Shown here: piece after piece, positions 1 to 64,000 of the stretch
Numbering within the stretch: the stretch's first letter is position 1
Layout: every line of letters begins with the position of its first letter
Assembly: GCA_976551045.1 (NCBI GenBank)
Contig: CDPCPM010000370.1
Span: 2,852,001 to 2,916,000 of the forward strand
DNA from: Glaucostegus cemiculus
Taxonomy: Eukaryota
Direction: 5' to 3'
DNA length: 64,000 bases
Notes under the pieces: generated by a model
What the model was told of the DNA's origin: nothing
Database searches by the model: none
The model's input: only the letters and a program-made list of their open reading frames with translations
Made by a program: the position numbers and the translations under genes

Positions 1-558
1 CCAACCAAATGGTCCAAGACGATTTCCAACAACATAGTAAATGGCATATTGTATTGTAAACGACAAGGCAAAGGATCACAGAGGTGTCCCTGAAAATACT
101 TTAGAATTTTCCTACTTTCAACTGCAGGTACGAATCAAATTTAAGAACAATTCCACACACTTGGGCGACTTTTGTTGCTGAACGTCGCCCTATTAGATGC
201 ATCACGAGATCCTCACTGTTTTCACGGCGTCCCTTTCACTTGATCGGCGAATGGCTCCCTCTAGTGAGCGCTCATTGTCATACACACAGGCCAGGAAACG
301 AAGGCACACATCGAATGTGTCTTCAGGCCAGATCAAAATCCAGATTACTTTCCAGAAGTTCATAAAACGTGAAGGATATTAAAATGTGAACAGATCAGCA
401 GTACACTTATCTTTGTTTAAGGCTGCTGACCTTATGGAAGGATTCGCCGGTATGTCATAACTGAGCCTACAGGGGCAGCAATCAGAATGGGCTCAGCGCG
501 AATTTTTTCTCCGGCTATTTCTCATTTTTAATTTTCAATTCTCTCCCTCTCTCATGAC

Positions 559-560
<2 letters not shown>

Positions 561-601
<41 letters not shown>
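561..601 (+). repeat. (CT)n microsatellite; CT-rich tracts occur in every cassette
   Basis: Seen directly. Others lie at ~51647-51693, 55098-55131 and 57400-57449, the last followed by (TG)n. Confidence 0.95.
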
Positions 602-607
<6 letters not shown>

Positions 608-1103
608 ACCCGCGTCTCTCTATCCCTCCAACACGCATCACATTTCTCTCCTCAATCTATTTTCCTCTGTCAGCCTCACCTGTCCCTCTGATCCTCACTG
701 CCTTCTCACACCCTTCTGTCTCGATGTCCTGCACTATCTCCATCCTTGCTAGTGCAGTAACCTCCAATACAATGTCTTATCGAATGATTTCTCGAAATGC
801 AACACACTGTCTCTAGTTTCCCAGTCATTTCACTTTGACATGCTCAAGGAATTCTCTAAGAGGGATCGAAAATGATTTCCAGCAACGTTGTCAGACGCAT
901 ATCGTGGTGTATGCAGCGGTGGAAAGGGGATATGGAGGTGTGCCAGACAGGCTCTGCAAAGGTCCTACTTGTAGCGATCCGTATGAGTTGAATTCAACAA
1001 CATTTCCACAAGCTTAGAGAGAGACTTTGCTGATCCCAACATTTAAGTGCACTCCCTTTAATGCACTGTCTCTTCTGTGAACTTTTCGCTTGCCTGGCAA
1101 GGG

Positions 1104-1120
1104 GCGCCATCTAGTGTGCG
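1104..1120 (-). promoter_or_regulatory. CTCF-like motif 25 bp beyond the RSS nonamer (representative)
   Basis: Minus strand reads CGCACACTAGATGGCGC, close to the CTCF core CCACYAGRKGGCRC. Same position at nearly all V segments. Confidence 0.75.
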
Positions 1121-1141
1121 CTCATTGTCACACCCACCGCC

Positions 1142-1180
1142 GGTTTTTGTCCAAACCCTCCATCTGCATGCACCACTGTG
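1142..1180 (-). promoter_or_regulatory. 23-RSS (representative; one follows each V, coordinates given in the V entries)
   Basis: CACAGTG, 23 nt, ACAAAAACC: the exact RAG consensus. Confidence 0.97.
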
Positions 1181-1612
1181 GGCTGCATGGCACAGAGGTA
1201 CACGGCGGAGTCCGACACAACAGCCCCGGAGATATAAAGGTGAGCTCTCTTGTCGTCTTTCTGCCAATCAGCGGTAAATCTCTGTGAACACGCTGGAGCC
1301 CGTTCAATCTTTCCTGAGCTTGACACCCTCAGAAAATATTCTGGAGATTCCCCACGATGCTGACTGTACCAAAAAATATATGCACGAGCTGTTGTGTAAC
1401 TACAGTTCAGTGTTAAGCTCTGTCCTTCCTCGGCCTTTAACTCGGGAGGGTCTTGGGTCACTGAGTCTTCCCCGCTCATTCCTGCAATAAAGGATAAAAT
1501 GCATAAATAGACCGAGCCTGCATTGACCGTAAGGGAAACACACAGGATGATTTGGCAGAGACTCACCGGGCAGCACGGCCAATATCACCAGCAAGAAACA
1601 GAGGGAACACAT
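1181..1612 (-). CDS. TRAV: TCR alpha/delta-type V segment V1 (subgroup A), intact. Leader 1567-1612, intron 1482-1566, V exon 1181-1481
   Basis: Leader MCSLCFLLVILAVLP and a GT-AG intron. V domain DSVTQ..LNCSY..IFWYSQ..RF..SDSAVYLCA. RSS heptamer CACAGTG at 1174-1180, 23-nt spacer, nonamer ACAAAAACC at 1142-1150. Confidence 0.92.
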
Positions 1613-2383
1613 GGTTTCTGGCTTCGGGCTAGATCGACAGGCAGATCACTTTCAAGAAGTTCATTCCTCTTGATTGATATTGCAGAATGAGGTCAGATCA
1701 GCGGCACTTTTCACTTTGTCTCAGACAGAGGGCGTTGCCCTGCTGAAGATTTGGCTGGTCGACGACTAAGCCTCCCGGAGAACCAATCAGAATGGGCACT
1801 GACCCAGTGCGTGTGTCTCTCTGGTTGTTCCCTCTTCTATTTATATGCTGTTCTCTCTTTCTCTTCTCTCTCACACTCTCTCGCTATCTCTATCGCTCTT
1901 TCTTTCTTTCTTCTGCTCTCCTTTCTGCCATCTCCGTTTCGCTCCACATTTTCCTCTCTCTGATTTTTCTCTTTCTCTCTTCTATAATCTCGCTCTGCCC
2001 TTCACTCACGTTTTATCGTCCTCGCAACTTGCAATCCCACATCTCACTTTACCTTGCCCAAACTCTATTACATGTCTCATGATCCATTTTGCTGAGTCAT
2101 GAACATAGATTTTAATGGGTCTCAGTCGCCCGCTCTCTTTCTTTCTCGCTAATTTCCGTTCCCTGTCCTGATATCTCCATTTCCTTCCTGTTTCCTCCCC
2201 TTTCTATCCTTCTTGTATCTGTCAGTTCCAGTCAGAAAAGGGTTCAGTTCAATTTGTCTGTTTTCCTTCATATTCATCGCCATCTCTCTCTTGTCCTCTT
2301 ATCCGCTTCTTTCTCTTTATCTTCTCCCTATCTGTCTAATTTCCACACACCCTCCCTCCTTACACCCTCACATCATCCAACCC

Positions 2384-2650
2384 CATATATCACTGTCTCA
2401 TGCGCAAATTCTACAACATCCTGCTAAATCATCAACTCTCACAAAGTTGATAGAAGAGCAAGCTCACAGAGAACCCCAATGCGGCACATTGGTACAAGAC
2501 TGGAGTCAGGATACTTCATATATCACTGTCTCATGCGCAAATTCTACAACATCCTGCTAAATCATCAACTCTCACAAAGTTGATAGAAGAGCAAGCTCAC
2601 AGAGAACCCCAATGCGGCACATTGGTACAAGACTGGAGTCAGGATACTTC
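2384..2650. repeat. Exact 133-bp tandem duplication spanning the left junction of the insertion
   Basis: 2384-2516 is repeated at 2517-2649. Confidence 0.9.
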
Positions 2651-2951
2651 CCCAGGACCAAAAGCGGGCAGCAGCTGGAAGGAAATATTGCCTCGGAGTT
2701 CTGAGTAGAAATCACAAACTGAATCTTCAAGCAGTAATAGAGAGCACAGGACTCGACGACTCTAAACAGCTAGGAGCCAAATTATACCCGAAGGTTGACT
2801 CTGGCAACTAGAGAACCCCAGGTACTTATGCTAGGCACCTGATGGGGCTCAGGTGTGTGTCATTATGCAATCAGTCCAGCATGGAATCCATGTGCTCTAC
2901 AACGAGGCATCTAAGGCGCCAAATCAAGGGCCAGTACTCAGAATCATGACA
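2570..2951. mobile_element. Solo LTR-like insertion (~382 bp) with 5-bp target-site duplication TCAAC
   Basis: Absent from the paralogous site (17879-17890, atcaac|atagat). Termini TCTCACA...CATGACA are a degenerate TG..CA pair. TCAAC lies at 2565-2569 and 2952-2956. Confidence 0.7.
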
Positions 2952-4390
2952 TCAACATAGATGATAAGTAGTTGAGGCAATACCATTGAATTGTGGAGCA
3001 TCGCACGAATTATTCGTTCTTAATCCGAAGATCACACACTTATTTCCCACTCTTTGTCTTCCGTTCGAGAAACAATCTCCTTTCCAAGCCAACAGACTCC
3101 TCCAGAATTTTTAACTCTGCAGTAATCTTCAGTGTGAGACCTGATTTAATGGTTTCATATGAACGTATTCTTGAAATATACAGACGCTGCATCTCCAGGT
3201 TCCCATTTATTCTGACAGTTACGCCCTCAAGGAACTGTGACAAACTGGTCAAGGTCGATTTCCAGCAAAGGTCTCAACTGCAGAATGATTTTCCCTAGCT
3301 GGGGGCAAGAGGACATTCAAAAGTTCCAGCAATGTTGTATAAAGTTCCTGTTTCTGCCTCTGGATACAAGTTGAATGCACCAACAGTTCCTCAAGTTTGG
3401 GCGTCTTTGTTTACCTAGTACTGCGCACTTCAGTGGACCACGTGACACCCACTGCAATGTGTACGCCACTTCCTCTTACCCCGTAATCGCGCCCGCTAGT
3501 GAGCGCTCGTTGAGACAGAAGGAACACAGTGTATCTCACTTCAGACCCGACCAAAAGACAGTCAAAGTTGAAACTTGACCGATATTGGAGAATGTCAACA
3601 GATCAGTGGCACACTTATCATTGCATTAGGCTCTGGGTGTTCCCCTGTGAAAGGATTCACTGGTGCATCGGTAACTGATCCTACAGGGCCACGAATCAGA
3701 ATGGGTTCTGCTCGAATTGTTCTCTGGCTGTTTCTCCTCATCTTCATTTTTCATTCTCTCTCTCTCTAACTCTCTCTCTCTCTCTCTATCTCGCTCTCTC
3801 ACACACACCCTTCTCTCTCTGTTCCTCCAATACACATCAACCTTTTTCTCTTGTCTATTTCTCTGTCTACTTCCCTCTAACACTCTTCACCTCTATGCTT
3901 GCTCCTACCTTACTGTGTCTCTGTCAACTCTCTCCATCCTACCTGACGCAGTAACATCTAATACGACGCCTTAGGGAACGATTTCTGGAAAAGCAACACA
4001 CTCCATCTCCATTTTTCCATTGATTCCACTATTGCATCCCGAACGATCTCTAAAAACAAATGATAAAACTCGATTTCCAGCAACCGTGTCAGCCGTATAC
4101 TGTGTTGGAGACAACAGGACAAATGGGACATAATGGTCTGCCGAAACTGCTTTGCAAAGTCCCTACTTGTAACCAGAGGTACGAGGTGAATTCAACATCA
4201 ATTCCACAAGCTTGGTGGAGAATTTTTGCTGAGCCCAGATCTTCTGCACCCTCTTAAATGAACCATGTGCTCCTCACTGATTCCTCTCTGTTCCTTTCTC
4301 TTGACCTGAAAAGGGCGCCCTCTAGGGGAATTAATTGTCACACCCACAGCTGATTTTTGTCAGGACCCGCCATCTCACTGCAGCAGCGTG

Positions 4391-4819
4391 GGCTCCATGG
4401 CACAGAGGTACACGGCGAAGTCAGACACAACAACTCCGGAGATATTCAAATGAGCCCTCTGGTTGTCTTTCTGCAAATCACCGGTAAACCTCGGTAAACC
4501 TGGAGGCCGTTGCATCCTGCCTGAGATATACACCTTCAGCAAGTATTCAGGAGACTCCCCGCGATGTTGAATGTACCAATAAATATCTCTACTAGCTCCC
4601 GAGTAGCTACAGTGCAGCATTATGGTCTGTCCTTCCTCGGCTGTTAACTCTGGAGGGTCCTGGGTCACTGAGTCTTCCCCTCTCGTTCCTGCAATAAAGG
4701 ATAAAATGTATGAAGAGCCCGAGCTTGCACTAAGCGTACGGGAAACACACAGGCTGGTTTGTCAGAGACTCGCCGGGCAGCACGGCCAATATCACCAGTA
4801 AGGAACAGAAGGAACACAT
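4391..4819 (-). CDS. TRAV: V segment V2 (subgroup B), open V exon with non-canonical GC splice donor. Leader 4774-4819, V exon 4391-4688
   Basis: Leader MCSFCSLLVILAVLP; donor reads GCGAGT. V: LHCSYSGASRDIYWYIQ..RPPGLPRF..YLCAMEP. RSS CACGCTG at 4384-4390, 23 nt, ACAAAAATC at 4352-4360. Confidence 0.85.
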
Positions 4820-6231
4820 GCTGACTGGCTTCGGGCGAGATCCAAAGGCAGATCACTTTCAAGTTCATTCCAATTGACCGATATTGCAGAATGAAGTCAG
4901 ATCTGCGGCACTTTTCACTTTGTCTCAGACAGAGGGCGTTGCCCTGCTGAATGATTGGATGGTAGACGACTGAAGCTCCCGGAGTACCAATCATAATGGG
5001 CGATGAGACAGAGTCCATGTCTCTGTCTGTTCCTTCTTCCATTTATATGCCATTCTCTCCCACCTTCTTTCTCTCTCTCTCTCTTTCGCACTCTTTTGCC
5101 TTCGTCTCTCCGATTTAGCTTTCTCTGAATTTTTTCCTTGTCTCTCTCTACTTTCCTCCTCCTCCCGCTACAATCTCTCTCTCTCTGCCCTCCTCTCCAT
5201 TTTTATCACCCCTCGCAACTTTCTGTCCCACATATAAATCTGCAATGCTCACATTCTATTACGCTTTGCATGATACATTTTTTAAATCATGAATATAAAT
5301 AATTAAGACAATACCACTGAACTCTGTGGCATCCACTAGTTATGCATCGTCAATCTCAATATCACCCATTCATTTCCCATTCCTTGTCTCCGTCGTTGAT
5401 CCAATCTTTCAGCCATCTAAATATACAGACGGCGTTTCTCTTAATGTCCCTTCACCCTCACTGTTACATCCTCAAGAAACTGCAACAATGTGATCAGAGT
5501 CATTCCGAGCAACGTGCTCAACCGGGCTATGTTGTTGCCGGCACCAAAAGCAAAAGGGGCATTCGCGTGTCCCGTAGATATTTCATAAAGTTCCTATTTT
5601 ACCTATGAGCACGATTTGAATCGAAGGGCAACGCCTCAGGCTCAAGTGCCTTTTATTACGCAGCGTCGCCCATTTAACTGAAGCACGTGAACTCACTGTA
5701 ATGTGTGGGCGATCCTTCCATTTACACAGATAAGCGCGCCCACTAGCAAGCACTCGTTGCAACCCCGGGGCAGGAACAGAAGGATGGCATGGTACCTGGA
5801 TTCAGGCCCGAGTCAGTGGGAGATTATTTTCAAGAAGTTTATACAACTTGACTGATGACGGAGAATGAGATCAGTTTAGCACCACCCTTTACGTTGTGAA
5901 AGACTGGAGGCGTTGCCCTGCTAAAGGCCCCTTCCCAATACCAGGTAATTGCGCCCTCTACTGAGCTCTCGTTGCAACCCCTCGGTTAGGAACAGAAGGA
6001 ACACATATTATCTGTCTGCAGGCCAGTTTAAAGGCATATTGCTTTCAAGAAGCTGATCCAACCTGATCGATATTGGAATATATGAACCGACCGGCAGCAC
6101 ACTTAGAATTATCTAAGGCTGGCGGCATTGCCTTGTTAAAGGATTCGCCCGGACATCATAACTGAGCCGAAAGGATCATTAATAAGAATCGATTCTGCGC
6201 CAATTTTTCTCTGTTTAATTTCTTTTATTTT

Positions 6232-6383
6232 NNNNNNNNNNNNNNNNNNNNNNNNNNNNNNNNNNNNNNNNNNNNNNNNNNNNNNNNNNNNNNNNNNNNN
6301 NNNNNNNNNNNNNNNNNNNNNNNNNNNNNNNNNNNNNNNNNNNNNNNNNNNNNNNNNNNNNNNNNNNNNNNNNNNNNNNNNNN
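6232..6383. other. Assembly gap (others at 9996-10123, 36212-36360, 42349-42478, 43507-43653, 61171-61301)
   Basis: N runs, all at positions where paralogous cassettes carry CT or CA microsatellites. Confidence 0.99.
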
Positions 6384-6958
6384 NTCTCTTTCTGTGTCCC
6401 TCCAACACATATCAACCTTTCTTTTGTTATCTGTCTGCCTTCCTCTTTCTCTCTGCTCCTCAGCACCTGTTCCCACCCTCCTGTTTCTCGGTCCTTCATG
6501 CTCTCTGTCATTGCTAGTACAGTAACCTCCAATGCGACGTCTTCTCCATTTCTGGAAGTGCACTGCACCGTATCTCCAGTTTGCTATTCATTTCACTGTT
6601 ATATACACACGGAACTCTATAAAAATGATCAAAACCGATTTCCACCATCGTTGTCAGCTGCATATCGTGTTGTAGGCAACGGGGCAAAGGGGATATGGAG
6701 GTGTGCTGGACATACTTTGTGAGGTTCCTTCTACTAACCATAGGTGTGAGTTGAATTCAACAACAATTCCACAAGCTTGGACGAAATTATTTGCTGAGCC
6801 CATCATTTAAGTGCACCTTCCTTAATGCACTGAGTGATCCTCACTGTTCCCTGTGTGAACTTCTCGCTTATCTAGCGAAGGGCGCCATCTGGCGTGCACT
6901 CATTGTCACAACCACAGACGGTTTTTGTCCGGACCCGCCATCTGCCTGCGACAGTGTG

Positions 6959-7390
6959 GGCTTCGTGGCACAAAGATACACGGCGGAGTCCGAAACAACG
7001 GCCCCGGAGATATAAAAGTGAGCTCTCTTGCTGTCTTTCTCTAAATCAGCGGTAAATCTCTGTGAGCACGCAGGAGGCCGTTCCATCTGGCCTGTGCTAT
7101 ACACCTTCAGCAAATATTCTGGAGATTCCCCGCGATGCTGACTGTACCAAAAGATATATGCACCAGCTGTCGTGTAACTACAGTTCAGTATTATGCTCTG
7201 TCCTTGCTCAGCCGTTAACTCTGGAGGGTCCTGGGTCACAGATTCTTCCCCTCTCGTTCCTGCAATAAAGGATAAAATGCATGAATAGACCGAGCTTGTA
7301 TTGAGCGTACGGGAAACGCACAGGTTGGTTTGACAGAGACTCACCGGGCAGCACGGCCAATATCATCAGTAAGGCAGAGAGGGAACACAT
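6959..7390 (-). CDS. TRAV: V segment V3 (subgroup A variant), intact. Leader 7345-7390, V exon 6959-7259
   Basis: Leader MCSLSALLMILAVLP and an intact Ig-V frame. RSS CACACTG at 6952-6958, 23 nt, ACAAAAACC at 6920-6928. Confidence 0.92.
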
Positions 7391-9363
7391 GGTGTCTGTC
7401 TTCAGGCTAAATCGACAGGCAGATCACTTTTAAGAATTTCATTCCACTTGTTCGATATTGCAGAATGAGGTCAGATCAGCGGCGCCTTTTGCTTTGTCTC
7501 AGACAGAGGGCGTTGCCCTGCTGAATGATTGGCTGGTAGACGACTGAGTCAAACGGGGCACCAATCAGATTGGGCACTGGCTTGGTGAGTTTCTTTATCT
7601 GACTGTTCTCCCTTCTATTTATTTGCCGTTCTCTCTCTATCTCCTCTCTATTTTCATCTCTCTGATTTTCCTGTTTATATCACTCTGCCCTTCCCTCACT
7701 TCTTATACCTCCTCGCAATTTGAAATCCCACATATTAATCTACCGTATGCAAATTCTATTTCATGTCGCATGATCCAGTTTATTAAATCATCGTCTGCTT
7801 CAAACAGAATGGAGTTCTTTTCAATTCGTCTGTTTTCTTTCATATTTATCGGCATTGCTCTCTTATCCACTTCTTTCTCTTTCTCTTCTCCATATCTGTC
7901 TAATCTCCTTCCTTATCCTCCGCACGCCATATGTCATTCTGTCATGCGCAATTTCTATAACATGGTGCGAGATGTTCAACATAAATTATAAGTAATTGAG
8001 GCAACACCAATGAATTCTGGAGAATCCCACGAGTTATTCATTCTCAATCCGAAGATCACTCAACTATTTCCAACTCTGGGTTTCCATTCGTGAACCAATC
8101 TCCTTCCAGGCCAATAAACTCCACCAGAATTGTTATCTCTTCCGTAATCTTCAGTGTGAGACTGATTAATTACATTTCCGGGTTCCCATTTACACTGAAA
8201 ATAACGTCCTTAAGGAGCTTGGACAAGTCGCCAAGGTCGACTTCCAGCAAAGTTCTCAACGGAAAAATGATTTTCCCCGAGGCCGAGGAAACGGACATTC
8301 GGATGTTCTGGGAATGTTGTTTAACGTTCCTGTTTGTGCCTCTGGATACACGTTGAATGCACCAGCAGTTCCTCAAGCTTTTACGTCTTTGGTTTCCGTG
8401 TACTGCGCACTTCAGTGGACCACATTACACCCACTGCAATGTGTGCGCTCCTTCCGCTTACCCGGTAATCGCGCTCTCTGCTGAGCGCTCGTTGCAACAA
8501 CCGGTGAAGGAACAGAAGTAACAGCCAGTATCTCAATTCAGGTCCGATCAAAATACAGTTTACTTTATAGCAGTTGATGAAATTTGACCGATATTGGAGA
8601 ATGCCAACAGATCAGTGGCACACTTATCGTTGCATCAGGCTGGCGGCGTTTCCCTGTGAAAGGATTCACCGGTGCACGAGTAACGGCTCCTACAGGGGCA
8701 CGAATCAGAATGGACTCTGCTCGGGTTTTTCTCTGGCTGTTTCTCCTTATGTTTATTTTCCATTCTCTCTCTCTCTCTCTCTGTATATATATAATTTTCG
8801 CGCTCTCTCACGTGCCCCTTTCTCTCTCTGTCCCTCCAACAGACATCAACGTTTCTCTCCTGTCTATTACACTCTGTCTCCTTCCATCTATCCCTCTTCA
8901 CCTCAATACCTGCTCCCACCTTTCTGCCTCTCTGTCCTTAACGCTCTCCATCCTAACTGACGCAGAAACCTTTAATACGACGCCTTAGCAAACGATTTGC
9001 GGAAACGCAACACACTGCATCTCCATTTTCCCATTGATTCCACTACTGCATCCCGAAGGGTCTCTAAACCAATCATAAAACACGTTTTCCAGCAATGGTG
9101 TCAGCCACATACCGTGTTGTAGACAACAGGACAAAGGGGACATAGTGGAAAGTCCCTACTTGTAACTATAGGTACGAGTTGAATTCAACAATTCCACAAG
9201 CTGAGCCCGGATCTTGAACACCCTTTTAAATGAATGACGTGCACCTCACTGATTTATTTCTGTCCCTTTCTCTTGCCCTGCAAAGTGCGCCCTCTAGGGA
9301 GCACTCATTTTCACACCCACCGCCGGTTTTTGTCCGGATCCGGGACCTCAGTGCAGCAGTGTT

Positions 9364-9792
9364 GGCTCCATGGCACAGAGGTACACTGCGGAGTCAGACA
9401 CAACAACCACGGAGATATTCAAATGAGCCCTCTGTTTGTCTTTCTGCAAATCAGCGGTAAACCTCGGTAAACCTGGAGGTCGTTGCATCGTTCCTGAGCT
9501 GTACAGCTTCAGCAAGTATTCAGGAGATTCCCCGGGATGTTGAATGTACCAGTAAATATCTCTACTAGCTCTCGAGTAGCTACAGTGCAGCATTATGGTC
9601 TGTCCTTCCTCGGCCGTTAACTCTGGAGAGTCCTGGGTCACTGAGTCTTCCCCTCTCGTTCCTGCAATAAAGGATAAAATGTATGAAGAGCCCGAGCTTG
9701 CACTAAGCGTACGGGAAACACACAGGCTGGTTTGGCAGAAACTCACTGGGCAGCACGGCCATTATCACCAGTAAGGAACGGAGGGAACACAT
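9364..9792 (-). CDS. TRAV: V segment V4 (subgroup B), open frame but defective heptamer. Leader 9747-9792, V exon 9364-9661
   Basis: Intact V frame. Heptamer reads AACACTG (9357-9363); nonamer at 9325-9333 is canonical. Confidence 0.85.
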
Positions 9793-12700
9793 GCTGACTG
9801 GCTTCGGGCTAGATCGAAAGGCAGATCACATTCTAGCAGTTCATTTCACTTGTCCGATATTACAGAATGGGGTCAGACCTGTGGCACTTTCGACTTTGCC
9901 TGAGACTGGCGGCTGATTGGTGCCCTCGTAGGCTCAGTCACGTACTACCCTATTGAAGGATTGGCTGGGAGATTACTGAGCCACCTGGGGCACCANNNNN
10001 NNNNNNNNNNNNNNNNNNNNNNNNNNNNNNNNNNNNNNNNNNNNNNNNNNNNNNNNNNNNNNNNNNNNNNNNNNNNNNNNNNNNNNNNNNNNNNNNNNNN
10101 NNNNNNNNNNNNNNNNNNNNNNNTTCTTATCTGCCGTTCTCTCTGTCTCTCTTTCTTTCTCTCCCTTTCGCACAGATCTCCGTCATCTGCCTTTCTCTCC
10201 ATTTTTTACTCTCTCTGATTTCAATCTCTCGCAGCTCTAATCACACTCTCTGCTGTTCTCTCCCTTTTTTATCCCTCATAGCAACTTGCTCGCCCACATA
10301 TCATTCTACCGTGCACAAATTCTATGTCGCATCCATTTTGCTAAATCGTGAATATAGATGATGACACCACTGAATGCTATGTAATCCCCCAGTTATTCAT
10401 CGTCCATCTGGAAATCACCTATTTATTTCCTATTCCTTGTTCCATCGCTAATCAAATCTCCTGGACATGTGAATAGAGCGCTACCAGAATTTGAACCTTC
10501 TGCAGGAGGCTTCAATTGCACTATTTATCGAACGTATTCCAGAAATATACAGACGCTGTACCTCTTGACGTCCCTTTATCTTCACTGTTACATCCTCAAG
10601 AAACTGCAACAAAGTGATCATAGTCAATGTCTAGCAACGTGCTCAAACGGAATATATCTTTGCCGACGACTGGTGCAAATCAGCGCACGTATGTCTCCCT
10701 GAAATGCCTTGCAACATTCTTATTTTACCTACGTGTACGACTTGCTTTCAAGGACAACTCCTCAGACTTAGATGACAGGAGACTTAATTGACAGGAGACA
10801 GCCATTTAACTGAACAACGTAAACGTAACTGTTACGTGTGCGCGATCCCTCCATTTACCCGGCTAAGAGAGCCCTCTAGTGAACACTCATTGCAACCCCA
10901 GCGCCGGAAAATTAGGAACTCGTGGTGTCTTGCTTGAGACCCGACCAAAATGCAGATCACTTTAATGCAGTTAATACCACTTGTCCGAAGTCCTAAATTG
11001 AGATCAGTTCAATAGCACCCTTCACTTTTGTAGGACTGGAGGCGTTGCCCTGCTAAAACATTGGCTGAAAACTCATAACGTGTCTATCATGCCACACATC
11101 TGAAGATGCTGTGATCGACATTTTTCCTCTGGCTGTTGCTCCTTCTCATTTCCTTCCGTTCTACCTTCTGCGCTCTCTCGCTATATGAACCACCACCCTT
11201 TATTTCCTCTGTGTTTTTGTCTCTACCTCTCTCTGTGTGCCTCTCTCTGCCCTCGGACCCTCGCTTCCTGCTCAAATCTCCATCTCTCCCTCTCTGTCTC
11301 TCTCTCTCTCACACACACACACACACTCTCTCTCTCCCACTTACACACTCTCTCTTTCTCTCTCTCTCCCCCTCTGCTATATATGGCTGATTCTCCTTCT
11401 ATTTGTATGCAGTTCTCTCTATACAGTTCAGTTCCTCTCTTTTCCTGTCCTTCATATTTATCCCGTCTCTTTTTTCCCCTGAACTTACTGTTTCTTTTTC
11501 ATTCTCTTCTTTTCTGTCCAAACTATCTCATACCCCTTCCTCTTTGTCCTCCTCACATCTTTCTAATCCATATATAATTGTATCCTGCGCAAATCCTATT
11601 AAATGCTGAATCATGCCTACAGCTAAATCATCGAAATATCTTATGAGTTGTTGAGGCAACACAGTTTAATTCTGGAGCAACCCACGAGTTATTCTCATCG
11701 CGAAGATCGCACATATATTTTCCAACTTTGTTTCAGTTTTTGAAGCAATCTCCTTTTCATGCCAATCGAATGCGCCAGAAGTTTTATCTCTGCAGTAATC
11801 TTCAGTATGAGACCTTGTTAAAATCTTATACAATGCTTTCTTGAAATATGCAGACGCTGCATCTCCAGGGTCCCATTTATCCTGACAGTTATATCCTCAA
11901 GGAACTGTGACAAAGTAACCAAAGTCCATTTCCAGCAAAGTTCTCAACTGCAACATGGTTTTGCCCATAGCATGGGGAACGGGGTGTTCAAATGTGCCGG
12001 AAATGCTTTTTGAGGTTCCTGTTTTTACCTCTGGGTTGATATTGAATGCACCAACAGTTCCTCAAGCTTAGGCGGATTTCGTAACCGAGTGACGCCCACT
12101 TGAAGACCACGTGACACCCACTGCAACGTGTGTGCCCCTTCGGGTTGCCCGGTAATCGCGCCATCTAGTGAGCGCTCGGTGCAAACCCCTTGGCCAGGAA
12201 CAGAAGGAACACATCGTATGTGTCCTCAGGCCCGAACAAATGCCAAATTACTTTCAGGACGTTCATGAAACGTGACCGATTTTGGAAAAACTCTGAACAG
12301 ATCAGCAAAACGCTTACCGTGGTATAAGGCTGGTGGCGTTGCCCTGTTAAATGATTCGCCGGTGCATCATCACTGAGCCCACAGGGGCAGCAATCACAGT
12401 GCGCTCAGCGCGAAATGTTCTCTAACTGGTTCTCGGTTTCTTTATTTTCCATTCTCTCTCTCTCTTCTCTCTCTCGCGTCCCCCACTCTCTCCCTCCAAG
12501 ACACATCACCTTCCTCTCCTCAATCTATTTTTCCATGTCTGCATCTCCCGATCCCTCTAATCCTCATTGCCTTCTCACACCCTTTTGTCTCTCAGTCCTG
12601 CACGCTCTCTATCCTTGCTAGTGCAGTAACCTCCAAATGCAACGTCTTATCGAATGATTTCTCGAAATGGAACACACCGTGACTCTAGTTTCTCGTTCAA

Positions 12701-13063
12701 TTCACTTTGATATGCTCAAGGAACTCTCTGAGAAGGATCGAAAACGATTACCAGCAACATTGTCAGACGCATATCGTGGTGTATGCAACGGTGGAAAGGA
12801 GATAAGGACGTGTGCCAGACATGCTTTGCGAAGTTCCTACTTGTAGAGATCCGTATGAGTTGAATTCAACAATTCCACAAGCTTCGAAATAGTCCTTGCT
12901 GAGCCCAGCATTTCAGTGCACTCTCTTTAATGCACTTCGTGATTCTCACTGTCTCCTATGTGAACATTTCGATTGCCTGGCACAGGGCGCCATCTAGTGT
13001 GCGCGGATTGTCACACACACTGCAGGTTTTTGTCCAGACGCGCTATCGCTCTACAACAGTGTG

Positions 13064-13495
13064 GGTCTAGTGGCACAGAGGTACACGGCGGAGTCCGACA
13101 CAACAGCCCCGGAGATATAAAACTGAGCTCTCTTGCTGTCTTTCTGCCAATCAGCGGTAAATCTCTTTGAACACTCTGGGTGCGATTTCATCTTTCCTGA
13201 GCTATACACCCTCAGTAAATATTCTGGAGATTCCCCGCGTTGCTGACGGTACCAAAAAATATCTGTAGTAGCTGCCGTGTAACTACAGTTCAGTGTTATG
13301 CTCTGTCCTTCCTCGACCGTTAACTCCTGAGGTTCCTGGGTCACTGACTCGTCCCCTCTCGTTCCTGCAATAAAAGATAAAATGTATGAATGGACCGAGC
13401 TTGCATTGAGCGTACGAGAAACACACACTCTGCTTTGGCAGAGACTCACCAGGCAGCACGGTCAATATCACCAGTACGAAACAGAGGAAGCACAT
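13064..13495 (-). CDS. TRAV: V segment V5 (subgroup C), intact. Leader 13450-13495, V exon 13064-13364
   Basis: Leader MCFLCFVLVILTVLP; V includes HPECSKRF..YLCATRP. RSS CACACTG at 13057-13063, 23 nt, nonamer at 13025-13033. Confidence 0.92.
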
Positions 13496-13499
13496 GGTG

Positions 13500-13680
13500 T
13501 CTGGATTCGGGCTAGATCGACGGGCAGATCACTTTCAGGAAGTTCATTCCACTTGTCAGATATTGAAGAATGAGGTCAGATCAGCGGCACTTTTCACTTT
13601 GTCTCAGACAGAGGGCGTTGCCCTACTGAAGGATTGGCTGGTCGACGACGGAAACCCGCGGAGCACCAATCAGAATGGGT
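13500..13680 (-). promoter_or_regulatory. Conserved V promoter (representative): CRE-like TGAGGTCA plus two opposed CCAAT boxes
   Basis: TGAGGTCA at 13571-13578, GATTGG at 13632-13637 and CCAATCAG at 13666-13673. The block is conserved upstream of every leader. Confidence 0.7.
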
Positions 13681-14805
13681 ATATCTGCGAGTCTCCGTCT
13701 CTGGCTGTTACCCTTTCTATTTATATGCCGTTCCCCGTTACTTTCTCTCTCTGCCTCTCTTTCTTTCGCTTTATTTCTCTCTCGTCTGTCCCATTTACCT
13801 TTCCTTACAGCAATACCCCGCCTCTCTCTCCTTCCTTCTTCTCCCTGCTCAAATGGCTCTCTCTGCACTTCTATCCCTTTTAGCTCTCCTCACAACGATG
13901 TACCCCACATATCACACGCCCATGCGTCAATCTAATTATATGTTGCATGATCCATTTAACTACATCATGAATATAGATTATAAATAATTAGGACAACATC
14001 AGTCAATCTTCTGGCATCCATTAGTTATGCACCGTCATTCTGGATATCAACCGTTTATTTCCTAATTATTCTTTCCGTAAGTGATCCAATCTCCAAGCCA
14101 TAGAAATAGACGCCACGACAATTTGTATAAACTACTTCAGCAGTCTTCACTGTGACACCTTCTCGAAGGCTTTGAAGAAAAATACAGATGCTTTGGCCCT
14201 TAACGTCCCTTTATCCTCACTGTTACATCCTCAAGAAAGTGCAGAAGTTCATCATAGTCATTTCTAGCAACCTGCTCATCCGGGATATATTTTTGCCGAC
14301 AACAGGAGCGAAAGGGAACATTCAGCTGCCCCACAAATGTCTCGCAAAATTCTTATTTTACCGATGCGTACGACCTGATTTCAAGGACAACTCCTCAGGC
14401 TCAGGTTCCTTTTATTACCCAGCGTCGCCCGTTTAACTGAATCACGTGAACTCGCTGCAACGTGTGGACGATCCTTCCATTTACACGGATAAGCGCGCCC
14501 TCTAGTGAGCACTCGTTGCAACCCCGGGGCAGGAACAGAGCGATCGCATGGCATCTGGTTTCAGACCCGATATAGAGGCAGATTACTTTCAAGGTTTATA
14601 CAAAATGACCGATGACGGAGCATGAGATCAGTTCAGCGGCACCCTTTACTTTGTGAAAGACTGGAGGCGTTTCCCGGCTAGAGGATTGGTTGAAAACTCA
14701 GAACTGAGTCAATCATTGCAGCACTAAAATTTGGATTGAATTTTTCTCTGGCTGTTACTCCTGCTCATTTCATTCCGTTCTCTCTTTCGATCTCTCTCCC
14801 TATTC

Positions 14806-14839
<34 letters not shown>

Positions 14840-15029
14840 CTCTCTCCCCCCACCATTTTTCTCTCTTCAGTCAGAATGGGCCTCAGTTCAATTCGTCTCC
14901 TTTCCTTTATTTGATTTTCATCCCAATTTCTCTCTTTTCCTCTTATTTGCGATCTCTTTCTTGATCTTTCTTTCTGTCTAATCTCTCTCTCATAACCCCT
15001 CCCTCTTTATCCTGCTGACATATTCCTCG

Positions 15030-15625
15030 CTCACATTTCATTGTGTCATGCGCAAGTTCTATTACGTGCTGCAACGAGCCTTCAGCTGAATCATCCATGT
15101 CAATTATGAGTAGTTGAGACAACACCATTGAATTTTGGATCATCCCACGAATTGTTTGTTCTCAATACTATCACACAATTATTTCACACTTCTTGTTTTC
15201 CATTCGTGACCTAATCTCCTTTCCGACCCAATAGACTGCACCAGAAATTTTAACTCTGCAGTAATATTCGGTATGAGATTTTATTTAATGACCTCTTAGC
15301 GAATGTTTTCTTGAAATATACAGACGCTGCTTCCCCAGGTTCCCAGTTTTCCTGATAGTTACATCCCAGAAGATCTGTCACAAAATCGCCAAAGTTGATT
15401 TCAAGCAAAGTTCTCAACAGCAAAATGGTTTTTCGCACAGCAGGGGAAACGGGACCTTCATGTGCCCCGAGAATGCTTTATACAGTTCCTGTTTGTACCT
15501 CAGGGTACAAGTTGAATGCACCAACAGCCCCTCAAGCTTGGGCATCTGTGGTTACCGAGTGCCGCCCACTTCTGTGGACCACGTGACATCCACTCTCATG
15601 TGTTCGCGCCCCTTCCCGATACCAG
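15030..15625 (-). mobile_element. Decayed CR1/L2-clade LINE ORF2 reverse-transcriptase fragment (representative; one per cassette)
   Basis: Translations ASVYFKKTF and IQNSMVLSQLLIIDMDDSAEG..IELAHDTMK resemble the CR1 RT motifs VYLDFQKAFDKV and VPQGSVLGPQLF.IYINDLDEG..ISKFADDTK (motifs recalled from memory, not searched). Confidence 0.75.
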
Positions 15626-16610
15626 GTAATTGCACCCTCTCCTGAGATTTCGTTGCAACCCCCTCGGTTATGAACATATTGTCTGTCTTCAGGCCAGATC
15701 AAAGGCATATTCCTTTAAAGAATGTGATGAAACGACCGATATTTGAAAATATGAACAGACCAGCAGCACACTTACATTTATCTAAGGCTGGCGGCGTTGC
15801 CCTGTTAAAGGCTTCGCCGGGACATCGTAACTGAGCCGATATTCTCATTAATCAGCATGGGCTCTGTGCCAATTTTTCCCTGTTTCCTTTCTTTTATTTT
15901 CCATTCTCTCTATCCATCTCTCTTTCTCTCTATCTATCTGTCTATCTTTCTATCTATTTTCTATCTTTCTATCTATCTACCTATCTGTTTCTCTCTCTGT
16001 CTCTCTCCCTCTCTCCCTTCCGAACAGTCTCCAGCGTTTCTTTCTCTCTCCCTCCAACACATATCCAACTTTCTTTGCCTATCTGTCTGCATCACTCTAT
16101 CCCCCTGCTCCTCAGTGCCTGTTCCCACCCTTCTGTCTCTCGGTGTTTCACGCTGTCTGTCATTGCTGGTGCAGTAAACTCCAATGCGACGTCATCTCCA
16201 TTTCTGGAAGCGCACTGCACTGTATCTCCAGTTTGCCATTCATTTCAATGTTATGTGCTCAAGGAACTCTATAAAAATGATCAAGAACGATTTCCAGCAA
16301 CGTTGTCAGACGCATATAGCGTTGCATGCAAAGGGGGAAAGGGAATATGGAAGTGTGCTGCACATACTTTGTAAAGTTCCTTCTTGTAACCTTCGGTATG
16401 AGTTGAATTCAACAAAAATTCCACACGCTTGTACAGAAGTCTTTGCTGAGCCCAACATTTAAGTGCATCCTCTTAAATGCAATTCGTGACCCCCACTGTT
16501 TCCTGTGTGAACATTTTGCTTACCCTGCAAAGGGCGCCATCTAGTGTGCGCTCATTGTGACACTCACCGCCGGTTTTTGTTTGGACACTCCATCTGCCTG
16601 CACCACTGTG

Positions 16611-17042
16611 GGCTGCGTGGCACAGAGGTACACGGCGGAGTCCGACACAACAGCCCCCGAGATATAAAAGTGAGCTCTCTTGTTGTCTTTCTGCCAATCA
16701 GCAGTCAATCTCTGTGAACACGCTGGAGCCCGTTCAACCTTTCCTGAGCTCGACACCCTCAACAAATATTCTGGAGATTCCCCGCGATGCTGGCTGTACC
16801 AAAAGATATATGCACCAGCTGTCGTGTAACTACAGTTCAGTATTATGCTCTGTCCTTGCTCGGTCGTTATCTCCGGAGGGCCCTGGGTCACTGAGTCTTC
16901 CCCGCTGGTTTCTGCAATAAATGATAAAATGTATGAAGAGCCTGAGCTCGCATTGAGCGTACAGGAAACACACAGGCTTGTTTCGCAGAGACTCACCGGG
17001 CAGCACGGCTAATATAACCAATAAGGAATAGAGGGAGCACAT
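16611..17042 (-). CDS. TRAV: V segment V6 (subgroup A), intact. Leader 16997-17042, V exon 16611-16911
   Basis: Intact frame. RSS CACAGTG at 16604-16610, 23 nt, nonamer at 16572-16580. Confidence 0.92.
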
Positions 17043-19351
17043 GTTGTCTGACTTCGGGCTAGATCGACAGGCAGATTACTTTCAAGAATTTCATTCCACT
17101 TGTTCGATATTGCAGAATGAGGTCAGATCTGCGGCGCTTTTTCACTTTGTCTCAGACAGAGGGCGTTGCCCTGCTGAAGGATTGGCTGGTCGACGACTGA
17201 GCCGAGCGGAGCACCAATCAGAATAGGCATTGGCTCAGTGTGTATCCTTCTGTGGTCGTTCCCCCTTCTATTTATATACTGTTTTCTCTCTCTCGTCTCT
17301 CACTCTCTCTCTCAATCTATCTATCCTTATCGATCTCTATCGCTCTTTCTTTATTTAGCTCTCGTCTCTGCCATCTCCGTTTCTCTCCACATTTCCCCCT
17401 CTCTGATTTTCTCTTTCTCGCTGCTCTAATCTCGCTCTGCACTTCTCCCACGTTTGATCCCTCCATGCAACTTTCAATCCCACATATCAGTCTACCGTGC
17501 TCAAACTCTATTACATATTGCATTATCCATTTTGCTGAGTTATGAACATAATTATAAATGGGTCTCCCTCACTCGCTCTCCTTCGATCTCTCTACTTCAC
17601 TTTCCCTGTCCTGCCACTTCCATTTCCTTCCTGTTTCTCTCTCTCTCTGGCCCTCTCTATCCTTCTTCTGTCTGTTCCAATCAGAGAGGGGTTCATTCCA
17701 ATTTGTCTGGTTTCCTTCAAATTCATCCCTATCTCTCTCTTTTCCTCTTATCCGTTTCTTTCACTTTCTCTTCTCCCTATACGTCTAATTCGTCTCATCC
17801 TCCCTCTTTATCCTTCTCAAATCATCCAAACCCATATATCACTGACTCATGCGCAAATGCTACAACAAGCTGCCAATCATCAACATAGATGATAAGTAGT
17901 TGAGGCAACACCATTGAATTCTGGAGCATCCTACGAGTTATTCGTTCTTAATCCGAAGATCACACAATTATTTCCCACTTTTTGTTTTCCATTCGGGAAC
18001 CAATCGCCTTTCCAAACCAAGAGACACCTCCAGAATTTTTATCACTGCAGCGATTTTCAGTGCAAGACCTGATTTAAAGATTTCCTATCGAATGTATTCT
18101 TGAAACATACGGACGCTTCATCACCAGGTTCCCATTTATCCTGACAGTTGCGTCCTCAAGGAACTGTGACAAAGTGGCCAAGGTCCATTTCCAGCAAAGA
18201 TCTCAACTGCAAAATTATTTTCCCAAGGCGGGTGCAAAGGGACATTCAAAAGTTTCAGGAATGTTGTATAAAGTTCCTGTTTTTGCCTCTGGATACAGGT
18301 GTCATGTGGCCCACTGAAGTGAGCAGTACTGGGTAACCAAAGTACTGCTCACTTCAGTTTAACACGTGACACCCACTGCAATTTGTATTTGTACGCCCTT
18401 CCCCTTACCCCGTAATCGCGCCCTCTAGGGAGCACTCGTTGAAACATCTGGGGAAGGAACAGAAGGAACACACAGTACCTCACTTCAGACCCGCTCAACA
18501 GACAGTTTACTTGAGAGCCAATGTTGAAACTTGACCGATATTGGAGAATGTGAACAGATCAGAGGTACACTTATTTTTGTATAAGGCTGGGGTATCTCCC
18601 TGTGAAAGTATTCACCAGTACATTGTAACTGATCCTGGAGAGGAACGAATCAGAATGGGCTCTGCTCGAATTGCTCTATGGCTGCTTCTCCTTATTTTTC
18701 GTTGTCTCTCTCTCTCTATTTATCTGTTAATCTAACTATCTATCTCGCTCTCTCTCTCGTCCCTTTCTCTCTCTGTCCCTCCAACACACATCAACAATTC
18801 TCTCCCATGTCTATTACTCTCTGTCTGCTTCGCTCTATCACTCTTCACCTCAGTGTCTGCACCCACCTTTCCGTCTCTCTGTCCTTCACGTTCTCCATCC
18901 TACCTGGCGCAGTAACCTCCAATACAACGTCTTATCGAAAGATTTCTGGAAGCGCCACGCACTGCATCTCCAATTTCCCATTGATTACATTGTTGCATCC
19001 TCAACGAACTCTAAAACAAATGATAAAACACGACTTCCAGCAACGGTGTCAGCCGCGTACCGTGTTGTAGACAACAGGACCAAGGGGACATAGTAGACCG
19101 CTGGAACTGCTTTGGAATATTCCTACTTGTAACCATAGGTACGAATTGAATTCAACGACAATTTCTCAAGTTTGGTCGAGAAGTCTGGCTCAGCCCAGAT
19201 CTTGTGCACCCTCTTAAATGAACCACGTGCTCCTCACTTATGCCTCTTTGTCCCTTTCTCTTCCACTGCAATGGGCGCCCTCTAGGGAGCGTCCATTGTC
19301 ACACCCACAGCCGGTTTTTGTCCAGATCCGCAATCTCACTTTAGCAGTGTG

Positions 19352-19780
19352 GGCTCCATGGCACAGAGGTACACGGCCGAGTCAGACACTAGAGTGCCGG
19401 AGATATTCAAATGAGCCCTCTGGTTGTCTTTCTGCAAATCAGCGGTAAACCTCGTTAAACCTGGAGGCCGATGCATCCTCCCTGAGCTATACACAGTCAG
19501 CAAGTATTCAGGAGATTCCCCGCGATGTTGAATGTACCAAAAAATATCTCTACTGGCTCTCGAGTAGCTACAGTGCAGCATTATGGTCTGTCCTTCCTCG
19601 GTCGTTAACTCTGGAGGGTCCTGGGTCACGGAGTCGTCCCCTCTCGTTCCTGCAATAAAGGATAAAATGTATTAATAGCCCAAGCTTGCATTGAGCGTAC
19701 GGGAAACACACAGGCTAGTTTGGCAGAAACTCACTGGGCAGCACGGCCAAGATCACCAGTAGGGAACGGAGGGAACGCAT
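19352..19780 (-). CDS. TRAV: V segment V7 (subgroup B), intact. Leader 19735-19780, V exon 19352-19649
   Basis: Leader MRSLRSLLVILAVLP and an intact V frame. RSS CACACTG at 19345-19351, 23 nt, nonamer at 19313-19321. Confidence 0.9.
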
Positions 19781-22700
19781 GCTGTCTGGCGTCGGGCTAG
19801 ATCGAAAGGCAGATCACTTTCATGAAGTTCATTCCACTTAACCGATATTACAGAATGAGGTCAGATCAGCGGCACTTTCCACTTTGTCTGACACTGGCGG
19901 CTGATTGGTGCCCCGGTAGGCTCGGTCACCTTCCACCCTGTTGAAGGATTGGGTGGGAGATTATTGAGCCTCCTGGAGCACCAATCAGAATGGGCTCTGG
20001 CGCACTCTCGTTCTCTCTGGCTGTTCCTATTTCTTTTTATCTGCCGTTCTCTCTCACGTTCACTCTGACTCTCTTTCTTTCTCCCCCTCTCGCACACATA
20101 TTTCGCATCTCGCTTTCTCTCTAGTTTTTGCTCCCTTTAATTTCGAACGTTCTCGCAGCTCTATTCACTCTCTCTCTCTCTGCTGTTCTCTACCTTTTAT
20201 CCTTCATCGCAATTTGCTGTCCCACATATCACTCCACCGTGCACAAATTCTATTGAATGTTGCAACAGAGAATATAAATGATGACACCACTGACTATGAC
20301 TATAAATGATTACATGCTGTGTAATCCCCCAGTTTTTCATCGTCCATCTGGAAATCACCTATTTATTTCCTATTCCTTGATTCCATCTCCAATCCAATCT
20401 CCCAGCCCTGTGAATAGAGCGCTACCAGAATTTGAACCTTCTGCAGGAGGCTTCAATGGCACAATTTATCGAACGTATTCTAGAAATATACAGACGCTGT
20501 ACGTCTTGACGTCCCTTTATCCTCACTGTTACATCCTCAAGAAACTGCATCAAAGTGATCATAGTCAATTTCTAGCAACGTCCTCAAACCGAATATATCT
20601 TTGCCGACGACTAGTGCAAATCGGGGCACATATGTCTCCCTGAAATGCCTTGCAACATTCTTATTTTACCTACGTGTACGACATGCTTTCAAGGACAACT
20701 CCTCAGACTTAGATGCCTAACAGGAGCTAACCATTTAACTGAACGACGTAAACCTAACTGTTACGTGTGCGCGATCCCTACATTTATCCGGCTCAGAGAG
20801 CCCTATAGTGAGTACTCATTGCAACCGCAGGGGCAGGAAATACAGGAATGCGTGGTGTCTTGTTTGAGGCCGGAACAAAATGCAGATTACTTTAATGAAG
20901 TTAATACCACTTGTCCGAAGTCGGAGAATGAGATCAGTTCACTGGGGGAGTTGCCCTGCTAAAGCATTGGCTGAAAACTCATAACGGGTTTATCATGCCA
21001 CACATCTGAAGATGCTGTGATTGATTTTCATTTTGCTCTGGCTGTGGCTCCTTCTCATTTCATTCCGTTATACATTCTGCGCTGTCTCGCTATATGAAAC
21101 ACCAAACTTTATTTCCTCTGTGTTTTTTGTCTCTACCTCTCTCTGTGTGTCTCTCTCAGCCCTCGGACTCGCACTCCCTAACCCAATCTCCCGCACTCCC
21201 TTTCTCTCTCACACACAAGCACACACACATTCCCTCTCACTCTTTCACGCTCTCTCATTCTTTCTCACCACCCACCCCCCCCCCCGCTATATACTGCTGA
21301 TTCTCCTTCTATTTATATTCAGTTCTCTGTACACAGTTCAGCTCCTCTGTTTTCCTGTCCTTCATATATATCCCCGTCTCTTTTCCCATTATCTACCTGA
21401 TTCTCTTTCTTTCTCTTCCTGTCTGTCCAAACTATCTCATACCCCTTCATCTTTGTCCTCCTCACATCTTTCTAACCCATATATCATTGTATTCTGCGCA
21501 ACTTCTACGACATGCTGAATCATGCATACAGCTAAATCATCGATATATGTTATGAGTAGTTGTGGCAACACCATTGAAACCTGGAGCATCCCATTGGTTA
21601 TTCATTCCCTTTGCGAAGATCACCCATATATTTCCCACTCTTCGTTTTAGTTTTTGAAGCAATATCCTTTTCATGCCAATAGACTGCGCCAGAATATTTA
21701 TCCCTGTTGTAATCCTCAGTATGAGACCTTGTAAATGCTTACTTATACCACGCTTCCTTGAAATATACAGACGCTGCATCTCCAGGTTCCCATTTACCCT
21801 GCCAGTTACATCTTCAAGGAAGTGTCACAAATTAACCAAAGTCCATTTACAGCAAATTTCTCAACTGCAACATGGTTTTCCCCGTAGCGTGGGAAACGGG
21901 GCGTTCAAATGTCGCGGAAATGATTTGTGAAGTTCCTGCTTGTACCTCTGGGCTGCTGTTGAATGCGCCAATAGTTCCTCAAGCATGCGTATTTGGTTAC
22001 CGAGTGACGCCCACGTCAATGGACCGCGTGACACCCACTGCAACGTGTGCGTCCCCCTTCGGGTTGCCCGGTAATCGCTTCCTCCAGTGAGCGCTAGGTG
22101 CAAACATCTCGACCAGGAACAGAAGGAACACATGCTATGTATCTTCATGCCCGAACAACAGCCAGATTACTTTCAAGACATTCATGAAACGTGACCGATT
22201 TTGGAAAAACTATGAACAGATCAGCACCACGCTCAACTTTGTATAAGGCTGGTGGCGTTGCCCTGTTAAAATTCGCCGGTGCATCATGACTGAGCCTACA
22301 GGGGCAGCAATCAGAGTGAGCTCAGCGTGAATTTTTCTCTGGCTGGTTCTCGGTTACTTTATTTTCCAATCTCTCTCTCCCGCCCCCCACCTCTCCTTCC
22401 AAGACGCATCACCTTTCTCTCCTCAATCTATTTTTCCATGACTGCGTCTCCCGATCCCTCTGATCCTCATTGCCATTTCCCTCCCTTCGGTCTCTCAGTC
22501 CAGCACGCTCTCTGTCCTTGCTAGTGCAGTAACATCCAATGCAACGTCTAATCGAATGATTTCTCGAAATACAGCACACTGTGCCTCAAGTTTCTCGTTC
22601 ATTTCACTTTGACATGCTCAAGGAACTGTCTCAGTTGGATCGAAAACGATTTCCAGGAACGTTCTCAGACGAATATCGTGGTGTATGCAACGGTGGAAAG

Positions 22701-22949
22701 GGGATATGGAAGTGTGCCAAACATGCTTTGCAATGTTCCTACTTGTAGCTATCCGAATGAGCTGAATTCAACAACAGTTCCACAAGCTTGGAGAGAGTTT
22801 TTGCTGAGCCCAGCATTTAAGCGCATTCTCTTTAATGCACTTCGTGATTCTCATTGCCTCCTGTGTGGACTTTTCGCTTGTCTGGCAAAAGGCGCCATCT
22901 AGTGTGCGGCCACACACTGCCGGACCCGCCATCGCGCTACAACAGTGTG

Positions 22950-23381
22950 GGTCTAGTGGCACAGAGGTACACGGCGGAGTCCGACACAACAGTCCTAGAG
23001 ATATAAAAGTGACCGCTCTTGCTGTCTTTCTGCCAATCAGCGGTAAAACTCGTTGAACACTCTGGGTGCGGTTCCATCTTTCCTGAGCTATACACACTCA
23101 ACAAATATTCTGGAGATGCCCCGCGATACTGACTGTACCAAAAAATATATGTAGCAGCGGCCGTGTATCTACAGTTCAGTATTATGCTCTGTCCTTCTTC
23201 AGCCGTTAACTCCGGACGGACTTGGGTCACTGTGTCATCCCCTCTCGTTCCTGCAATAAAAGATAAAATTCATGAAGAGCCCGAGCTTCCATTGAGCGTA
23301 CGGGAAACACACAGGCTGGTTTGGCAGAGACTCACCACTCAGCACGGCCAATATCACCAGCAAGAAACAGAAGGAGCACAT
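22950..23381 (-). CDS. TRAV: V segment V8 (subgroup C), open frame but RSS nonamer deleted. Leader 23336-23381, V exon 22950-23250
   Basis: Intact V frame and heptamer (22943-22949). The nonamer is absent because of an 11-nt deletion relative to paralog V13. Confidence 0.85.
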
Positions 23382-24984
23382 GGTGTCTGGATTCGGGCGA
23401 GATCGACAGGAAGATCACTTTCAGTAAGTTCATTCCACTTGACCGATATTGCAGAATGAGGTCAGATCAGCGGCGCTTCTCACTTTGTCTCAGACAGAGG
23501 GCGTTGCTCTGCTGAAGGATTGGCTGGTCGACGACTGAAACTCCCGGAGCACCAATCAGAATGAGCCATATCTAAGATTCTACGTCTCTGTCTGTTACCC
23601 CTTCTATTTATATGCCCTGCTCCTTCACTTTCTCTCTCTGCCTCCCTTTCTTTCGCTTTATTTCGCTCTCGTCTATCCCAATTACCTTTCTTTCCAGCAA
23701 TACCCCGTCTCTCTCTCTCCTTCCTTCTTATCCCTGCTCAAATCGCTGTCTCTGCACTTCTATCTTTTTTTAGCTCTTAAAGCAACAATGTATCCCAACT
23801 ATCACCCGACTATGCGTAAATCTAATGACATGTTGCATGATCCATTTAACAACATCATGCATATAGATTATAAATAATTACGACAACATCAGTGAATCTT
23901 CTGGTATCCACTAGTTATGCACCGTCATGTTGAATATCAACCAGTTATTTCCTACTCATTCTTTCTGTAAGTGATCCAATCTCCTAGCCATAGAAATGGA
24001 TGCCACGAATACTTGTATAAACTACTTCAGCAGTCTTCACTGTGACACCATCTAGAAGGCTTTGAAGAAAAATACAGACGCTGAGGCCCTTAATGTACAT
24101 TAATCCTCACTGTTACATCCTCAAGAAACTGCAGAAGATGATCATGGTCATTTCCAGCAATTGCTCATCCGTGATATATTTTGCCGACAACAGGAGCGAA
24201 AGGGAGCATTCAGCTGCCCGCAAATGCGTCGTGAAATTCTTATTTTACCGATGTGTATGACTTGATTTCAAGTGCAACTCCTCGGGCTCAGGTCCTTTTA
24301 TTACCCAGCGTCGCCCGTTTAACTGAACCACGTGAACTCAATGCAACTTGTGGGCGATCTTTCCATTTACCCGAATAAGCGCGCCCTCTGGTGAGCACTC
24401 GTTGCAACCCCGGGACGGGAACAGAGGGATCGCATGGTATCTGGCTTCAGGCCCGGTCGACAGGCAGGTTTCCATCAAGAACTTGATATAACTCATCCGA
24501 TGCCGCAGATTGTATCAGTTCAGTAGCACCATTAATTTTGTGAAAGACTGGCGGCATTGGCTGAATAGAGGATCGGTTGGAAACGCATACCTGAGTCAAT
24601 CATTCCACTGCTCGGAACATGGTCCAATTGGATTTTTCTCTTATTGTTTCTTCTGCTGATTTCATGCCGTTCCCTCTTTCGATCTCTCTCCCTATGCCAG
24701 TCTCTCTCTTATCTCTATCAGTCTATCTATCTATCTATCTATCTCTCTATCTATCTATCTATCTATACATCTATCTATTTCTTTCTCTCTCCACTATTTC
24801 TCTCTCCAATCAAAATGTGCCTCAGTTCAATTCGTCTTTTTTCCATTATTGCATATTCATCTCCATTTCTCTCCTTTCCACTTATTTGCTGCTCTCTTTC
24901 TTGTTCTTCCTTCCTGCCTAATCTCTCTCTCTCATAACCCCTCCCTCTTTATCCTCCTTACATCTTCCTCACTGATATTTCACT

Positions 24985-25565
24985 GCATCATGCGGAAGTT
25001 CTATTGCAAGCTGCATCGAGCCTTCAGGTGAATCATCCATGTAAATTATGAGTACTTGAAGCAACACCATTGAATTCTGGATCATCCTACGATTTACTTG
25101 TTCTCAATACTATCACAGAATTATTTCACACTATCTGTTTTCCATTCGTAAATCAATCTCCTTTCTAAGCCAATAGACTGCACCTGATTTTTTTATCTCA
25201 GCAGTTATCTTCGGTATGAGACTTTATTAAATGCATTCTTCTCGGATGCTTTCTTGAAATATACAGACGATACTTCCTCGGATTCCCAGTTTTCCTGACA
25301 GTTACGTCCACAAGGATCTGTGACAAAATGGCCAAAGTCGATTTCCAGCAAAGTTCTCAAATGCAAAATCGTATTCCCCACAGGGGAAACGGGACGTTCA
25401 GGTGTCGCGAGAATGTTTTGTAAAGTTCCTGTTTGTACCACTGGGTACAAATTGAATGCACCAACGGTTCCTCAAGCTTGGCCGTCTTCGGTTACCGCGT
25501 GCCGCCCACTTCTGTGGACCACGTGACATCCACTCTCATATGTCGCGCCCCTTCCCGATACCAGG
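24985..25565 (-). mobile_element. Decayed CR1/L2-clade LINE RT fragment
   Basis: SSVYFKK..AFNKVSYRR motif; paralogous to 15030-15625. Confidence 0.72.
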
Positions 25566-26519
25566 TAATTGCGCCCTCTACTGACCTCTCGTTGCAACCA
25601 ACTCGGATAGGAACAGAAGGAACCCATATTACCTGTCTTCAGGCCAGTTCAAAGGCATATTACTTTCAAGAAGCTGATGCAACCTGATCGATATTGGAAA
25701 ATATGAACCGACCAGCAGCACACTTACATTTATCTAAGGCTGGCGGCGTTGCTCGGTTAACGGATTCGCGTGGACATCATAACTGAGCCGATAGGATAAT
25801 TAATCAGAATCGACTCTGCGCCAATTTTTCTCTGTTTCCTTTCTTTTATTTTCCATTCTCTCTATCCATCTCTCTCTCTCTCTCTCTCTCTCGCTCTCTC
25901 TCTCTATCTATCTATCTACCTGTTTCTCTCACTCTCTTTCTCTCCCTTTGCAACAGTCACCTGCGTCTCCTTCTCTGTCCCTCCAACACATATCAGTCTG
26001 CCTCCCTTTTTCCCTCTGCTCCGCAGTTCCTGTTCCCACCCTTCCGTCTCTCAGACCTTCACGCACTCTGTCATTGCTAGTACAATAAACTCCATTGCGA
26101 CATTTTCTCGATTTCTGGAAGTGCACTACACTATCTCCAGTCTGCTATTCCTTTCACTGTTACATGTTCAAGGAACGCCATAAAAATGATCAAAAACGAT
26201 TTCCAGCAACGATGTCAGCCGCATATCGTGTTGTACGCAACGGGGAAAAGGGGATATGGAGGTGTTCAGGACATACTTTGTAAGGTTCCTTCTTGTAACC
26301 TCCGGTATGAATGGAATTCAATAGGAATTCCACAAGTTTGGACGAAAATCTTTGCTGAGCCCAGCATTTAAGTGGACTCTCTTTAATGCAATTCGTGATC
26401 CTCACTGTTTCCTGTGTGAATTGTTTGCTTGCACTGCAAAGGGCGCCATCTCGTGTGCGCTCATTTTACAACTCATAGCCGGTTTTTGTCCAGACCCGCC
26501 ATCGCGATGCAACAGTGTG

Positions 26520-26951
26520 GGCTTCGTAGCACAGAGGTACACGGCAGAGTCCGTCACAACAGCCCCGGAGATATAAAGGTGAGCTCTCTTGTTGTCTTTC
26601 TGCCAATCAGCGGTAATTCTCTGTGAACACGCTGGAGCCCGTTCAATCTTTCCTGAGCTCAACACCCTCAGCAAATATTCTGGAGATTCCCCGCGATGCT
26701 GACTGTACCAAAAAATGTATGTAGTAGCTGCCGTGTAACTACAGTTCAGTATTACGCTCTGTCCTTCTTCAGCCGTTAACTCGGGAGGGTCCTGGGTCAC
26801 TGAGTCTTCCCCGCTCGTTCCTGCAAGAAAGAATAAAATGAATGAATCGCCGGAGCTCGCATTGAGCGTACGGGAAACATACTGGCTTGTTTCGCAGAGA
26901 CTCACCGGGCAGCAGTACCAATATAACCAATAAGGAACAGAGGGAGCACAT
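26520..26951 (-). CDS. TRAV: V segment V9 (subgroup A'), intact. Leader 26906-26951, V exon 26520-26820
   Basis: Intact frame. RSS heptamer at 26513-26519, 23 nt, nonamer at 26481-26489. Confidence 0.92.
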
Positions 26952-27874
26952 GGTGTCTGGCTTCGGGCTAGAACGAAAGGCAGATCACCTTCAAGAAGTT
27001 CATTCCACTTGACAAATATTGCAGAATGAGGTCAGATCAGCGGCACATTTCACTTTGTCTCAGACAGAGGGCGTTGCCCTGTTGAATGATTGGCTGGTAG
27101 ACGACTGAGCCTCCCGAAGCACCAATCAGGGTGGGCACTGGCTCAGTGTGTGTCTCTCTCTCTGGCTGTTCCCCCTTCTATTTATATGCTGTTCTCTCCA
27201 TCTCACTCGCTCTCGCTCTCTATTTCTCTCTCTCCCCCTAACGCTCTTTCTTTCTTTCTTTTCCTCTCATCTCTGCCATCTCCGTTTCTCTCCACATGTT
27301 CCGCTCTCTCTGATTTTTCTCTTTCTCTCTGCTCTGATCTCGCTCGGCTCTTCTATCACTTTATATCCATTCCAACTTTCAACCCCAGATATCACTCAGA
27401 CGTGCACAATCACTATTACATATCACATGATCCATTTTGCTGAGTCATGAAAGATTATAAATGGGTCTACACCGCTCTCTCTTTCTATCTCTCTGCTTCC
27501 CTTTCCCTGTCCTGCCACTTCCATTTCCTTCCTGTTTCTCTCTGTCTCTGTCTCTCTCTATCCTTCTTCTTTCTGTCTGTTCCAATCAGAATGGGGTTCA
27601 GTTCAATTTGTCTGATTTCTTTCAATTTCCTCTTCACCTCTCTCTATACCTCTTATCCGCTTCTTTCTCTTCATCTTCTCCCGATCAGTCTAATTTTTCC
27701 CATACTCACTCCCTCCTTACCACACTCACATCATCCAAGCACACATATCACTCTCATGCACAAAGTCTACAACAAGCTGCTAATCACCAACATAGGTGAT
27801 AAGCAGTTGAGGCAACACCATTGAATTCTGGAGCATCCCACGAGTTATTCGTTCTTAATCCGAAGATCACACAA

Positions 27875-28010
27875 TCGTTCCTGCAATAAAGGATAGAATG
27901 TATGAAGGGCCCGAGTTTGCATTGACCGTAAGGAAACACACAGGCTGGTTTGGCCGAAACTCACTGGATAGCACGGCCAATATCATCAGTAAGGAACAGA
28001 GGGAGCACAG
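27875..28010 (-). pseudogene. Leader-only V relic 1 (V exon deleted after ~6 nt; start codon ATG>CTG)
   Basis: B-type leader and intron (27881-27964) are present, but the acceptor is followed by LINE-derived flank (junction cacacaat|cgttcctgc). Confidence 0.88.
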
Positions 28011-30117
28011 GCTGACTGGCGTCGGGCTAGATCGAAAGGCAGATCCCTTTCAAGAAGTTCATTCCACTTGACCGATATTACACAATGAAGTCAGATCTGC
28101 GGCAATTTCCACTTTATCAAAGACTGGCGGCTGATTGGTGCCCTGGTAGGCTCAGTCACCTACCACCCTGCTGAAGGATTGGGTGAGAGATTACTGAACC
28201 TCCTGGGGTGCCAATCAAAATATGCTCTGGTTCAGCCTTTCGCTCTCTCTCTCTGGCTGTTCCTACTTCTATTTATCTTCCGTTCTCTCTCACGTTCTCC
28301 CTGTCTCACTTTCTTTCGCTCTCTTTGCACTCATCTCTGCCATCTCCCTTTCCCTCCAGTTTGTCCTCTCTCTGATTTCCTTGTTTCTCGCAGCCCTAAT
28401 CACTCTCTTCTGTTCTCTCCCTATTATTCCTCATCGCAACTTGCTGTCCTACATCTCACTCTACAATGTGCAAATTCTGTTGCATATTCCAATAGTGAAT
28501 ATAGATGATGACACCACTGAATCCTGTGTAATCCCCCAGTTATTCATCATCCATCTGGAAATCACCCATTTATTCCCTACTCATTGATTCCGTCAATGAT
28601 CCAATCTCCAAGCCGTATGAACAGAGAGCTATCAGAATTTGAATCTTCTGAAGGACCCTTCATTGTGACACTTCCTCGAACGCTTTAGAGGAACTACAAC
28701 CAAGTGATTATAATCAATTTCCAGCAACCTGTTCAACCGGGATATATCTTTGCCGACAAATAGTGCAAAAGGGAGCATTCATGTGTCTCTGAAATGTTTT
28801 GCAAAATTCTTATTTTACCGAACGATATGAGTTGATTTCAAGGAACTCCTCCGGCTTAGCTGCCTTTTATTACCTGGCGCCGCCCATTTAACTGAGCCGT
28901 GTAAACCTTACAGTTACATGTGTGCGATCCTTCTATTTACCGGGATGAGAGCGCACCGCCTTCCTCCTTGACCTGCCCCGGGCTTGCAATGAGCAGTCAT
29001 TGCAGATTACTTTAAAGCAGTTAATACCATTTGACCGAAGTCGGAGAATGAGATCAGTTCAACAGCACCCTTAACACCTTGTGTAAGACAGGGCGCGCTA
29101 CCCTGCAAAAGTATTGGCCGCAAACTCATAACTGTTCTATCACGGCACCAATCGGAATTTGCTCTTGCCTGAATATTTTCTGGCAGTTTTTCCTTCTCAT
29201 TTCATTCCGTTCTCCCTTTCGCTCTTTCTTCCTACATCAAACACCACCCTTTATTTCCTCCGTGTTTTTTGTCTCTACCTCTCTCTCTGTGTCGCTCTCT
29301 GCCCTCGGATCGTCATTCCCTGCTCCAATCCACCCCCTCTCTCTCTCTTTCAGCCTCTCTCTCTTCCTCTCCCTCTCTCTATGCTATATGTATGGCTCAT
29401 TCTTCTTCTATTTATATTCCGTTTTCTCTATGCAGTTCAGCTCCTCTGTTTTCCTGTCTTTCATATTTATCCCCTTCTCTCTTATCCCCTGATCTGCCTG
29501 TTTCACTTTCTTTCCCTTCCTTTCTGTAGAAGCTACCTCATACGCCTTCCTCTCTGTCCTCCTAACTTCTGCCTGTCCCATGTATCACTGTAACCTGCGC
29601 AAATTATATTACTTGTTGCATCGTGCCTTCAGCTAAATCATCAATATATGTTATGAGTAGTTGAGGCAACACCATTGAATTATGGTGCATCCCATGAGTT
29701 ATTCGTTCTCATTCCGAAGATCACCCATATATTTCCCACAATTATTATCTCTGCAGTATTCTTCAGTAGGAGACCTTATTAAATATTTATTTATCGAATG
29801 CTTTCTTGAAATATACAGACGCTGCATCTCCAGGTTCCCATTTATCCTGACATTTACATCCTTAAGGAACTGTGAGAGTGGCCAAAGTCCATTTCCAGCA
29901 TATTTCTCAACTGCAAAATGCTTTGCCCGATAGCAGCGGGAACTGGGGGTTCAAATAACCATTCTGAAGTTCCTGTTTGTACCTCTGGGTTCATGTTGAA
30001 TGCATAACAGCTCCGCAAGCTCAGGCGTATTTGGTAACCGAGTAACGCCCACTTGTGGACCACGTGACACTCACTGCGACGTGTGCACCCCACCCCTCGG
30101 CCGGTTGCTCGGTAATC

Positions 30118-30362
30118 GCGCCCTCTAGTGAGCGCTCGGTGCCAACTCCTCGGCCAGGATAAGACAGAACACATCGTATGTGCCTTCAGGCCCGATCAAA
30201 GGCCAGATTGCTTTCTTGTTCATGAAACGTGACCGATTTTGGGAAAACAATGTACAAATCAGAGGCACGCTTATCTTTGTATAAGGCTGTTAGCGTTGAT
30301 ATGTTAAATGATTCGCCGGTGCATTATGACTGAGCCTACAGGGGCAGCAATCAGAGTGCGCT
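30118..30362 (-). pseudogene. Empty V cassette (representative of ~28): CTCF motif, leader stub and promoter, no V
   Basis: The post-RSS flank gcgccctctagtgagcgctcggtgc is joined directly to a leader 5' remnant (MCSVLS..) and a promoter-homologous block. Confidence 0.8.
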
Positions 30363-31013
30363 CAGCGCGAATTTTTCTCTGACTGGTTCTCGGTTTCTTT
30401 ATTTTCCATTCTCTCTCTCTCTTTCTCCCTCTCCCGCCCTCTCTCTCTGTCTCCCTCCAAGAGCATCACCTTTCTCTCAATCTATTTTTCCATGTCTGCG
30501 TCTCCCGATCCCTCTGATCCTCATTGCCATCTCCCTCCCTTCTGTCTCTCAATTCTGCACGCTCTCTATCCTTGCTACGGCAGTAGCCTCCAATGCAACG
30601 TCTTATCGAAAGATTTCTCGATATGCAATAAACTGTGTCTCTTGTTTCCCGTTCATTTCACTTTGATATGCTCAAGGAATTCTCTAAGAAGGAATGGAAA
30701 AAATTTCCAACAACGTTGTCAGACGCATATCGTGGTGTATGCAACGGTGGAAATGGGATATGTAGGTGTGCCAGACATGCTCTGCAATGTTCCTACTTGT
30801 AGCTATCTGTATGAGTTGATTCAACAGCAATTCCTCAAGCTTGGAGAGAGTCTTTGCTGAGCCCAGCATTTAAATGTACTCTCTTTAATCCACTTCGTGA
30901 TTCCTGTGTCAGCTTTTCGCTTGCCTGGCATATGACGCCATCTACTGTGCGCGCATTGTCACACACGCATCGCCAGTTTTTGTCCGGACGCGCCATCGTG
31001 CTGCAACTCTGTG

Positions 31014-31445
31014 GGCTGCGTGGCACAGAGGTACACGGCCGAGTCCGACACCACAGTCCCGGAGATATACAAGTGACCTCTCTTGCTGTCTTTCTGCCAA
31101 TCAGCCGTAAATCTCTTTGAACACTCTGGGTGCGGTTCCATCTTTCCTGAGCTATACACCCTCAACAAATATTCTGGAGATTCCCCGTGGTGCTCACTGT
31201 ACCAAAAAATATATGCAGCGGACGCCGTGTAACTACAGTTCAGTATTATGCTCTGTCCTTCCTCAACCGTTAACTCCGGAGGGTCTTGGGTCACTGAGTC
31301 TTCACCACTCGTTCCTGCAATAAAAGATAAAATTCATGAAGAGCCCGAGCTTGCATTGAGCGTACGGGAAACACACAGGCTGGTTTGGCACAGACTCACC
31401 AGGCAGCACGGCCAATATCACTAGTAAGAAACAAAGGGAACACAT
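31014..31445 (-). CDS. TRAV: V segment V10 (subgroup C), intact. Leader 31400-31445, V exon 31014-31314
   Basis: Intact frame. RSS CACAGAG at 31007-31013, 23 nt, ACAAAAACT at 30975-30983. Confidence 0.9.
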
Positions 31446-32773
31446 GGTGTCTGGCTTCGGGCTCGATCGACAGGCAGATCACTTTCAAGAAGTTCATTCC
31501 ACTGGACCTATATATTAGAATGAGGTCAGAAGAGCGGCGCTTTTCACTTTGTCTCAGACGGAAGGCGTTGCCCTGCTGTAGGATTGGCTGGTCGACGACT
31601 GAAACTCCCGAAGCACCAATCAAAATGGGCTATAACTAAGAGTCTACGTCTCCGGCCGTTACCCCTTCTATTTATATGCCCTTCTCCTTCACTTTCTCTC
31701 TCTGCCTCTCTTTCTTTCGCTTTATTTCGCTCTCGTCTATCCCAATTACCTTTCTTTCCAGCAATACCCCGTCTCTCTCCCTCCTTCCTTCTTCTTCCTG
31801 CTCAAATCGCTCGCTCTGCACTTCTATCTTTTTTTTAGCTCTTAAAGCAACTATGTATCCCAAATATCACCCGACCATGCGTAAATGTAATGACATGTTG
31901 CATGATCCATTTAACTATATCATGAATATAGATTATAAATAATTAGGACAACATCAGTGAAGCTTCTTGCATCCACTAGTTACGCACCGTCATTCTGTAT
32001 ATCAACCACTTATTTCCTACCCATTCTTTCCGTTAGTGATCCAGTCTCCTAGAAATAGACGCTATCACAATTTGTATAAACTACTTCAGCAGTCTTCACT
32101 GAGACACCTTCTCGAACGCTTTAAGAATAATACAGACGCTGTGGCCCTTAATATCCCTTTATCCTCACTGTTACATCCTCAAGAAACTGCAGAATGTGAT
32201 CATGGTCATTTCTGGCAACCTGCTCATCCGGGATATATTTTTGCCGATAACCGGAGCGAAGGGGAACATTCAGCTGCCCCGAATATTCGTCGTGAAATTC
32301 TTATTTTTAAAATGGGTACGACTTGATTTCAAGGGCAACTCCTCAGGCTCAGGTGCCTTTTATTACCCAGCGTCGCCCGTTTAACTAAACCACGTGAACT
32401 CACTGCAACGTGTGGGCGATCCTTCTATTTACAAGGCTAAGAGCGCCCTCTGGTGAGCACTCATTGCAACCCCGGGGCGGGAACAGAGGGATCTCATGGT
32501 ATCTGTCTTCAGGACTGATCAAAAGGCAGATTACTTGCAAGAACTTGATACAACTTAACCGATGCTGCAGAATGATATCAGTTCAGCGGCACCCTTTACT
32601 TTGTGAAAGACTGGAGACGTTGGTCGGCTAGAGGATTGGTTAGAAACTCATACCTGAGTCAATCATTCCACCGCTCGGAACGTGGTCGAGTTGAATTTTT
32701 CTATGGCACTTTTTCCTGCTCATTTCATGCAGTTCTCTCTTTCGATCTCTCTCCCTCTACCAATCTCTGTCTG

Positions 32774-32812
<39 letters not shown>
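32774..32812 (+). repeat. (TATC)n tetranucleotide microsatellite
   Basis: Seen directly. Related tracts lie at ~15929-15985 and 24722-24777. Confidence 0.9.
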
Positions 32813-34366
32813 CTCCACGATTTTTTTTCTCTGCAGTCAGAATGGACCTCAGTTCAATTTGTCTCCTTTACTTTATATTCATCCCCATTTCTCTCTTTTC
32901 CTCATTTGCCGCACTCTTTCATGTTCTTCCTTTCTGTCTAATCTCTCTCTCTCATAACCCCTCCCTCTTTATCCTCCTCACATCTTTCTAACCCATATTG
33001 TACTGCATCATACGCAAATTCAATTATATGCTGCATCGAGCCTTCAGCTGAATCTTCGAAATAAATTATAGGTAGTTGAGGCAACACCATTGAATTCTGG
33101 ATCATCCCATTATTTATTTGTTCTCAATACTATCACAGAATTATTTCACACTCTCTGTTTTCCGTCCGTGAACCAATCTCCTTTCCAAGCCAATGGACTG
33201 CACCAGAATTTTTATCTCTGCAGTAATCTTAGTTTTCTTGACAGTTACATCCCCAGAGATCTGTGACAAAATGGCCAAAGTCGATTTCCAGCAAATTTCT
33301 CAACTGCTAAATCGTATTCCCCACAGCAGGGGAAACTGGACCTTCAGGTGTCCCGTAAATGCTTTGTTAAGTTCCTGTTTATATCTCTGGGTGCAAGTAG
33401 AATGCACCAACAGCCCTTCAAGCTTGGGCGTCTTTGGTTTCCGAGCGCCGCCCACTTCTGTGGACCACGTGACATCCACTCTCATGTGTCGCGCCCCTTC
33501 CCGATACCACGTAATTGCGCCCTCTACTGACCTCTTGTAGCAAACCCCTCGGTTTGGAACAGAAGGAAAACATGTCTGTCTTCAAGCCAGTTCAAAGGCA
33601 TATTGCTTTCAAGAAGCTGATGAAACCTGATCGATATTGGTAAGTATGAACCGACCAGCAGCACACTTACAGTTATCTAAGGCTGGTGTTGCCCTGATAA
33701 GGGATTCGCCCGGACATCATAACTGAGCCGACAGGATCATTAATCAGAATCGGCTCTGCGCGAATTTTTCTGTTTCCTTTATTTTTCATTCTCTCGATCC
33801 ATATCTCTCTCTCTCTTTCTCTCTCTCTATCTATCTGTCTGTCTGTGTGTCTCTCACTTTCGAACTTATGCTCCTGCGTCTCTTTCTCTGTCCCTCCAAC
33901 ACATATCAACCTTTCTTTGTTTATCTGTCTACCTTCCTCTTTCTCTCTGCTCCTCAGCTCCTGTTCCCACCCTTCTGTCTCTCGGTCCTTCACGCTCTCT
34001 GTCATTGCTAGTGTAGTAACCTCCAACGCGACATCTTCTCGATTTCTGGCAGTGCACTACACCGTATCTCCAGTTTGCCACTCATTTCACTGTTACATGC
34101 ACACGGAACTCTATAAAAAGGATCAAAAACGATTTCCAGCAACACTGTCAACCGCATAACGTGTTGTAGGCAACGGGGCAAAGGGGATATGGAGGTGTGC
34201 TGGACATACTTTGTAAACTTCCTTCTTCTAACCATAGGTGTGAGATGAATTCAACAACAATTTCACAAGCTTGGACGAAAGTCTTTGCTGAACCCAGCAT
34301 TTAAGTGCACCCACTTTCATGCAATTCGTGATCCTCATTGTTTCCTTTTTGCTTACACTGCAAAGC

Positions 34367-34382
34367 GCGCCATCTAGTGGGC
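34367..34382 (-). promoter_or_regulatory. Consensus-perfect CTCF core next to the V11 RSS
   Basis: GCCCACTAGATGGCGC, 25 bp from the nonamer. Confidence 0.82.
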
Positions 34383-34443
34383 GCTCACTTTCAAACCCAC
34401 CGCCGGTTTTTGTCCTGACCTTCCATCTGACGGCACCACTGTG

Positions 34444-34874
34444 GGCTGCGTGGCACAGAAGTACACGGCGGAGTCCGACACAACAGCCCCGGAGATATAA
34501 AAGTGAGCTCTCTTGCAGTCTTGCTCTAAATCAGCGGTAAATCTCTGTGAACACGCTGGAGGCCGTACCATCTGGCCAGTGCTATACAGCTTCAGCAAAT
34601 ATTCTGGAGATTCCCCGCGATGCTGTCTGTACCAAAAGATATGTGCATCAGCTGTCATGTAACTACAGTTCAGTATTATGCTCTGTCCTTCCTCGGCCGT
34701 TAACTCCGGAGGGTCCTGGGTCACTGAGTCTTCACCACTCGTTCCTGCAATAAAGGATAAAATGCATGAATAGACCGAGCTTGCATTGATCGTACGGGAA
34801 CGCACAGGCTGGTTTAGCAGAGACTCACCAGGCAGCGCGGCCAATATAACCACTAAGAAGCAGTGCGAAAACAT
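34444..34874 (-). CDS. TRAV: V segment V11 (subgroup A variant, V3-like), intact. Leader 34829-34874, V exon 34444-34744
   Basis: Leader MFSHCFLVVILAALP and an 84-nt intron. RSS CACAGTG at 34437-34443, 23 nt, nonamer at 34405-34413. Confidence 0.92.
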
Positions 34875-36970
34875 GGTGTCTGGCTTCGGGCTAGATCGAC
34901 AGGCAGATCACTTTCAAGAAGTTCATTCCACTTGACCGATATTGCAGAATGAGGTCAGATCAGCGGCACTTTTCATTTTGTCTCAGACAGAGGGCGTTGC
35001 CCTGCTGAATGATTGGCTGGTAGACGACTGTGCCTAATGGAGCACCAATCACAATGGGCACTGGCTTGGTGGGTTTCCTTCTCTGACTGTCCCCCCTTCT
35101 ATTTATTTGCCGTTCTCCTCTCTATTTTCCTCTCTCTAATTTTTCTGTTTCTCTCTGTTTTATGCCGCTATGCCCTTCCCGCACTTTTTATCCCTCCTCG
35201 CAACATGAAATCCCACATTTTAATCTCCGGTGTGCAAGTTGTATTTCATGTCACATGATCCATTTTGTTAAATCATTTTCTGCTTCAAACAGAATGGTGT
35301 TCAGTTCACTTTGTCTGTTTTCTTTCATATTTATCCGCATCGCTCTGTTTTCCTCATCCACTTCTTTCTCTTTCTCTTCTCCATATCTGTCTAATCTCCT
35401 TCATTAACCTCCGCACACCAAATGTCACTCTGTCATGCGCCAATTCTATAACATGTTGCGAAATCTTCAACACAGATTATAAGTAATTCAGGCAAAACCA
35501 TTGAACTCAGGGGAATTATTCGTTCTCAATCCGAAGATCACCCAATTATTCCCCACTCGGATTTACCGTTCGTGAACCAATCTCCTTCCAGGCCAATAAA
35601 CTCCACCAGAATTTTTATCTCTGGCATGAGAATGATTAATTACATCTCCGGATTCCCATTTACACTGACAATTGCATCCTTAAGGAGATTTGACAAGTCC
35701 GCAAGGTCGATTTCCAGCAAAGTTCTCAACGGAAAAATGATTTACCCCAAGGCAGAGGGAACGGGACATTCAGATGTTCCGGGACCGTTGTATAACGTTA
35801 CTGTTTGTGTCTCTGGATACACGTTGAATGCATCAACACTTGCTCAAGTTTCTACGTCTTTGGTCACAGAGTACTGCGCACTTCATTGGACCACGTGACA
35901 CCCACTGCAATGTGTGTGCCCCTTCCGTTTACCCCGTAATCGCTCCCTCTAGTGAACGCTCCTTAAAACTTCCGGGAAGGAACAGAAGGAACACCGAGTA
36001 TCTTACTTCAGACCCGCTCAAAAGACAGTCTACTTGATAGCAGTTGTTGAAACTTCACCGATATTGGAGAATGTCAACAGATCACTGGCACACATATCAT
36101 TGCATTAGGCTGGGGGCGTTTCCCTGTGAAAGGATTCACTGGTGCATCGGTAACTGATCCTGCAGAGCCACGAATCAGAATGGGTTCTGCTCGAATTTTT
36201 CGCTGGCTGTTNNNNNNNNNNNNNNNNNNNNNNNNNNNNNNNNNNNNNNNNNNNNNNNNNNNNNNNNNNNNNNNNNNNNNNNNNNNNNNNNNNNNNNNNN
36301 NNNNNNNNNNNNNNNNNNNNNNNNNNNNNNNNNNNNNNNNNNNNNNNNNNNNNNNNNNNNTCTATCTCGCTTTCTCTCACACGCTCTTCTCTCTCTGTCC
36401 CTCAAATACACATCAACCTTACTCTCCTGTCCATTACTCTCTGTCTGATTCCCTCTAACCCTCTTCACCTAGATGTTTGTTCCCATCTTTCTGCCTCTCT
36501 GTCCTTAACGCTCTCCATCCTACCTAACGCAGTAACCTTTAATACGACGCCTTAGCGAACGATTTCTTGAAACGCAACACACTGCATCTCCATTTTCCCA
36601 TTGATTCCACCATTGCATCCCGAAGGGTCTCCAAACCAATGATAAAACAATATTTCCAGCAATGGTGTCAGCCGCATACCGTGTTGTAGACAACAGGACA
36701 AAGGAGACATAGTGGTCTGCCAGAAATGCTTTGGAAAGTCCCTACTTGTAACTATAGGTACGAGTTGAATTCAACAACAATTCCACAAGCTTGGTAGAGA
36801 ATTTTTGCTGAGCCCAGATTTTGTGCACCCTCTTAAATGAACCACGTGCTCCTCACTGATTCCTCTCTGTCCCTTTCTCTTGCCCTGCAATGGGCGCCCT
36901 CTAGGGAGCGCTCATTGTCACACCCACAGCTGGTTTTTATCCGGATCCGCCATCTCACTGCAGCAGTGTG

Positions 36971-37400
36971 GGCTCCATGGCACAGAGGTACACTGCGGAG
37001 TCAGACACACAAGACCCCGGAGATATTCAAATGGGCCCTCTGGTTGTCTTTTTGCAAATCAGCGGTAAACCTTGGTAAACCTGGAGGCCGTTGTATCCTT
37101 CCTGAGCGATACACCTTCAGTAAGTATTCAGGAGATTCCCCACGATGTCGAATGTACCAATAAATATCTCTACTAGCTCTTGAGTAGCTCCGGTACAGCA
37201 TTATGGTCTGTCCTTCCTCGGCCGTTAACTCTGTAGGGTCCTAGGTCACGGAATCTTCCCCTCTCGTTCCTGCAATAAAGGATAAAATGTATGAACAGCC
37301 CGAGCTTGGATTGAGTGTACGGGAAACACACAGGCTGGTTTGGCACAAACTCACTGGGCTGCACGGCCAAGATCACCAGCAAGGAACGGAATGAACACAT
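36971..37400 (-). pseudogene. V pseudogene V12 (subgroup B)
   Basis: In-frame TAG at 37241-37243, first conserved Cys changed to Arg, and a +1 frameshift near 37008 (exon 299 nt versus 298 in paralogs). Nonamer is ATAAAAACC. Confidence 0.9.
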
Positions 37401-40400
37401 GCTGATTGGCGTCGGGCTAGACTGAAAGGCAGGTGACTTTCATGAAGTTTATTCCACTTAACCGATATTACAGAATGAAGTCAGATCAGCGGCACTTTCC
37501 ACATTGACTGGAACTGGCGGCTGATTGGTGCCCTGGTAGACTCAGTCACCTACCACCCTGTTGAAGGATTGGGTGGGAGATTACTGAGCCTCCTGGGGCA
37601 CAAATCCTGGGGCTCACTCTCGTTCTCTCTGGCTGTTCCTATTTCTTTTTATCTGCCGTTCTCTCTCACGTTCTCTCTGCCTCTCTTTCTTTCTCTCCCT
37701 CTCGTACACATATTTCGCATCTCCCTTTCTCTCTAGATTTTGCTCCCTCTGATTTCGAACGTTCTCGCAGCTCTAATCACTCTCTCTCTCTCTCTGCTGT
37801 TCTCTACCTTTTATCCCTCATCGCAACTTGCTGTCCCACATATCCCTCCACCGTGCACATATTCTATTGAATGTTGCAACAGAGAATATAAATGATGACA
37901 CCACTGACTATGACTATAAATGATTACATGCTGTGTAATCCCCCAGTTATTCATCGTCCATCTGGAAATCACCCATTTATTTCCTGTTCCTTGTTTCCAT
38001 CGCCAATCCAATCTCCCAGCCCTGTGAATAGAGCGCTACCAGAATTTGAACCTTCTGCAGGAGGCTTCAATGGCACAATTTATCGAACGTATTCTAGAAA
38101 TATGCAGACGCTGTACCTCTTAACGTCCCTTTATCCTCACTGTTACATTCTCAAGAAACTGCAACGAAGTGATCATAGTCAATTTCTAGCAACGTGCTCA
38201 AACGGAATATATCTTTGCCGACGACTGGTGCAAATCGCGGCACATATGTCTCCCTGAAATGCCTTGAACCATTCTTATTTTACCTACGTGTACGACATGC
38301 TTTCAAGGACAACTCCTCAGACTTAGATGCCCTATATTGACAGGCGCTAGCCATTCAACTGAACAACGTAAACCTAACTGTTACGTGTGCGTGATCCCTC
38401 CATTTACCCGGCTAAGAGAGTCCTCCAGTGAGCACTCATTGCAACCCCGGCGCAGGAAAATTAGGAACTCGTAGTGTCTTGCTTAAGACCCGACCAAAAT
38501 GCAGATCACTTTAATGCAGTTAATACCACTTGTCCGAAGTCGGAGAATGAGATCAGTTCAATAGCACCCTTCACTTTTGTAAGACTGGGGGCGTTGCCCT
38601 GCTAAAGCATTGGCTGAGAATTCATAACGGGTTTATCATGCCACACATCTGAAGATGCTGTGATTGACTTTTTTCCTCTGGCTGTTTCTCCTTCTCACTT
38701 CATTCCGTTATAAATTCTGCGCTCTCTCGCTATATGAAACACCACCCTTTATTTCCTCTGTGTTTTTGTCTCTACCTCTCTCTGTGTTCCTCTCTCTGCC
38801 CTCGGACCCTCGCTTCCTGCTCCAATCTCCATCTCCCCCTCTCTGACTCTCTCTGCCATTCACGCACACACACACACACACACATACACACACTCTCTCT
38901 CGCTCCCTCTCTCTCCTTCACGCTCTCTCTTTCTCTCCCCCCACTCAGATATATGGCTGATTCTGCTTCTATTTATTTTCATTTCTCTCTATACAGTTTC
39001 CCTGTCCTTCATATTTATCCCCGTCTCTCTTTTATCTCCTGATCTACCTGTTACCTTTACTTTCTCTTCCTTTCTGTCCAAACTATCTCATACCCCTTCC
39101 TCTTTGTCCTCCTCACATCTTTCTAACCCATATATCATTGTATCCTGCGCAAATCCTACTACATGCTGAATCATGCCTACAGCTAAATCATCGATATATG
39201 TTATGAGTAGTTGTGGCAACACCATTGAATCCTGGAGCCTCCCACGAGTTATTCATTCCCTTTGCGAAGATCACCCATATATATCCCACTCTTCGTTTTA
39301 GTTTTTGAAGCAATATCCTTTTCATGCCAATAGACTGCGCCAGAAATTTTATCTCTGTTGCAATCTTCAGTATGAGACCTTGTAAATGCTTACTTATACC
39401 ACGCTTCCTTGAAATATACAGATGCTGCATCTCCAGGTTCCCATTTATCCTGACAATTACATCCTCAAGGAAGTGTCACAAATTAACCAAAGTCCATTTC
39501 CATAAATTTCTCAACTGCAACATGGTTTTCCCCGTAGCATGGGAAACGGGGCGTTCAAATGTCCAGGAAATGATTTGTGAAGTTCCTGCTTGTACCTCTG
39601 GGCTGCTGTTGAATGCGCCAATAGTTCCTCAAGCATAAGCGTATTTGGTCACCGAGTGACACCCACGTCAATGGACCGCGTGACACCTACTGCAACGTGT
39701 GCGTCCCCCTTGGGGTTGCCCGGTAGTCGCTCCAACCAGTGAGCGCTCGGTGCAAACATCTCGACAAGGAACAGAAGGAACACATGCTATGTATCTTCAT
39801 GGCCGAACAAAAGCCAGATTACTTTCAAGACATTCATGAAACGTGACCAATTTTGGAAAAACTATGAACAGATCAGCACCACGCTTATCTTTGTATAAGG
39901 CTGGTGGCGTTGCCCTGTTAAAATTCGCCGGTGCATCATGACTGAGCCTACAGGGGCAGCAATCAGAGGGATCTCAGCGTGAATTTTTTTCTGACTGGTT
40001 CTCGGTTACTTTATTTTCCATTCTCTCTCTCCCGCCCCCCTCTCCTTCCAAGACGCATCACCTTTCTTTCCTCAATCTATTTTTCCATGTCTGCGTCTCC
40101 CGATCCTTCTAATCCTCATTGCCATCTCCCTCCCTTCTGTCTCTCAGTCCTGCACGCTCTCTGTCCTTGCTAGTGCAGTAACATCCAATGCAACGTCTAA
40201 TCGAATGATTTCTCGAAATACAGCACACTGTGTCTCTAGTTACTCGTTCATTTCACTTTGACATGCTCTAGGAAATCTCTAAGTTGGATCGAAAACGATT
40301 TCCAGCAACTTTGTCAGACGCATATCGTGGTGTATGTAACTGTGGAAATGGGATATGGAAGTGTGCAAGACATGTTTCGCAAACTTCCAACTTGTAGCTA

Positions 40401-40615
40401 TCCGTATGAGTTGAATTCATCAACAGTTCCACAAGGTTGGAGAGAGACTTTGCTGAGCCAAGCATTTAAGTGCACTCTCTTTAATGCACTTCGTGAATCT
40501 CATTGTATCCTGTGTGAACTTTTCGCTTGTCTGGCAAAAGGCGCCATCTAGTGTGCGCGCATTAACACACACTGCCGGTTTTTGTCCGGACCCGCCATCG
40601 CGCTGCAACAGTGTG

Positions 40616-41046
40616 GATCTAGTGGCACAGAGGTAAACGGCGGAGTCGGACACAACAGCCCCGGAGATATAAAACTGAGCCCTCTTGCTGTCTTTCTGCC
40701 AATCAGCGGTAAATCTCTTTGAACACTCTGGGTGCGGTTCCATCTTTCCTGAGCTATACACCCTCAGTAAATATTCTGGAGATTCCCCGCGTTGCTGGCT
40801 GTACCAAAAAATATCTGTAGCAACTACCGTGTAACTACAGTTCAGTGTCATGCTCTGTCCTTCCTCGACCGTTAACTCCGGAGGATCCTGCGTCACTGAC
40901 TCATCCCCTCTCGTTCCTGCAATAAAAGATAAAATGTATGAATGGACAAAGCTTGCATTGAGCGTACCGAAAACGCACAGGCTGGTTGGCAGAGACTCAC
41001 CAGGCAGCACGGCCAATATCACCAGTAACAAACAGAGGGAGTGCAT
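40616..41046 (-). CDS. TRAV: V segment V13 (subgroup C), intact. Leader 41001-41046, V exon 40616-40916
   Basis: Intact frame and an 84-nt intron. RSS heptamer at 40609-40615, 23 nt, nonamer at 40577-40585. Confidence 0.92.
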
Positions 41047-44000
41047 GGTGTCTGGATTCGGGCTAGATCGACAGGAAGATGACTTTCAATAAGTTCATTC
41101 CACTTGTCAGATTTTGCAGAATGAGGTCAGATCAGCGACGCTTCTCACTTTGTCTCAGACAGAGGGCGTTGCCCTACTGAAGGATTGGCTGGTCGACAAC
41201 TGAAACTCCCGGAGCACCAATCAGAATGGGCCATATCTAAGAGTACGTCTCTGGCTGTTACCCCTTCTATTTATATCCCCTGCTCCTTCATTTTCTCTCT
41301 CTGCCTTTCTTTCTTTCGTTTTATTTCGCTCTCGTCTATCCCAATTACCTTTCTTTCCAGCAATACCCCGTCTCTCTCCCTCCTTCCTTCTTCTTCCTGC
41401 TCAAATCGCTCGCACTGCACTTCTATCTTTTTTTAGCTCATAAAGCAACTATGTATCCTACATATCACCCGACCATGCGTAAATCTAATTACATGTTGCA
41501 TGATCCATTCAACTACATCATGAGTATAGATGATAAATAATTAGGACAACATCAGTGAATCTTCTGGTATCCACTAGTTATGCACCGTCATGTTGAATAT
41601 CAACCAGTTATTTCCTACTCATTCTTTCTGTAAGTGATCCAATCTCCTAGCCATAGAAATGGAGGCCACGACTACTTGTATAAACTGCTTCAGCAGTCTT
41701 CAATGTGACACCATCTAGAAGGCTTTGAAGAAAAATACAGACTCTGAGGCCCTTAATGTCCCTTTATCCTCACTGTTACATCCTCAAGAAACTGCGGAAG
41801 GTGATCATGGTCATTTCCAGCAACTGCTCATCCGTGATATATTTTGCCGACAACAGGAGCGAAAGGGAACATTCAGCTGCCCACAAATGCGTCGTGAAAT
41901 TCTTATTTTACCGATGTGTACGACTTGATTACAACTGCAACTCCTCAGGCTCAGGTGCCGTTTATTACCCAGCGTCGCCCGTTTAACTGAACCACGTGAA
42001 CTCAATGCAACTTGTGGGCGATCTTTCCATTTACCCGAATAAGCGCGCCCTCCGGTGAGCACTCTTTGCAACCCCGGGGCGGGAACAGAGGGATCGCATG
42101 GTATCTGGCTTCAGGCCAGATCGAAAGGCAGATTTCCTTCAAGAAAATATAACTCAACCGATGCTGCAGATTGAGATCAGTTCAGTAGCACCATTAATTT
42201 TGTGAAAGACAGGCGGCGTTGGTTGAATAGAGGATTGGTTGGAAACGCATACCCGAGTCAATCATTCCACCGCTCGGAACATGGTCGGATTGAATTTTTC
42301 TCTGATTGTTTCTCCTTCTCATTTCATGCCGTTCGCTCTTTTGATCTCNNNNNNNNNNNNNNNNNNNNNNNNNNNNNNNNNNNNNNNNNNNNNNNNNNNN
42401 NNNNNNNNNNNNNNNNNNNNNNNNNNNNNNNNNNNNNNNNNNNNNNNNNNNNNNNNNNNNNNNNNNNNNNNNNNNNNNCTCCACCATTTTTCTCTCTCCA
42501 ATCAGAATGTGGCACAGTTCAATTCGTCTCTTTTCCTTTATTTTATATTCATCTCCATTTCTCTCTTTTCCTCTTATTTGCCTCTCTCTTTCTTGTTCTT
42601 CAATTCTGTCTCATCTCTCTCTCTCATAACCCCTCCTTCTTTATCCTCCTTACATCTTCCTCACTGATATTTCACTGCATCATGCGGAAGTTCTATTGCA
42701 AGCTGCATCGAGCATTCAGGTGAATCATCCATGTAAATTATGAGTACTTGAAGCAACACCATTGAATTCTGGATCATCCCACGATTTATTTGTTCTCAAT
42801 ACTATCACAGAATTATTTCACACTATCTGTTTTCCATTCGTAAATCAATCTCCTTTCTAAGCCAATAGACTGCACCTGATTTTTTTATCTCAGCAGTAAG
42901 CTTCGGTATGAGACTTTATTAAATGCTTTCTTCTCGGATGCTTTCTTGAAATATACAGACGATGCTTCCTCAGTTTCCCAGTTTTCCTGACAGTTACGTC
43001 CCCAAGGATCTGTGACAAAATGGCCAAAGTCGATTTCCAGCAAAGTTCTCACCTGCAAAATCGTATTCCCCAAAGCAGGGGAAACGGGACCTTCAGGTGT
43101 CGCGAGAATGCTTTGTAAAGTTCCTGTTTGTACCACTAAGTACTAATTGAATGCACCAACGGTCCCTCAAGCTTGGCCGTCTTCCGTTACCGCGTGCCGC
43201 CCACTTCTGTGAACCACGTGACATCCACTCTTCACAGGTCGCGCCCCTTCCCGATACCAGGTAATTGCGCCCTCTACTGACCTCTCTTTGCAACCCCCTC
43301 GGATAGGAACAGAAGGAACACATATTATCTTTCTTCAGGCCAGTTCAACTTTCAAGAAGCTGATGCAACCTGATCGATATTGGAAAATATGAACGGACCA
43401 GTAGCACACTTACATTTATCTAAGGCTGGCGGCGTTGCCCTGTTAAAGGAATCGCCTGGACTTCATAACTGAGCCGACGGGAGAATAAATCAGAATTGGC
43501 TCCGCGNNNNNNNNNNNNNNNNNNNNNNNNNNNNNNNNNNNNNNNNNNNNNNNNNNNNNNNNNNNNNNNNNNNNNNNNNNNNNNNNNNNNNNNNNNNNNN
43601 NNNNNNNNNNNNNNNNNNNNNNNNNNNNNNNNNNNNNNNNNNNNNNNNNNNNNNTCACCTACGTCTCCTCTGTCCCTCCAACACATATCAACCTTTCTTT
43701 GTTTATCTGTCTGCCTCCCTTTTTCCCTCGGCTGCGCAATTCCTGTTCTCAGACCTTCACGCTCTCTGTCATTGCTCGTGCAGTAAACTCCATTGCAACA
43801 TTCTCTCGATTTCTGGAAGTGCACTACACTATCTCCAGTCTACCATTCCTTGCACTGTTACATGTTCAATGAACGCCATAAAAATGATCAAAAACGATTT
43901 CCAGCAACGTTGTCAGCAGCATATCGTGTTGTACGCAACGGGCAAACGGGGATATGGAGGTGTGCAGAACATACTTTGTAACGTTCCTTCTTGTAACCTT

Positions 44001-44217
44001 CAGTATGCATTGAATTCAACGGGAATTCAACAAGCTTGCACGGAAGTCTTTTCTGAGCCCAGCATTTAAGTACACCCTCTTTAATGCAATCCGTGACCCT
44101 CACTGATTCCTGTGTGAACTTTTTGCTTGCCCTGCAAAGGGCGCCACCTAGTGTGCGCTCATTGTACAACTCATAGCCGGTTTTTGTCCGGACCCGCCAT
44201 CGCGCTGCAACAGTGTG

Positions 44218-44649
44218 GGCTCCGTGGCACAGAGGTAGACGGCAGAGTCCGACACAACAGCCCCGGAGATATAAAAGTGAGCTCTCTTGTTGTCTTTCTG
44301 CCAATCAGCGGTAATTCTCTGTGAACACGCTGGAGCCCGTTCAATCTTTCCTGAGCTCGACACCCTCAGCAAATATTCTGGAGATTTCCCGCGATGCTGA
44401 CTGTACCAAAAAATGTATGTAGTAGCTGCCGTGTAACTACAGTTCAGTATTATGTTTTGTCCTTCTTCATCCGTTAACTCGGGAGGGTCCTGGGTCACTG
44501 AGTCTTCCCCGCTCGTTCCTGCAATAAAGGATAGAATGTATGAAGAGCCGGAGCTCGCATTGAGCGCACGGGAAAAATACAGGCTTGTTTCTCAGAGACT
44601 CACCGGGCAGCACGACCAATATAACCAATAAGGAACAGAGGGAGCACAT
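44218..44649 (-). CDS. TRAV: V segment V14 (subgroup A'), intact. Leader 44604-44649, V exon 44218-44518
   Basis: Intact frame. RSS heptamer at 44211-44217, 23 nt, nonamer at 44179-44187. Confidence 0.92.
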
Positions 44650-45568
44650 GGTGTCTGGCTTCGGGCTAGAAGGAAAGGCAAACCACTTTCAAGAAGTTCA
44701 TTCCACTTGACAAATATTGCAGAATGAGGTCAGATCTGCGGCACTATTCACTTTGTCTCAGACAGAGGGCGTTGCCCTGCTGAATGATTGGCTGGTAGAC
44801 GACTGAGCCTCCCGGAGCACCAATCAGAATGAGCACTGGTTCAGTGTGTGTGTCTCTCTCTGGCTGTTGCCCCTTCTATTTATATGCTGTTCTCTCCCTC
44901 TCTATCTCTCTCTCTCTCTCGCTCTCTCTCGCTCTCTCCCTAAGGCTCTTTCTTTACCTCTCATCCCTGCCATCTCCCTTTCTCGCCACATTTTCCTCTC
45001 TCTGATTTTTCTCTTTTTCTCTGCTCTGATCTCGATCGGCCCTTCTCTTACATTTATCCCTTCCAACTTTCAATCGCAGATATCACTCTGCCGTGCACAA
45101 TCACTATTACATATCAATTGATCCATTTTGCTGTCATGAAAATAGATTTTAATTGGGTCTCCCCGGCACGCTCTCTTTCTTTCTCTCTGCTTCCCTTTCC
45201 CTGTCCTGCCACTTCCATTACCATCCTGTTTCTCTCTGTCTCTATATCTCTCTATCCTTCTTCTTTCTGTCTGTTCCAATCAGAATGGGGTTCAGTTCAG
45301 TATGTCTGATTTCCTTCAATTTCCTCCCCATCTCTCTCTTTTCCTCTTATCCCCTTCTTTCTCTTTATCTTCTCAGGATCTGTCTAATTTTTCCCATACT
45401 CTCTCCCTCCTTACCACGATCACATCATCCAAACACACGTATCACTCTCATGCGCAAATTCTACAACAAGCTGCTAATCACCAACATAAGTGATAAGCAA
45501 TTGAGGCAACACCATTAAATTCTGGAGCATCCCACGAGTTATTCGTTCTTAATCCGAAGATCACACAA

Positions 45569-45705
45569 TCGTTCCTGCAATAAAGGATAAAATGTATGAA
45601 GAGCCCGAGTTTGCATTGACCGTACGGGAAACACACAGGCTGGTTTGCCCGAAACTCACTGGGCAGCACGGCCAATATCACCAGTAAGGAACAGAGGAAG
45701 CACAT
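45569..45705 (-). pseudogene. Leader-only V relic 2
   Basis: Leader (45660-45705) and intron are intact. Same V-exon deletion junction as at 27875. Confidence 0.88.
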
Positions 45706-47073
45706 GCTGACTGGCGTCGGGCGAGATCGAAAGGCAGATCCCTTTCAAGAAGTTCATTCCACTTGACCGATATTACACAATGAAGTCAGATCTGCGGCAC
45801 TTTCCACTTTGTCAAAGACAGGCGGCTGATTGGTGCCCTGGTAGGCTCAGTCACCTATCGCCCTGCTGAAGGATTGGGTGAGAGATTACTGAGCCTCCTG
45901 TGGCGCCAATCAGAATGGGCTCTGGCTCAGCCTCTCGCTCTCTCTCTCTCTCTGGGCTGTTCCTTCTTCGATTTATCTTCCGTTCTCTCTCACGTTCTCC
46001 CTGTCTCACTTTCTTTCTCTCTCTTTGCACTCATCTCTCCCATCTCCCTTTCCCTCCAGTTTGTCCTCTCTCTGATTTCTTTGTTTCTCGCAGCTCTAAT
46101 CACTCTCTCTTCTGTTCTCTCCCTTTTATCCCTCATCGCAACTTGCTGTCCCACATCTCACTCTACAATATGCAAATTCTGTTGCATGTTGCAATAGTGA
46201 ATATAGATGATGACACCACTGAATCTTTTGTAATCCCCCAGTTATTAATCCTCTATCTGGAAATCACCCATTTATTCCATACTCATTGATTCCGTCAAGG
46301 ATCCAATCTCCAAACCGCGTGAATAGAGAGCTATCAGAATTTGTATCTTCTGCAGGACCCTTCATTGCAACACTTCCTCGGACGCTTTAGAGGAACTGCA
46401 AAAAAGTGATTATATTCAATTTCCAGCAATCTGCTCAACCGGGATATATCTTTGCCGACGACTGGTGCAAAAGGGAGCATTCATGTGTCTCTGAAATGCT
46501 TTGCAAAATTCTTATTTTACCGAACTGTATGACTTGATTTCAAGGACAACTCCTCCGGCTTAGCTGCCTTTTATTACCTGGCGCCGCCCATATAACTGAG
46601 CCGTGTATACCTTACAGTTACATGTGTGCGAGCCTTCTATTTACCCTGATAAGAAAGCCCTGTAGTGAGCACTTATTGCAACCCCGGGACAGGTAAAGAA
46701 GGAATGCATAATGTCTTGCTTCAGGCCCGATCAAATTGCAGATTACTTTAAAGCAGTTAATACCATTTGGCCGAAGGCGGAGAATGAGATCACTTCAATA
46801 GCACCCTTCACTTTGTCTAAGACTGGGTGCGTTACCCTGCAAAAGTATTGGCCACAAACTCATAACTGTTCTATCATGGCACCCATCGGAATTTGCTCTT
46901 GCCTGAATGTTCCTCTTGCTGTTTTTCCTTCTCATTTCATTCCGCTCTCCCTTTCGCTCTTTCTCCCTACATCAAACACCTGCCTTTATTTCCTCGGTGT
47001 TTTTTGTCTCTACCTCTCTCTGAGTGCCGCTCTATGCCCTCGGATCCTCGTTCCCTGCTCCAACCATCCCCCC

Positions 47074-47108
<35 letters not shown>

Positions 47109-48797
47109 ACATCTCTCTCTGCTATATATATGGCTGATTCGCCTTCTAGTTATATTCCGTTTTCTCTATGCAGTTCAGCTCCTCTGTTTTCCTGTCCTTC
47201 ATATTTATCCCCGTCTCTCTCTTATGCCCTGCTCTGCCTGTTTCTCTTTCTTTCCCTTCCTTTCTGTCGAAACTACCTCATACCCCTTCCTCTCTGTCTT
47301 CCTCACATCTGCCTGTCCCATGTATCACTGTAACCTGCGCAAATTATATTACTTGCTGTATCGTGCCTTCAGCTAAATCATCAATATATGTTATGAGAAG
47401 CTGAGGCAACACCATTGAATTATGGTGCATCCCACGAGTTATTCGTTCTCATTCCGAAGATCCCCCATATATTTCACACAATTATTATCTCTGCAGTTTT
47501 CTTCAGTATGAGACCTTATTAAATATTTATTTATCGAATGCTTTCTTGAAATATACAGACGCTGCATCTCCAGGTTCCAATTTATCCTGACAGTTATATC
47601 CTCAAGGAACTGTGACAGTGACCAAAGTCCATTTCCAGCATATTTCTCAACTGCAATATGCTTTGCCTGATAGCAGCGGGAACGGGGGCGTTCAAATATC
47701 CGGAAATGATTTCTGAAGTTCCTGTTTGTACTTCAGGATTCATGTTGAATGCACCAACAGCTCCGCAAGCTTAGGCGTATTTGGTAACCGAGTAACGACC
47801 ACTTCTGGACCACGTGACACCCACTGCAAGGTGTGCACCCATCCACCCCCCCCCCCCCTCCCCTGCGGCTGGTTGCCCGCTTATAGCGCCCTCTAGGGAG
47901 CGCTCGGTGCAAAAACCCTCGGCCAGGAATAGAAGGAACACATCGTATGTGCCTTCAGGCCCGATCAAAACCAGATTGCTTTCTTGTTTATGAAACGTGA
48001 CCGATTTTCCGAAACCTATGTACAAATAAGCAGCACGCTTATCTTAGTATAAGGCTGGTAGCCCCGTTGAATGATTCGTCGGTGCATGATGACAGTGCGT
48101 ACAGGGGCAGCAATCAGATTGCTCTCAGCGCGAATTTTTCTCAGACTGGTTCTCCGTTTCTTTATTTTCCATTCTCCCTCTCTCTTTCTCTCACTCCTGC
48201 CCCCCTCTCTCCCTCCAAGACTCATTACCTTTCTCTGCCCCCAACACATATCAACCTTTCTTTGTTTATCTGTCTGCCTCACTCTTTCCCTCTACTCTTC
48301 AGTGCCTGTTCCCGCCCTTCTGTCTCTAAGTCCTTCACGCTCTCTGTCATTGCTAGTGCAGTAAACTTCAATGCGACGTCTTCTCCATTTCTGGAAGTGC
48401 ACTACACCGTATCTCCAGATTGCCATTCATTTCACTGTTAGATGCTCAAGGAACTCTATAAAAAGAATCAAAAACGATGTCCAGTAACGTTGTCAGCCGC
48501 ATATCGTGTTGTATGCAACGGGGGAAGGGGGATATGCAGGTGTGCTGAACATAGTTTGTAAAGTTCCTTCTTGTAACCTTTGGTATGAGTTGAATTCAAC
48601 AACAAATCCACAAGCTTGGACGAAAGTCTTTGCTCAGACCAGCATTTAAGTGCACTCTCTTTAATGCAATTCTTGATCCTCACTGTTTCCTGTGTGAACT
48701 TTTTGCTTGCCCTGCAAAGGGCGCCATCTAGTGTGCGCTCATTGTACAACTCATAGCTGGTTTTTGTCCATACCCGCCATCGCGCTGCTACAGTGTG

Positions 48798-49229
48798 GGC
48801 TGCGTGGCACAGAGGTACACGGCAGAGTCCGTCACAACAGCCCCGGAGATATAAAAGTGAGCTCTCCTGCTGTCTTTCTGCCAATCAGCGGTAATTCTCT
48901 GTGAACACGCTGGAGCCCGTTCAATCTTTCCTGAGCTCGACACCCTCAGCAAATATTCTGGAGATTCCCCGCGATGCTGACTGTACCAAAAAATATATGT
49001 AGTAGCTGCCGTGTAACTACAGTTCAGTATTATGCTCTGTCCTTCTTCAGCCGTTAGCTCGGGAGGGTCCTGGGTCACTGAGTCTTCCCCGCTCGTTCCT
49101 GCAAGAAAGAATAAAATGAATGAATAGCCGGAGCTCGCATTGAGCGTACGGGAAACATACTGGCTTGTTTCGCAGAGACTCACCGGGCAGCAGGACCAAT
49201 ATAATCAATAAGGAACAGAGGGAGCACAT
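48798..49229 (-). CDS. TRAV: V segment V15 (subgroup A'), intact. Leader 49184-49229, V exon 48798-49098
   Basis: Intact frame. RSS heptamer at 48791-48797, 23 nt, nonamer at 48759-48767. Confidence 0.92.
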
Positions 49230-50152
49230 GGTGTCTGGCTTCGGGCTAGAACGAAAGGCAGATCACCTTCAAGAAGTTCATTCCACTTGACAAATATTGC
49301 AGAATGAGGTCAGATCAGCGGCACATTTCACTTTGTCTCAGACAGAGGGCGTTGCCCTGTTGAATGGTTGGCTGGTAGACGACTGAGCCTCCCGGAGCAC
49401 CAATCAGGGTGGGCACTGGCTCAGTGTGTGTGTCTCTCTCTGGCTGTTCCCCCTTCTATTTATATGCTGTTCTCTCCATCTCACTCGCTCTCGCTCTCTA
49501 TTTCTCTCTCTCCCTAACGCTCTTTCTTTCTTTCTTTACCTCTCTTCTCTGCCATCTCCGTTTCTCTCCACGTTCCGCTCTCTCTGATTTTTCTCTTTCT
49601 CTCTGCTCTGATCTCGCTCGGCCCTTCTATCACTTTTTATCCCTTCCATCTTTCAATCCCAGATATCACTCAGACGTACACCATCATTATTACATATCAC
49701 ATGATCCAGTTTGCTGAGTCATGAACATAGATTATAAATGGGTCTCCCCCGCTCGCTCTCTTTCTATCTCTCTGCTTCCCTTTCCCTGTCCTGCCACTTC
49801 CATTTCCTTCCTGTTTCTCTCTGTCTCTGTCTCTCTATCCTTCTTCTTTCTGTCTGTTCCAATCAGAATGGGGTTCAGTTCAATTTGTCTGATTTCTTTC
49901 AAATTTCCTCTTCACCTCCCTCTATTCTTCTGATCCGCTTCTTTCTCTTCATCTTCTGCCGATCAGTCTAATTTTTCCCATACTCACTCCCTCCTTACCA
50001 CCCTCACATCATCCAAGCACACATATCACTCTCATGCACAAATTCTACAACAAGCTGCTAATCACCAACATAGGTGATAAGCAGTTGAGGCAACACCACT
50101 GAATTCTGGAGCATCCCACGAGTTATTCGTTCTTAATCCGAAGATCACACAA

Positions 50153-50289
50153 TCGTTCCTGCAATAAAGGATAAAATGTATGAAGAGCCCGAGTTTGCAT
50201 TGACCGTACGGGAAACACACAGGCTGGTTTGGCCGAAACTCACTGGGCAGCACGGCCAATATCACCAGTAATGAACAGAGGGAGCACAT
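50153..50289 (-). pseudogene. Leader-only V relic 3
   Basis: Leader (50244-50289) and intron are intact. Same deletion junction as relics 1 and 2. Confidence 0.88.
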
Positions 50290-51643
50290 GCTGACTGGCG
50301 TCGGGCTAGATCGAAAGGCAGATCCCTTTCAAGAAGTTCATTCCACTTGACCGATATTACACAATGAAGTCAGATCTGCGGCACTTTCCACTTTGTCAAA
50401 GACAGGCGGCTGATTGGTGCCCTGGTAGGCTCAGTCACCTAGCACCCTGTTGAAGGATTGGGTGAGAGATTCCTGAGACTCCTGGGGCGCCAATCAAAAT
50501 AGGCTCTGGCTCAGCCGCTCGCTCTCTCTCTGGCTGTTCCTACTTCTATTTATCTTCCGTTCTCTCTCACGTTCTCCCTGTCTCACTTTCTTTCTCTCTC
50601 TTTGCACTCATCTCTCCCATCTCCCTTTCCCTCCAGTTTGTCCTCTCTCTGATTTCTTTGTTTCTCGCAGCCCTAATCACTCTCTTCTGTTCTCTCCCTT
50701 TTATCCCTCATCGCAACTTGCTGTCCTACATCTCACTCTACAATGTGCAAATTCTGTTGCATATTCCAATAGTGAGTATAGATGATGACACCACTGAATC
50801 CTGTATAATCCCCCAGTTATTCATCATCCATCTGGAAATCACCCATTTATTCCCTACTCATTGATTCCGTCAATGATCCAATCTCCAAGCCGTATGAATA
50901 GGGAGCTATCAGAATTTGAATCTTCTGCAGGACCCTTCATTGTGACACTTCCTCGAACGCTTTAGAGTAACTACAACCAAGTGATTATATTCAATTTCCA
51001 GCAACCTTTTCAACCGGGATATATCTTTGCCGACGACTGGTGCAAAAGGGAGCATTCATGTGTCTCTCAAATGTTTTGCAAAATTCTTATTTTACCGAAC
51101 TGTATGAATTGATTTCAAGGACAACTCCTCCGGCTCAGCTGCCTTTTGTTACCTGGCGCCGCCCACTTAACTGAGCCGTGTATACCTTACAGTTACATGT
51201 GTACGATCCTTCTATTTACCCGGATAAGAGAGCCCTGTAGTGAGCACTCATTGCAACCCCGGGACATGTAAAAAGGAATGCATAATGTCTTGCTTCAGGC
51301 CCGATCAAATTGCAGATTACTTTAAAGCAGTTAATACCATTTGTCCGAAGTCGGAGAATGAGATCATTTTAATGGCACCCTTCACTTTGTGTAAGACTGG
51401 GCGCGTTACCCTGCAACAGTATTGGCCGCAAACTCATAACTGTTCTATCAGGGCACCCATCGGAATTTGCTCTTGCCTGAATGTTTCTCTGGCTGTTTTT
51501 CCTTCTCATTTCATTCCGTTCTCCATTTCGCTCTTTCTCCCTACATCAAACAGCACCCTATGTTTCCTCGGTGTTTTTTGTCTCTACCTCTCTCTGTGTG
51601 CAGCTCTCTGCCCTCGGATCCTCGATCCCTGCTCCAACCCTCC

Positions 51644-51697
<54 letters not shown>

Positions 51698-52741
51698 CCA
51701 TCTCTCTCTGCTATATGTATGGCTGATTCTCCTTCTATTTATATTCCGTTTTCTCTATGCAGTTCAGCTCCTCTGTTTTCCTGTCCTTCATATTTATCCC
51801 CGTCTCTCTCTGATCTGCCTGTTTCTCTTTCTTCCTTTCTGTCGAAACTACCTCATACTCCTTCCACTCCGTCTTCCTCACATCTGCCTGTCCCATTTAT
51901 CACTGTAACCTGCGCAAATTATATTACTTGCTGCATCATGCCTTCAGCTAAATCATCAATATATGTTATGAGTAACTGAGGCAACACCACGGAATTATGG
52001 TGCATCCCACGAGTTATTTGTTCTCATTCCGAAGATCCCCCATATATTTCCCACAATTATTGTCTCTGCAGTATTCTTCAGTATGAGACCTTATTAAATA
52101 TTTATTTATCGAATGCTTTCTTGAAATATACAGACGCTGCATCTCCAGGTTCCCATTTATCCTGACGATTATATCATCAAGGAATTGTGACAGAGACCGA
52201 AGTCGATTTCCAGCATATTCCTCAACTGCAACATGCTTTGCCCGATAGCAGCGGGAACGGGGCTTTCAAATATCCCGGAAATGCTTTCTGAATTTCTGTT
52301 TGTACCTCTGGGTTCATGTTGTATGCACCAACAGCTCCACAAGCTTAGGCGTATTTGGTAACCAAGTAACGCCCACTTGTGAACCACATGACACCCACTG
52401 CAACGTGTGCACCCACCACGACCACCCTCGCGGCCCGTTGCCCACTAATCGCGCCCTCTAGTGAGCGCTCAGTGCAAAACCCTCGGCCAGGAATAGAAGG
52501 AACATATCGTATGTGCCTTCAGGCCCAATCAAAGGCCAGATTGCTTTCGTGTTCATGAAACGTGACCTATTTTGGGAAAACTATGTACAAATCAGCAGCA
52601 CGCTTATCTTTGTATAAGGCTGGTAGCGTTGCCCTGTTAAATGATTCGTCGGTGCATCATGACTGAGCCTACAGTGGCAGCAATCAAAGTGCGCTCAGCG
52701 CAAATGTTTCTCTGACTGGTTCCCGGTTTCTTTATTTTCCA

Positions 52742-52776
<35 letters not shown>

Positions 52777-53353
52777 CCGCCTCCCCTCTCTCTCACTCCA
52801 AGACACATCACCTTTCTCTCAATCTATTTTTCCATGTCTGCGTCTCCCGATCCTTCTAATACTCATTGCCTTCTCACACCCTTCTGTCTCTCAGTCCTGC
52901 ATGCTCTCTATCCTAGCTAGTGCAGTAACCTCCAAATGCAACTTCTTGTCGAATGATTTCTCGATATGCAATACACTGTGTCTCTTGTTTCCCGTTCTTT
53001 TCACTTTGACATGCTCAAGGAACTCTCTAAGAAGGATCGGAAAAGATTTCCAACAACGTTGTCAGACGCATATCGTGGTGTATGCAACGGTGGAAAGGGG
53101 ATAGGGAGGTGTTCCAGACATGCTCTGCAAATTTCCTATTTGTAGCTATCCGTATGGGTTGACACAACAGCAATTCCACAAGCTTGGAGAGGGTCTTTGC
53201 TGAGCCCATCATTTAAGTGTACTCTCTTTAAACCACTTCGTTATTCCTGTGTGAGCTTTCACTTGCCTGGCAAAGGGCGCCATCTAGTGTGCGCGCATTG
53301 TCACACACACCGCAGGTTTTTGTCCAGACGCGCCATCGCGCTGCAACAGTGTG

Positions 53354-53785
53354 GACTTCGTGGCACAGAGGTACACGGCGGAGTCCGACACAACAGTCCC
53401 GGAGATATAAAAGTGAGTTCTCTTGCTGTCTTTCTGCCAATCAGCGGTAAATCTCTTTGAACACTTTGGGTGCGGTTCCATCTTTCCTGAGCTATACACC
53501 CTCAACAAATATTCTGGAGATTCCCCGCGATGCTGACTGTACCAAAAAATATATGTAGCAACTGCCGTGTAACTACAGTTTAGTATTGTGCTCTGTCCTT
53601 CTTCAGCCGTTAACTCGGGAGGGTCCTGGGTCACTGAGTCTTCCCCTCTCGTTCCTGCAATAAAATATAAAATGCATGAAGAGCCCGAGCTTGCATTGAG
53701 CGTACGGGAAACACACAGGCTGATTTCTCAGAGACTCACCACGCAAAACAGCAAATATCACCAGCAAGAAACAGAGGGAGCACAT
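53354..53785 (-). CDS. TRAV: V segment V16 (subgroup C), intact. Leader 53740-53785, V exon 53354-53654
   Basis: Intact frame. RSS heptamer at 53347-53353, 23 nt, nonamer at 53315-53323. Confidence 0.92.
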
Positions 53786-55095
53786 GGTGTCTGGCTTCGT
53801 GCTTGATCGACAGGCAGATCACTTTCAAGAATTTCATTCCACTTGACCGATATTGCCGAATGAGGTTAGATCAGCGGCGCTTTTCACTTTGTCTCAGACA
53901 GAGGGCGTTGCCCTACTGTAGGATTGGCTGGTCGACGACTGAAACTCCCGGAGCACCAATCAAAATGGGCTATAACTAAGAGTCTACGTCTCCGGCTGTT
54001 ACCCCTTCTACTTATATGCCTTTGCCCTTCTGTCTTTCTATCTCTGTCTCCCTTTCTTTCGCTTTATTTCGCTCTCGACTATTTCATTTACCTTTTTTCC
54101 ACCAATACCCCGTTTCTCTCTCTCTCTCAATTTTCTTATTCTCCCAGCTCATATCTCCCTCTCTGCACTTCTATCCCTTTTAGCTCTCCTGGCAACTATG
54201 TATCCCACATCTCCCGACCATGAGTAAATTTAATTGTATGTTGCATGATCCATTTAACTACATCATGAATATAGATTATAAATAACTAGGACTACATCAG
54301 TGAATCTTCTGGCATCCACTAGTTATGCACTCTCGTTCTGGATATGAACCATTTATTTCCTACTTATTCTTTCCGTAAGTGAGCCAATCTCCAAGCCATA
54401 GAAATAGACGCCACGACAATTTGTATAAACTACTTCAGCAGTCTTCACTATGACACCTTCTCGAACGCTTTGAAGAAAAGTACAGATGCTGTGGCCCTTA
54501 ATATCCTCACTGTTACATCCTCAAGAAACTGCAGAAGGTCATCATAGTCATTTCTAGCAACCTGCTCATCCGGGATATATTTTTGCCGACAACAGGAGCG
54601 AAAGGGAACATTCAGCTGCCCCACAAATGTCTCGCAAAATTCCTATTTTACCGATGTGTACGACTTGATTTCAAGGGCAACTCCTCAGGCTCAGGTTCCT
54701 TTTATTACCCAGCGTCGCCCGTTTAACTGAATCACGTGAACTCGCTGCAACGTGTGGACGATCCTTCCATTTACACGGATAAGCGCGCCCTCTAGTGAGC
54801 ACTCGTTGCACCCCCGGGGCAGGAACAGAGGGATCGCATGGCATCTGGTTTCAGGCCCGATATCGAAGCAGATTACTTTCAAGGTTTATACAAAATGACC
54901 GATGACGGAGCATGAGATCAGTTCAGCGGCACCCTTTACTTTGTGAAAGACTGGAGGCGTTGCCCGGCAAGAGGATTGGTTGAAAACTCATAACTGAGTC
55001 AATCATTGCACCACAAAAATTCGGGTTGAATGTTTCTCTGGCAGTTTCTCCTGCTCGTTTCATTCAGTCCTCTCTTTCCATCTCTCTCCCTATGC

Positions 55096-55138
<43 letters not shown>

Positions 55139-55414
55139 CCCCACCAGTTTTTCTCTCTCCGATCACAATGTGCCTCCATTCAATTCGTCTCCTTTCCTTT
55201 ATTTTATATTCATCCCCATTTCTCTCTTTTCCTCTTATTTGTCGCTGTCTTTCTTGTTCTTCCTTTCTTTCTAATCTCTCTCTCATAACCCCTCCCTCTT
55301 TATCCTTCTCACATCTTCCTAAACCATATTTCACTGTATCATGCTGCATCGAGCCATCAGCTGAATCATCCTTATAATTTATGAGGCAAAACCATTTAAT
55401 TTCGGATCATCCCT

Positions 55415-55757
55415 CGGTAAACCACACCGAGCATTCTGGCGATCGTTCCATCTTTCCTCTGCGATAAAGTTTCAGCAAGTATTGTGGACGTCTCCCTCGA
55501 TGCTGTACGTACCAAAAAATACATGGATTGTTTGCCGAATAACTACACTTCAGTATTATGGAATGTCCTTCTTTTAACCGTTAACTCAGGATGATCCTGG
55601 ATCACTGAATCTTTCCCACTCATTCCTGCAACAAAAGACATAATGCATGAACAGCCCGGCCTTGCATGCATCCCACGGGACACATACCTGCCGTTTCCGC
55701 AGAAACTCACCGGGCAGCACGGCCAATATAATCAGTAAGGAAAAAAAGGGAACACAT
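55415..55757 (-). pseudogene. V pseudogene, 3'-truncated (no second Cys, no RSS)
   Basis: Leader is 47 nt (+1 in an A run) and FR1 has a frameshift. The WYVQHR motif is visible; the exon breaks off after the RF motif at ~55415. Confidence 0.82.
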
Positions 55758-56199
55758 GGTGTCTGGCTTCAGGATCAATGAAATCTTTCAAGAATTTAAC
55801 ACCACTTAACTGGAGTTGGAGAATGTGGTCACATCAGCGGCCCCTTCATTTTGTGTGAGTCTGGGGGCGTTGCCCTACTAAAGGATTGGCTGGTAAATCA
55901 GATCTGAGCACCAATCAGAATGGGCTTTGGTTTTGATTGACTCTCTGTCTCTTCATATTCCATTCTCTTTAACACTTACACACGCAAATCTCTCTTTCGC
56001 ACAGACAAGTCTCTATGTCACACGCAGACACACATCTCTCTCTCTTTCACACATACAGACATCTCTATCACCAACACACCCGTGTCTATAACACACACAC
56101 ATGCACATATAAAAACACTTACACGCAAACACCTGCCTCTCTCCCCACTGCCCGTCACCTTCTCACAACTTGCTCGCCCACATGCCACGTTATCATCCG

Positions 56200-56700
56200 C
56201 ATATTCCATTACATGCCGCATTGGAAATCATCGGTACACGTTAAAGGTAACTGACACAACACCATTGACCCCTGTGGAATCCTACTGGTTCATCCAAAGA
56301 CTACCCATTCATTCCTGTGCCCTGTTTCCCCCAGAGAGCCAACCTCAGATCCATGCCAATAAACTTCCACTGAATATCAATCTTGAGCGGAGACCTTTCG
56401 GGTGACATCTTATCGAATGATTCCAACCAATGTAAACAGTTTGTATCTCCATTTTCCCTCTGAACCTCACTGCTATCTCCTCGGGGAACGCTAGCAAAGT
56501 GTTTAGAGATCTTTTCCATCAAAGTTCTGAACAGTGAAATTTTATTGGAAACAGAAAGAAAGGGAGATGTCGTGATGTCCCAGAAATGCTTTGCAAAATG
56601 TGTACCACCATGAAGGTGTTGGATTCAGGAAAGGTACCCCAATTTTGTGCGAGTTTTGTTGCCTAGTGCATTCCTCTTAAGTGGGGAATGGTTTTCTTGT
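56200..56700 (-). mobile_element. Decayed CR1/L2-clade LINE RT fragment
   Basis: SFDKMSPERSPLKI...LWGKQGTGMNG resembles AFDKVPHERLL.KI...L.GRKQRVGING. Confidence 0.65.
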
Positions 56701-56786
56701 GCGGCCTCCAGATTTCCCGGCGAAAGGTGCCCTCTAGTGAAAGGGTCGGTCTATATTTGGACCCGCCGTACTCCTACAACAGTGTT

Positions 56787-57135
56787 GGGTTTCGTGGCAC
56801 AAAGGTACACGGCGGAGTCCCACACCAGAGGTGTTTCAACGTGGCATAATTCTGACACTCGGCCAAGCAGCGGACAACCCAGCTCGGCATTACAAAGACC
56901 TGTCCATCTTCCCTGCGCTATTTATTCTCATCAAGTATCCTGGAGATTTGCTGCGATGCTGAATGTACACCAAGTAATATCCCTACTGACGCTCGTGTAA
57001 GTGCTGTTCCGTATTATTGTCTGTCATTCCTTATCCGTTAATACAGGATGCTCCTGGGGCATTAACTCGTTCATTCCCGAAACTGCAATAAAGGACAAAA
57101 TGTATAAACAGTCCGGACTTGCGTTCAGCCCACAC
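56787..57135 (-). pseudogene. Degenerate V pseudogene, leader lost
   Basis: DSAVYLCAT remnant, decayed heptamer at 56780-56786 and intron acceptor at ~57083. The upstream part is replaced by unrelated sequence. Confidence 0.75.
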
Positions 57136-57396
57136 TGGGAAAGTAATACCTCCGGACTAGTGCCGTGGTTTCTAAATTTCTGGGTGGCTGCTCCATTCTC
57201 CGGGCAAGAGCGCCTTCTGGCGAGCCCACTCTTCAATTCTCAAAATGGATATTATTACCCAGAGAAAGTTGAGCCACATGTTGGTAGTGATGGTCAGGAG
57301 AGAGGGGAGATGGGCATTGGTGAGACAGGAGTCAGGGGTCATTGGTGGACTGAGGTGGGTGGACTGAGAAATAGTGAAATATCTCAGGTATATTAA

Positions 57397-57466
<70 letters not shown>

Positions 57467-57489
57467 CACGTCCCTGTTCTGAGCCACGC

Positions 57490-57790
57490 CTGCGCATTAA
57501 CCCTTTATGAGTTACGTTTTTGAATGCTTTCTCGAAATGCAGAGACACAGTATCTCCGGGTTCTCCTTTATCGTCGACATTACGTCCTAAAGGACCAGTA
57601 ACAACGGGGAAAGGGGCAATCGAGGTGTCCAGGAAAGGCGTTGTCATGCGCTTATGCGCTTATTGCTTCCTGTCGGTACTGTGTCCAACAACAGTTCGTC
57701 AAGCTTATGTTACGTTTGTTGCTGAGTGTCGACCTCTTAAATGGAGCAGGTGTCCCTCACTGAATGGTGTGTGCGTCCCTTCCAGTTTCC
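57490..57790 (-). mobile_element. Decayed CR1/L2-clade LINE RT fragment
   Basis: NVDDKGEPGDTVSLHFEKAFKNVTHKGLM resembles VDKGEPVDVVYLDFQKAFDKVPHKRLL. Confidence 0.78.
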
Positions 57791-57865
57791 CCCCTCAACG
57801 CGCCCTCGAGTGAGCGCTCTTTGCGCCGAATATTGTAAGGATACGTCACTCCCTGCAACAATGTG

Positions 57866-58239
57866 GTGTCCATGCCCCAGAGATGCACGATGGAGTCCGG
57901 CACAAAACCCAGGAGATATGCTGCCCCCCCCCCCTTGCTGTCGTTGTGCAAAGCAGCGGTAAACTCCACTGCACATTCTGGAATCCGTTCCATCCTTCCT
58001 GACTTCTCATGTATTTTGGAGATTCTACACGATGCTGAATTTATCAACAATTATATGCAATGTATGTTGAGTGACTACACTTCAGTTTTATGGTCTGTCC
58101 TTTAACCGTTAGTACAGGAGCGTCCTGCGATAAGCAACAGGTTCTGTGAACAGTCCGTCCTGCCACTGAACCCACGGGACACACATTGATCACCGGGCAG
58201 GACGGCTATTGTAATCAGTAAGGAAGAGTGGGAGCACAT
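57866..58239 (-). pseudogene. Degenerate V pseudogene
   Basis: Leader at 58194-58239, ERIPECA..FTAAL remnant and heptamer CACATTG at 57859-57865. Contains multiple indels. Confidence 0.75.
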
Positions 58240-59055
58240 GGTGTCTGGCTTCAGAATAGATCGAAAGCCAGAGAGCTTTCAATAAGTCAATACATCTTCG
58301 CCGCTACTGGAGAATGAGATCACATCAGTGGCACCTTCCTCTTTGTGTAAGCGTGGGGGCGTTATCCTGCCATAGGACCGTCTGTTAAATCAGGACTCAC
58401 CCTATTGGTGCACCAGTAAAGTGGGGTCTTGTGCAATTCATCTCTCTGCATATTCAAATTCCCTTTATATTCCGGTCTCTCTCTCACACGCGAACATGCG
58501 CACATGACCCTTTCTCTCGCACTCTTTCCATCCGCCTCTCTCTTTCCTTGTTTCTCCCTTCCTGCCCCTACCTCTAGCTCCCCCTCTCTTTCTCCCTCTC
58601 TCTTCCCTTCAATATGTCTATTCTACCTCTTGAAGTAACCTCTATAGTGACCTCCTATCGAATGATTTTCATCTCTACAGTACTTGCATCTCTAGTTTTC
58701 CCGTCACCCTCACTGCAACGTGTTCAAGAAACTCTAACAAACTGGTGGAAGACGAATTAAAGCAACCTTGACAACGGCACGTGGTTTTGTAGGCAATAGT
58801 GGGGGAAGGACTTCGAGATGTCCCGGATATCAGTTGCAAAGTTCCCATTTGAGGTACGATTTGAAGACAAGGATAATTCCACATCTGCGACGGGTTTTGG
58901 TGATGAATGTCACTCTCTTAAATACACCGTGTGATCCGCATTGTTTGCTGTTTGAACCTTCAGGAGCCCAGGCGCAAAGCGCCCTCTAGTGAGCGTTCAT
59001 TGTCACACCCAGAGCAAGTTTTTGTCCGGACCCGCCATCTGCCTGCAACAGTGTG

Positions 59056-59499
59056 AGTCTCGTAGCACAGAGATACACGGCGGAGTCCGACACAACAGCC
59101 CCGGAGATATAAAAGTGAGCTCTCTTGCTGTCTTTCTCTAAGTCCGCGGTAAACCTCCGCGGACATTCTGGAGGCCGTTCCATCTGTCCTCCGCTAAAAA
59201 CCTTCAGCAAGTATTTGGGAGATTCCGTGCCATGTTGAATGTACCAAAATATATTTGCACCAGCTGTGGTGAAACTACAGTTCAATATTATGCTCTGTCC
59301 TTCCTCAACCGTTAATTCTGGAGGCTCCTGCGTCACGGAATCTTGCCCATTGGTTTCTGCAATAAATGAGAAAGTGAATGAATAGCCCGAGCTTACATTG
59401 GACCGATGAGACGCACACTGGCGGTGTTGTCAGAGACTCACCGGGCAGCACGGCCAATACAATCAGTAAGGAACAAAGGCAACACACGGAGTCTGGCAT
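59056..59499 (-). CDS. TRAV: V segment V20 (divergent subgroup), open. Usual ATG is GTG; upstream in-frame ATG at 59499. V exon 59056-59356
   Basis: Leader MPDSVCCLCSLLIVLAVLP, intron 59357-59441. RSS heptamer at 59049-59055, 23 nt, ACAAAAACT at 59017-59025. Confidence 0.85.
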
Positions 59500-60169
59500 C
59501 TGGCTTGGTCGAAAGGCGGATTACTTTCAAGAAGTTAAAACTGCTTGACAGATATTGGAGAATGAGGTCAGATCAGCGACACGCTTCACTTTTTGTAAAG
59601 CTCGGGGTGTTGCCTTGCTAAATGATTGGCTGTTAGATGACTGAAGCTGCCAGCGCACCAATCAGAATGGGCTCCGGCTCTTTATCCCTCCCTGAGTGTT
59701 TCTCCTTCTCGTTATATTCAGTTCTCACTCATTTTCCGTTCAATCTCTCTTTGTTTCACTCTCTTTCTCTAACCTCTGTCGTCCTCTGTGCCTTAATCTT
59801 TTTTTCTCTTTTTTCCCTCTCTCTATAAATGTATACGATTTTCTTTCTCTCGAATGCAATCAGAATGGGCTTCATTTCAATTCTGTTTTTCGTTTTATAT
59901 TTCCATCTGTCTCTCCGGTTCTGTCTCCTCCTCTGATCTGTCTCCTTCTTTCTCTTCCCTGGCATCTTATCTTTTTCTCTGCATCTCTCTAATTATCCCT
60001 CTATCTAGCACCCGTCACAACGTGCTGGCTGATGCTGGGTGTCACCCGGCTAAGAGGAACACATAACGGTCGGAGTTACGCCGCTCAACGCACACTCTCA
60101 TAAGCGCTCATTGCAACTCCAAGGGCAGCGTCCTGGGCCGGAAACGCCGTAAGCCCCCACAACAGTGTG

Positions 60170-60360
60170 CGTTCCGTGGCACAGAGGTACACGGCAGAGG
60201 TTGACACAAGAGGCAGGGTGATCCTTGAATGAGCATTTTACTGTCTTTCTGCAAATCTCACTGGGCATTCTGGAGGCCGATCCATCCTTTCGTTATGAAT
60301 CGTCAACAAGTATTTTGGAGTCTGCCCGCGATGATGAATGTACCAAACAATATCTGCAAT
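60170..60360 (-). pseudogene. 5'-truncated V fragment
   Basis: IVWYIHHRGQTPKYLL..RPPECPVRF and SAVYLCAT remnants, heptamer at 60163-60169. No leader and no nonamer. Confidence 0.8.
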
Positions 60361-60560
60361 CTCTAGGCCTAATCCTAAATTTAAAAAACGATTCCACAAG
60401 CTTGGGCGACTTTGTGGTTGGGTGTCGCCCTCTGAAATGCAGCCCATGACCCTCACTCATGTGTCTGTTCCTCCTTTGTGGTTCCCCACTGAGCGCGCCC
60501 TCTTTGCAATATCCAGGGCGCGGTTTTTGTCTGCATCCGCCATCGCCCTGAAACAGTGTG

Positions 60561-60992
60561 GGGTCCATAGCACAGAGATAAACCGCGGAATCCGATACCA
60601 GACCTTTGGAGATATTTAAATTAGCCATTTTGATGTTTTTCTGCAAAGCAGCAGTAAACCTTGCCGAGCATTCTGGAGACCGTTCCATAGTTCCTGAGCT
60701 GTAGAGCTTCATCAGGTATTGTGGACCTCCCTCTCGATGCTGAATATACCAAAAAATATTGCTATTGTCTATCGAGTAACTACAGTTCAGTATTATGGTC
60801 TGCCCTTCCTCAACCGTTAATTCAGGAGGGTCCTGGGTCACTGAATCTTTCCCACTTGTTTCTGCAATAAAAGATAGAATGTATGAACAGCCCGGCCTTG
60901 CATCTAACCCACGGGACACACACCGACCGTTTTCGCAGGGACTCACCGGGCAGCACAGCCAATATAATTAGTAACGAACAGGTGGAGCACAT
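60561..60992 (-). CDS. TRAV: V segment V21 (divergent subgroup), intact. Leader 60947-60992, V exon 60561-60861
   Basis: Leader MCSTCSLLIILAVLP; V includes LNCSYSIDNSNIFWYIQ..YLCAMDP. RSS heptamer at 60554-60560, 23 nt, nonamer at 60522-60530. Confidence 0.92.
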
Positions 60993-61472
60993 GGTGTCTG
61001 GCTTCAGGCTCGAATAAATCATTCAAGAATTTAAAACACTTCGAGAATGAGATCAGATCAGCGACACGTTCATTTTCAGTGTGGCCGGAGGCGTGGCCAC
61101 AGTAAAGGATTGGCTGATGAAAGAGAAATGTGCACCAATCAGAATGGGTTTTGGTTTTGATTGTCTCCCGNNNNNNNNNNNNNNNNNNNNNNNNNNNNNN
61201 NNNNNNNNNNNNNNNNNNNNNNNNNNNNNNNNNNNNNNNNNNNNNNNNNNNNNNNNNNNNNNNNNNNNNNNNNNNNNNNNNNNNNNNNNNNNNNNNNNNN
61301 NCCCACACACACGAACACATCTCTCTCTCTCAGAAACTTGTTTCTACTGTGTGCGATCCTCTTATATATGCACTAGTTTGCGTGTGCGCCCCTCCAGTAT
61401 TCCCGGCATGAGGCGCCCTCTAGTGAAAGGGTCGGTTTCTCTCCGGTTCAGCCGTCTCCCTGCAACAGTGTG

Positions 61473-61860
61473 GGCTCCATGGCACAGAGGTTCACGACGG
61501 AGTCTCACAACAGAGATGTTTCAACGAGGCATCCCTCTGACGTTCCACCAAGCAGCGGACAAACCTGCCGGGCATTCTGTAGACCTGTCCATCTTCCCTG
61601 AGCTATTTATTCCCATCAAGTATCCTGGAGATTAGCCGCGATGCTGAATGTACCAAACCGCATATCCACTGCCGCTTGTGTAACTGCAGTTCAGTGTTAT
61701 GGTCTGTACGTTAACACAGGAGGCTCCCGGATCACTAAATAGTCCCCACCCGTTCCTGCAATTTAGAACAGAATGTATAGACAGCCCGGACTTGCTTTCA
61801 CCCCACGGGACACACGCGGGGTAACTTCGCAGTGAATAACTGGGCAGCAGGGCCTTATTT
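61473..61860 (-). pseudogene. V pseudogene with deletions, stop codon and broken leader
   Basis: TLNCSYTSGSGYAVWYIQHRG followed by a stop. Heptamer at 61466-61472, degenerate nonamer at 61434-61442. Confidence 0.82.
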
Positions 61861-62758
61861 GTCTCCCCTACTCTTTGTATGTCGTTCTCTTTACCTAAAG
61901 GAGCCAAAACAAAAGGAGCACCAATCAGAATGCTCTTTTGTTCAATCTTCGGAGCCAGTCTACCAGCTCAAAATCTCTCTCCCTCTCTCTCTCCCTCTGT
62001 CTATCCCATTCACCCTATCTTCTTTCTGTCGCTTTCTTTCTCTCTCTCCCTCTCTCCTCTCTCTCTCTCTCTCCTCCTAACCTTCCGAACCATCTGTCGC
62101 TAACCATTCCAAAATCTGACATTAATATTCATTAATCTATATCTGTAATACTGTAATATAGAGTAGATTATAACCATTTGACGCAACAACATTGAGTCTT
62201 CCGGCATCCCATTTGTTATTCACTGTCAAAACGAAAGTGATAACGTCAATGAAAATGAATCATCCATTTATCCCCCATTCTTTATTTTCCAACGGGGCGA
62301 CAATCTTCCATCGGCGCCAATAGACTGCATCTGAAATGTTTACCTCTACTGTAACCTTTAGTGTGACACCTGATCTAATGTTTGCTGGAATTGTGAAGGC
62401 CCTGTGTCTACAGTTTCTCCTTGATCCTCAATATTACACCTCAATGATACCTACAGCGTGGTCAAAGACGAATCGTGCCAACGTTGTCCACGGGGACAAA
62501 GGTCATCGATGTGTTTGGGCAATGTTTTGCCAAGTTCATACTTGTACGTAGAGGTCCGAAGTAAATTCAGCAATGATTCCTCAAGCTTGGACGACTTTCT
62601 TGTTGCGTGCCGCATTCTAAAATAGGACAAGTGACCCTCGCTGATTTATGTGTGCGTCCCTTATGGTTTCTCCGATAAGCGCGCCCTCTAGTGAGCGGTT
62701 TTTGCAGTATCCCGGGCCCGGTTTTTGTCCGGGACCGCCATCACCCGGCAACAGTGTG

Positions 62759-63190
62759 GGCTCCACGGCACAGAGGTACACGGCGGACTCCGATACAAGA
62801 GCTTGGGAGATATTTAAATGAACCATCTTGATGTCTTTCAGCCAAGCAGCGGTAAACCTCACCGGGCATTCTGGAGCCCGTTCCATCTTTTCTGCACTTA
62901 AGAGCTTTAGCAGGTATTGTGGACCCCTGCCTCGATGTTGAATGTACCAATAAATATATCGAATGGTTGTTGAGTAACTACAGTTCAGCATTATGGTCTG
63001 TCCTTCCTCGGCCATTAATTCAGGAGGGTCCTGGGTCACTGAATCTTTCCCACTCGTTCCTGCAATAAAAGAAAGAATGTATGAACAGCCCGGCCTTGCA
63101 TCTAACCCACGGGACACACAACGGCCGTTTTCGCCGAGACTCACCGGACAGCACGGCCAATATAATCAGCAGGAAACAGAGGGAACACAT
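62759..63190 (-). CDS. TRAV: V segment V23 (divergent subgroup, V21-like), intact. Leader 63145-63190, V exon 62759-63059
   Basis: Intact frame LNCSYSTTIRYIYWYIQ..YLCAVEP. RSS heptamer at 62752-62758, 23 nt, nonamer at 62720-62728. Confidence 0.92.
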
Positions 63191-63877
63191 GGTGACTGGT
63201 TTCAGCCTCGATAAAATATTTCAAAAATTTAACACCACTTCACCGATGTTGGAGAATGAGATCAGATCAGCGGTAGCTTCATTTTGTGTGAGACTGGGGG
63301 CGTTGCCCTGCTAAAGGATTGGTTGTTAAATGAAAACTGAGCACCAGTCAGAATGGGACTGGGTTCACTTTGTCTCTCTGTCTCTTCATATTCCCGACAC
63401 TTTCACACTCACACACTATCTCTCCCTCTCACACACACATCTCCCACTCACTCTCACAGGCACAGCTCTCTCTCGCACACTCTCGCCTCTGCTACATTGA
63501 CACACACACATTTCCCCATCACACACACACACACATCTCTCTCTTATGCACACATCTATCTCTTTCACACACATATTCCCGCTCCACACACACACATATT
63601 TCTCTCGCTTCTGTCCATCAACGTTCCCAACAGTGAAATGATGTTAGAGACAGAATGGAAAGGGGACATGAGGTGTCACAGAAAATGTGCACCTCCAGCA
63701 AGGAGTTGTATTCAGGAACTGTTCCTCAATCTCGGGCGAGTGCTTTATTTACTGAGTGCGCTCCTCTTATGTCGGAAGTGGATTGCGCGTGCGCTCCTGC
63801 AGGTTACCCGGCAAAAGGCGCCCTCTAGTGAAATGGGCGGTTTCTGTCTGCAACCGCCATCTCCCTGCCACAGCGTG

Positions 63878-64000
63878 GGACAGCGGAGATGTTTCAATAA
63901 GGCACCTTTCTGACTTTCTGCCAAACTGCGGATAGCACAGCTGGACAGTAGGGAAACCTGTCCATCTTCCTCGTGTTATGTATTCCCATCGTGATTTCTT
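63878..64000 (-). pseudogene. 3' end of a degenerate V pseudogene, cut by the window edge
   Basis: RSS-like CACGCTG at 63871-63877, 23 nt, ACAGAAACC at 63839-63847. Similar to the pseudogene at 61473; the YLC region is deleted. Confidence 0.65.

Follow-up and report, generated by a model that had tools for sequence, protein, structure and literature searches.

The 64,000-nucleotide stretch analysed here (the window) forms the end of an elasmobranch TCR alpha/delta locus farthest from J. The contig that carries it (3.07 Mb in total, of which about 1.1 Mb was read) also contains about 95 J-alpha segments, C-alpha, J-delta, D-delta and C-delta, and the nearest named relatives are cartilaginous fish. 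The J-alpha array, which has 12-RSSs, lies at 61.7-158.5 kb of the contig, 2.7 Mb from the window V genes, to which it is linked in cis and with which it shares a strand. Twenty-five V exon matches were found in the window. The genes have a V-set exon, a split leader and a 3′ 23-RSS, and the V segments are TCR-alpha-like, their best matches of solved structure being TCR alpha chains. The first V gene is an example of the full cassette, which runs promoter, leader, intron, V exon, RSS, 25-bp spacer and CTCF motif. On the minus strand its leader exon (1567..1612, spliced frame open) is followed by a TCR-alpha-like V exon (1181..1481; the sibling P0001 matches TCR alpha chains and Pfam V-set) and a 23-RSS (1142..1180) composed of CACAGTG, 23 bp and ACAAAAACC.

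A CTCF core motif was found on the V strand of 22 of the 25 V exons, scored (as are all bit scores and site p-values given here) with a CTCF matrix modelled on JASPAR MA0139.1. Among open-frame V genes with a recognisable 23-RSS, 16 of 17 carry the motif 23-27 bp past the nonamer with scores of 9.7-18.4 bits. All copies are on the minus strand. In intact V genes the motif lies 25 bp past the nonamer at 1104..1116 (16.4 bits), 6882..6894 (14.2), 12987..12999 (16.4), 16534..16546 (P0001; 16.4), 19275..19287 (11.1), 26443..26455 (13.9), 34367..34379 (18.4), 44141..44153 (17.4), 48721..48733 (16.4) and 53277..53289 (16.4), and at slightly different spacings at 30935..30947 (27 bp, 12.6 bits), 40541..40553 (23 bp, 14.5 bits) and 62681..62693 (26 bp, 14.5 bits). 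Open-frame V genes with a GC donor and a weak RSS (4315..4327, 24 bp, 13.5 bits) or with a GTG start (58979..58991, 25 bp, 14.7 bits) also have it, as do a V with a broken heptamer (AAC; 9287..9299, 25 bp, 9.7 bits), an open V frame from which the nonamer has been deleted (22892..22904, 14.5 bits) and a frameshifted V (36894..36906, 25 bp, 11.1 bits). The spacing exceptions are pseudogenes: 8 bp at 56727..56739 (a spacer deletion; 13.7 bits), 61413..61425 (14.4 bits) and 63818..63830 (12.4 bits), and about 15 bp at 57800..57812, where the motif has decayed to 6.6 bits. The exception among intact V RSSs is that of the V ending at 60566 (60486..60560, minus strand), where the 5′ half of the motif has been deleted (-0.9 bits). 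The original observation of a motif about 25 bp past nearly every V RSS was thus borne out for 22 of 25 V exons, at 23-27 bp in intact genes, but not for the several pseudogenes at 8 or about 15 bp. All 22 positions it listed hold a minus-strand 13-mer of the type described, 21 exactly and one displaced by 1 bp (9287-9299 rather than 9286).

The window also contains 27 V-less cassettes, all on the minus strand. In the first (254..311) a leader stub of about 18 nt, with a promoter upstream, is fused to the post-nonamer spacer and a 14.4-bit motif. The others that retain a motif are at 3489..3529 (8.9 bits), 5951..6006 (13.0), 8471..8526 (8.9), 10869..10923 (13.0), 12158..12214 (14.5), 14495..14549 (14.8), 18418..18473 (10.2), 24381..24435 (15.5), 25571..25627 (16.2), 30118..30174 (15.3), 32443..32497 (17.7), 33517..33573 (16.2), 35942..35996 (13.4), 42045..42099 (11.1), 43267..43323 (16.2), 47886..47943 (11.9), 52451..52507 (15.3) and 54785..54839 (14.8). 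The motif has decayed at 5736..5790 (-2.5), 15632..15677 (5.4), 20798..20853 (1.8), 22077..22133 (3.7), 38418..38472 (3.3), 39729..39785 (1.8), 46655..46709 (-4.1) and 51230..51283 (-0.2). A deletion would have taken the V exon and RSS, after which array duplication would have copied the remainder. The figure of about 50 co-oriented motifs put forward earlier is reached by adding these 27 to the 22 V-linked copies; 17 of the 27 score at least 10 bits and 8 fall below 6 bits. Six short stretches of N in the window overlap none of the listed motifs and may hide further copies.

Scanning of both strands of the window gave the expected strong single-strand bias. With this CTCF matrix, 28 minus-strand and 0 plus-strand sites were found at p<=1e-5 (0.8 and 0.3 in 50 dinucleotide shuffles), and 49 and 14 sites at p<=1e-4 (9.9 and 4.1 in the shuffles). 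The published IUPAC consensus CCASYAGRKGGCRS (PMC6746451) gave 26 minus and 0 plus matches with at most one mismatch and 47 minus versus 8 plus with at most two. Over contig positions 2.852-3.040 Mb, motifs of at least 12 bits numbered 77 on the minus strand versus 5 on the plus strand. As the copies are tandem duplicates that descend from one cassette, their co-orientation is one event rather than 50, and strand bias by itself is weak proof of function.

Constraint was measured on 59 intact V genes whose selection depended on frame and RSS and took no account of the motif. The core at matrix positions 9-17 accumulated 1.78 changes per column, about as slow as the nonamer (1.89; heptamer, 2.14), versus 8.38 in the RSS-to-motif spacer, 8.93 downstream and 7.83 at four-fold codon sites. 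The mean motif score was 12.4 bits versus -6.0 bits under neutral drift, 0 of 300 simulations reached 12.4 bits, and 48 of the 59 copies scored at least 10 bits. The variation tracks the CTCF matrix (C22/T31 at position 8, G44/T15 at position 12 and G in 59/59 at position 13). The CpG at positions 15-16 was retained in 55 of 59 copies with no TG or CA, whereas seven other CpG columns showed 6-17 decays. Matrix positions 1-4 are unconserved (6.75 changes per column), and the consensus C of position 4 is found in just 2 of 59 copies; hence CTCF affinity may be modest. In members of the V-alpha clade 0.5 Mb away the motif is still at +24-26 bp, although the spacer sequence has been replaced, and in a V-beta clade the core again changed more slowly than the spacer (0.67 versus 2.22 changes per column, n=13). 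These patterns of substitution indicate that the V-linked motif of intact V genes is under purifying selection. In the V-less cassettes positions 9-17 showed no clear slowdown relative to the flanks (41 of 300 simulations were as low), and most of these motifs appear to be passengers or weakly kept, being at best weakly constrained.

The trait is clade-specific, not locus-wide. In a quick tree of 179 V rows (177 distinct, 90 columns), one V-alpha clade (SH-aLRT 95) had motifs of at least 10 bits at 20-45 bp in 51 of its 65 rows and one V-beta clade (SH-aLRT 99) in 11 of its 12, and none of the 102 remaining rows had one. Spacing was 23-27 bp in 49 of the 50 motif-bearing V-alpha clade rows, and all 11 motif-bearing V-beta rows had the motif at 40 bp; the V-beta copies have a full CCAC core and reach 21 bits. 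The V-alpha clade occupies 2.0-3.04 Mb of the contig and comprises the most J-distal V genes, and the J-proximal V genes read, including a clade member at 335,978, lacked the motif. Other V-alpha families (37 LQLSDS-type rows) and most V-beta genes also lack it, with open frames, good RSSs and both orientations, a situation not predicted by linear RAG scanning. The motif was absent from 3 of 3 IgH V genes read in this animal.

Candidate partners for these motifs lie near the J and D segments. The window motifs point toward J-alpha, as originally proposed, and an opposed motif of 16.7 bits lies 450 bp 5′ of the first J-alpha; it is one of only four non-repeat plus-strand sites of at least 16 bits in 400 kb. 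The proposal thus survived the orientation check set for it, under which J segments on the other side and the absence of a convergent anchor would have spoken against it. A J-facing motif of 19.2 bits lies 11 kb 5′ of D-delta, and this layout is that of mouse TEA and INT1/2 (PMC5859386). In TCR-beta the V array sits between two opposed D-beta segments, both motif-bearing V family blocks face a D-beta, and opposed motifs lie 2-6 kb 5′ of D. Skate TAD borders bear oriented CTCF motifs (PMC10115646).

The closest known parallel is the RSS-associated CTCF element of mammalian IgH, described in mouse and human (VH-region sites are also reported in chimpanzee and rabbit; PMC6746451). As in those elements (Ciccone 2019, PMC6746451, and the VH5-2/VH81X CBE of PMC10293834), the motifs here match the core consensus at a set distance 3′ of the V nonamer, are conserved like the RSS while the spacer is not, follow the orientation of V transcription toward the J end, are restricted to a V clade and have a CpG at the 3′ end of the core. 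Unlike them, these are putative elements of TCR alpha and beta in a cartilaginous fish. The consensus starts 17-19 bp from the nonamer in mouse and 19 or 48 bp in human, versus about 22 bp in V-alpha and 37 bp in V-beta here. The mouse elements are on D-proximal VH genes, which is not so in human (PMC6746451), whereas the V-alpha clade (2.0-3.04 Mb) is far from the end of the J-alpha array (0.158 Mb), and the position-4 C is mostly absent. Many pseudogenes here retain the motif, whereas non-functional mouse 7183/Q52 genes typically lack the element. The proposal of an IgH-like architecture in a TCR V cluster therefore stands insofar as the motifs are non-mammalian, J-facing and under selection, but not in their J-distal location, clade specificity and one inverted member. 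In the mouse Tcra/d locus (V sites, TEA CBE, INT1/INT2 and E-alpha CBE; PMC5859386, PMC7515734), likewise, most V-region motifs are directed at J, the first J-alpha has an opposed motif close on its 5′ side, and a strong J-facing motif lies 5′ of D-delta, although here the anchors are sequence motifs only. Mouse Tcrb V CBEs and 5′PC/CBE1 (PMC5859386, PMC10772921) similarly face D-J from the V side and lie opposed a few kb 5′ of D-beta, but of the 18 mouse sites just two are close to an RSS, whereas here a whole V-beta family has the motif at +40 bp and the V array sits between two D-beta segments.

We consider it reasonably probable that the CTCF core motif selectively kept in one V-alpha clade, 23-27 bp beyond the nonamer and mostly facing J-alpha, is bound by CTCF, stalls cohesin and thereby aids the use of distal V genes. 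CTCF at these motifs would stall loop extrusion and let each distal V RSS dwell at the J-alpha recombination centre. By analogy with the mouse, the motifs would be occupied by CTCF, form loops with the TEA-like site and increase V usage; mouse RSS-associated sites hinder extrusion and increase VH use 50-fold (PMC10293834).

The alternative that survives best, though we think it unlikely, is that these are real CTCF sites that act as locus-folding anchors or as insulators between packed V promoters, their proximity to the RSS being an irrelevant inheritance from the founder. In 13 old clade pseudogenes the core accumulated 0.69 changes per column versus 2.94 in the RSS and 1.86 in other columns (permutation p 0.0006 and 0.002; the 13 were chosen by eye, out of 32, for having a complete RSS-spacer layout), indicating that the motif outlives the RSS. 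V-less cassettes retain somewhat more score than drift predicts (5/300 and 2/300), a 25-bp gap offers scant room for indels, and mouse Tcrb V CBEs are loop anchors for diffusion-based synapsis (PMC10772921). Against this reading, spacing holds at 23-27 bp in 49 of 50 motif-bearing V-alpha rows despite replacement of the spacer sequence and at +40 bp in a second clade, and shortened spacings are mostly in dead genes; copies next to intact V genes are also much more strongly constrained than those of the V-less cassettes. It is considerably more doubtful that the conserved 13-mer binds another factor (e.g. YY1) or has a role in RSS chromatin apart from looping. The YY1 core resembles AGATGGCG. 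In favour of this, 57 of 59 copies lack the consensus C of position 4 and positions 1-4 are unconserved, but 44 of 59 copies read GAGGG rather than GATGG at a T/G position tolerated by CTCF, the CCAC core is complete in the V-beta copies, which score up to 21 bits, and opposed CTCF motifs occupy positions matching mouse. Most improbable is that the founding cassette happened to contain a CTCF-like word, which was then passively copied without function. For it speak the descent of every copy from one cassette, the decay of 8 of the 27 V-less motifs to less than 6 bits, and the 8-bp pseudogene class (n=12), whose core (1.0) changes no more slowly than the exon (1.07). Passive copying is plausible for V-less copies, but for V-linked copies it is largely refuted by the neutral simulations (0/300 retain the motif in intact V genes), by a conserved block of 13 bp within diverged flanks, which gene conversion would not yield, and by the same pattern in a second clade at another locus.

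Given V delivery by CTCF and cohesin as the preferred reading, the help that chromatin looping gives V(D)J recombination at mammalian antibody genes likely extends, by analogy, to the TCRs of cartilaginous fish, and if so CTCF/cohesin control would operate in an animal that has TCR translocons but still keeps its IgH in miniclusters. On this reading the selectively kept copies in two TCR loci, together with the motifs at TEA-, INT- and 5′PC-like positions, would trace CTCF/cohesin control of V(D)J recombination back to the most ancient surviving lineage that has RAG-based immunity. A bolder and tentative extension is that CTCF-guided V delivery to RAG goes back to the origin of jawed vertebrates and became attached to the RSS on three or more occasions (mammalian VH, elasmobranch V-alpha at +25 and V-beta at +40), here so that the most distal V genes compete, with dead V genes kept as CTCF-only modules, their RSSs purged faster than neutral, to serve neighbouring V families that lack sites. 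The locus offers a built-in comparison among sister V genes that have the motif, lack it or carry it inverted. The inverted clade member, at contig position 1,999,251, has a 16.1-bit motif facing away from J-alpha, and the motif of its neighbour scores 7.8 bits.

As the original prediction had placed a CTCF-like motif about 25 bp past the nonamer of nearly every V RSS, with all copies co-oriented, we scored the window against a CTCF matrix (an approximation of JASPAR MA0139.1). All 22 listed motif positions were confirmed, one being off by 1 bp. At p<=1e-5 there were 28 minus-strand and no plus-strand sites (shuffles gave 0.8 and 0.3), at p<=1e-4 there were 49 versus 14, and the published IUPAC consensus at one mismatch gave 26 minus-strand versus 0 plus-strand sites. 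The fixed spacing held for 16 of the 17 open-frame V genes having an RSS, in which the motif lay 23-27 bp past the nonamer, but not at four pseudogenes (8 bp in three and about 15 bp in one); one further V has lost its nonamer. Some 480 bp below the pseudogenes of the 8-bp class, a further motif of up to 19.2 bits recurs on the minus strand without any recognised V or RSS alongside (window 57210-57222; contig 2,930,959, 2,935,681 and 2,967,364).

The window spans 2,852,001-2,916,000 on a 3.07-Mb contig (C370) of the 2.85-Gb genome and gave 25 minus-strand V-exon matches with 23-RSSs. P0001, a representative V of the window, is a V-set domain having TCR alpha chains as its best solved-structure matches. 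In a representative-sequence search its closest named relatives, among the six of 150 matches looked up, were from little skate (57%) and elephant shark (53%); searches of a 5.8-billion set gave no homologues. C-alpha, C-delta and C-beta were not among the matches listed in a genome-wide Pfam C1-set search; they were located by tblastn with two matched proteins and by motif scan. C-alpha (53.5-56.2 kb) and C-delta (196-198 kb), both found by tblastn, lie on the V strand of C370, as do about 95 J-alpha segments (61.7-158.5 kb), the J-delta segments (210-229 kb) and D-delta (near 229.5 kb). In between, the contig harbors IgH-type V-D-J miniclusters along with IgH-like V segments (237,656; 260,400; 381,549; 1,325,538), as described for elasmobranchs. 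This layout is that of the elasmobranch TCR alpha/delta complex (PMC12227049), a paper that mentions CTCF 0 times. The window V genes therefore form the J-distal end of the locus, about 2.7 Mb from J-alpha. At 2393-2649 the window also has a stretch of about 128 bp that is duplicated perfectly in tandem.

The co-oriented copies had been put at about 50 when empty cassettes were included. By use of the promoter, and not the motif, we identified 27 such V-less cassettes in the window, of which 17 scored at least 10 bits and eight scored below 6. Each consists of a V promoter and about 18 nt of leader fused to the post-nonamer spacer; a single deletion thus took out everything from the end of the leader, through the intron and V exon, to the RSS. 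All motif copies derive from a single founding cassette, and therefore neither the strand bias nor the spacing in the window is independent evidence; counting about 50 copies as such was rejected owing to this common descent. Hence, we aligned 59 intact members of the V-alpha clade, picked by frame and RSS from 2.32-2.39 and 2.85-3.02 Mb of the contig, to test for selection.

In this alignment parsimony changes per column were 2.14 for the heptamer, 1.89 for the nonamer and 8.38 for the RSS spacer, compared with 3.38 for motif positions 5-17, 1.78 for positions 9-17, 8.93 for the next 30 bp and 7.83 for four-fold codon sites. The mean motif score was 12.4 bits versus -6.0 bits when neutral evolution was simulated over the same tree with the rate set by the flanks, and none of the 300 runs attained the observed value. 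Motif variation was concentrated at degenerate matrix positions, and the CpG at matrix positions 15-16 was retained in 55 of the 59 copies with no TG or CA, behavior from which seven other CpG columns differ. Counting against a CTCF fit, matrix position 4 was T or A in 54 of the 59. The V-less cassettes (25 of 27 aligned) gave a weak selection signal, with 5, 2, and 41 of 300 runs on three measures. The 23-bp RSS spacer of the clade often contains a weaker CTCF-like word, AGATGGCG (e.g., window 62733-62751), which scores up to 9.8 bits and is conserved no better than the spacer average.

Among pseudogenes with the 8-bp spacing (n = 12) the core changed no more slowly than the exon. In 13 older pseudogenes, chosen by eye out of 32 for full layout, changes per column were 0.69 in the core versus 2.94 in the RSS and 1.86 in other columns (column-permutation p of 0.0006 and 0.002, respectively); the remaining 19 had shortened or truncated ends and retained the motif only in part. 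Dead clade members at C370 2,652,000-2,851,000 are intermixed with intact V genes of the neighboring LQLSDS V-alpha family in both orientations; their CTCF cores are kept and their RSSs change faster than the flanks. At about 82-97% identity, contigs from two further organisms or samples align across the RSS, spacer and motif, several of the alignments stopping right at the edge of the motif; we did not count this as cross-species conservation.

Searching the whole genome for a nonamer followed after 15-45 bp by a CTCF core yielded 78 matches versus 0 with the reversed control; 28 were on C370, six were on a second contig, C41, and many of the remainder belonged to one repeat. When 179 V rows (177 distinct) were placed in a quick tree built on 90 columns, the motif was present at 20-45 bp in 51 of the 65 rows of one V-alpha clade and at +40 bp in 11 of the 12 rows of one V-beta clade, where the core had 0.67 changes per column versus 2.22 for the spacer. 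None of the 102 other V rows, including 37 of the LQLSDS family, had a motif 20-45 bp past the nonamer. Four V-beta genes from a different family (C41 944,851; 951,430; 983,041; 1,003,573) carry a 12-15 bit motif just 7-14 bp past the nonamer. The motif was absent from the three IgH V genes found in ten 20-kb stretches near C1 domains. The motifs of the V-alpha clade, the V-beta clade and mammalian VH genes may be owing to shared ancestry or to convergence; their three spacings all differ.

C41 is the TCR-beta locus, its D, J and C segments lying between 1.138 and 1.218 Mb. The TCR-beta D-J escaped pattern searches for D-beta and J-beta and was recognized by reading the contig end. The V array is flanked by two opposed D-beta segments, one belonging to the full plus-strand D-J-C (1,137,834-1,218,135) and the other a minus-strand mirror copy at position 334. 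Motif-bearing V-beta genes form a plus block facing the D-J-C at right (10 matches listed, 902-934 kb) and a minus block facing the mirror D-beta at the contig's left end (six matches, 121-145 kb); each of the two D-beta segments has opposed motifs 2-6 kb to its 5' side (14.8-16.9 bits). This arrangement suggests a duplicated, inverted D-J-C off the left end of C41, its J and C being presumed.

In TCR alpha/delta the predicted direction toward J was borne out, with 77 motifs of at least 12 bits pointing toward J versus five pointing away (contig 2.852-3.040 Mb). A candidate convergent anchor is also present: an opposed 16.7-bit motif, overlapped by a 13.3-bit one, sits 450 bp from the first J-alpha on its 5' side and is one of four non-repeat plus sites in the first 400 kb of C370 to reach at least 16 bits. 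A J-facing 19.2-bit motif lies 11 kb 5' of D-delta. In mouse TEA faces the V genes and INT1/2 face TEA (PMC5859386). J-proximal V genes (C370 272,420-316,252) have J-facing CTCF motifs of 14.7 and 18.8 bits about 775 bp promoter-side of the RSS, the same pattern as the promoter-side sites of mouse Tcra. Mouse Tcra/d sites are promoter-side and just two Tcrb sites lie near an RSS (Table 2 of PMC5859386). Counting against a strict orientation rule, other V families occur in both orientations, and an inverted V-alpha clade member (C370 1,999,251) has its motif directed away from J-alpha.

The motif, its spacing, the selection acting on it, its clade limits and its geometry are observed features of these loci. 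Judged from sequence, the RSS-linked motif is real, selectively maintained and positioned as the known mechanism predicts, and is a putative CTCF element. CTCF would bind the RSS-linked motifs, cohesin extruding from an anchor at the J-alpha end would pause at them, and the RSS adjoining a paused site would be presented to RAG, as for mouse VH5-2, where an RSS-associated CTCF site gives 50-fold higher use (PMC10293834). The extrusion genes are present in cartilaginous fish, whose TAD borders carry oriented CTCF motifs (PMC10115646). Inverted V genes are common in this locus, which makes the model proposed for mouse Tcrb (PMC10772921), anchoring and then diffusion, a reasonable competitor of strict linear scanning. 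We found no report of CTCF sites next to RSSs in any non-mammalian TCR locus, those of cartilaginous fish included, which is weak evidence of absence given that subscription journals lay mostly outside the search.

Past the last V, an exon at C370 3,059,507 (L035:3507-3956) matches TROVE only weakly and below cut-off (E 0.033); it may be TEP1, a neighbor of the human TRA locus. An interspersed repeat contributes the motifs of the TGGCCACAAGAGGAC type, which were excluded from anchor counts. On contigs C3, C65, C148, C277 and others, the CTCF core of another interspersed repeat is preceded by a TGCAGTTCC word that resembles the upstream CTCF module. The TGCAGTTCC-bearing and TGGCCACAAGAGGAC-bearing repeats may seed CTCF sites genome-wide.

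Follow-up and report, generated by a model that had tools for sequence, protein, structure and literature searches.

The window, by which we mean the whole 64-kb stretch of DNA analyzed here (C370:2,852,001-2,916,000, in a genome of 2.85 Gb), holds TCR-alpha-like V genes arrayed in tandem along the minus strand. Its V genes possess a V-set exon, a split leader, and an RSS with a 23-bp spacer, and are closest to TRAV, as is characteristic of TCR alpha/delta V segments. The family extends from at least window position -1,800 to beyond 163,000, and occurs a second time 440 kb away. A protein search with one V exon gave no scored match among 9 candidates; in 17 sampled stretches no TCR J or C segments were found, and D was likewise not located. 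The same contig carries two IgH-like C1 exons, at 1,854,587 (L171) and 1,791,522 (L172), that is, at 1.85 and 1.79 Mb, which is in line with the linkage of IgH and TCR alpha/delta reported for elasmobranchs in PMC12227049. An intact V gene and the units below it comprise the following features.

31400..31445, minus strand: leader exon of an intact TCR-alpha-like V gene, with ATG at 31445 and GT donor at 31399
31014..31314, minus strand: V exon (Pfam V-set, E 1.7e-16; best PDB matches are TCR alpha chains, E 1.3e-20)
30975..31013, minus strand: RSS with 23-bp spacer
30935..30948, minus strand: RSS-proximal CTCF-like core (site A), with two mismatches from the consensus; distance to the heptamer start, 65 bp
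30564..30684, minus strand: short CR1 RT remnant after site A (columns 566-688 of the genomic CR1 model, E 1.5e-5)
30156..30458, minus strand: promoter, 5′ UTR, and leader start of a collapsed V gene, with ATG at 30174, meeting the post-nonamer flank at about 30155
30118..30131, minus strand: CTCF-like core (site B), one mismatch, paralogous to site A but lacking V and RSS, with flanks common to A sites
29887..30117, minus strand: middle segment, common to A and B units, not CR1
29571..29886, minus strand: CR1-type LINE RT remnant spanning the motifs CLTNL to roughly ADDT, frameshifted and with an internal deletion
28490..28692, minus strand: CR1 remnant of a further collapsed unit, its core lost (E 1.2e-7)

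Interspersed among CR1-less pseudogenes of the first family, at C370:2.76-2.85 Mb (L121-L129), is a second V family of mixed orientation whose RSS spacer differs; the CTCF-like motif is absent at 11/11 of its RSSs.

Using the CTCF consensus as printed in PMC6746451, 26 matches with at most one mismatch were found in the window, all on the V sense strand, where 0.5 would be expected by chance; over the 166-kb family region 60 of the 61 one-mismatch matches lie on that strand. Being paralogs, these copies do not provide independent evidence through their number or common strand. The left flank holds two minus-strand and no plus-strand matches at one mismatch, and eight and twelve, respectively, at two. 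The sites fall into two classes: site A, at 63-64 bp from the heptamer start and thus 24-25 bp past the nonamer of a V RSS, and site B, about 900 or 2,100 bp below an RSS.

A profile of the RSS only gave 85 signals, 40 of which have an open V exon and were called intact by this crude rule. The core is present with two mismatches or fewer in 36/40 intact V genes and 30/45 of the others (Fisher p 0.017, the copies not being independent), and in 32 of the 36 the spacing is 63-64 bp from the heptamer start. Among flanking windows, only 1/371 changes as little as the A cores of the window, and the outer A cores change less than all 237, these cores having been selected in part by motif score. Per column, intact V genes show 1.86 changes in the core, 1.22 in the nonamer, 1.57 in the heptamer, 4.0 in the gap, and 5.7 in the sequence downstream; the variability of the core is thus about that of the RSS and less than half that of the DNA on both sides. 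In 27 broken V genes the core is more conserved than the RSS (2.07 versus about 3.5 changes per column), and since it outlasts the RSS there, a working RSS alone does not account for its retention. A figure of 0.75 for an 8-column sub-core was picked after seeing the data and carries no weight. Site A combines a consensus match, a fixed distance from the nonamer, one orientation, and less conserved flanks, the properties by which an RSS-associated CTCF-binding element was defined.

Several variants were seen. The apparently intact V gene with its RSS at 60560 has lost most of the core through a short deletion (window about 60490-60521), and this damaged copy is a natural control for V usage. 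In the subgroup at 63831, 61426, and 56740, with further copies in L111-L120, the core lies 7 bp past the nonamer and 46 bp from the heptamer; all 11 copies with a core sit in broken V genes. RSS spacers of this V family themselves contain a two-mismatch CTCF-like string (window 59032-59045 and 6935-6948, minus strand). Observed/expected CpG is 0.98 in the surroundings of the B cores versus 0.63 in their CR1 part, and 0.72 at the A cores of the window versus a background of 0.67; as the A-core value is near background, no inference is drawn from these differences.

The B units are what is left of collapsed V genes. In 26/26 units tested the upstream 100-330 bp align, with 64-73% identity, to the promoter, 5′ UTR, and start of the leader of a V gene; for 30156..30458 the identity to the region upstream of the intact V 44217 is 65% (E 6.9e-31). 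This homology ends 10-44 bp before the core, mostly 22-29, at the same junction region in 26/26 units, which on an A unit maps about 477 bp above the core. The junction being about 24 bp before the B core, we conclude that a single deletion removed about 452 bp, reaching from the leader start through the nonamer, and that site B is, on these alignments, a paralog of the site A motif. The ATG that opens ORF 29854-30174 is the leftover leader ATG of the collapsed gene. B cores are hardly more conserved than their flanks, 188/666 windows changing as little, and this holds for the site at 30118-30131 as well, which is most likely a passenger copy of the host RSS-proximal CTCF-like motif. Collapsed units also occur in tandem pairs of two sub-lineages (for example 43280/42058, 33530/32456, 25584/24394, and 15645/14508), which suggests that the array has a higher-order repeat unit of about 9-10 kb.

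Further down each of these units lies the remnant of a LINE. It is a CR1-type RT fragment of 300-390 bp, shortened to 120-140 bp in most A units of the window, with RT-region homology to an APE-RT non-LTR element. Genomic copies for comparison were found with the best-preserved frame, and two further searches added younger and older subfamilies; 38 loci were examined, and the 26 that cover the region upstream of the RT served as the CR1 reference. The genomic copies L072, L074, and L131-L160 are probably of the CR1 clade. The relatives of reference L072 carry PF00078 and many also PF14529/PF03372; the top ones are mostly from birds, turtles, sharks, and rays, and the most identical of the 120 listed, at 85%, comes from a sawfish, which hints at a ray-like host. 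A profile of 80 cassette units, the best preserved among 127 sites, matches 26/26 genomic copies (best E 1.3e-26), so that the RT remnant of the original prediction is real. A model made only from genomic copies in turn matches 29883-29571 over columns 555-924 (E 3.5e-8). A protein profile built from 65 of the 120 relatives listed gives 26.7 bits for the remnant at 29571..29886, and exceeds 10 bits in 22/48 units versus 0/480 shuffles. The remnant is too frameshifted for Pfam to recognize an RT in single reading frames (0/12 non-V ORFs, 0/18 frames). The 3′ end of the element and its tail were not found: none of the 47 family matches passes column 942 of the 1813-column model. The top RVT_1 loci of the genome (L021-L050) were rejected as a source; they represent a different LINE family, without matches in the window. 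A separate, distantly related LINE RT fragment in L116 (window-relative 116239-116844) has 27% identity to CR1 protein (E 9.5e-18) and is not matched by the CR1 DNA model.

Not every cassette carries the fragment, as had been claimed, yet most do. With the family model it follows 47/53 CTCF-homologous sites of the window (20/25 V-linked and 27/28 deleted-gene sites), and with the independent genomic model 15/25 V-linked and 26/28 deleted-gene sites. Its position, strand, and 5′ edge are constant over about 165 kb, and it is also present 440 kb away. This supports a single CR1-type insertion preceding most duplications of the V family. The unit majority is only 67% identical to the genomic CR1 majority (251/374), versus 89-95% for 20/26 sampled copies, and the insertion is therefore older than those subfamilies; at this identity, the parent subfamily is absent from the sampled copies. 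That the members of a tandem gene array share a LINE fossil is nothing unusual, but the fossil is useful as a marker for ordering the duplications.

Between the core and the LINE lies a middle segment of 230-250 bp that travels with CR1 in most units. No copy outside contig C370 was found in DNA searches, which need close identity and skip common words, or in the fetched loci, and the segment has no Pfam or Rfam match. An inverted 5′ CR1 piece as its source gave no signal (z -0.3), and an RNA family or SINE head was rejected, with 0 Rfam matches in 28000-32000.

The LINE edge is at the CLTNL motif, 230-250 bp below the CTCF-like core. In unit coordinates the core occupies columns 39-52, and the alignments of the genomic copies begin at columns 282-301 (25/26) or 336 (one), so that the claim of colinear homology up to the CTCF motif is not confirmed. 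A longer CR1 model, in which the ALV and GNYR landmarks are at columns 304 and 412, gave 50 matches over 254 kb; 47 of these are in the family region, and all start at or beyond column 535 and end by column 942. In a global pair-HMM comparison the RT part yields a logLR of 35.9 (z 21, 0/200 shuffles as good), and the part from core to RT -5.0 (z 1.15, 24/200 shuffles as good; z -0.8 with B units only). A local test at the lower divergence setting found 142/300 shuffles as good for the upstream stretch and 67/300 for the core alone, compared with 0/300 for both 95-column RT stretches used as controls. A pre-RT protein profile scores above 10 bits in 0/48 units. Among B units the upstream stretch has accumulated 2.26 changes per column versus 2.06 for the RT part; being no more eroded than the RT part, it should have revealed real homology.

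The original prediction held that the LINE had reached the RSS and that mutations in its RT-coding DNA gave rise to the CTCF core (exaptation). The peptides on which it drew are present, each in a different copy: GNHRCPSL (15556-15533), TSLLEFLEHV (58746-58717), FEKAFKNVTHK (57536-57504), QNSMVLSQLL (15137-15108), and ALTRGRDYRATG (30135-30100). At the homologous place 9/28 B units read GNxRxxSL and 7/28 read ALT, and the overall spacing fits (256 versus 246 columns), although inside it is uneven, about 93 versus 108 and then about 160 versus 138. Three single-unit alignments overshoot to CR1 columns 480, 503, and 511, and local scores in narrow windows are slightly above the null mean (32-44/300 shuffles as good in three of four tests), none of this being significant. 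Against this, no test gave significant DNA or protein signal upstream of CLTNL, so GNHRCPSL and ALT do not stand as CR1 matches, and that stretch changes among units at the same rate as the RT. The suggested inspection of genomic CR1 copies found no CTCF consensus match with fewer than two mismatches anywhere in the 26, the best text of the ALV region being unlike the core. Nor is the motif confined to the element: to the left of the window, 11 V pseudogenes have a core-like site with neither middle segment nor CR1, perhaps through secondary loss. With the LINE alignment stopping short of the motif, the outcome that the prediction itself had named as refuting it, birth within RT sequence now appears very improbable; only an unsampled older LINE subfamily could revive it. 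No better placed is the idea that the middle segment, perhaps with the core, came from another, unrecognised mobile element arriving with the CR1 piece. The two do travel together in most units, and no source of the segment was found; however, it has neither copies outside contig C370 in the sequence searched nor a Pfam or Rfam match, and cores occur without it.

A reading that keeps the same history but regards the motif as a GC-rich RSS flank, kept by recent duplication, gene conversion, or another binding factor rather than as a working CTCF site, deserves somewhat more credit, but seems unlikely. The weak conservation of B cores, the loss of the core in the intact V gene 60560, and its absence from the RSSs of the second V family would agree with it; the match to the published consensus, the far lower variability of A cores than of the bases on both sides, and the more frequent retention in intact than in broken genes would not. 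We consider it probable instead that the CTCF-like motif, which lies outside the LINE, is host DNA tied to the RSS, and that the array arose as follows. An ancestral TCR-alpha-like V gene would have carried, about 24 bp past its RSS nonamer, a CTCF-type motif. A piece of a CR1-type LINE, starting where the RT domain starts, would have come to sit about 240 bp further down and then decayed. Tandem duplication would have multiplied the unit promoter-leader-V-RSS-CTCF-middle-CR1 about a hundred times, and one copy that had lost about 452 bp between leader start and nonamer end would have been amplified as a V-less passenger. Behind this history stand, as observations, the anatomy of the units, the LINE boundary, the A/B paralogy, the one deletion junction, and the A-core conservation. 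Its functional part is by analogy with the mouse proximal VH genes: CTCF would bind the A cores and stall cohesin loop extrusion beside the RSS so that RAG can use that V, the B cores and the LINE being mostly passengers.

The order of the first two events was considered using the pseudogenes on the left, six of which have the core at 61-63 bp and no middle or CR1 sequence. In a V tree of 96 of the 111 sites (those with enough V sequence) and 6 outgroup genes, the 11 left-hand pseudogenes fall into two clades, both with good support, while the base of the tree is a polytomy; a topology constrained to group all right-hand genes is not rejected (AU p 0.453). Absence of CR1 from V genes may be the ancestral state or the result of secondary loss; a core older than the LINE is compatible with these data.

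Compared with ORF2 of CR1-type LINEs, the remnant is homologous at both the DNA and the protein level between CLTNL and a point just past FADDT, collinear and on one strand, but it is an internal, frameshifted fossil with no upstream ORF2 and no 3′ end, and was multiplied by tandem duplication rather than by retrotransposition. In transposon-derived CTCF sites, such as those of rodent B2 SINEs, the motif is inside the element. As there, motif and retroelement have spread together; here the motif is about 240 bp outside the element and the spread was by segmental duplication. The RSS-linked motif matters more than the LINE fossil.

CTCF-assisted V selection has been studied in mammals; a literature search in which subscription journals were thinly covered found nothing on it in cartilaginous fish or teleosts. 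The mouse Tcra V region has many CTCF sites, mainly at promoters. The closer parallel is with the mouse proximal VH genes, for which PMC6746451 describes CTCF-bound, RSS-associated sites 17-19 bp after the nonamer in one orientation, and PMC6439775 a lower use of the adjacent V upon loss of the site. If A cores are bound, CTCF control of V(D)J recombination would be pushed back to the oldest jawed lineage. We give about even chances to the proposal that a TCR alpha/delta V family of sharks and rays uses working CTCF sites, fixed behind the RSSs in one direction, which would hold each V before RAG during loop extrusion. In that case the RSS-plus-CTCF device of mammalian Igh would go back to the root of jawed vertebrates, unless it evolved on two occasions, and the V-less copies, having CTCF sites but no RSS, would serve as an internal control. 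Like the mouse proximal VH genes, the ray genes have a consensus-type core at a fixed distance after the nonamer and in one orientation across the array, conserved above the gap between RSS and core and kept more by functional genes. The host locus differs, being TCR-alpha-like and of a cartilaginous fish rather than mammalian Igh, and the gap is 24-25 bp (7 bp in one broken subgroup) versus the mouse 17-19 bp, which is measured to a motif starting 2 bases earlier. In the mouse, CTCF binding and an effect on recombination have been demonstrated; in the ray the correspondence is one of sequence, a likeness that need not reflect homology.
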